Of a stretch of DNA of 64,000 nt, positions 1-64,000 are shown piece after piece; position 1 is the first letter of the stretch, and each line of letters opens with the position of its first letter. Below the pieces are notes generated by a model. That model made no database searches. It was not told where the DNA came from and saw only the letters and a list, made by a program, of their open reading frames with translations. The position numbers and the translations under genes are program-made. The stretch spans positions 1 to 64,000 of the forward strand of contig RSEE01000099.1 of assembly GCA_003971905.1 (NCBI GenBank), given 5' to 3'. The stretch comes from Moniliella sp. 'wahieum' (taxonomy: Eukaryota).

Positions 1-232
1 CATGTGCGACGGGCTTCCTCCGCCGCTCCTACTCCATAGGGTGTGGTGGGGGGAGGGCTGGGCCCGCTGCCTGCCCGCCAGTCTTCCCGCTCCCGCCCCT
101 CTTCCGCCCTGTTCCGCCCGCCCGCAGCCTTTGCCTGCGGGGTAAATCACAATCACCCCTCCCGCCTCAGCCGGGCGGCACCCCAACACCACTGCTTCGG
201 GGGCGTACGGCTTGTCGTGGGTCGCTGTCACG

Positions 233-1999
233 CTATGTCTGGTCCTTCGCTTCCCGTGCTGTGAAATGGGCCCATTCCACACCCGCGTGTGGGTTACTTT
301 GCTTGTGTCTCTTCCTACAAGTTGTCCGCAGCTCTCTCGAAGGTACGATGCATCCTCTCGCAAGCCGGGGTCGCCTTTTGGCCATGAGGCGAGGAAGAGA
401 TTGGAGTCTGCGTTGATGCACAGAGGCTCTCCTTAGTGGGTGGTACGCTCTTCCTCTGCTGCGTGCATCTGCTGTAGATACAGACTCCTCGCTGGGGGGG
501 GTTGTTAGACGCCGCGGCGCAAGGTATAAAAATGCATCGCATATGAAAAACCAATTAATATCGGTTGGAGCGCTCATCAGGTTGTCACTGACCACTGGAC
601 GCCTGGCCGAGTAGACTGGGCCTTGGTCCCATTCGTAGTCATCTTCAACGCCATCGTCGTCCTCGCTGCTCCAGGCAGCAGCCATACGCTTACTACCCCG
701 TCCCTTGAGTCTAGGCTGCTTTGAGCACCGCCCTCTGTGCTCTCCCGAGTGTGCAAGGGAGCCATCGTAGCTCCCCTACCACGAATATGGCTGGGGCGCT
801 CGTATTTCTCCTCTTGCTCACGACCGGGGGAGGCGGACCTGTCCCGTGACGCACGAGGACGGCCACCCATGAGCTCGCGGCCTTTGGAATCTGGCTCTGG
901 CATTTCCGGGGAGGTGGGGAACCCGAATGTTCGCCAATGTCCTTCAATGCCACCACTGTGCGACCTGCATGGTACCCATAGCGGCGATACCACTCACTTT
1001 TCCCACGGGAACGCAGTTGTTTGCGGTCAACTCATCGACAGCGAAACGGGCGTAAAGGGTGGAAGTGAGCTTGAGAAAGTCGTCGTGTTGTTCCCCTGGA
1101 GGGATTCCTTCATCTGCTTCTGCCATGGCCTGGTCGACGTCCCCAGAGGGAGGCGCATCCGCTTTTGCATTAACCAGCCACTGTTCAGCAGCTTTCCGCT
1201 CAGCCGAAGTGTATATCTTGAGGGGAACAGGCCGTAGCTTGCGCGAGGTAAGTAAAGCGAGCCCCAATTGTTGCTCCTCCTCCTCGGTCAGACTTGACTC
1301 ATTATGGTATGTGACCTTACGCATGGCGTCTAAAGTGGGCAAGGGGACAACCGACACCGGCTCGGTAGCAGGGGGAGTGGATGCCTCGCCCAAAACAGCA
1401 TCGGCTTGATCTTGATCCACGCCATCACCCCCCCCACCCACAACAGGATCGGCTTTGTCCTGGTCCATTGGATCAGCCACGGTGGTACCCAACTCAGTCG
1501 GGCGTAACAGTTTCTTGAGTCCCGTTAGGGCAGCTTCTTCGTCATGGAAGATGACGTTGCAGCTAAAGTCATTGACCCACTCCACCGACAAGGGAGATGC
1601 ACCCCAATTCACGAGCCAAGCAAAGACCCGTGAAGTTGAAAGCTGCGTGATGGGAGCCCCAAAGACGTGCAACGCCTTCAGCCGCACGCCGTCGATCCCA
1701 ATTGCAGACACAACCGACAGGTCAGGCTGGTCCGGAACAGGAGTGTCTGGGTCAAAGCACATGGCCAAGTCAGTGGGGGAAGGGCCACATGAAACAAGAG
1801 GGAGGGACGTACCATCTTCGGGATTTTGAGACACAAGTTGGTCTTCGTGAATGAGTTTGGGGGCGGAAGTGGGGGGCGGTGCCGAGTCTGAAGACAACGA
1901 AACAGCAGGCACTTGACCAGCAGGGCCGGCGGTGTCCACCGCCTGGGTGCCGGAGACGGCCAAAGGCTCGGGAGCACCGTAATCGAGCCCGTCAGCCAT
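233..1999 (-). CDS. NCBP3/DUF2414-like nuclear cap-binding/RRM-like protein (frameshifted; 3' end uncertain)
   Basis: Motif LHVFGAPITQLSTSRVFAW...VEWVNDFSCNVIF, then LYARFA and (shifted frame) SEWYRRYG, then an RS-rich and acidic tail spread over ORFs 944-2155, 577-993 and 233-685. ATG at 1999. Confidence 0.7.
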
Positions 2000-2351
2000 G
2001 GAACAGAGGGAGTGGGAAAGGCAGGCAGGCGCGTCTAGGGCGCAGGTGGGCAAGTCGGGGCCAGAACGTTGGGGACGCGGATGGCCGGCGAAGGCGAGGC
2101 GGCGGCGACGCAGCCAGCAGCTGGCAGTGATGGGCGCTTGGCGACCTGGGTTCAACTTGAACGTTCAGTTTCGCCTCCCATGTTCCGTCTAATTAATCGC
2201 TCGGCGGCGCCGCAACCCCGCAGGTGCTTACGTGAGGCGCTGGCGCTGGCGGCTGCGCAAAGCCAATTTGAAATGAGTCGTGCGATTGCCACGCGAGGCA
2301 ATCGGTGGCTTGCGCTGCTCCGCTGTGCCACCACGAGGTCGCTCGACCGCC

Positions 2352-4110
2352 ATGGCGTTTCCCCAGGCCGTCCAGCGTCTTGTGCTGCTTGTCCTTGTGG
2401 GCATCGTGCTGGCGCCCTCGGTTTGGCCCAGTACCTTCACGGCGGCTGGCATCCTGGCCTGCCGTCCAAGCATGACGGCGAACCTGCGGTCGGAAGCAAC
2501 TACCGCCAAGACGCAGGATGGTCTCCGCACGGCATCCACCGCCCTTCGCCCGCCCGCTCTTCTCCCGTCCGTGGCCAGTCCATCCCCGACGTTGCTGCAC
2601 CTAAGCCCCGGGGCCCGCCTCCCCAACCAGACGTTCACCGAGCGCCTGATCCGTGTATGTTCCGTTCCATGATGTATGGGCTCATCTGCTAACCTCGTCC
2701 TTCGCCTCTGCAGTTTGGACTCACCAAGGTACTTCGATGGTCCGATGAGCGGGCGGACGAGACTCAGGACCGGATTCGCGCCAAAAACAACCCCACGTTT
2801 CACCCGAAGGTGGAGATTCTAAGCGGGTCCAATGGCAGCTATTCCCATTTTCTTCAACTCCTGGGCTACTCAGACAGTAGCACTGTAAACCAAGACGCCG
2901 TCCTAACGAGCATGGTCAATTCCGTCGTTCGTTCTCATCCGACTCCAGCTCCGTGGGCTATTCTCTTGTACGTTCAGCCTGTCTTCCGAAGGTGGTGGTA
3001 CTTGATTCTAACGGTTTATCCTTATTTGTAGCTCCGCTTCGGGGGCTGACAAGGAATCTCAAAAGTTCGACCTCATCTTTAACCGCACCATCCACTCGTT
3101 TTGGCCCGATCCCTCCACCGGATTTGCACCCATCATTAAAGGCGCTGAAAATCCCGATTCAGACGCGACTAAGATCGCAGAAGCAGCCAAGGCTAGTGCT
3201 ACAGCATCACCCAGCCTCCCGGATGGATACGAGGTGATCGGCGGCTTCACCGTCCGTGTGGCCGAGCCTACAGGAACACCCGAGATTGGTATGCACAAAC
3301 GCAAAAGCTTCTTTGGAGACTTTCTGCCCAATGTAGGCTCTCTTCTTACCGGCAGCGGGGACGGGACACAGAAACCATCGCAAGAGGACATGGAGGCCGA
3401 CGCTGAGTCAGAACTAACCGACAAGGAGATCTTGAGTCCATCGCAGTGGGGTCGGCGTCAAGCGTTGGTTGAGGCCAACCTGCCAAGCGTGGAGGCTGAG
3501 GGACTTCGATTCGGCTATGTCGATTATGTGCGGCAGCCTGTGGTCGAATGGATGTGGGGAATCTGGAAGGTGCCCTTGATCGTGTTTGTTATGCCTGCGC
3601 CGCTGGGATCGGAACGACCGTTCGAGTTGCGATATTGGAAAGTGTCGCAGCACATGCCCAACGTGAACGAGGTGATTACCTTTTTGGGCTCGGGCTCATG
3701 GAAATCACTGCCTGTGTGGGAGAGCGAATGGGCGCCGGGCGGTGCCAAGTTTGGCAGGATGCGCCACTTGGCTACCTTTTTGGGAAAGTATTATTACCCC
3801 TTCTGGAGATGGTACCCTCATGGGTCCTGATGATTCTTTCGACTGCTGTCGCTTCGTTCCTCCCCCAGTTGATGCACCGAGGTGATGCAAAGAAAATGAA
3901 GGAAGCCACCGAGGCAAAGAAGCGGCGGAAAGCGGTGGAGGAGGCTGTGAAACAATCCATGGCTGCTGAGGCTAAGGAACAAGAAGAACAGCAGGCTGCC
4001 CTTCTTGCAGCTCGAGAAGCGTCGACGTCATCGTTCACCAGCCCATCTCCCACCTTGTCCGCGACTCATAAGCCTCGTGGGCAGGGCCGCAAGGGGCTGC
4101 ACGGCGCTGA
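2352..4110 (+). CDS. Hypothetical membrane/secretory protein, possible degenerate thioredoxin-like fold
   Basis: N-terminal hydrophobic signal (MAFPQAVQRLVLLVLVGIVLA), FGYVDYVRQPVVEWMWGIWKVPLIVFV segment, then a C-terminal TM helix and Lys/Glu-rich tail. Pieced together from several frames. Confidence 0.45.
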
Positions 4111-6055
4111 ATGTAAGAGGCATTGGTGCCTCCATCTCCTACACTTTTTTCTCCCTGTGTACCCATCGCATCCATTTGATTTGTTGGCCGTTGACCAAAT
4201 GGTCCGCCCCCTTGGACTCTTGTTCTGTCCTCTTGCACTCTGTGGCTTTGTTTGGAGCCTGACGAAACGTGTAGTGACTGGATGGTTTGGACATTGTTCC
4301 CCGGGTAGTACTAGGGATTAGGTGATATTGAGGTCTAATATAGGGAGGGTGACGAACGGTGCGCTCAACCACGGAGCCGTTCTCGGTGGCCGAACATGGC
4401 GTCTTCTCGCACGTGTATCCGTTGAACTCAAAACAATTGTGGTTCATGCACCATCACCGTGACCTGGCGCGGTCATTGCCGTTATACTTTGAACCACCGG
4501 ATGCTCTTTGAAAACCCGACATGGGGCGTCAGTAACATCATAGTCGAGTATGCAACACACGGCAAGCTGTCCTACTCGGCTTGTATGGACCGTGTTGCAC
4601 GATGACAGAGCAAACCTCGGCGGTTCGGCACTGTTGGACGCCCTTAGGCCGTAATACCTCGGGCCTGCGGCTGAGGCCGTGCCGAGACGCATGAACAACA
4701 CCTTCACGTCCGTTTACTCTCGGTGCTGTAACCATATCGTTGACAGCAGAGCGTAAGGATGGGAAAGAGAAACGCTGCGCCTAGTGTAACCGACCTCATC
4801 CGGGATGTAGGAACAAAAATCGCAGTAGGCGCCGGAGTTGTCAGAAGTCTTTTTGGAATGTCCCTTCTCAGTTACTAAACGAAAGAAGGTGTGACGGGCG
4901 AACGCTGGCTAGCGGGCCAACGGAGCGCGCCGATCCCCTTCTAGTCCACCCCAAGCCCTTGATTCGTGCGAGCGAACGTTGGCAAGCGGGCCAGCGGAGC
5001 TTGTAACCCTCCCCCAAGTCCCAGAAGAGGCGATAATTGGCCGGCGGGCCAGCAGCGTCTCTCTACCCCCCCCGTTTCTTTGGCTCCCAAGATGGCTTTA
5101 TCTCGCACCCCGGCCGAACGAACGAAGGAGGGGCGTGCGATGAGATGAGACTTGGGCGTCTCCCCTCCTCTACTCGCCAATTGATTAATCCAGTACAGGC
5201 AACTGCTCCTCTTTTTAGTTGCTCTTCCAGCCCCCGTCGTCAGATCTCTACAGCCCCAGCCCAAGTCCAGCCCACAGTTCAGCCGCGTGTGATTCTGCCT
5301 ACAGCCCGCCCCCCAGTCTCAGTCCCCAGTCCCAGCCCAGCCTCAGTCGAGCAGCGTAGGTCCTCCGCTGCCTCCTCCCCGTCCCTTAACCCCCAGGCTT
5401 CAGACACGCTACTGCCGCCCAAGCCGGTGCTGCGCAGCCTTGCCACACTTGCAGCAGCCTCTGCTATACGCCGAGAGGCCTCTCCTTGTCCCTAGCTCCG
5501 CTCGGACCCACCAACCAGCCCAAGCGTGTAACTACCATGAGTCGACGTTACAATCTCCAAGGGATTGTACCCCTTAACCCCCCCGGGGCGGGCCCCCTGG
5601 TGGCGCCCGCGCCCATGACAGAAGGGTATCAGGGCGACATGGTGTAGCAATCACGGCCGGGCGATGTTGTTCGAGGATACTATAACGGGTGCCCCGTTGG
5701 AATTAGGGAAAAGGCGGACTGGAATGCTGTAGCATTTCTCCGGTTCCTACCTACTTACTCCTAAGTCACTGTACCAGTGTGGGTTACAATCGAAATCCGT
5801 TACCGCGGTTAGGCCGGTTACCGGTTACCGCTTATAAAAAGCACTAAAAGTGAAAAACTGCGCAAGCTAGGGTGTTGCGAGCGAACGAGGTGAGGTGTGG
5901 CTGAGGCCTGTGATGCATGTGAACGTTGGGAAACGGGCTGAAGTTGAGGCACCGGAAAGGGCGACGGAGAAAAGTTGGAAAAAGAAGTAGAGAGCTTATA
6001 TCGGGGCTTGGGGGCTGGAAAGGGCGTTTGCGTGGGAGGTTGCTTGGACACGGCG

Positions 6056-6295
6056 TGTTGGCCTAGGGAGCCGGACGGGCAGAAGGATGAGGAGAAGGTG
6101 ATGGATTGGAGCCAGAGTTGGGTCTGGGTACAGAGGCATCTATATAGGAGGCTGGACTAGGCACAGGGACAGTGAGTCACACAGGAGAGAGTGCAGGGCA
6201 CAGGGACAGTGACACGCAGGGACGTCAGCGTGGAAGCCGATGGAACCGAGGCGAACCTGGTCTACCGACTGGGAGCCAGAGGATCACAGTCAACA
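6056..6295 (-). repeat. LTR (3' LTR on minus strand), 240 bp
   Basis: Direct repeat of 7208-7446 with TG...CA ends and an internal TATATA. Confidence 0.92.
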
Positions 6296-7009
6296 CCCCC
6301 GCTGGCCAGGGAACCCGGAGACATCGGTTGTGGATGAGCTCCTGCCAGTGGATGTAGAGAGGGGAGGACTTGAGTGGCAACCGGGACGAATGGCCTGGAG
6401 TTGTGCATGGCCACACGACTGGCCTACACCCCCGCTGTCCAGGATGACACCTGAACGAGCCGAGCGCTTGTGGTTGGTGTATTGTGCGACCGCCAGATGC
6501 TTGTAGAAGTCTTAGAAGTAAAAAGTAGGGTTGCGCCCGAAGCGATTTGGTGGGCAAAGTAAAAAGCACCAGTTATAGGTGTAGTGAAAGAAAATTGGAA
6601 ACTTGGAGTAATGCGGTCCAAGGTCGTTTGGCATCAAAATTGGATGCGTTTGGTAGTTGTTTGGTTCCGCATGCCTGGTGCCAGTGGGGTCCATTGGGCA
6701 TGGGAAATGAACGGGCGCTATGCGTCAACCGTCTTGATCTGTTTGGGTTCTCTTTGTTGTTGAAAAAGAGGAGTGGAAGAAGTTGGGTGACCACCCCCCC
6801 CCATCCTTTCCCCAGGTGCCCGGATGAATTGGCAATCCGGGGCGTGTAGCCGTGGGTGGGGCACTTGATGAGCAGCCACCCCGCTTTCTGCGATTCGCCT
6901 GCGCCGTTTTGTCGTTGGAGGAATTTCGTCTCGTTGACGATACCCGACACGTTTTGTTCCGTCGTGTGTTGTCCCTAAAAATCATTGCCCCATCTGTGGG
7001 GGACGAGTG

Positions 7010-7086
7010 TGCCGATTGTGGCGGTAGTATGCCGATTGTGGCGGTAGTATGCCGATTGTGGCGGTAAGGTGCCGATTGTGGCGGTG
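7010..7086. repeat. 20-bp tandem repeat x~4 inside the LTR element
   Basis: TGCCGATTGTGGCGGTAGTA unit repeated at 7010, 7030, 7050 and 7070. Confidence 0.9.
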
Positions 7087-7207
7087 GTGTTGTTGGGCGG
7101 GAGGACGGGTGTGTCTTGTGGGCTTGGCGGCTTAGCTTGGGCTTGTAGGCTTGGGGGTGGGCTTGCTTGAAGAGCGCTCCCCTTCCGGGGGGATCAGATT
7201 GTAGCTC

Positions 7208-7446
7208 TGTTGGCCTAGGGAGCCGGACGGGCAGAAGGATGAGGAGAAGGTGATGGATTGGAGCCAGAGTTGGGTCTGGGTACAGAGGCATCTATATAGG
7301 AGGCTGACTAGGCACAGGGACAGTGAGTCACACAGGAGAGAGTGCAGGGCACAGGGACAGTGACACGCAGGGACGTCAGCGTGGAAGCCGATGGAACCGA
7401 GGCGAACCTGGTCTACCGACTGGGAGCCAGAGGATCACAGTCAACA
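7208..7446 (-). repeat. LTR (5' LTR on minus strand), 239 bp
   Basis: Only visible difference from the other LTR is one G (gctggact vs gctgact). Confidence 0.92.
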
Positions 7447-8202
7447 CGGCGAACGTGAACGTTGAACGTTGAACATGAATCAACGGTTCAGGGTTCTTCA
7501 GGCATCAGGTGCATCAGGCATCAGGAGCTCGGGCCCTCAGGCCTCAGGCACCTCTGTAAGCACTTTTGAGTCCAGACCAACAGGAAAAGGACGATGGCGC
7601 GATAGCCAGGTCTATCTATCGGTATACGTAGCGTGGGAAGCTACAGGACCTGGCAGGCAAGACCATCGACCATCGATCATCGATCAATTTGCCCGGAGAC
7701 TGCCGCCGAGCGAGAGAATTTTTGTCCGATCCCGCCGTCTGCCCCGCCGTACGGAGCAAACGAAGGGGACGTCTGCCATCGTTCGCAGCTCGACTGTTTC
7801 ATTAATTTCACGCTCTCCGGTGCTCTCCCCTGGCTTCTTCAAACTGCCAAGCAAGCCCTGAACCGGAAAGGTACGGAGGGTAGACTTTTATGCGCTGCCC
7901 GAACTCTGTAAAAGAAGGCACTTATGCAGCACGCCATCCCAGCTCGAGGCGGAATGGCTAATGGCAGGGGGAAGTGTACCCCCCAGCTGCGCCGGAAGCG
8001 AGGCCAGTGGAGAGTGCTGCGTCTGCGGGGGCTGGGAGGCAGGCTGGGTGCGGGACACGGATGGCGCTAGCATTTGCGATTGTTTTTTAGGGGGCATGGT
8101 TGCATGGTTGCGTGGTTGCCGTTTACGCGATCATGCATTGCATCACCGGCGACCAGCCGTCCTTTCCGCAATCAATTTATCAGCCAGCGCCCAGCCCCGG
8201 CA

Positions 8203-8376
8203 CGGTCACCGGTCACCGGCACCTCGTACATACAGGTGTGTGAAGAGGTGACACAGTGACTAGTGACCGGTGACCGGTGAGGCAACGCGTGGCGTCTGTC
8301 TATCAAGTCCAAATGCGTGCCCACTAGCCAAGAAGGCACAAGGTACTAGTCACTAGTCACTAGTCACTAGTCACTG
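8203..8376. repeat. 7-bp TNA+palindrome arrays
   Basis: GGTCACCGGTCACCGG; TGA-CTAG-TGA-CCGG-TGA-CCGG-TGA (8257-8280); ACTAG(TCACTAG)3TCA (8345-8373). Confidence 0.9.
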
Positions 8377-9334
8377 GTTCACTTGATAAACGATATCGCC
8401 GGCCACTGGCGCCTAGCCACAGCACTTCGGGGCAACATCCCGTCTCAATGCATCTCGCCGATGCTCGCTGCAGCACGGCGCCTGTGTTGCGCTAATCTGG
8501 ATGGGCGCGGGGAGCACTAGGCGTGTTTAGGTAGTGAGCGTTTTGGACGGATGCACACCCGGGGCAAACGGACAGTATGCGTCGCCTCTGCATGCTGGGA
8601 CGGGCGTGTGCCTGGCTTTGGGCTTTAGGGCCTTGGGGCTTTTGGACTTTGGGAAGGGCGATTGGCGCTTAGCCTAAGCGCTTAGCGCTTGCAGCTGGGA
8701 TACTGCTGCAGGCTGCCTCCTTGCCGGGACTGGGCAGCCAGGGTGCAGCGGCTGATAATGGGAGGCGCTGGGCCGCTGGGTCTGTGCACATACACGCGGG
8801 CCGCCCGACACGCGTGCCTGCTGCCTGCTGCACTTGGTGCTCGTGCTCGCGCTGCTTGTGCTGCCCCCGTGCGGCGCATGGCGCCACTGGCCACTGGCCC
8901 AGAGCCATCTCCCGCATAGTATTCTCCTGCATGCAGCAGGACCTCCTCGCGGCCGTCGCCAGCAGCAGCCCCGCTCGCATCTGCGTCGCCTCCTCCTGCC
9001 ACCACCACCACCCACCACCCCCCCTGCGCGACGCTTCCTCCGGCCTCCGCTCCCGCAGCACACCCGCCCCACATGCGTCCTGCGTACCCCCCCTGCATGG
9101 TGGCCATCCCGCCTACGCCCCCGTGAATCCGCCATGGCGCCTCCCCCGTTGCCATCGGCTTCTGCCGGCATGCCCAAGCGCCCTTCCGACCACCATCTCT
9201 CGCCCCCCACCCTCCACCCTCCCACCTCCCGCCCTCGCCTTCCCGCGGCTCCTCTCCACCCCAGCATGCGACCAATCGCCCGCGGCTACCGCCCCTGCGT
9301 GGCTTGTTCGATGCACCGTCGCCGTCAGGCTCCA

Positions 9335-10996
9335 ATGGCAACCTCAATCGTACGTTCACTTTCTTTCCCCTCCTTTTTTCCTTCCTCTACAAGCTGGCCA
9401 TGTTGCAGCTTGGGCATTGGACGAGAGAAAACGGCACACTGTGGCTCAGTGGTGGGTCACCTGGGCCCCGTCTTCTCCGTTTCTGGTGTTTTTTTTTTTT
9501 TTTTTGTTTCGGTCCTGGCCTGGCCCAGCGATGAGGCATATCCACCCTCAGAAGTCTTGCTCTCTTTCATGCTGAGCCGTCCTACGTTGCCCACGTGCTC
9601 CGCACTTCCATATGCCCATCCCGGCTTTACTGGCTGCCTGCTCCTTTTACCCTGCTTTCGCTCTCACGCGTTCCCGATGGGATGGTGTGCTGACTGTCTT
9701 GCCCGCTCTTTCCTTTCATTTTTTTTTATCACTGGCACGGCTACCGTTTCGGATTTAAACCGGTTCAGGCTCCTTGTCGATCAGTGCCGGCTCGTACCGT
9801 GAACGTGAACCTACTACCCTCACGCCGTCGAGTTGGGGCCGCAAGTGGCTGCGCCCTAATTGCCCAACGGTCGCATTCGGATGCCAATCCATACTACCCA
9901 TACAACCTTACTGGGCCTGCCTACGGCACGGTGCCACCGTCTGTACAAGCACGCACACGAGGAGGAAGTGCCTCATCTGCGCCCTCGACCTTTGACGTGG
10001 CCCCGGCTTTGCTCCCCACGGCCCCACACCCACCACGTACCGCTGGCAGCAGAGTGGAACGTTCCCCCGCCCCCAGGCACAGGTTATGGCGAGCATGGCC
10101 GTCATCACTCCTTGCCCGGCGCATCGATCCAGGGTGGGAGCACCGCCAGTGGCGCCTGCTCGGGATGGATGAACCGACCCGTGCCGCCTACATTTCCAAT
10201 CTGGTCAATTCGATTGACCTTCAGCGCTCTCTTCGGCCTCGCGTGGGGGCGCGCGAGGGGCAGCCAGCGTGCGACGAGTGTCGCCGACGCAAAGTCAAGT
10301 AAGTGCCTATCCACCCGTTTGTGTATTTCATCCACTTACCCATGTCCAATTTGGCCTGAGCAGGTGCGATCGTAATACACCCTGCCTCCGTTGCGTCGCG
10401 AGCAAACGAACATGCACCACGAACGACATGTTGATGCGCCGCGGCCCGTTAACGCGAGAGCAGCGGGCCGTATTTGCCTTTTCGGGCATCACGTACGAAT
10501 CCCACCGGGAACGGATGAAGAAGCGTCGACTTTTGCACCACGCCCAACACGCCATGTCCCCCGCCTCTGACCACCGCACCTACCTTCCCGCCCCCCCTGG
10601 CGCCGGGCCCACCTACCGTCCTCACCACCACCCACCTCTGCCCCTATGCCCATCCCCCCCACGGGCCCGCCCCTGCCGTCGCCGACGGAGACCTATCCGG
10701 ACTACCCTTATCCTCCGGGCGAACGATACGACGCAAGTATGATGGTTTCTTCCTCTGTGGCGCCGTATGATAGCACGGGTGCGCCTACGCAGCAGGCGGG
10801 TATGCCTCCCTACCCGACCCACGTGATGGGACGTACGGGCTTTAGCTATGCAGACCCGAGTGCACCCGAGCGTGCCCGCGCTTTGCATCCCGTTTCCGTC
10901 GGCCCCACGGCGCCAAAAGGCATGGCTACTACCCGGCGCACAGTTCCGTTCCGTCCTCGTACTAAGATGGCCAGGGTTGCCCCCGACCCTGATTGA
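9335..10996 (+). CDS. Zn(II)2Cys6 fungal transcription factor (start uncertain)
   Basis: CDECRRRKVK-[intron 10299-10363 GTAAGT...CAG]-CDRNTPCLRCVASKRTC, with a Pro-rich C-terminus. Probable first exon ATG 9335 followed by a GTACGT donor. Confidence 0.8.
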
Positions 10997-12267
10997 CATG
11001 GTGGCACCGGACCGTGCTATCTAGCGTCCGCCAGCGCGAGGGCGACCGTCCCGAATTGGAACGAAGATGGTACCCCGTGCCCCCCGTACTGGTGGTTCTA
11101 TCTCTTGTCGTATTTTCTTCGCCGCCTGTGCTGAGCAGGGTGTGGCTCATCCCCCTTGGGGCTCTCTTGCCCCCCCACCCCCCCACCCCCACTTCCCCCC
11201 TTGTTCCGCCTTAGCCACTTCCTGCCCACTGATGTTTGTATTGTTACCGTTGTTGCTGTGGTGGCGCAGAGCGCGTCTGTTTGTTTTGTTCATACCTCCC
11301 TCGTTGCGATGCCTCCTATACATTTCCATTGCACTGGCAAGAAGCACCGGCTCTGGGATAGAGATACGCCGTGTAGGCCGTCCTACATGCTGCAAACGCA
11401 GCTGGGAGGAGTGGCATGCCTCGCCTGTAACTTGGGTTCGTCTGATGACAAGGTGACAGCTGACCGAGCTGCCATTACCGGTTACCGACGAAGCTGGAGG
11501 GACGTGTGCCGGAGGAGGATCTGATGGCGGAGAGGAGGTGTGCTGATATCGTGCCTCGTTACTAGTTACTAGAGTGGAGATCCGCGGTGAGCGCTGTCCA
11601 TGCGGCGGTACCGCGCCCATATAAAGCCAGCAATCAGAGGAGCATCTGACTGGCCGCGAACCATGCTACCGATAAATGGGACCAGAACGGCACCAGAGGC
11701 TAACTGGTACGCGGGGCGGGGCTACCCTTGCTCCCCTCGGTCTTGACCGTGCCCGTTTGAGGCCTCGATCAGATGTGCTTGTTCCAAGGCCGGCAGTCAT
11801 TCAAGTTCACCATGGCCCGGCGAGAGATCCTACGCAGCGATATAGACATGCGGGGGGAATGTTTGTTCCAGCCTGACTTGAGGAAGTCCCCCGCCTGGCG
11901 GATTGGGGCGCGCAGCACCCAAACGCTGGCGGAGTGAACTCTGCGCATCTGTTGCCCCGACGACTACGACAGGACCTCACGCGTACTAGTGCCAAAGAGG
12001 CTGACTAGTATGTCTGGGTCCACTGCACCCCGTACCATCCATCGGGCATAACGCGAATTGGGCGTACACCTCCAGATTGACCCGACTGCTCGCACATGCC
12101 AACCCATTCTGCTAGGCACATAAGCACCATAAGCGGTGCCCGGATTCGCCCAGTTCCTGCAACGACAGCTGGTGCGTGTAGCCCAGATCGAACACCAGAG
12201 GTAGCGGCGAGTGTATCCGCTAGGAGAGCATTGCTCTTGTTCTTTTTGTAATCCTGAGCAGGCATGT

Positions 12268-12365
12268 GTTCTATTAGCTCAGTTGGCTAGAGCGTCCGAC
12301 TGTTAATCAGACGGCCTTTGTCTTTGTGGCATCGGGAGGTCGTTGGTTCGAGCCAACATGGAACG
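12268..12365 (+). tRNA. tRNA-Asn(GTT) with intron
   Basis: Acceptor GTTCTAT/ATGGAAC, D-arm AGCTCAGTTGGCTAGAGC, anticodon GTT 12302-12304, intron ~12306-12330, GGTTCGAG T-loop, downstream T-run terminator. Confidence 0.9.
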
Positions 12366-12765
12366 TCTTTTTGCATCATGGCGCAGATGGGGCATTTCAA
12401 CGTGGGATTGAGTGTCCGTTCGCTAAAATGCGTGGGTTCTCGTTCATGGCGCCGGTCAGCACCGTGGCGGCGGAAAACAAATAGGCACGAGGGTCTGAGT
12501 GCTGCTGAGGTCGAGATGTGAGAGTCTGAACGCAGGTGGAACCGATCCCGTGTAGGCACCCACTCGGCTGGGCATGGGTGCCTGAGGCCAGTGCAGGTGG
12601 CATATGCATGACCGGTGACCGGTGACCGGTGGCAGACGAGCGGAACTGGGGCTGTGGCGCCCGCGCTCGTACGTAATCCGTCCATTACTAATTTCACCCC
12701 CCCCCCCCCGTTGGAGCGCTGCAAGCCAGCTCACGCCGCTGCCCCTCCACCATCCTCCCGCGGCC

Positions 12766-13271
12766 ATGTCCCTCTTCCGTGTCGCGCAGCGTGCGTACAC
12801 CCTTGGGTGGAGGCAGACGCTGCGCGAGCTCGTCTTCCACGACACGATTGCCGTCGGTACGCTGGTAGGAACCGACCGGAACGGCAACCGGTACTTTGAG
12901 AACACCTCCAATGCCGACCACCCGGGCTACCGTGACCGGTGGATCGAGTACTCCCAGGGCTTCACCCGCAACGTCTCTCAGATCGACCCGGACTGGCACC
13001 CTTGGCTGCACCACATCACCCAGCTGCCGCCCACGCAGGATGCGCTGCTTCAGGCCAGCAAGCAACCGTGGCAGCCGGTACGTTTTTATTCTGTTCTTCC
13101 TTTCTTTGTTTTGGTCCTGCTGTTGCGATGTCCACGATGGCTGACTCTCTCTGGCGCTGGTAGACGGACGTGGTGGAGAACCTGACCGGTACGCGTGGCG
13201 CCTACAAGCCCTACCCGACCCAGCGCAAACACATCAACCCGTGGGAGCCCAAGGTGGCCAAGCGGGCTTAA
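12766..13271 (+). CDS. NDUFA12: NADH:ubiquinone oxidoreductase subunit NDUFA12 (B17.2)
   Basis: GTLVGTDRNGNRYFEN...RDRWIEY...IDPDWHPWLHH...PP. Intron 13078-13163 (GTACGT...TAG) gives in-frame ENLTGTRGAYKPY...PWEP. Confidence 0.92.
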
Positions 13272-13514
13272 CACAGGAGCGGTCGCTGGGCCCATTACGA
13301 TGCCTTGTTGATGCACGCGGCATGGATGCATGACATTGCTAGCCTATTTTCTCTTGGTAACCCAGTCGGGTAGAGGAGGCTACTATGCGCAAGGCAAGGA
13401 TGAGCGCAGCACCTGTACTATCTTATAGGTAGGTCGGGTAAAGGCTAGAGACAGAAGAACGTCCATGAAGCAGATAATCCGTTGGTGGTGCCAGGCACAG
13501 ACAATCGCACTGCT

Positions 13515-15302
13515 TTATGGAGCTCTTGGCCAAACCCAGCAGACCATAAAGTCGCTCCAGACCAGTGCCATAAGCAAGTTGTAGGAGACCCCGAGTAAAG
13601 CCTTCGCTCTTGGCAGGCTTGCTTAGCGGGTAGTCAACCGCGGGGGGGATTTGGGTGCGGATGAGGTGGAAGAAACGGTCATGGGTGATGGCTTTGGGGG
13701 AAGTCAGGCCTTGCAAGCCCTCGATGCCCCCAAAGCGACCGTAGCCTGAAGCTTTGACCCCACCAAAGGGAAGAGCTTGGTTGAGGTACGAGACGCCAAA
13801 GTCATTGATATTGACCATGCCTGAACGCAGCTCACTTGCACCTGCGTAGCTTGAGCCTTGGACGGACCAAAGACGCTGGCTCCCAAGCCATAGCGGGTCC
13901 CGTTGGCGATTTCCACCGCCCGCTCCACCTTGTCGGCCGGATACGCTAGAATGACAAAGACGGGCGCAAACAGTTCTTCTTGAGCAATCTCCATCGCGGG
14001 GGTGACACCGCTGAGGAGCGTCGGCGCAAAGTAATGGCCCAAAGGCCACCGAGGGTGCTTGACACGCTTCCCGCCGGCATGCAACGTAGCCCCCTGGGCG
14101 ACCGCATCGTGCACGAGTTGTTCCAGACGATCAAACCGCGCATCCGTGATCATAGCACCGCAATCGACCGTGTGGGTAGGCGTATCGTCAGTCCAGCTGC
14201 CAGTCTGGAGCTGAAGAATGACTGGCTTGATCCGCTCCACCAATGCGTCCACCTGCGTATCTGCCACAATGAAACGCTCGATCCCAATGCAGTTTTGGCC
14301 CGCGCCTTGGAAGGCAGCACGGAGAAAGATGGGCGACATGGAGAGATCGGTGCCGGGCAAGAGAATGGCCGGGTCCTTGCCACCCAGCTCGAGGGTGGTG
14401 GGAGTCAAGTTATCTGCAGCTGCGGCAGCGACCTTCTTGCCAACCGAGTCGGAACCAATGAACGTAATATGCCACACCGGGGTGGCGTGTGACCGCCTCG
14501 GCATGTTCAGGGAAGCAAGTGACAAGTTGAACCAGGTCCTCGTCGGCGCCTACCGCCGCCAGGCAGGCTCGGATTGCTTGGAGAAAGTACTGAGCCGACC
14601 AGGCGACCTGCTCGGACGGTTTGAGCAGCACAGCGTTCCCAGCAAACAGCCCCGCCAGCGCCGGTCCCAGCACGTTGTGCGCAGGGTAATTCCAACTGAC
14701 CAAAGCCACCACACCGAGCGGTTCGCGACGAACGGTGCAGACCTTGTGGGTCAAAAGAAGGGGGCTTCCCCTCCGTTCGTCGGCCAGAGCGCGACTGGCT
14801 TCGGGCGATGCAAGCCAGGCAGCCTTGGCGGCCGTCGTGAGCAATTCCCCAAACGCAGCATCCACCGCCGTCTTGCCCGTGTCACGCATGGCCACGCGCG
14901 AAATGTCCTCCCCGTTCTGCACAGTCCATTGGGCGAGGGTACGCATCAGCTTGCGTCGCTGGGCAAGCGGCGAGCGCGCCCAGGACTGTTGGGCCGCGCG
15001 GCGCGGCGCACCTTGGCATCAATCGTGGCGGGTGTGTCGGCGGGAACATCGGCGAGATGGAAGCCAGTCGCAGGGTCGTAGCATTGGATCATGTTGGGCT
15101 TGTCAGGCGCAACGCAGTCGGGGCGGATCCAGAAAGGCGCCCTTCCACCCAGGCTGGGCCTGGGCAGGGAGAGGGATCCGGACAGACACCGCGCGCTCGT
15201 ACCGGTGGCTCGCCATGCGCGTCCAGCATAGCCGACGAGAAGTGTGGCCGCAACCACGCCGAGCGCGACGAGGTAGGCACAGGGGATGTCCCACTCTTGC
15301 AT
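13515..15302 (-). CDS. Aldehyde dehydrogenase with N-terminal membrane anchor (Msc7-like), frameshifted
   Basis: REPLGVV..SWNYP, KPSE, HITFIGS, LELGGKD, GQNCIG, EELFAP, PFGGVKASGYGRFGG. Confidence 0.9.
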
Positions 15303-15980
15303 CCCCGTTCGAAGGGGAAGAGAGGGCAGCATGGGAAGAGCGAGGGCGAGGGCGAGGGAGCCAGGAGCGGATGGAGGTGCCGGTGGGCTGGCTACAGAAG
15401 AAGTATAAAGCGCGCTGGGCCTCCTGGCTGAGGCGCCCCACTCCACTCGAGCTCTAGGCGCGCCACTTGGGACTGGGCCACAGCAGGCCATAGCAGGCCA
15501 TAGCAGCCTCGGTCGGTGCATTGTGCATTCATGCATGCACCCGCGCGCAATTGTTCATTGTTTCATGCTGCCCAGATGGTCTGATTTCATTTCGGGGTGG
15601 AATGCGATCGAATGCGATCGAAGGGATGGAATCGAGGACAAGACTGGCGTCGCGCCCTCGCCTCAACTCCAACCCTATTCCCTTGCTTCACTCGCCTCGT
15701 GCCAACCGGTGGTGGCGACAGCGCCAATGCCCATGTGCCATGCCAGCGCACCAATGGCCTGCGGGCTGACGCTGACACGCTCCCGCCGTTTCCTCTCCTC
15801 GCCTACTTCCTGCGCCAGCAAACAGCCGAGTGGCAACAGCTACAGCAGTACCTACCTACCCCTGGGTCTATCGCCACGGCCACTGCAGTCGAACCGAGTC
15901 ATAGAATCATATCGCTTAGGAGTACAAGGAACAGCAGCCCAAGGCTGCGAGGACGAAATCGAAAAGGGGGGGACAGGGGC

Positions 15981-16637
<657 letters not shown>

Positions 16638-17605
16638 ACGCGCGTTTGTTTCGATTGGGCAGCAGGCTGACAGGGCAAAAACGGGGCGCTCGGGGCAGAA
16701 ATGATGCTGATGCGGCTGGGCGCGGAGGGGGAAGACAACGAAGAGGGCACGGGGGCAGTCGCATCGTGGTCTTCCTCATCGGGCTCATCGGAGCTCCTGA
16801 CTAGCCTGACGAGACTGCTTTCCTTCCCGGGCTCGCTGTCGCATTCCGGCATCCAATTATCCAATCCCATCCCATCCCACCTGGCGGCTCTGCACTCTGG
16901 TTTGTTGGCCGACCTGGGGGCCGCCTTCTGACTCGCGCCGTGCCTGCTGCCGCTGCATCTCGTCCCAATGCGGTCGGGGGTTTTCATCCGCCTGCCTCAT
17001 GCGCGCACTGGGATAGATATCGAGACTCGCTCAGGATGTAATGATCGATGATCGCTCGCTCATCGACCCAGTCTCTCAGCCGTCTCAGCACAGTGGTTGC
17101 ATCAACGCGACAGCCCCACCCTAGGAGACCGCGTTGAACGCTTAATGCGTTTAATCAAGCCCGCAGCATGGCCACCGCGCAACGGCCAGTGTTGTGGAAG
17201 ATAGGGGAAGCAGGGATTCGGCCTAGCGAGGCATAGTCGGCCTAGTGCAGCTGTCTGATAGCCACAGTCTGGCCAGATTCATAACAGGCAACACAGCGGC
17301 CATGGAGGAGGGTAAGCCAGAAGGAGGAGGATGCCGATGGGGAAGGGCCCCCCAAATGCAGCGTGGGCAACCCCAAGTGTGCCCAGAGCTCCACCTTGGG
17401 TGCCGGCTAGCGTGGCACAAGTCTTCCCATGATGCAGTGACCTTGGGCGGTCGATGGGATGGCTGGCTGCCAGGCGGCCACGTCGTGAGAAAGAGCTTTT
17501 CGAAGGAAAGCGAGATTGCCTCCAGGAGGATATGCGTTCACACGTTCACACGTTCACATGACACAGCCGACCGCATGTGTCTCAAGCGGTGGGGGTTCGG
17601 CGGAC

Positions 17606-17666
17606 TCAGTACTCAGTACTCACAACTCACATGTCACATGTCACATGCCGCACGTTCAACGTTCAC
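17606..17666. repeat. 7-bp phased TCA array with changing cores
   Basis: TCA at 17606, 17613, 17620, 17627, 17634 and 17641 with spacers GTAC, GTAC, CAAC, CATG, CATG, CATG. Confidence 0.9.
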
Positions 17667-18154
17667 AAGCAGCCATCGGGTTCACAACTTGCCACCTCGG
17701 TGGTGCCGTGGCTACTGAGTCTCAGTTTTGCTGCTGGCCGCACTGAGTCACTAGTCACTGACGGACGGACAGGCAACCCTACCGCACCAGGACCGGCGGA
17801 AGGGTGCAACGCACTGATAAGCGGGTAGGGTTGGGGGCGTGCAAGTGGGACGGGCAGCTTACGTCACGCGTCACGGGGCAGGCGGCAGAAACAGGCCCGA
17901 AGGATGCGCCGACGGCGGGGCGGCGTGCGGCTTATTTGTTTGGAGCCGCCTTGGGGCGCAGGTGGCACCAACGCCAGACGACAATTTAATCGACAGCCAC
18001 AACCCCCGTCAGCAGCTTCAGCCCAGTGCCAGAAAATTTACACACCAACGCCGCCATGTGCAGCCCCGCGCCCGCGGCCAGCGCCAGCGTCAGCCCTGAG
18101 CCACAGCCGCCAGCGCAGCGGTAGGTGTCCGCACCTGCCCCACCCCCCACCCCC

Positions 18155-18226
18155 CACCACCACCACCCCACCACACCACCACCACCACCACCACCACCAC
18201 CACCATCACCGCCACCACCACCGCCA
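18155..18226 (+). repeat. (CAC/CCA)n microsatellite upstream of MFS gene
   Basis: Imperfect CCA trinucleotide run. Confidence 0.85.
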
Positions 18227-18250
18227 TCGCACCAGCCCCCACCTCCGTGC

Positions 18251-19818
18251 ATGATGGTCAGTCCGTGGGTGCAGATCGCCTGTGCCACCACCTGGTGCCT
18301 CCTCTCGGCCGGCGTCTGCTTTGGCTTTGCAGCCATCAAACCCGTCTTTGTCGCCGAAGGCGTCTACGGCCACCTGTGCCAGCCTGGCCAGGCTCCCTGT
18401 CAGGCTCAAGACCTCCAGCTCAACTTTATGTGGACCGTTGCCGCCGGCAGCACCAATGCCGTGTCCCTGATCGTGGGGGCCGTGTTGGACCACAAAGGCC
18501 CCCGCCTCTGTGGATTCATTGGGGTTGCCTTCCTGACCGTCGGGGCACTTCTGTTGAGCGAGCAGCCCACGACCAGCTGGTTCGATCCCTTTATGGTTGG
18601 CTACTCTGTGCTTGCCCTGGGGGTCCGTTTGTCTTTATCTCCACGTTCCAACTGGCCAACGCAGTGCCGGATCACTCGGGCAAGGTCCTGGCCGCCATCA
18701 CGGGAGCCTTTGACACTTCGTCCGCCCTCTTTCTTTTTTACCGCTTGGCCTACCAGCACACGGCCAGTGGTATTGCCCTCTCCACTTTTTTCCGCCTTTA
18801 TCTCGTCGTTCCCGTCTTCATTCTGTTCTGCCAGCTCTTCGTTATGCCCCATGAAAGCTACACCGCTGGTGGACTCAAGCCTTTGGACCAGCTCGCTGAA
18901 ACGGTAGACGATGCGACGGAACATGACCACCTGCTGGACCAACACGAGGAGAACCTATCGTCGTTTGGCCGCATTGGTGGCAATCAGGGCGGGGTGGCAG
19001 CAAACGAGCGCGTTCAGCATTGTTAGCAGTGTGCCCGAAGGCGGACGTCTGGCCGCACTCCAGTCTCATCTCAACCATGACTCGTCCTACCTTGCCGACG
19101 TGCACGAGGACGTAACCGACCGTCTGATCCGCAAGACGGGCGGTATCTTTGGCATCCTGGATGGCCGCAGCGCCAGCGAACAGGTCCGTTCTCCTTGGTT
19201 CATGCTCATCCTGATCATGACCTGTCTCTGCATGCTCCGCATCAACTTTTTCATCTCCACCGTCGGCGCGCAGGAGCGGTTCCTTGTTGGGCCTTCTGGA
19301 GCCCGCACGATTGGCGACTTGTTCGATGTGGCTCTGCCGGCGGGAGGTGTGGTGGCGATTCCCTTCATTGGTCTTTTGCTGGATGAGTTGACCACATTCC
19401 AGGTTCTGGAGGTGATGTGCACTGCCAGCGTGCTCACCGGTGTCTTGGGATGCTTCCGCTCCTTTTGGCTCAACATTGTGGGGTGCTGATCATGGTGGTG
19501 TACCGTCCGTTTTACTACTCGGTCACCACCGAGTTGGCTGCCAAGGTGTTTGGACCCATTACGTTTGGTCGTCTGTACGGACTGATCATGACGCTGTCGG
19601 GTGTGTTCAACATGCTCCAAGCCGTGCTCGATCGCTCGCTTCATGGCCCCCTCAATGGAAATCCCATCCCCATCAACATCTTGCTCACGGGCGCGACGGC
19701 CGTGACGGCGCTGTCGTTACTGGGGTACACGAAACACGAGGGCACGCGCAGACTCAAGCAGATCGCGGCCCAAGAAGCGGAGGAGGAAGCTCCCCGTGGG
19801 CCCTATGGTGCAGTGTGA
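18251..19818 (+). CDS. MFS transporter, SLC43/FMP42-like (frameshifted)
   Basis: SAGVCFGFAAIKPVF, GAVLDHKGPRL, TGAFDTSS, MLRINFFIST, FGPITFGRLYG; about 12 hydrophobic segments. Confidence 0.85.
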
Positions 19819-20545
19819 GGGCTGAGGACCGAAGTGAACGCACATCTCCGCAGGGGGCTCCCGTCTCGCTCGCACCATGGGATTGTCCATCCTATATTAC
19901 CGGTATCGGCTCACGTCTAGATTGCGTCATGTGGGGCTGTGGTAAGGGCTGTATTGGGGGAGGGAACCGTCTCGATGGTGTAGCGCTGCTCTCGCCATGC
20001 CACTTCCAAAAGACTGCCATATCTTCATCGTATCTTGCTTTTCGTTCATCCTATGCACGCTGCTGTTTTCTTCCATGAATCATCATCCAAAGCATTGTCA
20101 ACGCCCTCTGCCAGGCTTGGAAAACTCCATACCCGGCCGCACATATGCGCCACTTGATAGCTTGGATTAGCACAGCTGCTGGTCCAACCCTCCTCTGCTG
20201 TGTGCGTGTTGGCAGGGCCAATGCGGGACGGTGGGCAGCAAGACTGGGATGCGTGCCGAGGAAACGGAGGAATGCGTAATGGACGGACGGTGTTGGAGGC
20301 TGAGGCGCTGGTGCGTGATGCACGCATGTTGGCGAATGCGGGGCCCCTCTGCTTCTGGGTTGGACGTTGGAACTGTGACATGTGGTGTGTGATGTGTGGT
20401 GCCAAGCGGATTCCCATTTGCCTCGGCTGTTCTCCACGCTGCAACGCTCCTGCGCCACGCCCCACTCGCCTGCTGCTCGCACTCCCACCTGCCATCCCCC
20501 CCCTAACCCTCGGCTGCCCCAAGCACACGCGAGTCCACCACCACC

Positions 20546-22798
20546 ATGGCCTCCCGCCCACCTGTGCGTCTGCGGCCCCCCGCCATGGCGCCGCTTGTCC
20601 CTCTCCTCTCGTCCTCCGCCCTTGCCCCCGCCGCCCGCGCCTACCTCATCGGCCTCCTCGCCGACACCCTCCCCGCCATCCTCAAGATCTTCGTCAAGTT
20701 CGCCCGTGCGCATATGCGCCGTGCGGCCCAGATCAATCGCCGCCTGGCGGAAGAGCAGCTGCCTTTGGTGCCACAAGCACACTCCCGCCCAGCGCGCGGC
20801 CGCCAAGGCCCGCACCAGCCACCAGGCCACCCGACAGACCCTGGGCGAAGCCCTGGCTGCCCTGCCCTCGCTTCTTCTCACCATCCTTCGTGCCATCACC
20901 TCGGCTGCACACAATCCTCATGGGTTTGCCTTGTGCGGCGCGTTTACTATACTGCTGTGGCGCATCCTCCAAGGCGCCTTTTTGCAGCTAGCGAGCCGGA
21001 ACCGGCGTGGCATAACCAGCGCAGCCACCATTTATCGTGCGCGGGTAATCGCCTCGTTTGTCTCGGCCACCGCTTCGGCCGTGGTGGCTCTGCATTACCT
21101 TGCCTCCGGTCTCGCTCCAGTCCCCCGCCGCGTCGCCGGGCCTCGGGAAAGGGGCTTGGGGCGATCCCCCAGCAACGCCGTGCTCTTGTTCCGCAAACTC
21201 CAGACCCCTACCCCACTTGCCCCGGGAGGCCACTTTATGTCTCGCCTTACCAACTTGAGTATCCCTGTCTCGCCCAGCGATCCCGGTGCCATCTCTCCCG
21301 TCCGGAAGCGTACATTGTCGGGTACGGGTGCTGGATCACAAGAGTCGCCTTCCTCTCAGGTGGTACCCGAAGATGATAAGCCCGTACCCAGCCCCACGCT
21401 CGAATTTACCCTCTCCCTCCTGGTCCGGGCCATTGATACGGCCACACGCGTTGTGCCAGTCGTCATGGCAAGGTCAGTAGTTGTAGCACAGGGCAAGACA
21501 GCATCGTTGCCATCGGCGGTGCAAAAAAACCCCTCTTCGCCGCGCGCTGGGCGCAGTGGGGCACTGGGCTTCCGATCAACGTGATGGCCTGTTGTTTGTT
21601 GTTTGCTGTGCTGAAATCATGTACTCGTGGTTTTACGAGCCGCAACGCCTGTCGCCCATGTACAACAAATGGTGCGTCCTGCTTTGCTTTGGCGCCTCGG
21701 CCTTTGTTCTTGTTAGGTTCAGGATGGTACTGACCCCGGAACGATGGTAGGATCACCAATCTGGCTTCGATGGACGTGCGATGTCTGCAGGCGCTCCGAT
21801 GCCACCGGACGGGCAAGCCGTATGTTTGGAGGTATGGCCAAAAGGAGGATTTGGAGGTGGGATCGATCGCGCTCATGTCGGGACTGGCCGAGTCGCTTGG
21901 ATATCCATACGAATGGGGCGACCCTACCCGCGTGCCGCAAACCGCGGCGGAAGCCAAACTGCTGCGCGACAGCGCGCGGGCAAAGAACCGTGCGCGATGC
22001 GAAAAGGAGGGGATCGACTTTGATTCTCTCCCGCCAATGGAACAGGACGCGGGCTATGTCCTGGCCGGTGCCGCTGGCCCACGTGGACGAGGCGAGATGG
22101 GTGGCGTGCCATGCGAGGTGGTCCATTGCGGCATCACAGGGTCCAACTGCTATGCCGATGCTGGTCTGCGTTGGCTACGAGGGTTCAAAGCCAGTTTGGC
22201 CATCTACATCCCCGTTCATCTTGCCCCCCGTCTGCTCTTTGCCCCCCGTGCCTTTTCCGGCATCCGTTTGCTGGGCTATGGCGGGCCCTCAAGGGCGCCT
22301 CAAGGAGCAGTGTGTTCCTGGCCACGTTTATTGCCAGCATCTGGTTCTTGGTGTGTATGGTGCGCAGCGAAATTTGTCCTCGGCTTTTCCCCAATGTGTC
22401 CCACAACATCTGGGACCACGGCTACGGCGAGATCCTGGGTTCTTGGGGCTGCGGTTGGTCCGTATTTTTAGAGGAGAAACGCAAACGGGCCGAGATGGCA
22501 CTGTACGTAGCCCCCTGCGCTGTTTGCGCTCATCGAGTCCTTCCGACCGGGTTGGCTCAACGACCGACGTCATCTGTCGGCTCGGATTACCGAACGTACT
22601 CTCTTTGGTCTCTCCACCGGTCTTCTCCTTACCACGGCCCAATTCCGCCCCGACTTGCTGCGCGGATCGCTTCCATTCTTCCCTGGGTGGTGCGCGATCC
22701 ATCCATGCGCAAGGTCCACATCACGGGCGACCGCGCCGTACCGGCCCTGTTGTAATTCTCACCATCCATGTCCTCTGGGCTGCTGTCGCGAGTTTGAG
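20546..22798 (+). CDS. TMEM135-like (Tim17/PMP24 superfamily) membrane protein
   Basis: DGLLFVVCCAEIMYSWFYEPQRLSPMYNKW-[intron]-ITNLASMD, PCEVVH, YIPVHL, RSSVFLATF, EEKRKRAEMALYV. Confidence 0.75.
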
Positions 22799-23195
22799 TT
22801 TGTCTCCTTTTCACACGCATATGTCATCTGTACTCGGTCCCCTCTCGGCTCCGTTCGTTGCTCTGCTAGCCTTTTGTCATTTGGACTCTTTGTTTCCTGT
22901 TGCGTGCATGTATCAGTTTTGGTTGACGCGTTGACGGTCCCAGTTGCGTATGGATATACAGGCCGCCCCACTTGGGTAGTGCACATGCACTGCGCTTGGT
23001 TCGTCCATGGAAGTTAATGGTCTGTGTGGATCCTGTCTGGACGTACCATAGTGGATCATGCCACGTCCTACGCCCATATCATTGACAAGCTGCTGGGGGA
23101 GATGGTGAGGTACAGAGAGAGAGAAGGAGTCCGTCGTCGACTTGGAACCATCTGCACCAAGGGGTGTACGTGCCTTTCCCGTGGGTAGACATGGA

Positions 23196-23290
23196 GGCAT
23201 CGTGGTGTAGTTGGTTATCACGTATCCTTAACAGTGGACTAGTGCCTGAGTTAACGGATAAGGTCCTCGGTTCGATCCCGGGCGAAGTCA
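23196..23290 (+). tRNA. tRNA-Val(AAC) with intron
   Basis: GGCATCG-TGGTGTAGTTGGTTATCAC, anticodon stem TATCC/GGATA, AAC at 23230-23232, intron 23234-23254, GGTTCGATCCC, T-run terminator. Confidence 0.9.
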
Positions 23291-24836
23291 CTCCTTTTTT
23301 GGTACCCGACATCTAATTTTTTGGCACCGTACGCCCCCCGGCAAGTGCAGGCTGATTGGGCCTATGTCTTGGGCAGCAAGGCGCTGTTTGTTACATGGCC
23401 AGAGCGATCCTCTGCCTGGGGCTCGACCGAGTTATTGGGCCAACCCGGTCGGGGCTAGAGACGAGGTGTTGGCACCCACGTTTCCTTGCGCAGCGTCGAC
23501 TCGCATGGTGAGCTTGGTAGATGCGCCGGATCGGGCAAGACGATCAACGTATCTGTAGGCCGGCGGTGGCCCTAATACAAAGGGGGCTGAGCGGTTGGAC
23601 GCTGAATGTTGACAGGAACGGCGAAACAGGAGACGCCAGGCTCAGGACAGTACCGCAGGCAAAAGAGATCAACAAGACAATGAGTACAGTTGAGGCTGGA
23701 AGCTCTCATACATATGTGGAACGCTTGAAGCTACGAGAGGGCCAGAGGTTCAACGGTGTTGCCAGGACGAAAAAACGTTGACAAACTGGCATTGTCAAGA
23801 CTCCACGTCGACTGCATGGGCGAGGGCAAGAACATCAAAGAGGGGACCGGCAGGATCTATAACTCAGACGGCACAAACTGTACCAGGACGATGAGATGGA
23901 AAAGTAGCCATGATTTACACGAACGTACAGGGAGGCATCAGAATTTGGCCATCTCGCCTCCACGCCTCACGACCCCCCGCAGCTCAGACGAGCACGCGGG
24001 TAATGGGACGGGGGTGCCGGTCATCGGAAGGCGACATCGACCCCGAAGGGAAGGGCCTTTGCTCCTCACTGCTTAAGGGCGAGACGTACAAGAACCAAAG
24101 GATTCATCCTCTGCCCTGTAAGTTGTGGCTCAAAAATAGAGCTGGCCAGACTCGGAAGATAACTGTATGCACAGATTCTGCTGAGAATGGTCTTGGTATG
24201 CAGACAGGGAGCCACACACACGCCTTTTAACCCTGCCGGCACTGAAAAAAAAATGCCACGGCCTCCAGTCAAAAAAAAAAATGCGCACTAGGGTTGCGGG
24301 CACGCCTCAGCCTCCACAGTGCCCTCCTGCGGCCTCCACTGTGCCTCCACTGTGCCTGTAGTTCCGCTTGCCAAGGTGTCCAACTTAGATTCCGCCATCT
24401 TGAACATTTTCGAAAGGTCGACAGAACTCTAGTCTGATTCACCTGGCAGCCTCGATATTCAATCGATAGTAGCCTCGAAGGGCAATTTAAGCTTCAAATA
24501 CCTCTGGTAGCCGGTAACCGGTAACCAGTAACAATGCACTCAACTTGTGTTCAACGCTGGCCATGAGCATTGGCCCATCTCTCTCGACAGAACTGTTCGT
24601 CCGATGCTTACAGTGGGCTGTCCTCGTTGGTATTCCAGACCCGGGCATATATGGAGGAGGGGTGGGCCCGCAAGGATCAAACGTCTAGGAACATTGGGGC
24701 GCAGTTTCTAGTTACTAGTTATACGCCTAGTACACTACCACAACTACAAGGGTTCAAGGGGAAAACACAAGTGCAAAGCATGCAAATAGGCATTAGTATG
24801 ACAAAGGCACTGGGTCAGCGCGATCAATGGTGCAGC

Positions 24837-25912
24837 TTAAAGCGCCGTGTTGACCTTGAGCGGCGCCTTCTGCTCGACCGCGGTTCCAAACACATTAATG
24901 GGCCAGGAAGGCGTGTAGGTGAGGGGAATGTTGTGCGGTTCTCCCCATACTCCTTGATCAGATCCGTCACGGCAGCGAACTCCTCGGGAGAGAGGGTGAT
25001 CTGCTCAAAGTTGCTCTGGATGCGCGAAGGCGTGACACTCTTGACCAGCACACTGTATCCGCGCTGAATGCCCCACGCAATGAGGACAGAGGCAGGCGTG
25101 TTTGACGCGCTTGGCAATCGCCTCAATGCCAGCATTTTGCGTGAGCGGGGGCTTGCCAGCAACGTTGTTGCCCAGCGGGCTGTACGCAGTGATGACAATC
25201 TTCTTGGACTTGTGATGGGCCACCAGCTCATTTTGCTGCAGGAGCGGGTGGGCCTCAATCTGGTTCACAGCTGGGCGCTCGCCCGAGGCCTTCTCGACCA
25301 GGTCAACCAGGTCAGTCGTGAAGTTCGACACACCCACCGACTTGGTCTTGCCAGTCTTCTTGAGCGCCACAACGGCCTTCCAGGTGTCCACCAGCTTGAT
25401 CGATTCGTCAATGAGCGCTTCGTCCTTGTTGGAGGGGTTGCGAGGGACAAGTTCCTGGGGGTGGTGTACTTGAACGAAACAGGCCACTGGGAACGCAAAG
25501 CGGGAAATTAGCAAGCATGCCAACAAGGGGAGCCGAGGCAAAAGGACAGCGGGGGCACAAAGGCACAGGACGTACGTGGATCAGGTAAAGGTCGAGGTAG
25601 GTCAAGCCCAGCTCCTTCAGCGTCTCGTCCAGCGCAGGCTCGACCTGCTCCGGGGCATGGCGGTTGTTCCAGAGCTTCGACGTGATGAAGAGGTCCTCAC
25701 GCTTGACGACACCCTCATCGAACAGCTCCTTAAGGGCTGCACCAATCTCCTCCTGGTTCTGGTAAATCTTGGCCAGGTCGAGGTGGCGGTAGCCAGCCTT
25801 GACCGCGAGCTTGATGCCCGCCCACCTGGCCGGGCTGGGCGAGCCAGGTGCCGTAGCCCAAGGCGGGGATGGCGTTGCCATCGTTAAGAGGGATCGACTT
25901 TCCGTACGACAT
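24837..25912 (-). CDS. NADPH-dependent aldo-keto reductase, erythrose reductase-like
   Basis: [54 protein letters not shown]-[intron]-[33 protein letters not shown]. Confidence 0.92.
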
Positions 25913-26457
25913 GGTGACTGAGGTGGGGCAGGTGCAGCGGCGGAGAACGAGGGGGAGAACGGTTGAGGTGGGCAGCGAAGAACAGGTGAGGGGCGGCGGC
26001 TTTATAGGAAGGTGCGGCGATGACGCGGGGCGCTGGACATGGCCTGTGCGCCCAGGCATCTTCTCAGCACGACCGGCATCGAAGCCAGGCCCCACTGCGC
26101 ACGAGGGCAGTGTGCCTGGGGCGCCCAGGGTGCGGCGATGACGCCGGGCGGCGGCAGGCGGCGGGATTGCACCGGTCAGTGGTCACGCGATCATCGCAGC
26201 AATTTGGACGCTGAGGTGGTGGGTGGTGGGTGATGCATGATGCAGGCGCATTCCATCACGCCATCCTCCCCCCGCCACGCCTGCTGGCCCTGGCCGCCGC
26301 AAGAGGGGCGGAGCGGATTGCGCTGCGTGCCGCCGCCATCGCCGCCGAGCGCCTCGGCCGCACCCCAGCAGATACGCCAGCGCCTCCGGGACAATTCGCC
26401 ACCCGAACAAGCGCCGCACCGTCCGACCGCTTCGGCTTGGCCTGTTCCACTCTGTAT

Positions 26458-27525
26458 TGAACGTTGAACGTTGAACGTTCAGTTGAACGTTTGAACGCAC
26501 TCACTCGAGCATGAAACTGATCGTCAACCTCACTGACCAGCCTGGCCGCCGGCGCCGCCGCTGCCTCCGCCAAGCATCCATATCTAATCTCCTCTCTCCC
26601 TCCAGTCCGGCCCAATCGCCGCCGCTTCGCCTCTGGGGACGGCAACAGGCCAGCATCCACCCCGTATCAACGTTGTTTCCTCCCTGGTCCGCTTGGCCCA
26701 TCGCCCATCGCCCATCGCCTATCGCCCATCTCCAGCTTCCAGCCAATCATTAATCAGCGCTCAGCCTGAGCCGCAATTCTCAGCCAGCTCAGCCACCTCG
26801 TCCGGGCTGTCACACATCCTTGGCCCTCATGTAGCCGCGCTCTCGTCGGCATCAGACTGATGTCCTCATACGTCCAGTACCATGCATCAGCGCTGAGGCT
26901 CAGCCACCATCCATCAGGTCAATGGGTGACGCGTGACGTGTGCATTGCACGTGGCCTGTAGTACTTAGTCACTAGTCAAGAGCTAGTCAAGCTCAAGCTT
27001 CAAGCTTCAAGTCACTATAGTCCCTAGAAACCACGAATAGTGATCCAGTGAGCTGGTAAGGGACCGCGGGAAGGATGGCACTCTTCCACACAGCATGCCA
27101 GTCCCCCAGCAAAACGTCGATAAGATCGATGGGCTCACGTCGTCGACGCAGAATGCGCATGACACAATCCATTTCACAAGCGACAAGGGGATTCCAATCG
27201 TGCCAGCATGCGCCTCCGAGGCGCCGTCGCAGGAGTCCGTCCAAGGCCGTTGCTGCCGTCGGTCGGTCTCGATGTTCACCCGTTCTATCCAACCCTTGAA
27301 GCTTGAAGCTTGAAGCCTGGTCGACAAACTCAATCAACGCTGCTGAGATGGGTATGCTGATGCAATTCCATGCGCAAAAGCTGACATTATTACCGGTTAC
27401 CGGTTACCAGCCATCCTGTGCTCCCAGGGTCGATCGGATCCGCTTCCTGCCCCAGCCTCTCTTCTCAGCTTTTCCGACAAAAAATCAGGTTCGCGCGGAC
27501 TGAGTACTCAGACTGAGTACTGACG
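26458..27525. repeat. Cluster of 7-bp TNA+palindrome arrays
   Basis: (TGAACGT)3TCA at 26458; TCAAGCT repeats ~26994; (TGAAGCT) at 27297-27316; (TTACCGG) at ~27390; TGAGTACTCA at ~27501. Confidence 0.85.
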
Positions 27526-28169
27526 AGATCGCCGATTGTATTGGGCATCAAAGGCTCACAGGCCAATGACTTCATGACTCCCAAAGCTTGAAGATCGACG
27601 AGCATCATCGACATGAATGATCACTAGATCAGTAGCATCACTGCGCCTCAGCGCTTAGGCGGTGCTTTCAGCATGAAACTAGTGCTAGCAGCTGCCCTTC
27701 CCACTATGATATACGCGCCCAGCCATGACCAAGCTAAGCTGGTGCCGAGGAGTACCGAGCCTCTGTGCTCACTACTTGCTGCGCACATGGAGCGCATGCA
27801 GTGCACCGAGCTCCTTGCCCTGCCATTGCGGCAACGATGGCTGCTCTTCAAGCGTGCCATGCTCCGCGTAGCCAACCCAAGAAAGCAAAACGAACGGCAC
27901 ATTTCGGGCTCCCCTGCGCGCGGGGATACATTACAGGTTCCAAATGCACAGTGGCAGCGTTCCAGTCCAAGGCATCCGAGGTGCCAAGGCGCACTGACCA
28001 AATTCGTGGTCCCGTAACAGGCCCCTCTCACGACCAGGTGGAAGGGTAGAATGAAAAGAGCGAGGTGAGGTGAGGTAGGAAAGGAGAGGAGAGGAGAGGA
28101 GGGGGAGGATGATCGATGACAGAGCCCCAGATGGCAGGTGCAGGTCACCAATCTCAAATCTCAATTCGA

Positions 28170-31069
28170 TTAGTGGCTTTGGGCGCGGGTCAACTCCAAC
28201 CCTCCATGCTGGAGTTCCTTGCGGACTTGCTTGGAAGCATTGCGAGCCAGCTTACGCATCTCGGACTCTTTGAGTTTCACAGCTTCGGCCGCGGGGATCA
28301 GGCCGTCGCCTACCAAGCCGACTACGGCGCCGGCCGGGCGGCGGAGCGCGCTCAGAGCCGCCTCGCGACTCTTGAGTGCAGGAGAGAGGGTGCAGGTCAA
28401 TGCCACGCCGACACGGAGGAGCCATTCGGGGCCTAGGACAGATCGAGTTGTATACAAAAAAGGCACATGCCAGAGGAAGAAATAGTCCAGTGCGCGACTC
28501 ACCTTCAAACAAGAATGCGTCCCAAACACGCGCAAGCGTGTTCCAAGGCAGCACGCGTACATACAGCGTCGAGCCAAGCCGGGACAAACAAAAAGGTATC
28601 CAGTCCGAGCGAATTGAGCGTTTGCGCCGTCCCACGGCTCGAGCGAGCCTGGAGCAAGCGCGCAAGACAGCTGCATCCGTGTAGAGTTGCTTGGCCTTGG
28701 TCGGCCCATCGTAGTACCCGGCCAAGGTAGGGTGGCGCAAGAGCGCTGCCAACAGCCAAAACGTATCCTCTGGCGGGATGCGAGCAATCAAGAGCCATCC
28801 GGCCACCAGCCCCAAGCCACGCGAGTAACCAGCAGCAGGGTTGAAGAGCAGGTACGCCTTGACCACCGCTGCCAGGTCCGCTGCGCCGCCCTGGCCGGGA
28901 CCGTTGGAGAAGAGGACATGATCCGCAAATAGGCCGGCTGAATCCTGATCGATCGAGGTCCAGGTGTCGCCCTTTTGCTTGGCCACCTTGTTCGTCGAAG
29001 CTTGGTGGCACAGATGCTCAAACAGGCCCGCCTGCCGACGGAATTGCGCATTGGCCAAAAAGAGCCAGACACGCGGACGCAAACTGGGCGGGATGCCAGC
29101 GCGGCACATATGCTTCACCTTGCGGCTTTTGCGGGCGGAGCTCACATCCATAGTAGACATGACCTGGCGCCACGCTTCCACCACCGATGGGTTCTCTTGG
29201 AACCGGCCCGCACCGGCCGAGCCAGGAGGCAGGAAGAAACCAAACTCGTCCACTGGGCCCATCGATACCGGCGGCGGGGGGCGTGGTTGAGGCGGCGCTG
29301 CTGGCGAAGGGGTGCCAGCACAGGCGCAGGTCCTGCCGAGGCCGCACTGGGCAGACCCGGACTGGGGATGGGCGAAGCGCGCCCCACGGATGGGGGTGCC
29401 GAGTGAGGCGTGACAGGCGAACGAGAAGGCGGCGCCAACCCAAATGGCTGGCTGCCCTGCCCCGTAGGACTCAACAGATGGCCAGGGCCAAATCCGTTGG
29501 GGGAAACACGCTCGGGCATCCGAGCGGCAGAGGACATGGCCGGGGACGTATCGAGCGGGTGGGGTTGGGGCACTCCTGGGCGTGGGCGTGGGCCCATGGG
29601 ACCGACAACACCAGGAGGCGGAGACATTTCGCCCCAGCCCCTTTGCCGCAAGGCCAGGCCGGCCACGGTTGTTTCGGGCAAAGGAGACATCGTCCCATTC
29701 GGCGAGGCAGGGTTCATGGGGGGGGGGCGGTGGCGGAAGTTGTGTGGGAATAAGCTGTCGAAGCATTACGCGAGGTCGAAGGCGAAGTAGCAGAGGAAGA
29801 GAGAGTCGGGTTGGATGCCGACAACCCAAAGGAGACGGTCCTAGTGGTGCCGCCCCGCGCGGGCCGCCAGCAGCCTTTCCCTCATCCATGCGAAGGAATG
29901 CATCTGGCACAGAGGGGGACGAGGGCGGTTCGGCGTTGGGGCCATTCCAAGGAGCCCATGCTGGGAACGCAACCGAGTCGCGGCCATACACATCGTAGAT
30001 GGATGTGTAGTTCGTTTGTTCTTGCCAGAGCGGCCGCCGTGGTGAGACGAGCCCGCAGCATCCCGGCGGGCTGAGCCAGGAGCAGATGGATGTGCCACAT
30101 CAGGCGATGAGGCGGAATAATCTCTTCATCATGAGCGGCCGAAGAGGATAAAGTACCGGTGGTAGCACTCGAAGCATCGGATAGTTGCCGTCCGAGAATG
30201 GCCTGGGGTGTGGTATGCCCAGCATTATTCCGGCGACTCTGTTGATTTGCCTTGAAAGCAGGAAGCTGCTGGTTCCGAGAGGCAGTTGGCTGTGGATAAG
30301 GGTTGGGGAAGTCAGACTCGCCATTCATAAGAGGAGAGGCATGACGTTCGTCGTCAACTTGATCCAAGTAGCGGAACGCAGACTCTCGTGACCCACGGTG
30401 GGAGCGCGAGTAGGCGGACGACTGGCCGGTTGCACCGCTCAAGCCACTCAAGGCACTGGCATGGGCATCCGCACTGCGACGACTGTATGCGCTTGCGCCG
30501 CTGACAGCGCTGGCACGCAGATCCGGTCGCGATGCAGTGGCAAGGTGGAGGGGCGGAGAAGGGCTGCGGGCCCAAGGGAGGGCAGAATCATCCTCCATAG
30601 GGTCGTCGAGCGGGGCGGATACAAGTGGATGCGGAGGGTGAATGCCCCTCGTAGGCGAGGGGGGAAGAATGCGCGCCGAGTGGAGTGCGTCGGGAGGAGG
30701 GGGGAAGAAAAGAAGCCCTGGCCATGGAATTCGTGGGGAGCGCAGCTCGGGGGGGGGCATGGGGCGTGATGGGTTCGGGGTGCGGCTGGACTGTTTGCGG
30801 ACAACGACCGGCTTTTTCAGGCGGCCGTGGAAGCGGACCTGGGACGCATCAAAGTGGCCCACGACGCCCTCACAGAAGCCGAGAAAGGGGCCGGACGGAT
30901 CGCCCTTGGTGACCGCGCCAGGCAGGGGGCGCAGCACAACGATCTCCTCGCCTGCCATGAACATGAGGTCGTCTGCGCCGGCCGCCGGGCAGTCGACGGT
31001 GGCCGTGGCGGAGCCAATGCCGCCCTTGGCCGCGAAGCGCGTCCAGGCGCGCAGCGTTCCAGCGTCCAT
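28170..31069 (-). CDS. Rab-GAP TBC-domain protein with N-terminal SH3-like domain (frameshifted)
   Basis: N-terminal DDLMFMAGEEIVVL...FLGFCEGVVGHF; central Pro-rich region; DEFGF, GIPPSLRPRVWLFL, PPEDTFWLL, RVLPWNTLARVWDAFLFEG. Confidence 0.85.
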
Positions 31070-32778
31070 TTGCGCCGGAGGGGGGGCGGGGCGGCGGGGC
31101 GGGGCGAGGGAGGTGGTGGTGGACGGCGGGCGGGAGGGCTCGAGTGGGTGGCGCAGGTCAGCGGTGCCATCACGGTCAGCGACCTGGGCTGGTCGCTGGT
31201 CGGGGGGGCAAGGGTGGTGGGTGAGCGCAGAAGGTTAGTGGGTGATGTCTGGGCGGCATGGCAGCGGGCCGGGCAATCGGCGGCGGACGGGTCAGCGGTC
31301 AGGCGGGCAGCCGGAGGCGTCAGGCAGCGCCTCCTGCATCCCACTCGCTCTGCCCGAGAGCACGCATCATGCATCGCATCAGGCATCCCACCTGAGCCTG
31401 CGGCGCCAGTGATCGTGATCGCAGATCGGCAGCTGCGCACAGCCGGGCGCGGGAGAGCAGTGTGGCGCCACCGCATGCGCAGCCGCCCTGCCCCCCTGCA
31501 GCGCCCATCTCCTGTGGCCAAGCCGCGTCCCGCAGCGCACAGCAGGCACACAATGCAGGCACCGCACTCCCCCCTGCATCGCGTGCATCACACCGTCTGC
31601 TCGGGTGACCGCATGGCGCTAGCCTCCAACTGAGAACGTCCAGCGTCCCACTGGCTTGAAGGCTGATTGCGTGATGCATGATGTGGCGCGTCGCATGCTT
31701 GGCGCAACGCAGACAACGTGGCCAGTGGCGCCATGCGGCGTGGCCTGCCTGCCGAATTCAATCCACCCAGGGTAGTTTGCCAGCTTGGTGCATAGTGCCC
31801 GGAGCCGGGCAGCAGGGAGCGTGCGCGCTAACTACTAACTAGTAACTAGCATTAATCACAGCGCTGACGTGCGAATCAGCCGGGAGGCGCAGAGCCTGGG
31901 AGAGCCTGGGGCATCGAGAACCGGAGAGGCTGCGACAAGACGGTAGATTAGAACAACGTGGAACGTTTCAACGTTGCACGTACGTGGAAAACATTCAGAG
32001 TTCGCCCTTGGTAAAGCCGGTAGCTAGCAAACCCAGCTAGAAGTGGGTTCCCAAGGTTACCCGCCGCCAGGTCACCGGCACCAGCCTTCCAAACCAACTC
32101 CAACGGTGTTGGCACCACCACGCTGTTGATCGACGGCGCTTCTAGCTTTCACAAGCAACAATCGCCAACCTCCCAATCGCTACCCCGTCGTGACTGCCGG
32201 ACCCGTAAACCACACACACGCGTCCAGCACACAGGACAAAAACGATCGGGTGCTGGGCTGCGATATAGTTCGATTTGATCCTCCGAGGAATGATCTCAAT
32301 TATATTGATGTCCACAATGAGCCTCATGGCTCACACGCGTGTCCCTCTATCCCTGCTGCCATCATTTTCGCGGAAGCCAGTACCACATGTTCAATGCCAG
32401 ACTGATATACTGAGAGGCCTGAGATCTGAGAGCTGTTTTTGCATCACGTACTAGTAGCACACGCCATACAGATGGGCGAGCCTGGTCGGGTGCAGCGTTG
32501 ATATGTCCCTGCCGGCGTCTGTATGGGTGAGCTCTGAGTGAGAACACAGTATTGGAGAGAGAGGTATACACAAGGTGATCCGGCATTCTGAGCGAGTTAA
32601 TATGAATGGAGTTTTATCAAGAGTATCTGCCAGAGAGAGAGAGCAGACGGCGAGGCCTGTGATGTCTGAAGAGATGTGAACAGGCCAGCCGCGTGAAAGT
32701 GTGTGGTTGAGGGTATGGGGCACAGGAGAGGGGAGGGGAAGGGGTAAGATAGACTGTAGGAGTCGGTGGTTCTGTGGA

Positions 32779-35652
32779 TCAGGTTTTGCGGAAGGGTTTC
32801 CAGACCAAACGCGTGAACCAAAACACTAGGAATCCGCAAAACTTGAAGAACGACAGACCAAAGGTGGACCAGAGCAGAAACTTGAAGTAGTAGTTGGTGT
32901 TGTCCTTGTCAGATCCTTTGGAGGTACTATCGGCAGAATCGTAGTTGAGACCGTTGATTTTTCGATCGCTACGGTCAGCGCGCCATTGCACAAGATCCAA
33001 GCGGCGACCAAGCGGGTGCGGAAAGTCTTGTTGCTGTCGTCCATGGTGGGCTTCTCCTTCTCCTCCACAATCACGACTGGTGCGACAGCGCGTTGAACTA
33101 CATCGCGGAAGTGGGCATCGACATCTTCCTGTTCTCGTACCGTTTCCTCAATGGAACCGTCCAAATGTGCGCCCCCCTTGGTGTTGACAGACGGCAACAC
33201 ATCCGCCTTGTCCGACCCTTTCGTACCCCAGCTCACGTCATGCAAGTTACAGAAGGCATACACGTTGAGAATGTTGATCAAGCTTGGGGCAACGGCCATG
33301 TACTGAGGGAAGGAGGTGAGCATATGCCACGGGTCCAGGTACATGATGGAGGCAAGGAGGTACACCCCAAAGGTAGCAATTAAGCTAGCGACCAAAACGC
33401 TTGTGGACTGGGCATCCTTAATGAACATTCGCCAAAACGTAATATGGTGCTCATTTGCCTTGTCGTCCTCTCCCAGTAGCATTTTGACTGTAAGCCAAAT
33501 TGAGACGACCAGCAAGTAGAGTCCCATAAAACCAAAGACGATGAAAGATAACACGTACAACCGCTGCTCTGCTTTGGGTCGATTTCCCAAGGCCAAGACA
33601 AACTGTAGCACGAGGAAGAAGACATACGTCCACATGCATGCCTTGTTGACCCAGAGAAACACCTGCATAAGTGTATGAGCCTTGCTGCCGATGATCACAT
33701 CAGGCAAAAATCCAATGATGATAGAAAAAGTGAGCCATTGGTTGGCGAGGGCAAACCAAGTGAAAAAGAGCACCAGAGCATTGTAGAACGCTTGAAGATG
33801 AAGAAAGAACATGCGCAAGATACCATGGCCTGACCGATAGATCTTCCAAAAGTGCACGAGGCCATAAATCGAAGCCGCAAAGGAGCCATTGAGCCAACGC
33901 CGACGCTGGCTGATGAGCTCAGCCGCCTTCTCAGGCACATCCGTCTCACCCTTGGCCTGCTTGACGTACCCCAATACCCAACGATCGTTTGCTTAAACAC
34001 AAGCTCAAAGCACAGGATGCGGTCCTCGGCCAAAAACATATTCTTGGTAAAGATGCCCATTCCTTGGACGCCCTTCTTGCCCAACCGCTCGGCTAGGGTA
34101 TGGTCGCCGTGGAAGTACTGCTGCAAGGGCCGGCCTTGGACCGCCCTGTAGCGGTATGCACTGAACGCACCAGGCAGCACAGAGACATACCCAAACGCAC
34201 TTTCCAGTGGCTTGTCGAGAATGTTGCTCATCTTGTACTCAAAATTTTGGGCGGCAATCAGGGGATTGATCAGCTTGGTACCCCCTTTGATCATCGCATG
34301 AATTTCGCCACAGCACCCGCCCAGGTGACGATTGTTGTACATGGCTTCCCATAGGTAGTATAGACTCTTGGGACTCGGCTTGGTACCCGCGTCAATCAAG
34401 ATGCACACCTCTGGTTGAAGATGGAGACCGAGCGCGTTAAACAGCCAGCGGTGCGAGTTGATCTTTTTGGAATTCTTTTGCTTGAGGCAAAAGATCATTT
34501 GGACAGGCACCATGTTGTTCTTGTCGTCCCCATGCGGCTGAACGAGAGAAGGTTTGGAGTCAACGGAGAGTTGCGTCGTGTACTCAAACAAGTGGGCCAC
34601 CGTCTCCTTTCCATCGACCTTGCGCTTCATTACTCCATCTTGGTACACACCTACCGTTGCCAGCAAGTCGAGCACTTCCTTGTCACACGGATCAATGCCA
34701 TCAAAGATCAGCGCAACAACCACACGTTGCCATCCATGGCGACCGTCCTCGGCAGACCGGCGCCAAAACTTGGATGACTTGGACTTGCAAATGTCGCGAA
34801 TGTTCTCCATCACACCGTGAAGCGTGCGAGCGACCAGAACGCGATCTTCATTGTAGTACGTGATGGCAATCAGGATCTCGGTATCACGGCCATACAGGTC
34901 GGACGCGCGCAACGACCATCCATTCTCACGAGTAAAGTCGTCCGGGTCGCACGTGGCGGCCGTGTAGCGCATGTGGCTAAACTCGGTCGTCGTTACGCCC
35001 TGCACCCACTTGGGTTCAAACGAGTTGAGCACGGCAGTTGGAACACGGTGCTCTACACACCAATGGCCCTTGGTCAGCTTGACCCGCCGCGTCAAACCCC
35101 TGCGCGGCCTGGCTGGCGCTCAACCCAAGCCACTTGCGATTGAACTTGAGAGGCACTGTCATCGGGTCCTACCTCGGACGAAAACGCAGTTCCGGGACGA
35201 GTTATCGAGCCGCCAAAGGGCGTGCTGCCTCGGGCAAGAGGGGTGGGAAATGTGTTAGGATCCGGCAATTGTGTTGGTATGAATCAGTGTCAGCAAGAGG
35301 GCACTCAGAAGTGCCGACAACATAGGTATAGGCCAGTATAGGTGAGCCACATACCCGTACTGGACGTGCCGTGGGGGTGGGTAGCTGACATCCTCCATGT
35401 CGTCATTGAGAGGTCCATCCAGCTTGTCGCTTCCGATCGGAGCCTGCTCCTCGGAGAGGGGGTTTTGGAATCGTCGGCAGGCCCAAAAGAATCCTCGTAG
35501 TAAGGGTACTGGTGGTAACCCGCGGTGAAAGAGGCACTTTCATCATAATAGGGTACACTTGTGTCCTCGCCATGATGTTCGCCCACACGGTGGGCGAGAT
35601 CCCCGTGGGGGTCATTTGGGCCGTGCAGCGGCGTGTATGGCTGGTCGCTCAT
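32779..35652 (-). CDS. Chitin synthase, division 1 (class III-like)
   Basis: [80 protein letters not shown]. Confidence 0.97.
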
Positions 35653-36219
35653 AGACGGGGGGGGGGTTAGGGTGACGATGGTGGAGAAGCGGGCGGAGGG
35701 GGGAGGCAGGTATTCATATAAGACTGAAGCGAGTGAGCGACGAGCGCGAGCGAGTCCTATTAACGCATGCGTGCCGCTTTGCCACGGCGCCAGTGTCAAA
35801 ACCAAGGCAGGCCAGAGACCAGCCGGTTTGCCTGCCACAATCTGGACAGCGGAAACTCCGTCGGCGGGCCCCACCGCAGTACGGTGTCAGTGTCGCCCTC
35901 TTCGGTGGCCTATCTGGGCATGCTGCCTACTCCCGACACGCAATAACTCTGCCAGGCTGCCACTGCGATCGTGCCGGGCCGTGGCTGCTCAGGCTGAGCG
36001 CTGACAGCCAGCGGTGGCTGATGCGCCTGTAGCTGACTGAGCAGATCACACTCCCCTCACTGGCTCACTGCCGATGCCGTACAACCACAACGGATGTACA
36101 TCGTGCAAGCTGCTACTACTAGGCACTTCCCGTTTCCAGTCGGAGCATCTGCATATGAACGTTTGACCAGTGGTCTTCGGCCAAGTGCAAGCAAGGGTGG
36201 GCTATACTTCTATCGGCTC

Positions 36220-37616
36220 CTATTCTGCGAGATTGGGAACCACAGTTGCTCTTTGTTTCATTCCCGAGCGGCTGCCAACGAGGAGCTTTGTACCCGCTGA
36301 TACACTCTCCGCAGGTGGTGGGGTATAGACTGTCGATGCAGTGCACGCACGACTTGGGAGATGTAATGGGCTAGAGGGTGCACTAGCCATCTCCAAGACT
36401 TGAGTTGTCTTCCACATCCCCGGATCGTGCCAACCCTGGCCCCAAGTAAATCGTTTTCCCCTCGGTCCGCCTGGGCGGTAGTGGTAGCCATCTCTCCGCA
36501 TCGCCAGCCACGATCGGAGCGTAGTAGACTCATTCCGGTCCATCTCGGACGTAAACAAGTGCGAAAACGCACCACTGAGACCAGTGGGGAACTGGTCCAC
36601 CCCATCGACCCCAAGCGATTCGACAAACGAAGCAAGTTCTTCCGGGATCGTCTCGTCGCCCCGGCCCAAGTTGGGTAGCCCGGCCGGCTCACCAATGCCA
36701 TCCTTGAGTGGGTCGTGTTCCCCTCGTCCATCCGCATCACGATGGGGGTAGATCAAATCCAGGCCCAGATCCGCCCATACATCTTGGTAGGGCGGGGTGG
36801 GGTACTCCATGTCAGCGCGCGCAGTAAGGAAGTGTGGCCTCCTGGCCCGGTCCAAAGCGGATAAAGGGCCAGGTGGGAGCACGCTGAGTGAATTGCGTTT
36901 TGGCCCGCAAAACCAAGTGGGAAGGAATGGTCTCAAGACTGCCGTTGACCATGTCAGGATCGATAGGTGCCTTGGCGGCAGCGGCACCATTGTTGTGAGC
37001 CGCTGGTGTGCCAGCCACAGCCAAGTTCATGTGTACCCGGGGCGAAAGGATGGGCTCGGAAGTGTACGGCGCCGTGGATCGGGCGCGGGCAAAGGGGTCA
37101 CCAAAGGGATAGGCAATGTGCAACTCGTCGGGTAGCTGCTCGCCATCTTCGTCGGTAGTGGAAGGAATTAAATGTTCGGGTGCGTCGATGTCTGACAGAA
37201 GACCAAGTCAGTTGAGCCCTCGACCACAGCGGGGGCTACGCCACCTGCGGGAGTCGGAAAACATACCATCTTGATCCAAATGGGGCAGCCAAAGAGATAG
37301 ATAGGGGTCGTACCCCAACCGTGCTTCTTCTTGGGCGCGTTCAGCCTTTTCCCGGGCCTGGCGGTCTGGGTCGAGGAAGCTGGGCGGGAACACAAAGTCA
37401 TGGGCTTCATCACGGACAGACGCCAGGGCAACCAACGCATCTCCATGTCGGAGACTCCATGGAGGCTGGCGGTGGATTGAGCTCAAGTGGCCGTCAGACA
37501 TGGGGCCAGTGGTCGTTAGGGAGGGCGGGTGAGGGTGATGGAAGCGAGCGGGTAGGCCGGGTAGGCGCAGACTTGGCGCAACTGGTTGGTTGCTTGCGAG
37601 ATGGCCGCGTGAGCAT
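36220..37616 (-). CDS. Hypothetical protein (frameshifted)
   Basis: Chain of protein-like ORFs (37168-37501, 36812-37123, 36220-36990) with an Arg/Ser-rich N-terminus; no family recognised. Confidence 0.45.
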
Positions 37617-37719
37617 CACGTGTCGATGATAGATGGGTGGGTCGAATTGGCAGCATCGCGGGATTACGTACGGCTGCTGTCTCATCGGGGGTTGAAATTT
37701 GAAAGGTTCGTGTTTAACG

Positions 37720-38250
37720 TTTTACGTTCGACGTGTGATCTTTTGAACGTCGTAGCTCGTAACGGTAACCGCGTAACCGGTAACCTGTCGCAACGCGTAG
37801 CTTGAAGCTTGAAGCTTGACGCACCAGCGCGTCAGCGCTGCAAACGAAATAAGCAAGACCGGACCTTCGATCATCGATATCACGACCACTAGTCAGTCTA
37901 GCCAGTATCAGTAGTCAGTAGCTAGTCAGTACTCAGTACACTGAGTAGTCCTCCAGTTACTAGTCGCTAGTCACTACCCCACTGTCCACTTGGAGCTTGA
38001 AGCTCCCGATGAACTGACCAGTGTTCGATCAAGATGATCTGCAATCCAGCTAATTCAGGTTGGTTGAACGTTTGCGTTTGAACGGAAAACGTTGAACGTT
38101 GCATGTCACATGTCAGCCCCAGATCACCGGTCAGTGACACGATCAGCGTTCCCTTAATCACCGAAGCTCCGCGAGAGGCATTTGACCCGTTGGAGCTTGA
38201 AGCTTGAAGCTTGACGTTTGGCTGTTTGACGCGTGACGCGTGACGCTTGA
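37720..38250. repeat. Dense 7-bp array region in divergent promoter upstream of ARF6
   Basis: TAACCGG, (TGAAGCT)n, TCATCGA, TCAGTAC, TCACATG, TCACCGG and (TGACGCG)n at 38227-38250. Confidence 0.85.
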
Positions 38251-38480
38251 AGAGCGGGTGAGATCAGGCCGCCCTGGTCTCACTCTGCTGCTCGTCTCAT
38301 CTCCACCTCCATCTAACCTCGTCTCCAGCACTCGCCGCTCGACGTTGGACGCCCGTCGTGGGGCTCTTGCGTGTTGTCTACTGCTACCAGCTGCCGCCTC
38401 CGCCATCGCCTTCGAGCCTCCTCCTTGGCCACTCTCACGCTCTCTCTCTGCCCCCTGTGCTCCTCCGCGTCTGAAGCACC

Positions 38481-39032
38481 ATGGGCCAATCACTCAGCAA
38501 AGCGTTGGGCAAGCTCTTTGGCAACAAAGAAATGCGAATTCTCATGCTCGGACTAGATGCAGCCGGCAAGACGACCATCCTGTACAAGCTCAAGCTCAAC
38601 AAGTCTGTCACCACCATCCCCACAGTCGGTTTCAACGTTGAGACGGTCACATATCGCAACGTCAAGTTCAACGTCTGGGATGTCGGCGGCCAGGACAAGA
38701 TTCGCCCCCTGTGGCGCCACTACTACACTGGCACCCAGGGTCTTGTCTTTGTCGTTGACTCTTCTGACACAGCTCGTATCGAGGAGGCGCGGACTGCTTT
38801 GCATCGCATTCTCTCCGACAGGGAGATGCGCGACTGTCTTCTCCTTGTCTTTGCGAACAAGCAGGACGTCAAAGGTGCCCTGACTCCCGCTCAGGTTACC
38901 GAAAGACTGGGGCTTAACAAGTTGACCAACCGCTCTTGGTTCGTCCACCCATCATGTGCTACAACGGGTGAAGGGCTCTTTGAAGGTCTCGCTTGGCTCT
39001 CCGCCAACGTCAAGAGCGTATCCAAGCCCTGA
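38481..39032 (+). CDS. ARF6: ADP-ribosylation factor 6
   Basis: Intact 183-aa ORF with MG myristoylation start, [36 protein letters not shown] (Arf6 signature) and NKQD. Confidence 0.96.
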
Positions 39033-40078
39033 AATGCTCCGACCACATTTATTTCGTTACACCAAACTTCTCACCACTTTTTTTTCTTCTTGTGTGCGAC
39101 GCAGTAGCCTTGGGTTGCGTCTTGAGCCTTCCACCATCATCAATTAGCTCCCTTTCACTTTCTTCTGGATGTACCAGCTCCCTGGTGCAATCCCGTATGC
39201 AGTCCTGCCTACTCCACCCCCTGGATCTCGCGCTTTGTATTCCACCGTGAGCTTTCTTCCAGATCAGGCCCTGTCATGGACTGCTGTCTGCTATGCCTCC
39301 CCCCCAGGCCCTGTTTCTACCCTCGCAAACAATGTTGTGAGTGGGTACCCTACATTTCCCTTCCTTGCCCCACCATGCTTTGCTTTACAGCGAGGAGCGT
39401 TACCTGCGACTGAGCCTCCCTCTAGTGCGCCGACAGTTCTCATTTTCGAGCTGGCGGGGGTTGATGCATGATGGATAAGCGGACCAGCTCGCTGTACTTG
39501 CCGTGCATCATGTTATACCTGCAATGCTTGTCATGTTCCCGGGCCTGGCTTTTGAACCATCGAGCGCTCAGGCTGAGCGCTGAGCCTCAGCACCTTGTCG
39601 GGAGGATCCCATGTCGGCGATATAGGGGAGAGAATACTGACAGTAGCCTTTCGGGCATTTCGTATCAATTCTTTGAGCAGGGGGGGTAGAAAGTGTACAT
39701 CCCCAACTACATTACAGCACCTTGCATTTGTTCCCCAGCGACCGGATAACCGCCCATATGCGATGCACAACTAATACAATGCGGGGAATAGAACTTTGGG
39801 AAGTAGTCAAGCTCTTGGCGCCTCTTCCATCTTCCCAAGCAGCATTGTACGGGGCCACCTAACAAAAAAGACCACATGTCGGGAGATGATCCACCCTACA
39901 GATCTTCCGAGCTCATGCACCCAGTGGTCATCATAGAACGGAATGAGCGTGGCGTAAGAATAAAAGCTTCGACGAAAAGTCGTTTTGGTTGGGTCGTATG
40001 CGTCAAGAGGGCCACCTCAAATGGACGGGCAAAGTACTAAGGTAAGCGAGGTACAATTCCCATTGTGGGGAAAATGTG

Positions 40079-40949
40079 CTAAGCAGTTGCAGCCCAGCCG
40101 CGCCGGATTCCAGCTGCACATGCGATGGTGCCAAAGATCCCGACAGCAAAGTCAGGCAAGAAGCCCTTTTCGGTAGACCAGTGGAGCGTAAGGGGCAAGT
40201 AGCCCAGGTTGATGACCAAGTCGGTGAGAAGGGAGCTTTGCGAAGGGCCAGCATGGCGTGCGCTTGCTCAGTTCGGCGATTTTTTCAGAGGTGCACTTCT
40301 TCTTTTCAGTCAGGGCCTTGGAATCGGCGCGGTAGATACGAGTCTCTTCGGCCACACGCAAGAGCTGGAGGATCACATAGCGGCCCATAGCCGGAGGAGT
40401 GGACCCAGCACTTGGTCTGGACGCTAGGCGAGAGGGGTAGGATGCCATGCCCGGCAAGGTAGCAGCTGCTTCAACCGGCCCATACACAAGCATAATCCAC
40501 CCTTGCAAGCGCTCCATGTGGAGAAGAAGCTTGCTGCGCCGGGGTGTGCGCTCCATGGTGATCATGGACTGCACAATGCTCAATGTGGTCCAAATGCGGT
40601 TGAGTGTGCGTGCGTTGGAGCACAGGGCGCTGAGTTTGGTGAGCGGAACGACCATCGCGACAGCGGGAGAGTCGGGGGAGACGGGCTTGGATGCGACACG
40701 CAGGCGCGCCAAGACGGCGAGGCGCAGAAGGCCAACGACGACCTTGAGGCCATACTGGGTCAGCATCAAGGCCTTGTCGGTGCCGGACCAAGTGGCGAGG
40801 TAGCGCAGCAAATGCTCAAAGGCGGGGTGGGGCGGCACATGGCGAAAGCAGCCCAGCACAGCGTCCGCCGCGGTGGGTGCCGAGGCAGAGTAGGCGACGA
40901 CGGGCGGGTCGGGCACGTCGGGCACGTCGCGTACGGGGGCCATAGCCAT
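40079..40949 (-). CDS. PEX11-family peroxisomal membrane protein
   Basis: LLRYLATWSGTDKALMLTQY...ARTLNRIW, and a C-terminal LVINLGYLPLTLHWS-like segment in a shifted frame. Confidence 0.75.
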
Positions 40950-41393
40950 CAGTCGCTCGACAACGAGGAGCAGGACGGAGAGGGACACGGGGCACACATG
41001 CTTATAGCCGCCTTGGGCGGCCAGTGGGGCACTTGCGACGGACAAAATGGCGCAACGTTGGGGTTTGGGGCGTTCCCAGTGCCGAGCGCTGAGTCTCGCA
41101 CTGCCGACCGAGTCACAGCGTGTCCGTGTCACTAGTCCCTGCCTTGTACACGCACAGGGGCCCAAAAAAATTAAAGTAGAGCCGAGCAGACGACGGAAAC
41201 ATCCGCCGCCATGACTGAACGTTCAAAGTTCAAACTGCGCTGTCGTGGCCACGACCGCCTGGAGAAGCAACGTAGGCTGCCAACGCGCTGGCGGCGCCCA
41301 AGGGCGGAAGCTTGAGGTGAGTGTTGCGTCGCCGCAACATCCACCGCCGCCCATCTTCAGCCGCCCGTCCCCGCGCTCCCTCCCCTCCCCAAC

Positions 41394-43335
41394 ATGTCCG
41401 AGGCGGTGCGTGCTGCGGTTGCCGCCCGCAGAGCGGCGGCTGCGCGCCATCGCAACGAAGCACAGTCAGCTTCAGCATCCCCGGCCGCGGTCGCCCCGCC
41501 TTCGGCACGTCCGACTCGGTCGTCACGATAGCGCAGGCACCGCTCACGCGCGCGCTCCTCGCCAGCTGCTCCTCGGGGCGTCTCTCCCTCGCGGCCCGCG
41601 TCCCACGCTCACCAGTCTCCCCCCAGATGTCTGGGCTCTCGTCGACGGCCCCGAACCGGTCTGGCACGTCGGTGCCCCCGAGCCCTGGTATGCTCGCGTC
41701 GACCTGGCCAGCCTCAACGCCTCATCCAACGAGCTGGCTGAGCTCGATGACCACATTGGCCTCTGCCGCGCGCTTGAGCGTCTCGAGCTGCACAACAACC
41801 TGCTCTCCTCCATCCCTCTCTCTGTCCTTGCTCTCGAGCACTTGACCATCGTCAACCTTGCCAATAACCACCTCACTGCCTTCCCCACCGCCCTCCTGGC
41901 CCTTGACCACCTGCACACCCTCGATCTGTCGGGGAACCAGCTCACCACCCTCTGGTCTGCATCGGACGTACTGGCGTCCCGCTCGGAGCAGAAACGCATC
42001 AGCAAGCCTGGACTGACGAGCACGGCCCTGTTGATGAGGACGGCATGTGGACTGCCTTCCTCTCCGCTCCGAATAGCCCCGTCAAACGCAGCCAGTCCTC
42101 CCGTCCCTGAGGCACCCTACCCCCTCTGTCGTTATGCACAAGCTCGTGTGCTCAAGCTCGCTCGCAATCGCCTTACCAACCGATCCTTGGGACTAGGCGG
42201 CACTGACTCGGAGGGGGAGGAGGATACGGGCTTTGCGTTCCCACCTCGTCTCCGCCTGCTGACTTGGGCACGAATAATCTACGTGCCCCACTTTCGGTGA
42301 AGGCGTTTGCGGGACTGAACCAGTTGCAGGAACTGCGTTTGGATCACACGGGCATGTGGGACCAAGTTTTTGCGCCTTCCCCCGTGGAAGGTGAGGCGTC
42401 GGAGGCGGTGCTCCGGCGTTAGCCGTCCTATCGCTTGATGCTACTGATATGAACAATCTCTTACCGATCGACGAGCAGCAATTTAGCTCTGGCCCCTCGC
42501 TCTCCTCACGCCTTCTTCTCCTCCTACCCTGGAACAAGTGACGCCCTGGCTCACCCCCAAGCAAATTGTCCGCATTCGCGGGAGCGAGAAGCCCCCCCTC
42601 AATGCGCCCGAGGGGTTGGTCTACATCACCCTCGATGGCTGCCCCCTCGTGGAGGAGAAAATGAGACAGCGTCGCGCAGCGGGTACGCGTACCACGTCCG
42701 TTCCCATAGCCAGCCCCATGGCCGCTGGTGCGGGTCGGATCCACCACTCCCCTACGCGCCGGCCGGCGGCCGCGGCAGTGGCCCCACAGGATGAGTTTGG
42801 ACCGCTGGGCGGTACCGCACAAGAGCCAAGAGGCTTCCTCCCACCGCTTCTCCCATGGGCCTCCTTTTCGCGCGGACTGGCCACGACGAGTTTGAACCGC
42901 TGGGCACTCCTTCCCGTTCTACCCGCAGGGGCAGGGGACAGCTAATGTCCCCTCCTACGGCCGAGTGGGAGCCTCTTGGCTCCCCCTCCGTCTCTCCCTC
43001 GCCTTCCAAGCCACGTTCTCGTCCTACAGCAGCAGCTCTTGACGAGTTTGGTCCTCTGGGAGGCCGGCCGTCGCCGAGCCCTGGGCCGCGGTACCAGCTC
43101 CCATCCTCCTCAGCCCGTGCCGTCGTCACCAAGCAAGAGTGCTAGCACATCTCTTTCGCCTTCCCCGGCTCACTGGAGCCTACCAAGCCCGTGCGCACAC
43201 CTGTCCACGCGGATGCCCCCGCCCGGGAGGCCTGGGAAACGTTGGCGGAACAGGCACCCTTGACCGCAGGTCAGAGACGCATGATGCGGGCAAGCGGCTC
43301 GTCGAGAGCGGGAGCGCTTGGCACAGCAGAATTAA
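41394..43335 (+). CDS. Leucine-rich repeat protein (frameshifted)
   Basis: LxxLxLxxN repeats: LASLNASSNEL, LERLELHNNLL, LTIVNLANNHL, LHTLDLSGNQL. Confidence 0.8.
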
Positions 43336-43957
43336 CTTGGCAAGTTGGGTGGGTGGGAGAGGGGGGCACTACCCCTGTTCCACCCAGGCTGGCCCCTTTC
43401 CCCTTTACAAAACCATGTGAACCCACTCACGGGGATTTCACAAGCAGGATCTTCCCTCCCCGCCCCTGCCCCCGGCCACCCCCCCCCAAAAAAAATTGGG
43501 ACGAAAGCAATGCTTGCCCGACGAGTGGGTTACGTCTTGGCTTTGCCCTGCTTATCCACTGTGCTCCATCCTTTGCGCCTGTTTGTGTTTCAGTTTGCCC
43601 CTCATTTCTCTGCCCGTTGACACGTTCAACGCGCGCTCTCTTCATCACCTGGATCCCCCCAGGCCTTTGCCTCACGGCCAGGATGCGTACTAGGTGTCGC
43701 AATCCATTCTGTTTGGAGATACCATTATGAGGCTAGTATGGGGGAATACGAAAATAGATGCGATTCTGAACGAGGGTCCATTTGGGTAAGGATCGTTGTG
43801 CCCCATTGGTCTGCAAAATGGAACGGTCGACACAAAACGTAACGTGGGGTAGGGGGGGGGGAACAAGAACCGTCACTTGTTGCTTTCAAATGCCAAAGAA
43901 GCAGAAAAGAAAAGAATCTGTAGAGCGAAGCGCACACGGTCTTGGAAGCTTGAAGCG

Positions 43958-46234
43958 TTAGTTGTGACTGGTGAGCGACCAGTCATCCAGTGCCACGCTC
44001 TTGGGCACCACCGAATCACTGGAACCCAGGTCGTCCCACTGCGGTTGCCACCAAGTAGTGACGGTTTGGTCCTGGCCCGGGGTAAGGGTAACGGTGATGG
44101 TTGTGACACCCTGGTTGGACGGGTTGTTAAACGTGTTGCTGTACGCCGCGCCTTGGCCAGCGGGTGTGTGGGTGCGGAACTTGACGCTAGCGTCAGAGGG
44201 AGACAAGAGCGAAAGTTTGAGCGTCTTTTTGGGCACCGAGATGGACAGGTCCGTGGCAGCATTGGGGTCATTGATCGTGTCAATGGTCAACGTGGCCGTC
44301 TTGCCATCCGACGACAGGTCCACCGTCGCGTTCGTTTGCACCCGCCATTGCACCCGGCTTGAGCCCACTGAACCGGCAATCTCGTTGCTGCAGCACTTGG
44401 CGACGCGCATTGAGAGGACGGATACCACGCTTGACAGAGCCCTCGGTTGCGTTGTAGAGTGTGCTGAGATCCGTCACAAAGAACGCCGCGTCGTTAGTGG
44501 TGGGTTTGTAGTTCGTATCGGCCGATTGCTTGGCTGAGCTGGCCGAATCAAAGTGAGAGGTAGGAGCGGCATCCACGTTTTGGTCCTTGCCGTCGACCAA
44601 AAGAGTGTTTTGGCCGGCGGTGCGCTTGCGGAAGTAGGTCCAGCGTTGACTTTTTTGCACTTCGGTGCTAAAGTAGCCAGGCGACAGGTACTGCGCTGAG
44701 CCAAACTCTCCGGCCCACCGGGTGCCGAGGGCGTCAATGACAAAGTCACCACCGTCGAGGTCACCGTGCGTCTGGTGGCCTGTCAAGTTGGAGGCCTTCA
44801 TTCCAATAAAGAGCCCGTTAAAGTCGGTCCAGGAGGAACGCATGCTCATCCAGTTCCCTGCACCATTCGACTTGGAAAAGTAGTGGTCCAGGTTCTTGCC
44901 GTTCCAGAACGCACCTTTGGCAGTTTCATCGTACCAAAACAGAGCAAGCGGGTCACCCAGTGCATCGGCCCGGTCACGCTGGTAGAGGGTGAAGACGGGG
45001 GGCCGTACTGCTTGCCCCACCAGAGCATGCCGTTGGCGTTGGTCGAGTACTTGTTGGGGCCGTGGTCACCGTAGGCAAAGAGACCAGCATTGCCACCGAC
45101 ATACATGTGGAAGTTGCCCGTGCGCCAAAAGTCAGTGCTCGAACCCTGGTTCGATCCGGTAGCAGAGATGAGTGCCGACTCAGCGCGAGCCGCAGCGTTG
45201 GTGCCAAAGTACCAATAGTTGGGCGTCTCGGTCCAAGTCCCATCGGCATAGGGACCTTGGAAGCAGTTGTCCCTAATGTTGCCCAGCGCCGAGTTGTACA
45301 CACTCGAAGCGGTTTGACTGGGGTCGTCACCGTCATCGCCCTGGATGGCCAACGCACCGATCAGCATACCGGCATTGGACACACAGTTCCAGTTGCCAGA
45401 GCCGTTGGCGTCGGTGGTCCACCATCCAGTAGCCATGTCGCCATCGTAGGCACTCTTACCGGGCTTGAGGCCGAGGGAAATGATGCCAGCGGATGGCCTT
45501 GCGCTGGTTCGGCGTCCACACATCGTACAGCCAGTCGTACCCAATCGCAAACGCGGTTGTCATCTCCCCCGTGTCAAGGAAGTGGGAAGGATTCCAGTGT
45601 TGGTCCGGCTGGGGTGCTGGGCCTTGGCCAAAGGGTTGAGAGGTGTTGCCAGCGGCAACGTGAAGTTCACGCCAAACACGCTTGCTCCACTTGGTGTCCT
45701 TAGTCAGGCGGTAGACATAGGACCAGGCACGCACCCGCTGCTGCACCTGCCGCGCCACATCCAGAATACCCGAGCCAGTGTAGCCGCCATCGATGGAATA
45801 ATTGGTTGGGGGCAGCGAGTACCACGCCGTGGCGTTGGCAAATACCGAGGCATTCATGGCTTGGAGGTAGGGGTCGGAGGCAATGCGGTCCGGAAGGCAG
45901 TCCCACATGTAGCCGGGGGCGATGATGCGTGGATGGGACCGGAGGTTGTCGGAGGACAAGCCAGAGGAGGGGTCAGTGCACTGGACGGAGGGGTTTCCGT
46001 TGCCTGAGGGTGCCGAGGTGTCGATTCCGTCCTTGAAGAGCGGGTTGCCATAAGGGTCAGTGCCGTCATAATTGAGGCCAGTGGCATCAGCAGCAGCGTG
46101 GGGCGCGCGGGCGTGGTTGGAGGCGAAGAGGCTGTCGAGGCCGTCATGGCCGCGGGGACGCGGACCATGCTGGCGGTGGCCTGGGCAGCAAGGGCGGCAG
46201 CCGCCAGCGCGGTGGCCAGGGTCGAACTGCGCAT
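43958..46234 (-). CDS. Secreted heparinase II/III-like protein (polysaccharide-lyase-like)
   Basis: Signal peptide MRSSTLATALAAAALAAQA; HFLDTGEMT..GYDWLYD, NWNCVSN, ETPNYWYFGT, HGDLDGGDFVIDALGTRWA. Confidence 0.8.
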
Positions 46235-47378
46235 GCTCGGCAGAAAGAGCGGAAGGGTGGGGGGAAGGAGAGAAAGCGGGAGGGGAAGACAGCGGCCGAG
46301 GACGCAGACGGGCAGCTTTTGTACCAGCCGAGCGCAGGGCAGGGGAGGGCAGGTAGCATCCCTGCAGGGGGGGCGGCGAAGCCAAGCGTGACGCGTGATG
46401 CGAGCCGCGGCGGGGCAGTGGTGGCGCTTGGCCAGGGTTCGGTGTCTCACTGACGCAGCCCTCCGTCGAGAATCGGAGATCGGAGTACTGGGACTGCGTC
46501 GCAGGTCTGAGCAGCACACAGGCCAAGTGGCTCAGGGTGCCGAGCATGTTCGGTCTGGGCAACTGGCAACCCTGAGGCAACCCAGACACCCCCGCAGCCC
46601 CCCGGCCCCAGTGGGCTGAAGCGCTGAAGGATGATCGATGATCGATGAGCGTGTGACCGATGGATGTGACAGTGCCGAGGCGCCGGCGCTGCGCCAGGCT
46701 GCGCCACCCCGCGCCGCACACGGCAAGGGGCACACCACACCACACCACTGGCGGGTCGGAGAGCATCCACTCGGCCTCAGCGCATCAGCACATCAGCTGA
46801 GGGCTCGGCTGAGCTGAGCGTGTTGGGGACGTTGAGGCTCAGCGCCTCAGCGCGGTGCAAGACCAACAGAACACAGACCGGTCCTCTTGGCGCTGCGGCG
46901 CTGATGTGCTGATGTGCTGATGCATGATGCACGCACGATGCACGGAGGCTGCACTGATGCACTGGCGCCAATGATCGACGCTATCATCGATCATCGATCA
47001 ATATTCAATGCTGGAGCGACGACGATCGAAAGCAGGGGCGGGGGAACGTGGATATTGGATGGAAGTGGAGTGCGCTGAATATTGGATGGGCCGCCTGCTG
47101 CCGCTCGGCTGAGTGAATTTCGACGAGGGCATGCCGAGGCAGAGTCCACCCAACTGGGTCCGAGCCCCTGCGCCGTCTCCTCCATCCATCTGCACCGTGC
47201 GGGCTGGCTACATGCGGCTACAGAGCCCAGTGGCCGAGCAGCCTGCGCCCGTCTGTGTGAATACAAATGCATCTCACATCCCCCGCGTCCATCCCATGTC
47301 CAACACTATGCTCTCTGCTCCCTTCTCCCACAAGTCTCCCGTAAGCGCCGTAAGCACCAAGCATAAGCACATCACATG

Positions 47379-48962
47379 TTACACCACCACCTGCATCCAC
47401 TCTCCCGAACGCACTTCTTCCTCCAGCCGCGCCCGCAGGCTCTCCGTCAGCTGCTCCTCATCGGCCCTGCATCGCGAGCAGGAGCAAGGGCCGAATGCAT
47501 AGTCCTGCCACAGACGCGCTCGCCGCACACGCAGCAGGGCCATCCGCTCCGTTGGCCCCGCATCCGGCGTGGCAAGCAAGTTGGGAGGCAGATAGGACGC
47601 CACCAGTTCCTCTCCTGCCTTGATGGGCCGCAGAGCAAGCACTGTGACCCTTGTTGCAGGCCGCACCGAAGACGTTCCCTGGGGCAAATGCCGCACCGCC
47701 ACATTTGGCTCACACGAGTGGTTCAGTTGGCTGTGCACCAGATCTGTACAACCCCACACAGCAAAAGGTTAGGATCTACCCTGCCAACGTTTCGGACAGC
47801 AGGCCGCAGCAGGAGGAACAGTGTACTCACACAAGCTTCCGTGGTTCTCCATGTTCACATTCGCCCTCCCCACCAATTTATCAAACGAGGTAAAGTTGAG
47901 CAAATCCTCCCCAAATCCAGGCGAAAGCGGCTGCAGCGGCCACCATGATGGATTGGGGGCCGACTTTTTCCGCAGAGGTGTCGGGGTCGAGACGGCGATG
48001 GAGCTAGACTCCTTCAAGGCAAGCAACTCGGTTGCCTGGGCCGATGCAGAGGCGCGTGCGTCCGGGTCGGGGTGCAGGGCAGCCCGAGTCAAGACCATGG
48101 CCGTTTCCAACAAGGTCCGCCAGGTTTCCACCGACGAATTTTGGACAACAAACGTACTCGCAAGGGAATCGTCGTTGGGCTTGTGAGACCGACGACCCAG
48201 CTCGGACAGGGTAGCCAACGAAGAAAGATGCATACGAACCTCGTCGGTCGAAGCAAGAGGAACGCTGTCTGCTGGCCCAGCCACAAGGGCGGATTGGGGG
48301 CGAGCCGTGTAGGCCTCCGTCGACCGGTCTGCGGAAGAGGGAAGGTGAAGCGAGAGGGGACGGTGGCCATCGTCCTTCGCATATGTTTGAAGAATGCGGG
48401 CCAAACTGCGAATCGAAGCAAAACCCGCCCCCCAAGTGTGCTGAGCACACAGGTCCAAGAGCCTTCCTGCCTCCGGGTTCACCCCGGCACACAGCAAGGC
48501 ATGGTGACTTCGCATACCCCACTCTTGACACGCCGAGCTGCACCAACGGAACGACAGGCAGTGCCGCGCGAAGTGCATCCACGGGCGGCCCGCACGGACG
48601 ACAAGGTGTAAAGCAGGCATCGCACAGCTCGCCTTTCACCACATGCCTACATATTCACCTGGGGGGTTGGGCACGTAGGCATCTTCACAGAAGACAATAC
48701 TGCCCTCTGGAATATCCACAGCGGCGGTCAAGCATTTCCCCCGATTCCCGTTGGCTTTTCCAGCATCCTGGGTCTGCACGTTGGTTGGTAACGCAAGGTG
48801 GGTGTCAACCTTGGATGTGGGGATATCCGAACGGGCTTTGGATTTCTTCTTGTTGCTCTCTTGGGCTTGGGAGCAGGGACCGCTGCGGGCTCCGAAGTGG
48901 GGCCGGCGGACGGACCAACTGCTGGGGGGGTGTGATGCGTCCGAGGTAGGGCCGGGGGGCAT
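47379..48962 (-). CDS. SET+MYND (SMYD/Set5-like) lysine methyltransferase
   Basis: RGKCLTAAVDIPEGSIVF, MYND-type Cys cluster (CDAC...WCSSAC..HALLC), LNHSCEPN, EELVASY, post-SET CSCSRC. Confidence 0.85.
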
Positions 48963-49120
48963 AGTGGACAGAGGTATGGAGGGGGTAGTGGGCCTTCACC
49001 GCCTCGGTCTGGAGGGAAGGGAGCGAGGGAGCGGAAAAAAAAAAGCGGGCAGGCAAGCGGCGCCCACAGCACCAATGTTTCAACATCATCTGACGTAAGG
49101 ATCCGGCGCAGGGGGCGTGG

Positions 49121-49166
49121 CGACGCGAACGCGACGGGTGCGGGGTGGCCACGCGTCGCGCCGCGA
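49121..49166. promoter_or_regulatory. MCB-like (ACGCG/ACGCGT) cluster upstream of MSH2
   Basis: ACGCGAACGCGA at 49123-49134 and ACGCGT at 49151-49156, about 90 nt before the MSH2 ATG. Confidence 0.5.
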
Positions 49167-49240
49167 GAGGGAAAGGCGCGGAGCGCCGCCGCTTGGCCCA
49201 CAGCCGCTTTCGTCCCACCATTCATCTCTTCTGGCGCGCC

Positions 49241-52200
49241 ATGTCGGGTCTCATGTACGCCTCCTCTTCCAACGCGGGTGCCGGCCCCGGTGCGCAGTAC
49301 GAGTACGACGCAGCCGCCGAGCGCAGCTTTGTTGCCTTCTTCAACTCCCTTCCTTCCTCCGACGCGGGCCTCGTGCGTCTCTTTGACCGCGGCACGTTCT
49401 ACTCGGCCCATGGTGACGATGCAGCGCGTCCCGACAGCGTGTACCGCACCCGCAGTGTTATCAAGCAGCTCACCGGCGCCAACAGTGCCCTGCTCCCTAG
49501 CGTCACTCTCAACGCCGCTGCAGCCAAGAGTTTCCTACGCGACGCGCTCAGTGCCAAGCAAATGCGCGTCGAAATCTACTCCAACGGCGGAGGCGGAAAG
49601 CGCACTGCGAGTTGGTCTATTACCAAACAAGTATGTGCTGCCTTTTTTCTTGTTGTATCTGCCCCACTCACACTTCATTGGTTCAAAGGCGTCTCCAGGG
49701 AACTTGCAAGAGGTCGAGGACCTGCTCTTGCCAACAGCGACATGCTCGTCTCTCCCCTCGTTGTCGCATTCAAGATCAAGACGATCAAGGGTTCCATCCA
49801 TGTCGGTGCCGCATTTGCTGACGCGACCAATCGCCAGCTGGGTGTGGCCGAGTACGTTGACAATGAGCTGTTCAGTAACACGAGGTGCGTCCCCGTCTCG
49901 CGCATGACCTGATCCCTCCCCCTTGCTGACCCCTGCGCCCCTCGCCGCAGTCTCTGCTAATCCAAGTCGGGGCCAAAGAATGCATCTTGCCAGAGGACAA
50001 GAAGGACAGTGATGCTGAACTCCAGAAGCTGCGAGCCGTCGTGGAACGCTCCGACTTGGTCGTCACCCCAGTGAAACGGGGAAGCTTTGACGACAAGGAA
50101 ATCGATCTGGATCTTGGTCGCCTGCTCCGCGCCTCGGGATCGAACAGCGGGGACGTCAGTATGGCCGATGCCGCCGAGACTGGAACTGGGACAGCGTATC
50201 TGCGCTTCCCGAGAGTGAACTCCGTCTGGCTATGGGCTCTCGCAGCTCTCATCTCTTACCTGCACCTTACCGGTGACGATGCCAATTTTGGCGCATTTAC
50301 GCTGGCCACGCACGACCTGGGCCAGTACCTGCGCTTGGATGCATCTGCCATTCGCGCGTTGGGTCTGTTCCCTGATCCCTCCGGGGTGGTGGATCCAACC
50401 GCAATGCCAGTCTCTTTGGATTGCTCAACAAGTGCCGGACGGCCCAAGGAACGCGTCTGCTGGCCCAGTGGATCAAACAGCCACTGCGCAACCTCCACGC
50501 CATTAAAGAGCGCCAAGATCTTGTTGAGCTGTTTCTGGACGATGTCAGTCTGCGTTCTTCGCTGCAAGACGAGTTTCTCAAGGTCATGCCGGATCTTCAG
50601 CGCCTGAGCAAACGTCTCCAGCGCGGCGTGGCCAGCCTGGAGGACGTAGTTCGGATCTACCAAGCTGCCCTTCGCCTTCCTGGTATGATTGAGAAGCTGG
50701 CCGATGCTCGTGCCACCTCCACGTTTGACCTCCCTGCGGGAGAGACGAGCGCGGTGGCCTCTACGTTGGACCGTCTGCTCCTCACGGGGCTCGAACAGGG
50801 ATCGAAAGCGTTGGAGAATTTGGTCGCGATGGTGGAGGAGGTACTGGACTTGGATGAGTTGGCCAACCATTCTTTCGTCATCAAGCCAGCCTTCGATGCG
50901 ACCCTGACGGAGATCCGCCAGCAACTGGATCAAGTGCGAGATGGGCTTGAGGCAGAACACAAAGCTGCTGCGCGGGAGTTGGGACTGGAGATGGGCAAGA
51001 AGCTGCACTTGGAGCTTCACTCGACCTATGGGCATGTATTCCGTGTTACGCGAACTGAGGCCAAGGCGTTGCGCACTGCAACCAAGAACAAGTACCACGA
51101 AGTATCCACCCAGAAGAACGGCCCTCTTCCGTACCTCGTCGTTGAAGGAGCTCAGTGACGACTTTGCCGAGCAGACGGCCGCCTACGAACAGCACAAGCA
51201 GGGGAGTAGTCACCGAGATTATTGCGACGGCGGCGACGTATGCGCTACGCTGGAGCAATCAACGTAGTGATCGCAACCCTCGACGTGCTGTTGGCCTTTG
51301 CATATGTGTCAGGCTCAGCACCCGATCCGTATGTCAAGCCCCAGCTCCTGGTCGACGAGGACGTGCCCATGGACGAGACGCATGAAGGCGAAGGTGCCCC
51401 GCCGCCAAAATCCACCGCGCCTCTACGCTTGACCAAGGCTCGGCATGCATGCGTGGAAGCTTCGGATGACATTACTTATCGCCAATGACGTGGACTTGGT
51501 CCAGGGAGAGTGAATTTGCCATCATTACGGGTCCCAACATGGGTGGCAAGAGTACCTTTATCCGTATGGTGGGTGTCATTGCCGTTTTGGCCCAGATTGG
51601 CTGCTTTGTCCCAGCGTCGGCATCGGAAGATGGACGTGCGCCGCAGGTGCCAGTGTTCGATGCAGTCCTATGTCGTGTGGGGGCGGGCGATAACCAGACG
51701 AAGGGTGTGTCAACCTTTATGGCGGAAATGCTTGAAACGGCCACCATTCTCCGCACCGCCACGCGCGATAGCCTGATCATCATTGACGAGCTTGGCCGAG
51801 GAACGTCGACGTACGATGGATTCGGTTTGGCCTGGGCCATCAGTCACCACATTGCCACCAACATTCGGGCAAAGTGTCTGTTTGCGACCCACTTCCATGA
51901 GCTCACCACATTAGCCAACCAACTTCCTTATGTGCGCAACTTGCATGTTGTCGCGCACGTGGAAGGGGGTCGGACCCAGGATGGAAAGCCTCTGACGAGA
52001 GACTCGATCACTTTGCTGTACCAAGTCGCTCCAGGCGTAGGCGATCAGAGCTTTGGTATTCATGTTGCCGAATTGGCCCATTTCCCCCGTCCATCATCCG
52101 CCTGGCCAAGCGCAAGGTGGAGGAACTCGAAGGTCCTGAGGGGCAAGGGGATGGAGTGCCCGCGCCGGTGGCCCAAGATGAAGAGGCTGGTGCTGGGATC

Positions 52201-52389
52201 GTGGAAGAGTTTATGGCGGAGTGGGCGCGTCGGTCAGCAAGTGTCAAACGGCTCCGCCTGGAACAAGGAACGGAGGAGGATAAGGCAGAAGCGACCAAGC
52301 AAAAACAGCTGTTGCAACAAATGGTTGAGGAGTGGAAGGACAAGTTTGAGGGAAATGCTTGGGTCCGCAATGTCTTGGCGTCGTTTTGA
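49241..52389 (+). CDS. MSH2: DNA mismatch repair protein MutS homolog 2
   Basis: [98 protein letters not shown]. Introns ~49631-49688 and ~49885-49950. Confidence 0.97.
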
Positions 52390-52765
52390 TTGCGATCCCA
52401 TTCGTCAATCAAGCTCAAATCGTCTCTCCTCTCCTCTCCCCTCTCACTGACTTGTTCTGTCGCGCCCATGTGTTCGAATGCCCACAAGCCAACCCACTCT
52501 AAACCCTTGGCCAGCATGACACGCATGCCAACGCGTTTTCGCAGCTTTTCTGTTGAATACATTTGCCAGTTTTGGTTTTGTCAAAGAGCTTCACCTGCAA
52601 AAAGTTCTCTCGCTGCATACTAGCTGTGAGGCTCTGAAGCCAGTGGATATATGCCTGCTCCTTCGGCCTTCGTCAACTGCTAGACTTGCGTCGAAAACAG
52701 TGGTAACTGCCAATACGATCGTGCAACAGGAGGTAACAAAAGCGACAAAATAATCACTAAAAAAG

Positions 52766-52861
52766 TGGTCAATATGAGGCTTGAACTCATGACCTTGGCA
52801 TCACCAACACTCCCTTGAGGATGTATTAGTACCACGCTCTGACCAACTGAGCTAATCGACC
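52766..52861 (-). tRNA. tRNA-Ile(AAT) with intron
   Basis: Minus strand GGTCGAT-TAGCTCAGTTGGTCAGAGC-GTGGTACT-AAT-A[intron]ATGCCA-AGGTC-ATGAGTTCAAGCCTCAT-ATTGACC-A, followed by a T-run. Confidence 0.9.
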
Positions 52862-53680
52862 AATGCGTCCTTTAAACCCGCGGAGACAAATCTTGCAGCC
52901 CCAGTAGCCCGCTCTAGTCTTCCACACAAGAATCTCATGCGATACTTTATAGATGTCTTCGCTTCATTGCCCACTTTGGGTACTGCACCATGAACCTTTG
53001 GAGGAGGTAAGGACGAATGCGTTTGCCTAGTTGTTTTACCCTACTATACAGAGAGTGGGCGCGGTGCGGTGTTGTGGTGAAAACGATGGGATCTGGGGCG
53101 AGAGGACGAAACGCACGCTAAACAATGGGCGCAGTTGCGGACGTACTAGTGTGTAGTCAATCACCGACGCGAGGGAAAGACAGATGCCATGGAGGGCGTG
53201 CAACAAGGCGACTAGCCACTGAACTGACTCTGGCTGGTCGAAGGACACATCCAATCAGACGCCTACAGTAACTGAATGTAGATAGCTTGGAATCGATAAC
53301 GCCCACACTTTGCTTCACAAACCGTCCCAGGGTTCCACGAGTGCTAACAACGGAACAGGCTCCAAGCAATGCAATGCCAAGTATCGTACAATGGCTCTAT
53401 GCGCGACAGACAAGATCACAGCAAACGCGTGTAGTGATCCGCGGGGAAATCAAATTCGAGTGCTGCGTCAAAAGCAGCTGGAGTTCTGGTAGTCGTTCAG
53501 TCGGAGCAAAGAGAGGGATGGCAGGAAGAATTGTGGCTCGAGGAAGGCGTGCAAGAATGAGGACAGAAGAGTGATCTGTGATAAAATGATTTAGAGAGGC
53601 ACACCTGCCTGTCCGGGTCAGACCCAACATGTATGCACCACATGGCCGGGGATGATCGATGACCTCTAACATTTCCGACT

Positions 53681-54640
53681 TTACAGACCGTAGCCAGCAA
53701 TGACATCCTCGAATGTGGGCTTCAAAGAGTCCCGCGTCGGAGCTGGAGTGGCGTCGGAGGCCGGAAGAGCAGATGCTGCCGCTTTCTTGTGCCCTACTTC
53801 GACCAAGCCGCCAATGATGAGGGTGCGGAGGGCGTCCCCAGTTAGCTGGAAAAGGATAAGGAACATGGTAAGCCCTTCTGCACAACATGAATAGGGAAAG
53901 AAATGCAAGAACATACCCCTTGAGGTGCAGTTGGCGCGTCCGCCTTGGCGGCTGCAGGTGCGGCGGGCACGTTCGGTGTAGCAGGGCTGGCCCCACCACC
54001 ATACAGGGTAGCCACACCGCGTGGGGAGGGGTATACGTGCCCGTGGGTGACGAGGCTTCTCCAACGTACGCAAGTACATCTCCCTTTGTCAAATGGCCAT
54101 GAATCCCGTCCCCTTGATCTTGGTTGGGTCGTCAATATGCTTTTCGATGAGAAGACGAGCGACCGATGGCATATACGGCCCACCAACTGGCGAGCTCCTC
54201 CGTCTCCTTAGCAGCAGGTGGCGCTGGGGAGGGAGGAGGAGCGGGGGTTTCAGCAGAAGGGGGCGCGGCGGGTGTGGCATCTTCATCCTTTGGAATCTCA
54301 ATGTTGGACAGGTCGTCCCTCTTCGGCAAGGAGAGCAATGGTTTGTCCGACCGGCACATCCTTGCTCCCGTTGGGAACAAGAATCTTGGCCAGAACACCA
54401 TCCTCGGGCGCCTCAACGTCCATGGTGGCTTTGTCAGTCTCAATATCAAGCAGGACGTCGCCCTGGGAGTAAGACTGGCCCTCCTTGACCTTCCACTCTG
54501 CCAGACCGCCCTCGGTCATGGTCGGGCTCATGGCCGGCATAGCCATCTTGGTAATGGCTGCGCGCCGCGGCTGCGTGGAATGCACGGGTGGCGAAGCGTG
54601 GGGCCAAAGAGAGGCTGATGGCAGTGCGGGCAGCCAGCAT
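53681..54640 (-). CDS. PDX1: Pyruvate dehydrogenase protein X / E3-binding protein
   Basis: Mitochondrial presequence; lipoyl domain MPAMSPTMTEG...ETDKATMDVE; E3-binding MPSVARLL...IKGTG..TKGDVL; short C-terminus. Confidence 0.8.
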
Positions 54641-55334
54641 TGGGTCGATGGAAAGGGGACGCGCGGCAAGAAGGGTGGTGGTGGTAATGGGGAGGATGGG
54701 GCGAGTTGTGCGCACGGATCACCCACTGCCCCCGCCCCCACCCTCTCGGCGTCGACTGCGACCAGCCACAGCCTGCCACAGCACTGGCGAGCCGTTGCGC
54801 CCAGCGAGCGCCCTGCGCCTCAGCTTTCCGCCCCGTGCGGTTACTAATTAAATACAGCCGGCGGAAGTTACATAACCCAGCGTCACAGTAGTCCAGTGCC
54901 TGGGGGCGCTAGGGCGCTGTGACAGGGTGGAGTTGATTTCCGTGCCAAGTTGTCCGGCTGGATAGACGGATTTCCTCCCCGCGTCTTATCCATCTTGTCG
55001 ACCTTGAATCGTTGGCTCCTTTGGGCTTCCTTCGTCCTCTCGCCAGCTGCTAACGTTTGTGGCTTCGCTCAGATGATGGCACTTTCCGTGTCGCTCGTGT
55101 CCCGCCTAGCTGCCTCTTCGGGCTTGAATATGCACCGCTAATACACAAGCTAACGAGATGCCGTTACGAGGTGGTTCGGCATTCAGAGTGAGTGAAATGT
55201 CATTTTCGGTGAATCCGAAGCGATATTTCTGAACACGGACTTTTTTTCGTGTCCCGCTCATATAAAACTCGTTTGCGACGACTGGCGTGCTGGTCGTCGC
55301 CACCATCTCCACCACCCTGTCCGGTTCCCCAGCC

Positions 55335-56003
55335 ATGTGTGCACCCGACGCGCAAATTCGCCAGGCCACCATCAGCGTGTGACGGGGGAGACCAGCATTG
55401 ATCTCACCCTCGCTCTCGACACATCCCCTGCTGCGCCCCAGACCATCTCTATTGCCACCGGGATCGGGTTTTGGACCACATGCTCACTGCGCTCGCCAAC
55501 ATGGTGGCATGTCCCTGACGCTGAAATGCAAGGGAGACCTGGGTTGACGACCACACCTGCGGAGGACTGTGCAATTGCGCTGGGCGAGGCGTTCAAACAG
55601 GCTCTCGGACCTGTGCGCGGCATTGCTCGCTACGGCACGGCTTTGCCCCGCTTGACGAGGCGCTTTCCAGGGCGGTGCTGGACATTTCCGGGCGCGGGTA
55701 CTGTTTACGGACCTGCACCTTCAGCGGGAAAAGATTGGTGATCTGTCGACTGAGATGATCCCGCACGGTTCCAACTCATTTGCAACAGCAGCACATGTGA
55801 CTCTTCATGTGGATGTGTTGCGCGGGGAGAATGATCACCACCGTGCCGAATCGGCCTTCAAGGCACTTGCGCTGGCCATTAAGCAGGCCACCGCTCGCAC
55901 TGGATCGACTGATGTTCCCAGCACTAAGGGTATGTATGCGCGCTTCGAGTTTCTTCATTCCCTCGAGCCGATGCTGACACGTGTTGCTGTAGGTGTGCTA
56001 TGA
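55335..56003 (+). CDS. HIS3: Imidazoleglycerol-phosphate dehydratase
   Basis: [46 protein letters not shown]-[intron 55930-55992]-VL*. TATAAA at 55261. Confidence 0.93.
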
Positions 56004-56320
56004 GCCTGGCAAGTGAATGGTTGTTGTTGGGGGGAGGGGGAAGCACTGACGTGGGGGCGTTATTTACGTCGATCTGCTTCTGCTTTACGCCAAAATATGA
56101 GCCCCATAAGTCAAGGATACTCATTCCATCTGTTCTTTTGGCAGTTCGTGTTGTTATCATGCAAGACGAGATGCTTCGCCGCCATTCATTGCGCCTGGTA
56201 TAAATGACGAGGGAAGCAGTGGCTCAACAAGTGTAGCCAATGACAGCAATTTACACGGGGCTCATAAAGAGAATGCTTCAAAGGAGGAAACGATGAAGGT
56301 GGGAGGGCAGGGTATGGTGT

Positions 56321-57021
56321 TCATGCACTTATGGGGTCAAAGGGCGAAGGCAGCCCCACATAGGTACTCATCGTACCCGCTGGTACCAACCAGGAGCCAA
56401 GTGCCGTAACGGTTACTATTGCGAATAGCTCATGTGCATCAACATCCGTTTCTGAACGACAGAGCCAAGACAACGTCAGTACCTGGGCCAGAGCAAAACA
56501 GAGGACAAGAATACTGGGGTCCGATAGATGAGTGCTGGCGGCAAAGCCGATGGAGGGCTTGGACTTGTTCGTCTGGCTGTAGGTCTTATGGGAAGCATGT
56601 AGAAGCAAAAGGCAGGGACGAAGAGGAATTAGACGTTGGTGAGGGGCCAGTGAGGAGGGGGAATCAAGTCTTGGCTTAGTGGTTGTTGTGGGTGGGTCAT
56701 GTCAATTGAAGAAGAGGTTCCGGGGGAAGACAGATGACAGGGCGTAACTCGCCAAAACTTATCGGTGGTGGTTGGGACCAGGGATGAAGGTGATGTCCTC
56801 GCCCGTCCTGGGGAGAGCCGGATTGTAGGGAGAAGGAGTGGCGGAGCTGGCGGCGCAGCCGAAGCGGCAGGTCTGGAGAGGGTGGGCCTGGAAGCTCGGG
56901 TTGGGCCCCCACTGTGGGCTGCAGGGCTAGAATATGCATCTTCTTCGTGCAGGCATGCAAGAGGTATAAACATTCGCAAACGCGCCAAGGACCAGGGCGT
57001 AACGCCATCGGTTGGGTCCAT
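56321..57021 (-). CDS. Hypothetical small membrane protein
   Basis: ORF pieces with two C-terminal hydrophobic helices; no family recognised. Confidence 0.35.
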
Positions 57022-58872
57022 TGGGTGGAGAAAAGGTGAATGGAGAGGGGGGGGCACACTGCGCGCCGCGATGCAAACGCTTGCCAAGCGGGAGAGAAGC
57101 AATCGAGTCGAGGGATAGGCCCGTGGAAGTGGCGCAAATCCCGTGTCGACCTCGCCGAAGCCCCGCTTGCGTGCAGGAACGGGGCGGGGTGGGAGGTACC
57201 GGTGCGGGATTCATTGGTACCCTGGGGGGGAGAGGAGAGTGGGAGGGAGTGGGAGTGGGGCGGAGAGGGTGCAGGAGAGCAGGAGGAGCAAACGCTGCGG
57301 CTGAGAGACGATGGCACGTGCAGACAAAAAAAGAGGGATGGCAGTGTGCAAGCAGTGGGGTTGGGCCGGGCGGGGTGGCCTGGTGGCTCGTGTTGGGGAG
57401 GGGGCAGGAAGATGGAGGGGTGGTGGGGGAGCCGAGGGGTCAGTCCGCCTGCTGCTGCCTTGCATCATGGTACTGCTGGTACCCCCGCGCTAGTGGCATG
57501 CCACCCACCATGAGTTCATGCCGTTCAACATTCATGGCTGCGTATCGGACTAGGACTCACTAGTCATAGTCACTGCGCTGACGCTCACAGACAGAGTCAC
57601 TGCTGGTACTCACTAGTCAGATGGCCAGCACTCTCTCGTCGCTCCGTCTCATTGATACGGTCCACGCTGGGGCGAATGAGTCGATGATTTGGATGCTCAA
57701 TCAGTAATCAGCGACATTGGCAGACCTGGTGGGGATGGTCGATGGGCTGGATGGGCAGGATGGCCTGGGAGGGCTTGGGAGTGAAGGATCGATGATTGAG
57801 CGCTGACGTTTCAAACCCGACAGGTGTACTGGCCTAGTGCGCCTGAACAGAGGCACGGAGAGTTTGTATTTCATTTGTGCGTGCGCTGGGAGCGCTGAGC
57901 GCGCTGAGCCTCCGCGCTGAGAGGCGCCCAACGCCACGTGCAGGTGACCTTGAGACACCAGGTGTGACACGTGACTGTCACGGGACCCCATGCTGGCGCT
58001 GCTTGCGCTTGCGCGTGGATGCCGTGCGCCAGGCCGCGTCGTTGACATGTGGGCGCTGCTTCGTTTGAAATTGGATGGCGGTTTGCCGTCTGGAAATTTG
58101 ATACCGGGTAGTACGGCAGGGGCGGCATGCATGCTCTGCACCATGTACCGGCCGCCTGGACTCGCTACCCAGCCAGTCTCTCTGCCCTCGTTCTCGCGTC
58201 ATCGATCATCGATCATCGATCATCTCCGACGCGCAGAAACCCAACACACTATCCACCGCTCCACAGACACGGAACGCTGCAATGCAGCGTTGCATGGGGG
58301 CACAGCCTAGTAGCCGGTTTGAAGCAACGCTCGGTCCATACATGCCATCCATACACAGACCCCACCTCAATCGTTTCGCCCCGTCGCGCATAGTTTGGCC
58401 AAAAATCACCGGGCCTACCGCCGGGTCTGGCGGGGTCTGGCTACGTACGGCCGGAGGGTGGTACATGAGAGCACTGCGACGCCTTTGCAACGCCGGGAGA
58501 AGCGGCTGCGTCGGCTGCTGGAACAAGCAGAACGCGACAACAACGCCAAGTGCCACAGGGACGCACCCAAGCGCCATTTCCCCCTTGGGTTTTAACGGCG
58601 CGAGGAAACTACGCCACCAAGACGGCGGGCAAGATGCTTGGAAGAGCTGCAAGGAAACAACGTTTAACTACTGAGTCTCAGATCTCAATGGAGATGGTTC
58701 ACCGGGTTCACCGCTCGGATGTCTACCACGTTCATCCGTATCCACAAGCGCTACCTCGGGTATTATGGGGACGGATGGTGGGCACCAGAGGGTCCGGATC
58801 TCTTGACAATTCCCTGGTTCCTTAAACGGGGTTTTGGCGCTAACAAGCAACACACGCCGGATGAACGGGTCG

Positions 58873-59003
58873 GTTTAGGCGCACAGGGCTTCTTTGTCCC
58901 AGCCTCAATTAAGCTCTGTCAACGATATGGTTACGGTATATAGTTTAGGCGCAGCTTTCCTTGTCCCAGCCTTAAGCTCGGTCAATGATATGGTGACAGT
59001 ATA
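58873..59003. repeat. Imperfect ~65-bp tandem duplication
   Basis: GTTTAGGCGC...TTGTCCCAGCC..TTAAGCTC.GTCAA.GATATGGT.AC.GTATA at 58873 and 58943. Confidence 0.85.
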
Positions 59004-59619
59004 GAGATACCCCCGCTTTTCATTATGTGAATCATTCCACCGTGCGCGATGCTACTGGAGGAGACAGAGGATCGTGCAGTTAGCCCTGGTTGTCATGGAG
59101 TGAGTCCCGAGGTAGACCCATCTCATGCATCACCCCTGTTGGTGACGGGTACAAACCCTCGGGCGGCCAATCGGCGCCACGTACTACCGAATGTCCGGCC
59201 CGCAGATCCTGGTTGAACGGTGAACCGAGCGGGTGTAGAGGCGAGGGAGAGACCCTCTAGTTTTTAGGTGGCTGCCTGGGTGCCAAGGCCGCAGCTCAGT
59301 CCCTCCGAGGTGGGAGCAGCGTACGCATACGTCTTCAGACTAGTTGAAGGGGTCCAGGAACTCCGGGATAACGTGGGTTAGCTGGGGTGTTACCACACTC
59401 GACGCGCTGTACTAATATAGACAGAATCAGACGGAGTCCTAACGATGAAGAGCAAGCGCTAAGTACTGAGAGTAACCGCGCGGCTTGCAGTGTAACCGAC
59501 GCGAGTCGTAAATTGGTAAGGGTGGAAGAAGATGGAAGGGCGAAAGAGAAATGGAAAGGTTAGAACGGGGACAGGTGTATCAGGGTGAACAGGTGAGCAT
59601 TGCATGTGTAACACGATGG

Positions 59620-60445
59620 TCGATAAGGACCCATAGGCAACATCAAGCCTTGATGCCTCTGCCTAGTTTCGGACTTCCTGAGGTCACTACGTTTTTGGAA
59701 GACGTGTTCCCATGCCTAACCCCCATTGGAGCCACCAAGTCTACTTTTTCTCCAAAAGCACCGCCATATGCACAGGGGAATTACGAGTATTTATCTCGTA
59801 TACTCTCAACATGGTCATCGGCGTTGCCGCGTCGCTTGCTGTCGTTGTCTGGCGCTATACCTTGACGAATCACTGGCAGGATCCCTGTTGGAATCCATTT
59901 GATCCAAGGTGTCGCTTACGGTATGCTCTGGGACTGGGACTTAGTGCGCACCCTTTCCATCACGGGCGGCCTGCTCATGTCCCTCTCCGACTCGCTTGCT
60001 GTGCAAAAGAAAAAAGGCCAACGGCTATTCGCTGGCCTGCCTTACTCGCTCAAAGTCAGTGAAAGTGACAAAAATCACTACCTTTTTGACCTCTTCGCTG
60101 GCAGTGTACTGCTTGTCTTCCTCTCTTCATTGGGTTCGCCTTTCCTGGCGAGTGGGGCTTCGTGCGTGCCATCACACCATCGTGTTCCGTCGGGGTGCTT
60201 GCGCCATGGTTGCCATCGGCTTCAAGACGCGCTGGTCAACCTCTCTTTTCTCGTCTTGCTTCACTCTCCCTTTTCAATCTGAGGCAGTCGACAGCTTTTG
60301 GTCAGTCAACAGTTACGACTTTTGCGTTATAACTGTTTCCTAACTCTTCTATTCATTGAAGGTGGCCTCCTGCTATTGGCCGCATCATGGTTTCTCGTCC
60401 ATATACTCGATTGACGAGAGAAAAAGGCAGCTTAAGAATAAGACG
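59620..60445 (+). pseudogene. Decayed SURF4/Erv29 ER cargo receptor copy
   Basis: Fragments TFLED, IQGVAYGMLWDWDLVRTLSITGGLLMSLSDS, FAGLP, AG.VLLVFL, CAMVAIGFK..WS, YDF, YSIDERK, with many stops and frameshifts. Confidence 0.75.
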
Positions 60446-61436
60446 CTCGCCTCGGATAATGGACCTGGGGTTTTTGTTCCCCTTCATCGTTGTCGATTAT
60501 CACCGCGTAGCATGATGGTTACCCCTCCTGTCTTGCCCTTTTGGCCGTTACCCAAGGGGTCCAACCGTTGGGAGGTTTGAAGCATCGAGCTGCTCACAGC
60601 TAGCGGACCGAAACTTGAGTTATGCGTTGTGGCGGTGCCCTCGAGGCTAGTATAACCCTCCTTTCTTCCTCCGTTGTCTGCTTTCCAAAGCGATTGCTTC
60701 CTAGACTGTATGGATCATTTTTGGCCAATGTTTGACTGAAGAACACATTGATGTTATGTTTCTCCGATGCAATCGTAGATGGGGTGGCGCGCATACAGCT
60801 CATGGCTTGCGGCTTGGGGATACAGGCACATTTCTGCAATTTCTTTTACTGCACATGGCAAGGTACATATACAGGAAAGAAGTCGACATATCTGACCAAG
60901 ATGGAGGTGTATACCTATGCGAAAATGAGTTTTGTGAAAAGACGCTTCAGTTCCCTTGTCCGTGCTGTCCAATGTTTCCAGGCGGTAGACCGACATGAAT
61001 ATCCCTTTAACGCAGTATGGACAGGCTCAAAATATGACCTCCAGACTTCTTTCAACCCAAGACCTGAGGCTTCGGTATTTCCCCCTCCCCTACAGGCCAT
61101 ATATCTGGGCGCCGGCACACCCCCTATATAGTGGCTCTCCCACGTTGAACGGGGTCATGAGCAGACACAAGCCGGACAGATCGATCGTCAACAAGTCCAA
61201 TCGAGATGGCCGTGTTGACCGTTGCACGTCCGACGTTGACGTGATGCTGAAAGAGGTTGCTGAGAGCGTGATGGTTCTGCGATGCCAACCATGTGACCTA
61301 TAAAACCTCTTTGGCAAATATACGCTACTTCATTGTGGTCTTGTCAGCACTGCCCATTCAACACTTGATCATTGGACAAACAAGCATAAAAGTTTGAGAT
61401 AATTCGCTGGGTTTGCGGCCTTGACCAACGATGAAC

Positions 61437-62434
61437 TTATGTCGTCATCTCAACATAGACGTTCACAGTGTAGATGAAGCAAATGAAAAACGTAAAGCCC
61501 ACACCACGGTAGAGCGAAGCAGTTCCTTCCTCAGCCACCATCGTGCGGAGACAATCGACCAAGCCTGAATACATGGCACGCTGCGAATGCTGCCCAGCCG
61601 TGGTGGGCAGAACCAGGACCGAGCGCGGGGTGACGATGGTCTCGCCATTGCTCACGGTTTCCTCGGGCTCCGACCCAGTTTCGAGCCCTTGCACCGCGAG
61701 GCGGACAAGTGCCACCTCGAGGGGAGTAGCAAGTGCCATAAAGATAGCGAAGAGCGCAACAAAGCGTACTACCCCCAAGCGGTGACCCGGTAGCTTGGGC
61801 CGAAACCTAAGAAGACAACTGCACGCGGTCCGAGCGCAAGCAGAACCATATACAGCCAGTAGGCCGCCCAAAAGCCCGGTAGGGCATAGATGCGATAAAA
61901 CTTGGATGCACCCGGCAGCAGATCCGCCCACGTCGTACGCGGAGCCTTGCGATGGACAATCGCGCGCGCCCCTAGCACACGAAAGCCACGTCCCCGAGGA
62001 CAACCAAAACAAGGAAAACAACGAGGAAGAGGCAAGCAAAGATCAAATGTAGGGGGAGGTGAGCGAAACCAACTCAAGCACCCCCATTGCGACAAAGTAG
62101 TATGCGAATGCACCGGCAAAAGTGATCCATCCCCCGGCATAGAGTGCCCGCCACCCAGCGAGACGCTTGGCACGGCGTAGCATGCCCCATATCGTGGGTT
62201 GGCTTGTATAAGTAGGAGTGGGGTGTCCTCAGCGGGCAGGGCAACGCTCTGGGGCGCGTAGCTGGCGCGCGCACGGACCACGGAGCTGATCCACGGCTGG
62301 ACCAATCCCACGCCCAACCCCGTCGAAAGTGAAGCGGCCACCAGAACGGCAAGAATGTCACTGATAGTGCTACTATCGCCGTCGGCCGTGAAAGTCGTCG
62401 TCCCCAGAAGGGAGGGGAAGTTGATGAGGTCCAT
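61437..62434 (-). CDS. Mitochondrial carrier-domain protein (divergent, frameshifted)
   Basis: PLEVALVRLAVQ (PxD/ExxK/R motif) and YSGLVDCLRTMVAEEGTASLYRG. Confidence 0.7.
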
Positions 62435-62876
62435 CCTCCAGGTGGTGGTAGGTGGCGAACAGGCCTCAGGCCGTCTCCTGCCCCCTCTCAGATCTGGGTC
62501 TCAGGGGGCATGACATGTGACATGTGACAGCATGGTTACGCTGCGCTGTTGCGCGTTACACGCGTGACGTCATTCCATCCAATCATGCCCAACGCTACAC
62601 ATCGGTGATTAGTGCCTAGTTGCTAGTCGTGGGTCGTTGCCTGTGTTGCCGGGTGGAGGCTGGACGTCGGTGGACCGAAATCTGGCCTGCTTCCTGTGAC
62701 ATGTGACAGCGGCCGGTGCCAGTTGCGCTGGTAGGTGGGAATAACAACACAAACAAGCAGAATTGGTACACAATGTCGTCGGAGAGACGGGCGCGATGTC
62801 CGAGTTGGGCGCGGTTCCCTCCTCATCGATCATCCCCAAATCGTCGGCACTGCAGTCGCCCGTGCCACCTCATCCC

Positions 62877-64000
62877 TGTCAGACTCACGCCGTGCTAGGG
62901 GCCCCTTGGCCACTAGACCCGTATGGGCACTATGGCGTGATTCTTATCAGTTGGGAGATCCTGTGTCCACCTCTCGACTGTGCCCCCTTCCTGAGGAGGT
63001 CATATACCTCCTCTGCGTCCATATATGTATGCAATCCATCTGCGCCCTTTCCCCCATCTCCGTATCCTGACAGGTTATGAGCCCACTCAGCGCTTCCAGG
63101 CTCGCGAGCCCCCGGCGGACATCTCTCCTCGGCCTCGCCGCCCTCCTCCCCCCGCCCCCGATGTCCGCCCGTCCGCACGGCACACTGCCGCTGTGCGCTG
63201 ACTTCTACCAGGACGCCTTGCAGGTCGGCGTCAGGCCCCTCACCCCCCCCCCGTGGCCGCTGTCCCCCCACGCGGACCCCTCCCGCCACGGCGCGTGAGC
63301 CGCCCCTTCCGTTCCGGAATCCCCTACCCCTGGCCTGGCCGTGACCGACGCTCGCGCCCTCGTCACCGCCACTATTCAGGCCCTCCTCCCCTACCTCAAC
63401 TTCCCCGCCACCCCACCCCTGCTGCCCGCCGCTCCGCCACTCCCCCCTGCCACCACCACGGAGGCAACCCCGCGACGCCGCCTTCTCCGGCAGCAGTACT
63501 ACCCCATTCCTCCCGGACGTCATTGCCCCCAACACTGCCGCCATGCTGTTCCCTCTCCCGGTCCAAGCACGCCGCCGCTGTTGGCCTCGCCTCACGTCCT
63601 CCCTCCTTACGGTCCGCCCCTTACTGCCCCCTCATAGGGCAGTCCCGCGGACGCTGCCAGCTCCGGCAGCCCCTCTTCCCCCATTTTCCCCCAAATCGCG
63701 CCTCGGGATCTCGTTTCCCCTGCCGCTCATCTCGGCCACCTCGCGCGTTCCCCAAGTAAGCCACTGACGCCTTCGGTAGGCACCTCGGTGCCACTTCTCC
63801 CCCCATTACCAAGGCGCAAAATTGCTTCGCCCCTTTGCCCCGCAAGCCCTGACCCGCTCGGTCGCTGCCCTGCTGTTCGGGATGCCATTGTTGCACGCGT
63901 CCAGTTATGGCATGAACGTGCCATGCATCTTCCCGTTCACAAGCTTCCGGGGCTCACCGCGGCCCTCTCACCCGCTGAGCGAGTTACGCACGATGACGTG
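62877..64000 (+). mobile_element. Ty1/Copia-type LTR retrotransposon, 5' part (runs off window)
   Basis: 196-bp LTR 62877-63072 with TGTCAG...CTGACA termini, immediately followed by GGTTATGAGCCC (internal tRNA-iMet PBS typical of fungal Copia), then a Pro-rich gag-like region. Confidence 0.8.

Follow-up and report, generated by a model that had tools for sequence, protein, structure and literature searches.

Artemis opens DNA hairpins 2 bases from the tip. Coding joints of V(D)J recombination and the joints of Transib/RAG-like excision carry even palindromes of the last flank bases, with the border base unchanged; the inverted tract (P nucleotides) is usually 2 bases long, and a 4-base palindromic overhang serves as filler. 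Elements of the CMC/EnSpm-CACTA group have CA..TG ends, a Tnp2-type transposase, and a target duplication of 2-3 bp, or 2-5 bp across the wider clade. The Transib duplication is 5 bp, and lineages of the CMCT clade show 2-5 bp (PMC12730594). Excision footprints of Ac/Ds (hAT) are described in plants, budding yeast, and Candida albicans; they are heterogeneous, with 28 kinds in 128 events (PMC5873905). Fungal lineages with 7-bp duplications include hAT7 in rust fungi and Kyakuja, a lineage of the KDZ group in Agaricomycotina with CA..TG ends (Kojima 2025, PMC12730594).

We analyzed a 64-kb stretch of fungal DNA (positions 1 to 64,000 of contig RSEE01000099.1 of Moniliella sp. 'wahieum'; hereafter, the window), which carries many short 7-base arrays centered on T-N-A triplets. 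Their joints likewise show even palindromes of the flank bases with the border base unchanged and a usual inverted tract of 2 bases, and a 4-base palindromic overhang would again act as filler, although they vary much less than V(D)J joints do and recur in tandem arrays. This scar chemistry fits Transib/RAG relatives of the CMC/EnSpm-CACTA clade, while the putative duplication, 7 bp centered on T-N-A, differs from those of Transib and the CMCT lineages. As with Ac/Ds, the target duplication would be kept, with short deletions and palindromic insertions that arise via flank hairpins and end joining (PMC5873905). However, Ac/Ds scars center on the complement of the element-bordering base and involve an 8-bp duplication, whereas the joints here are of the even type and suggest 7 bp. 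We rejected this candidate, as Ac/Ds-type joints are at background (4 of 116 pairs versus 73 of the even type). The lineages hAT7 and Kyakuja share with our proposal a 7-bp duplication in basidiomycete fungi, and the passages describing them mention neither a T-N-A preference nor excision scars (PMC12730594). Neither element was found in the 64-kb window. The T-W-A target of PIF/Harbinger (mPing) has T and A two bases apart, as here, but its duplication is 3 bp and its repair is described as precise, whereas the joints here keep 7 duplicated bases (PMC4561436). Intergenic heptamer repeats of bacteria (Xanthomonas, Nostoc) share the 7-base period and the position between genes; as described, each genome has a single fixed G-rich unit that forms long arrays, without a flank-templated palindrome or a T-N-A rule, and the window here is fungal (PMC4692102). 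Our literature search found no published description of T-N-A 7-base palindromic arrays, nor any support for the intergenic TCACGAT/ATCGTGA repeats of Ustilago that the initial annotation had named.

Results

The 7-base T-N-A repeats are real and far above chance. We defined the rule word as xyTNA-y'x'-xyTNA, which joins a 5-base copy to 2 inverted bases, and found it at 51 loci in 64 kb, while 100 dinucleotide shuffles gave a mean of 0.26 and a maximum of 2. With a T.A core pair, the word occurs 100 times; with any other core pair, 1-9 times. The initial annotation had listed arrays of TNA plus a 4-nt palindrome at 20 coordinates, and a rule-conforming array lies at 20/20 of them. Its proposed comparison of palindromic with non-palindromic N4 also came out in its favor: 90 of 166 T.A-N4-T.A pairs have a palindromic N4, against shuffle means of 6.8 palindromic (maximum 13) out of 110.1. 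Among same-N TNA-N4-TNA pairs, 78/116 are palindromic, and eight other core pairs gave 3-8 palindromic out of 55-167. In the Tandem Repeats Finder output for the window, period-7 rows make up 45/122 by our own count. Among perfect arrays that reach 2.5 copies or more, 20 have period 7, against 9 with period 5, 6 with period 6, and 3 with period 8; 20 dinucleotide shuffles gave 0.0 such arrays at period 7. Of the perfect period-7 runs that are 14 nt or longer (n=57), 38 have an odd palindrome as their unit, and T-N-A is its center in 37 of these 38.

Array length is either 5+7k or 7k, with the phase fixed at the array ends: 12, 19, or 26 nt at 38 loci and 14, 21, or 28 nt at 10. The minimal 12-nt form (5 + 2 + 5) is the commonest, with 25 loci. 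Minimal scars with core TCGA lie at 7675-7686, 17042-17053, 28108-28119, 53651-53662, and 62823-62834; with CTAG at 11559-11570, 24710-24721, 26967-26978, and, around a TAA center, 31836-31847; and with CCGG at 11475-11486 and 37774-37785. The scar TGATGCATGATG, core TGCA, is found at 26231-26242, 31672-31683, 39462-39473, and 46918-46929. Other minimal scars have the cores ACGT (17654-17665), CGCG (26927-26938 and 46387-46398), GATC (32420-32431 and 58676-58687), GCGC (35993-36004, between predicted chitin-synthase exons), AATT (37693-37704), GTAC (37926-37937), and CATG (38104-38115).

Arrays of at least three units occupy 18/51 loci. Three TGA sites are repeated around ACGT (7456-7474, 19 nt), CCGG (12609-12627, directly upstream of the NDUFA12 reading frame), AGCT (37801-37819 and 38196-38214), CGCG (38227-38245), and CATG (62511-62529). 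Three TCA sites surround GTAC (17604-17622), CATG (17627-17645), and AGCT (26993-27011), and four surround TCGA (58199-58224, 26 nt). Three TTA sites with core CCGG lie at 27390-27408. Whole 7-base units are doubled in GGTTACC (core CCGG, 5816-5829), CCTCAGG (GGCC, 7535-7548), GGTCACC (CCGG, 8204-8217), AGTCACT (17746-17759), CGTCACG (17862-17875), GGTAACC (CCGG, 24513-24526), GCTGAGC (GCGC, 39572-39585), and TGTGACA (62695-62708); CTTGAAG is present three times (AGCT, 27295-27315) and AGTCACT four times (CTAG, 8348-8375, also in the Tandem Repeats Finder output). Such whole-unit arrays, which have complementary flanks, account for 10/48 unmixed loci where 1 in 16 is expected. Cores are mixed at 3/51 loci. 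Four TGA sites are chained by CTAG, CCGG, and CCGG at 8255-8280, where one CCGG core is not templated by the present outer flank GG; TCA sites are chained by TCGA, TCGA, and ATAT at 46984-47009; two adjoining scars, with cores of TTAA type (AATCATT) and GCGC, lie at 26745-26765.

Rule loci use 14/16 possible cores (flanking dinucleotides), and the core is set by its neighbors. Where pairs stand isolated, the left or right flank is its template in 46 cases versus 5 with an unrelated palindrome. Of the same-N pairs (n=116), the fill has the left flank as its template in 19, the right one in 27, and both flanks in another 27, whereas 5 hold an unrelated palindrome and 3 a direct pq+xy join. The inverted flank bases y'x' stand beside xy in 100 words at 51 loci, and only on one side do the outermost 2 bases belong to the repeat. 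In 100/104 words, the central base is copied rather than complemented, so the unit is a direct duplication plus an inverted dinucleotide. In this main class, 5 of 7 bases are kept on one side.

A rarer series of joints keeps the intact 7-mer xyTNApq on both sides, joined directly or via 1, 2, 5, or 6 inverted bases. Direct joins begin at 7512, at 17618 (ACTCACA x2, 17618-17631, plus strand, linking two palindromic arrays), and at 41221 (GTTCAAA x2, 41221-41234, with non-palindromic flanks). Two inverted bases separate whole 7-mers at four loci: CATCAGG + TG + CATCAGG + CATCAGG at 7503-7525 (plus strand), a non-palindromic 7-mer present three times whose second joint is direct; GCTTACG + GC + GCTTACG at 47340-47355 (minus strand); GCTGAGC + GC + GCTGAGC at 57894-57909; and GGTGAAC + CC + GGTGAAC at 58697-58712 (minus strand). 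By our own arithmetic, a uniform random model expects about 0.03 of these. T.A-centered 7-mers make up 4/8 independent loci of this 7-mer + 2-inverted-base type (expected 1 in 16) and 3/3 of those with 5 or 6 inverted bases. The latter are GCTTAGC + 6 + GCTTAGC at 8667-8686 (plus strand), ACTGAGT + 6 + ACTGAGT, which runs into a minimal scar (27512-27523) within the locus 27499-27523, and GTTGAAC + 5 + GTTGAAC at 26470-26488. The last is the middle part of a composite (26458-26496) that starts with an array of core ACGT (26458-26476) and finishes with a period-8 joint (26482-26496). In these 5- or 6-base tracts, as at 8667, the central base is flipped inside the tract, matching the hairpin prediction.

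Period-8 joints are also seen in GTTCACA-C-GTTCACA-C-GTTCACA (17536-17558, plus strand; a 7-mer + 1 inverted base, or 6 + 2), in GCTGAAG-C-GCTGAAG (46615-46629), which adjoins an array of core TCGA (46630-46648; locus 46615-46648), and in the variants GTTGACG-C-GTTGACG (22922-22936) and GCTGAG + GC + GCTGAGC (46837-46851, minus strand). Several period-8 cases can be read in two ways, and similar joints of periods 8 and 9 also occur around 7-mers without a T.A center. Joints of period 10 or 11, with inverted bases from both flanks together, number 0 in the window.

We also checked the genomic setting using a home-made codon-usage scan, which assigns 37% of the window to coding DNA. On this map, which is crude and misses small exons, 50/51 rule loci are non-coding, the exception being 46387-46398; palindromic T.A-N4-T.A pairs number 4/26 within it versus 86/140 elsewhere. 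This avoidance of coding DNA, which the initial annotation had also noted, is as expected of 7-base insertions. The window has about 1,570 non-coding T.A sites, and the scars cluster in a few spacers (6 loci at 17.0-17.9 kb, 9 at 26.2-27.5 kb, and 7 at 37.7-38.25 kb). Many loci lie in spacers upstream of genes; those at 17.0-17.9 and 37.7-38.25 kb, for example, are between diverging predicted genes. A search of the 64-kb window for elements that have inverted ends and duplicate 3 to 10 bp turned up none, and a scan of 148 reading frames gave no transposase domain. The window also holds two 240-bp LTR copies, which are identical except at 1 base and are both free of scars.

Discussion

The rule, its T-N-A specificity, the templating of the core by its flanks, and the series of joints are features of the sequence itself. 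Because the two bases beside T-N-A are the template of the palindromic core, the arrays are best read as mutational scars. We think it probable that they were left by the excision of a cut-and-paste DNA transposon that is itself absent from the window; this agent, its hairpins, and the repair steps we infer from the scars alone. The whole-7-mer joints point to a 7-bp target-site duplication centered on T-N-A, the support for 7 rather than 5 duplicated bases being the direct, target-length duplication flanking the joint at about 10 loci. The inverted tracts point to hairpins that capped the flanks precisely at the border of the element, in the RAG/Transib style.

According to this model, the element would insert via a 7-bp staggered cut centered on T-N-A, so that xyTNApq is duplicated on either side. 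On excision, each flank would be closed as a hairpin precisely at the element border, and a host nuclease would nick the hairpin about 2 bases from its tip to leave a 4-base palindromic overhang, pqq'p' from the left flank and y'x'xy from the right. In the usual repair, one overhang would be trimmed back to the duplex while the other fills the gap. The two T-N-A triplets would then be separated by exactly 4 bases (period 7), and one flank would be the template of the core. In whole-unit arrays, whose flanks are complementary, the two overhangs would be cohesive. Rarer repairs would leave both 7-mers whole, joined directly or through inverted bases. Every scar would remake T-N-A targets, and repeat visits, possibly with later slippage, could build arrays of 3-4 units. 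Since arrays of at least three units are commoner than independent hits on T.A sites predict, some contribution must also come from ordinary slippage or from a preference for earlier scars. The excision model gives no account of why one overhang is always lost whole.

Breaks and repair at T-N-A without a mobile element, made by a domesticated transposase or another nuclease in open chromatin, would write the same scars if 7-bp staggered cuts or hairpin ends were sealed by end joining. This is rather unlikely. The clustering in a few spacers and the failure to find a transposon in 64 kb despite about 60 scars speak for it, but an exact 7-base duplication with inverted flank bases is the expected product of an insertion followed by hairpin excision, and filling in a single staggered cut yields only the direct duplication, the rarest class here (3/116). 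The initial annotation had offered a hairpin or template-switch mutational process; its hairpin direction was right though vague, while replication template switching was rejected, as the joints do not fit it and instead match a 7-bp target-site duplication whose flanks were capped by hairpins. We consider it improbable that the arrays are ordinary microsatellites whose hairpin-folding heptamers slip more in replication, so that palindromic units expand. Slippage would explain arrays of up to 4 copies, the excess of multi-unit arrays over independent events, and a mutated unit that is itself duplicated without T-N-A (GACCATC x2, 7661-7676). It needs a starting repeat, however, and the commonest form is a 12-nt partial unit with ends in fixed phase, its palindrome made from a non-palindromic site. 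It also expects any unit, with no fixed phase or flank relation, where 37/57 perfect runs follow one rule; it gives no reason for T.A over the equally foldable A.T, C.G, and G.C centers, and it would not predict inverted tracts that separate whole 7-mers, or a flip of the central base inside the long ones.

That the arrays are functional DNA, either binding arrays of a dimeric protein that recognizes T-N-A every 7 bp or selected cruciform-forming promoter elements, appears very unlikely. The non-coding position of nearly all loci, many of them upstream of genes, would suit such a role, yet coding sequence would lose 7-base insertions regardless. An abundant factor reading TNA-N4-TNA, as the initial annotation had suggested, finds no conserved recognition core among the 14 in use, and its site would be 10 nt where the smallest unit is 12; moreover, a core that is an inverted copy of the neighboring two bases, with the outermost 2 bases repeated on one side only, is not free and is not needed for a protein site. 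An assembly or base-calling artifact is scarcely credible: we found nothing in its favor, and the arrays, which avoid coding DNA, are exact and short, high in complexity, and of many kinds. At least 121 contigs from metagenomes also contain one 19-mer array of the window, and other cores are seen at additional rule loci on three eukaryote-like metagenome contigs.

T-N-A-centred arrays of period 7

The initial annotation had described short intergenic arrays whose unit is T-N-A followed by a 4-base palindrome (the core), and we found arrays at all of the coordinates that it gave as examples. Tandem Repeats Finder reported period 7 in 45 of its 122 rows for the window. With at least 2.5 perfect copies required, there were 20 arrays at period 7, 9 at period 5, 6 at period 6 and 3 at period 8; 20 dinucleotide shuffles gave no such period-7 array. 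Among the 57 perfect period-7 runs of at least 14 nt, 38 had a unit whose 7 bases are palindromic apart from an unconstrained central base, and the centre was T-N-A in 37 of these. Performing the count that the annotation had proposed, we obtained 166 occurrences of T.A-N4-T.A, of which 90 had a palindromic N4, compared to shuffle means of 110.1 and 6.8 (maximum 13 palindromic). T-N-A pairs sharing the same N were found 116 times at spacing 4, 78 times with a palindromic fill, vs 22-61 times at other spacings. For such same-N pairs, eight other core pairs gave 3-8 palindromic cases out of 55-167. The observation of T-N-A-centred 7-base arrays is confirmed.

The intervening bases follow a flank-templated rule

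The arrays obey the word xyTNA-y'x'-xyTNA, where x and y are the left flank bases and a prime marks the complement. Thus, five bases are copied directly, and the copies are separated by the reverse complement of the leading dinucleotide. The two strands of the window together hold 100 instances of this word, grouped into 51 loci of 12 nt or longer (rule loci). In comparison, 100 dinucleotide shuffles gave a mean of 0.26 rule loci and never more than 2, and the same word built around any other base pair occurs 1-9 times. Fourteen different xy dinucleotides are in use. In 100 of 104 words, both copies shared the central base, 88 of these having C or G there and 12 having A or T. Counted by locus, C/G exceeded A/T by 43 vs 8, the supply of triplets outside coding DNA being similar (1,150 vs 421).

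Rule loci with a single core were 12 nt (n = 25), 19 nt (n = 12), 26 nt (one pure case), 14 nt (n = 8), 21 nt (n = 1) or 28 nt (n = 1) long, and three loci contained mixed cores. From these lengths, an array runs from two bases before one T-N-A to the last T-N-A, or consists of whole units where both flanks chance to be complementary. A chain of TGA sites at 8255-8280 has the cores CTAG, CCGG and CCGG; the right flank now present, GG, predicts GGCC and does not account for the last of these, and the chain fits no simple order of events.

Joints between target copies favour a 7-base duplication

We then write the target as xyTNApq, with p and q as the right flank bases, and call the junction of two target copies a joint. 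The full 7-mer is doubled by direct joining at 7512, 17618 and 41221; the flanks are non-palindromic in all three cases, and the duplication is exactly 7 bases. Intact 7-mers are also linked through inverted flank bases: two at 7503, 47340, 57894 and 58697, five at 26470, and six at 8667 and 27499. The central base is complemented in all three of the longer tracts, which is what a folded-back opposite strand would give. Both kinds of joint lie side by side at 7503-7525, where three copies of a non-palindromic target (CATCAGG-TG-CATCAGG-CATCAGG) are connected by one joint with two inverted bases and one direct joint. Period-8 joints, which retain one extra flank base, are unambiguous at 17536/17544 and 46837, and three more allow two readings.

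By our arithmetic, a uniform random model would produce the '7 + 2 + 7' form about 0.03 times in the window. Around any 7-mer, we counted eight independent loci of this form, and four of the eight were T.A-centred vs 1 in 16 expected. Since other 7-mers form similar joints too, the 7-base step, with about ten loci behind it, stands less firmly than the rule. No joint in the window carried inverted bases from both flanks together (periods 10 and 11); we take only these zero counts from our full joint-class table, as its classes merge inside palindromic arrays and, for some dinucleotides, the 'complement' decoy is identical to the true rule. Judged from sequence, we favour a duplicated length of 7 bases rather than 5.

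A proposed hairpin-excision model and its alternatives

In our judgment, the best explanation, and a reasonably probable one, is that the arrays are scars left by repeated excision of a hairpin-forming element whose target duplication is 7 bp long and centred on T-N-A. The 7-base duplication and the inverted flank bases can be read in the DNA itself, and we infer every later step of the model. On insertion, the element would make a 7-bp stagger centred on T-N-A. On exit, both flanks would be sealed as hairpins precisely at the element border. Hairpin opening about two bases off the tip would leave each flank with a single-stranded palindromic end of 4 bases, behind which the duplex stops at T-N-A. 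If one end were trimmed to the duplex and the other served as filler, the product would be T-N-A, a 4-base palindrome and T-N-A, the main class. The 25 minimal loci are templated about equally by the left (11) and right (14) flanks. At a palindromic target, both overhangs would be cohesive; whole-unit arrays are over-represented, at 10 of the 48 unmixed loci vs 1 in 16 expected. Each scar would supply fresh T-N-A targets, and arrays would therefore grow by repeat visits. Because 18 of the 51 loci hold three or more T-N-A sites, slippage probably contributes to this growth as well.

A protein-read site and a mutational process of the hairpin or template-switch kind were the two origins put forward in the initial annotation. 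The binding-site reading found no support in our data, as the fill is templated by the flank and 14 cores are tolerated. In isolated pairs, the 4-base fill was derived from the left two bases in 19 cases and from the right two in 27, and just five palindromic fills were related to neither flank. A site read by a protein gives no reason for the one-sided extension of two bases past T-N-A, nor for so many cores. We dropped replication template switching, as its return step would have no microhomology to use. Slippage of a microsatellite, which we consider a probable contributor to array growth, does not explain how a 12-nt partial unit makes a palindrome from a non-palindromic site, and leaves the preference for T.A over other self-complementary centres unaccounted for.

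Other transposition schemes were also considered and set aside. A 3-bp TNA duplication is unable to yield a 4-base fill, and a 5-bp duplication with two inverted bases leaves the joints that retain pq unexplained. In Tc1/mariner-type scars, the fixed bases derive from the element ends.

Under the excision model, some recurrent sequences are worth recording. The 12-mer scar TGATGCATGATG is identical at four separate loci (26231, 31672, 39462 and 46918), GAT(C/G)ATC-type scars occur at eight loci, and the base directly before T-N-A is most often G (22 of 51 loci). The recurrent GAT-type scars and the preceding G suggest a weak target preference beyond T-N-A.

Candidate element families

RAG and Transib nick exactly at the element border, and the even palindromes in the window fit such border-exact nicking. 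According to PMC5873905, the palindromes of Ac/Ds (hAT) scars have at their centre the complement of the base that borders the element; in the window, joints of that form are at background level (4 of 116), compared to 73 of the even type. PMC12730594 places Transib and EnSpm/CACTA in one clade, with duplications said to be 2-5 bp, and attributes duplications of 7 bp to hAT7 (rust fungi) and Kyakuja (mushrooms). PMC12810828 gives 3-bp duplications for the Cryptococcus CACTA element CNIRT6 and 4-8 bp for KDZ elements.

Scanning the window for inverted 10-mers with 3- to 10-bp duplications, for CACTG/CTCACTG ends and for NNTNANN 7-mer pairs with inverted ends returned array artefacts and no element. 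Pfam detected no transposase domain in the window's 148 reading frames (31 + 117), and no NNTNANN pairs with inverted ends were seen in 121 metagenome loci among the matches listed. The sequence CTCACTG-G-CTCACTG lies at 36056-36070, inside the chitin-synthase gene region; CTCACTG occurs nine times on the + strand and four times on the - strand (about four expected on each). This pair of copies may be coincidental. In our literature search, neither heptamer scars centred on T-N-A nor the Ustilago heptamer repeat mentioned in the initial annotation turned up; the actual hAT7 and Kyakuja duplications, shown in the figures and supplements of PMC12730594, may be informative about the target motif. 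We propose only tentatively, and consider it rather doubtful, that a very active, hitherto undescribed cut-and-paste family, possibly an EnSpm/Transib relative with a 7-bp NN-TNA-NN target, wrote tens of thousands of non-coding scars. Such a relative would widen the known range of target duplications.

Matches in metagenome contigs

One 19-nt array of the window was found in at least 121 metagenome contigs. Among the matches listed (80 loci with flanks, 435.6 kb), we counted 22 further rule loci with other cores; mononucleotide shuffles gave 2-5, and decoy centres 3-12. Bacterial-looking contigs held 8 of these loci in 193 kb and eukaryotic-looking contigs 13 in 181 kb; among the matches listed, they concentrate in L001 (4), L072 (3) and L068 (2), all eukaryotic-looking. 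Because the bacterial-looking contigs share the excess, these counts no more than hint that the scar process also occurs outside the window's genome; L001, L072 and L068 may carry the same signature in other fungi. Long degenerate intergenic arrays of the query heptamer, with the units CTTGAAG, CTTGAGG and CCTTAGG, are present in L051 and L034, which have bacterial-type genes, and in L007, which has a WHEP-TRS aminoacyl-tRNA synthetase frame. These are of the known heptamer-repeat kind with one unit per locus, unlike the flank-templated rule of the window.

Distribution of the scars and neighboring features

The window is fungal nuclear DNA of about 59% G+C, with intron-split frames for chitin synthase, MutS, a RabGAP, aldehyde dehydrogenase, NCBP3, NDUFA12, IGPD, SURF4 and a mitochondrial carrier. 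A protein atlas labelled the chitin synthase as fungal, with no finer taxonomic level. Coding DNA was mapped by a crude codon-usage scan, which covers 37% of the window and misses small exons; GC3 bias was dropped as a gene finder as it missed known genes. Fifty of the 51 rule loci fall outside this map, at a density of about 1.3 per kb. They cluster in a gene-poor stretch (4 loci in 4-8 kb, 5 in 8-12 kb), between predicted genes pointing apart (6 in 17.0-17.9 kb, 7 in 37.7-38.25 kb), and at 26.2-27.5 kb (9), 46.4-47.0 kb (4) and 62.5-62.8 kb (3). None was found in 40-44 kb or 48-52 kb, and 52-60 kb held three. We read this distribution, on rough gene models, as a lean toward upstream spacers.

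Elsewhere, transposon scars tend to be rare and diverse and are difficult to spot; the type seen here is uniform and frequent enough to be read directly from the genome. If the excision model is true, the scars would form an archive of past transposition even where the element is gone or rare, and a natural read-out of hairpin opening and joining in this fungus. It would also give a concrete route from mobile elements to short tandem repeats and palindromic promoter motifs. Under the tentative proposal of a very active, undescribed family, each scar would create tandem 6-bp palindromes of the form A-NNNN-T, mostly in spacers upstream of genes. This would mean a steady supply of new microsatellites and of new sites for dimeric DNA-binding proteins, such as ACGCGT at 38227 and AACGTT at 7456.

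A CCA/CCACCA trinucleotide-rich tract (18140-18243) and its GGT-rich inverse (16386-16466) form an inverted repeat 1.7 kb apart with 70-77% complementarity, and both are probably part of, or adjacent to, low-complexity coding sequence.

An LTR element of 1.39 kb occupies 6056-7446 and has no heptamer scar inside. Its LTRs (6056-6295 and 7208-7446) are 240-bp direct repeats with TG...CA ends that differ at one base, and the 5-bp duplication CGGCG flanks the element at 6051-6055 and 7447-7451. An interior of about 910 bp with no Pfam match makes it likely that the element is non-autonomous and young. Inside it, a 20-bp tandem repeat (AGTATGCCGATTGTGGCGGT) is present in four copies at 7006-7085, and each LTR contains an 18-bp periodic stretch (6162-6223 and 7313-7374).
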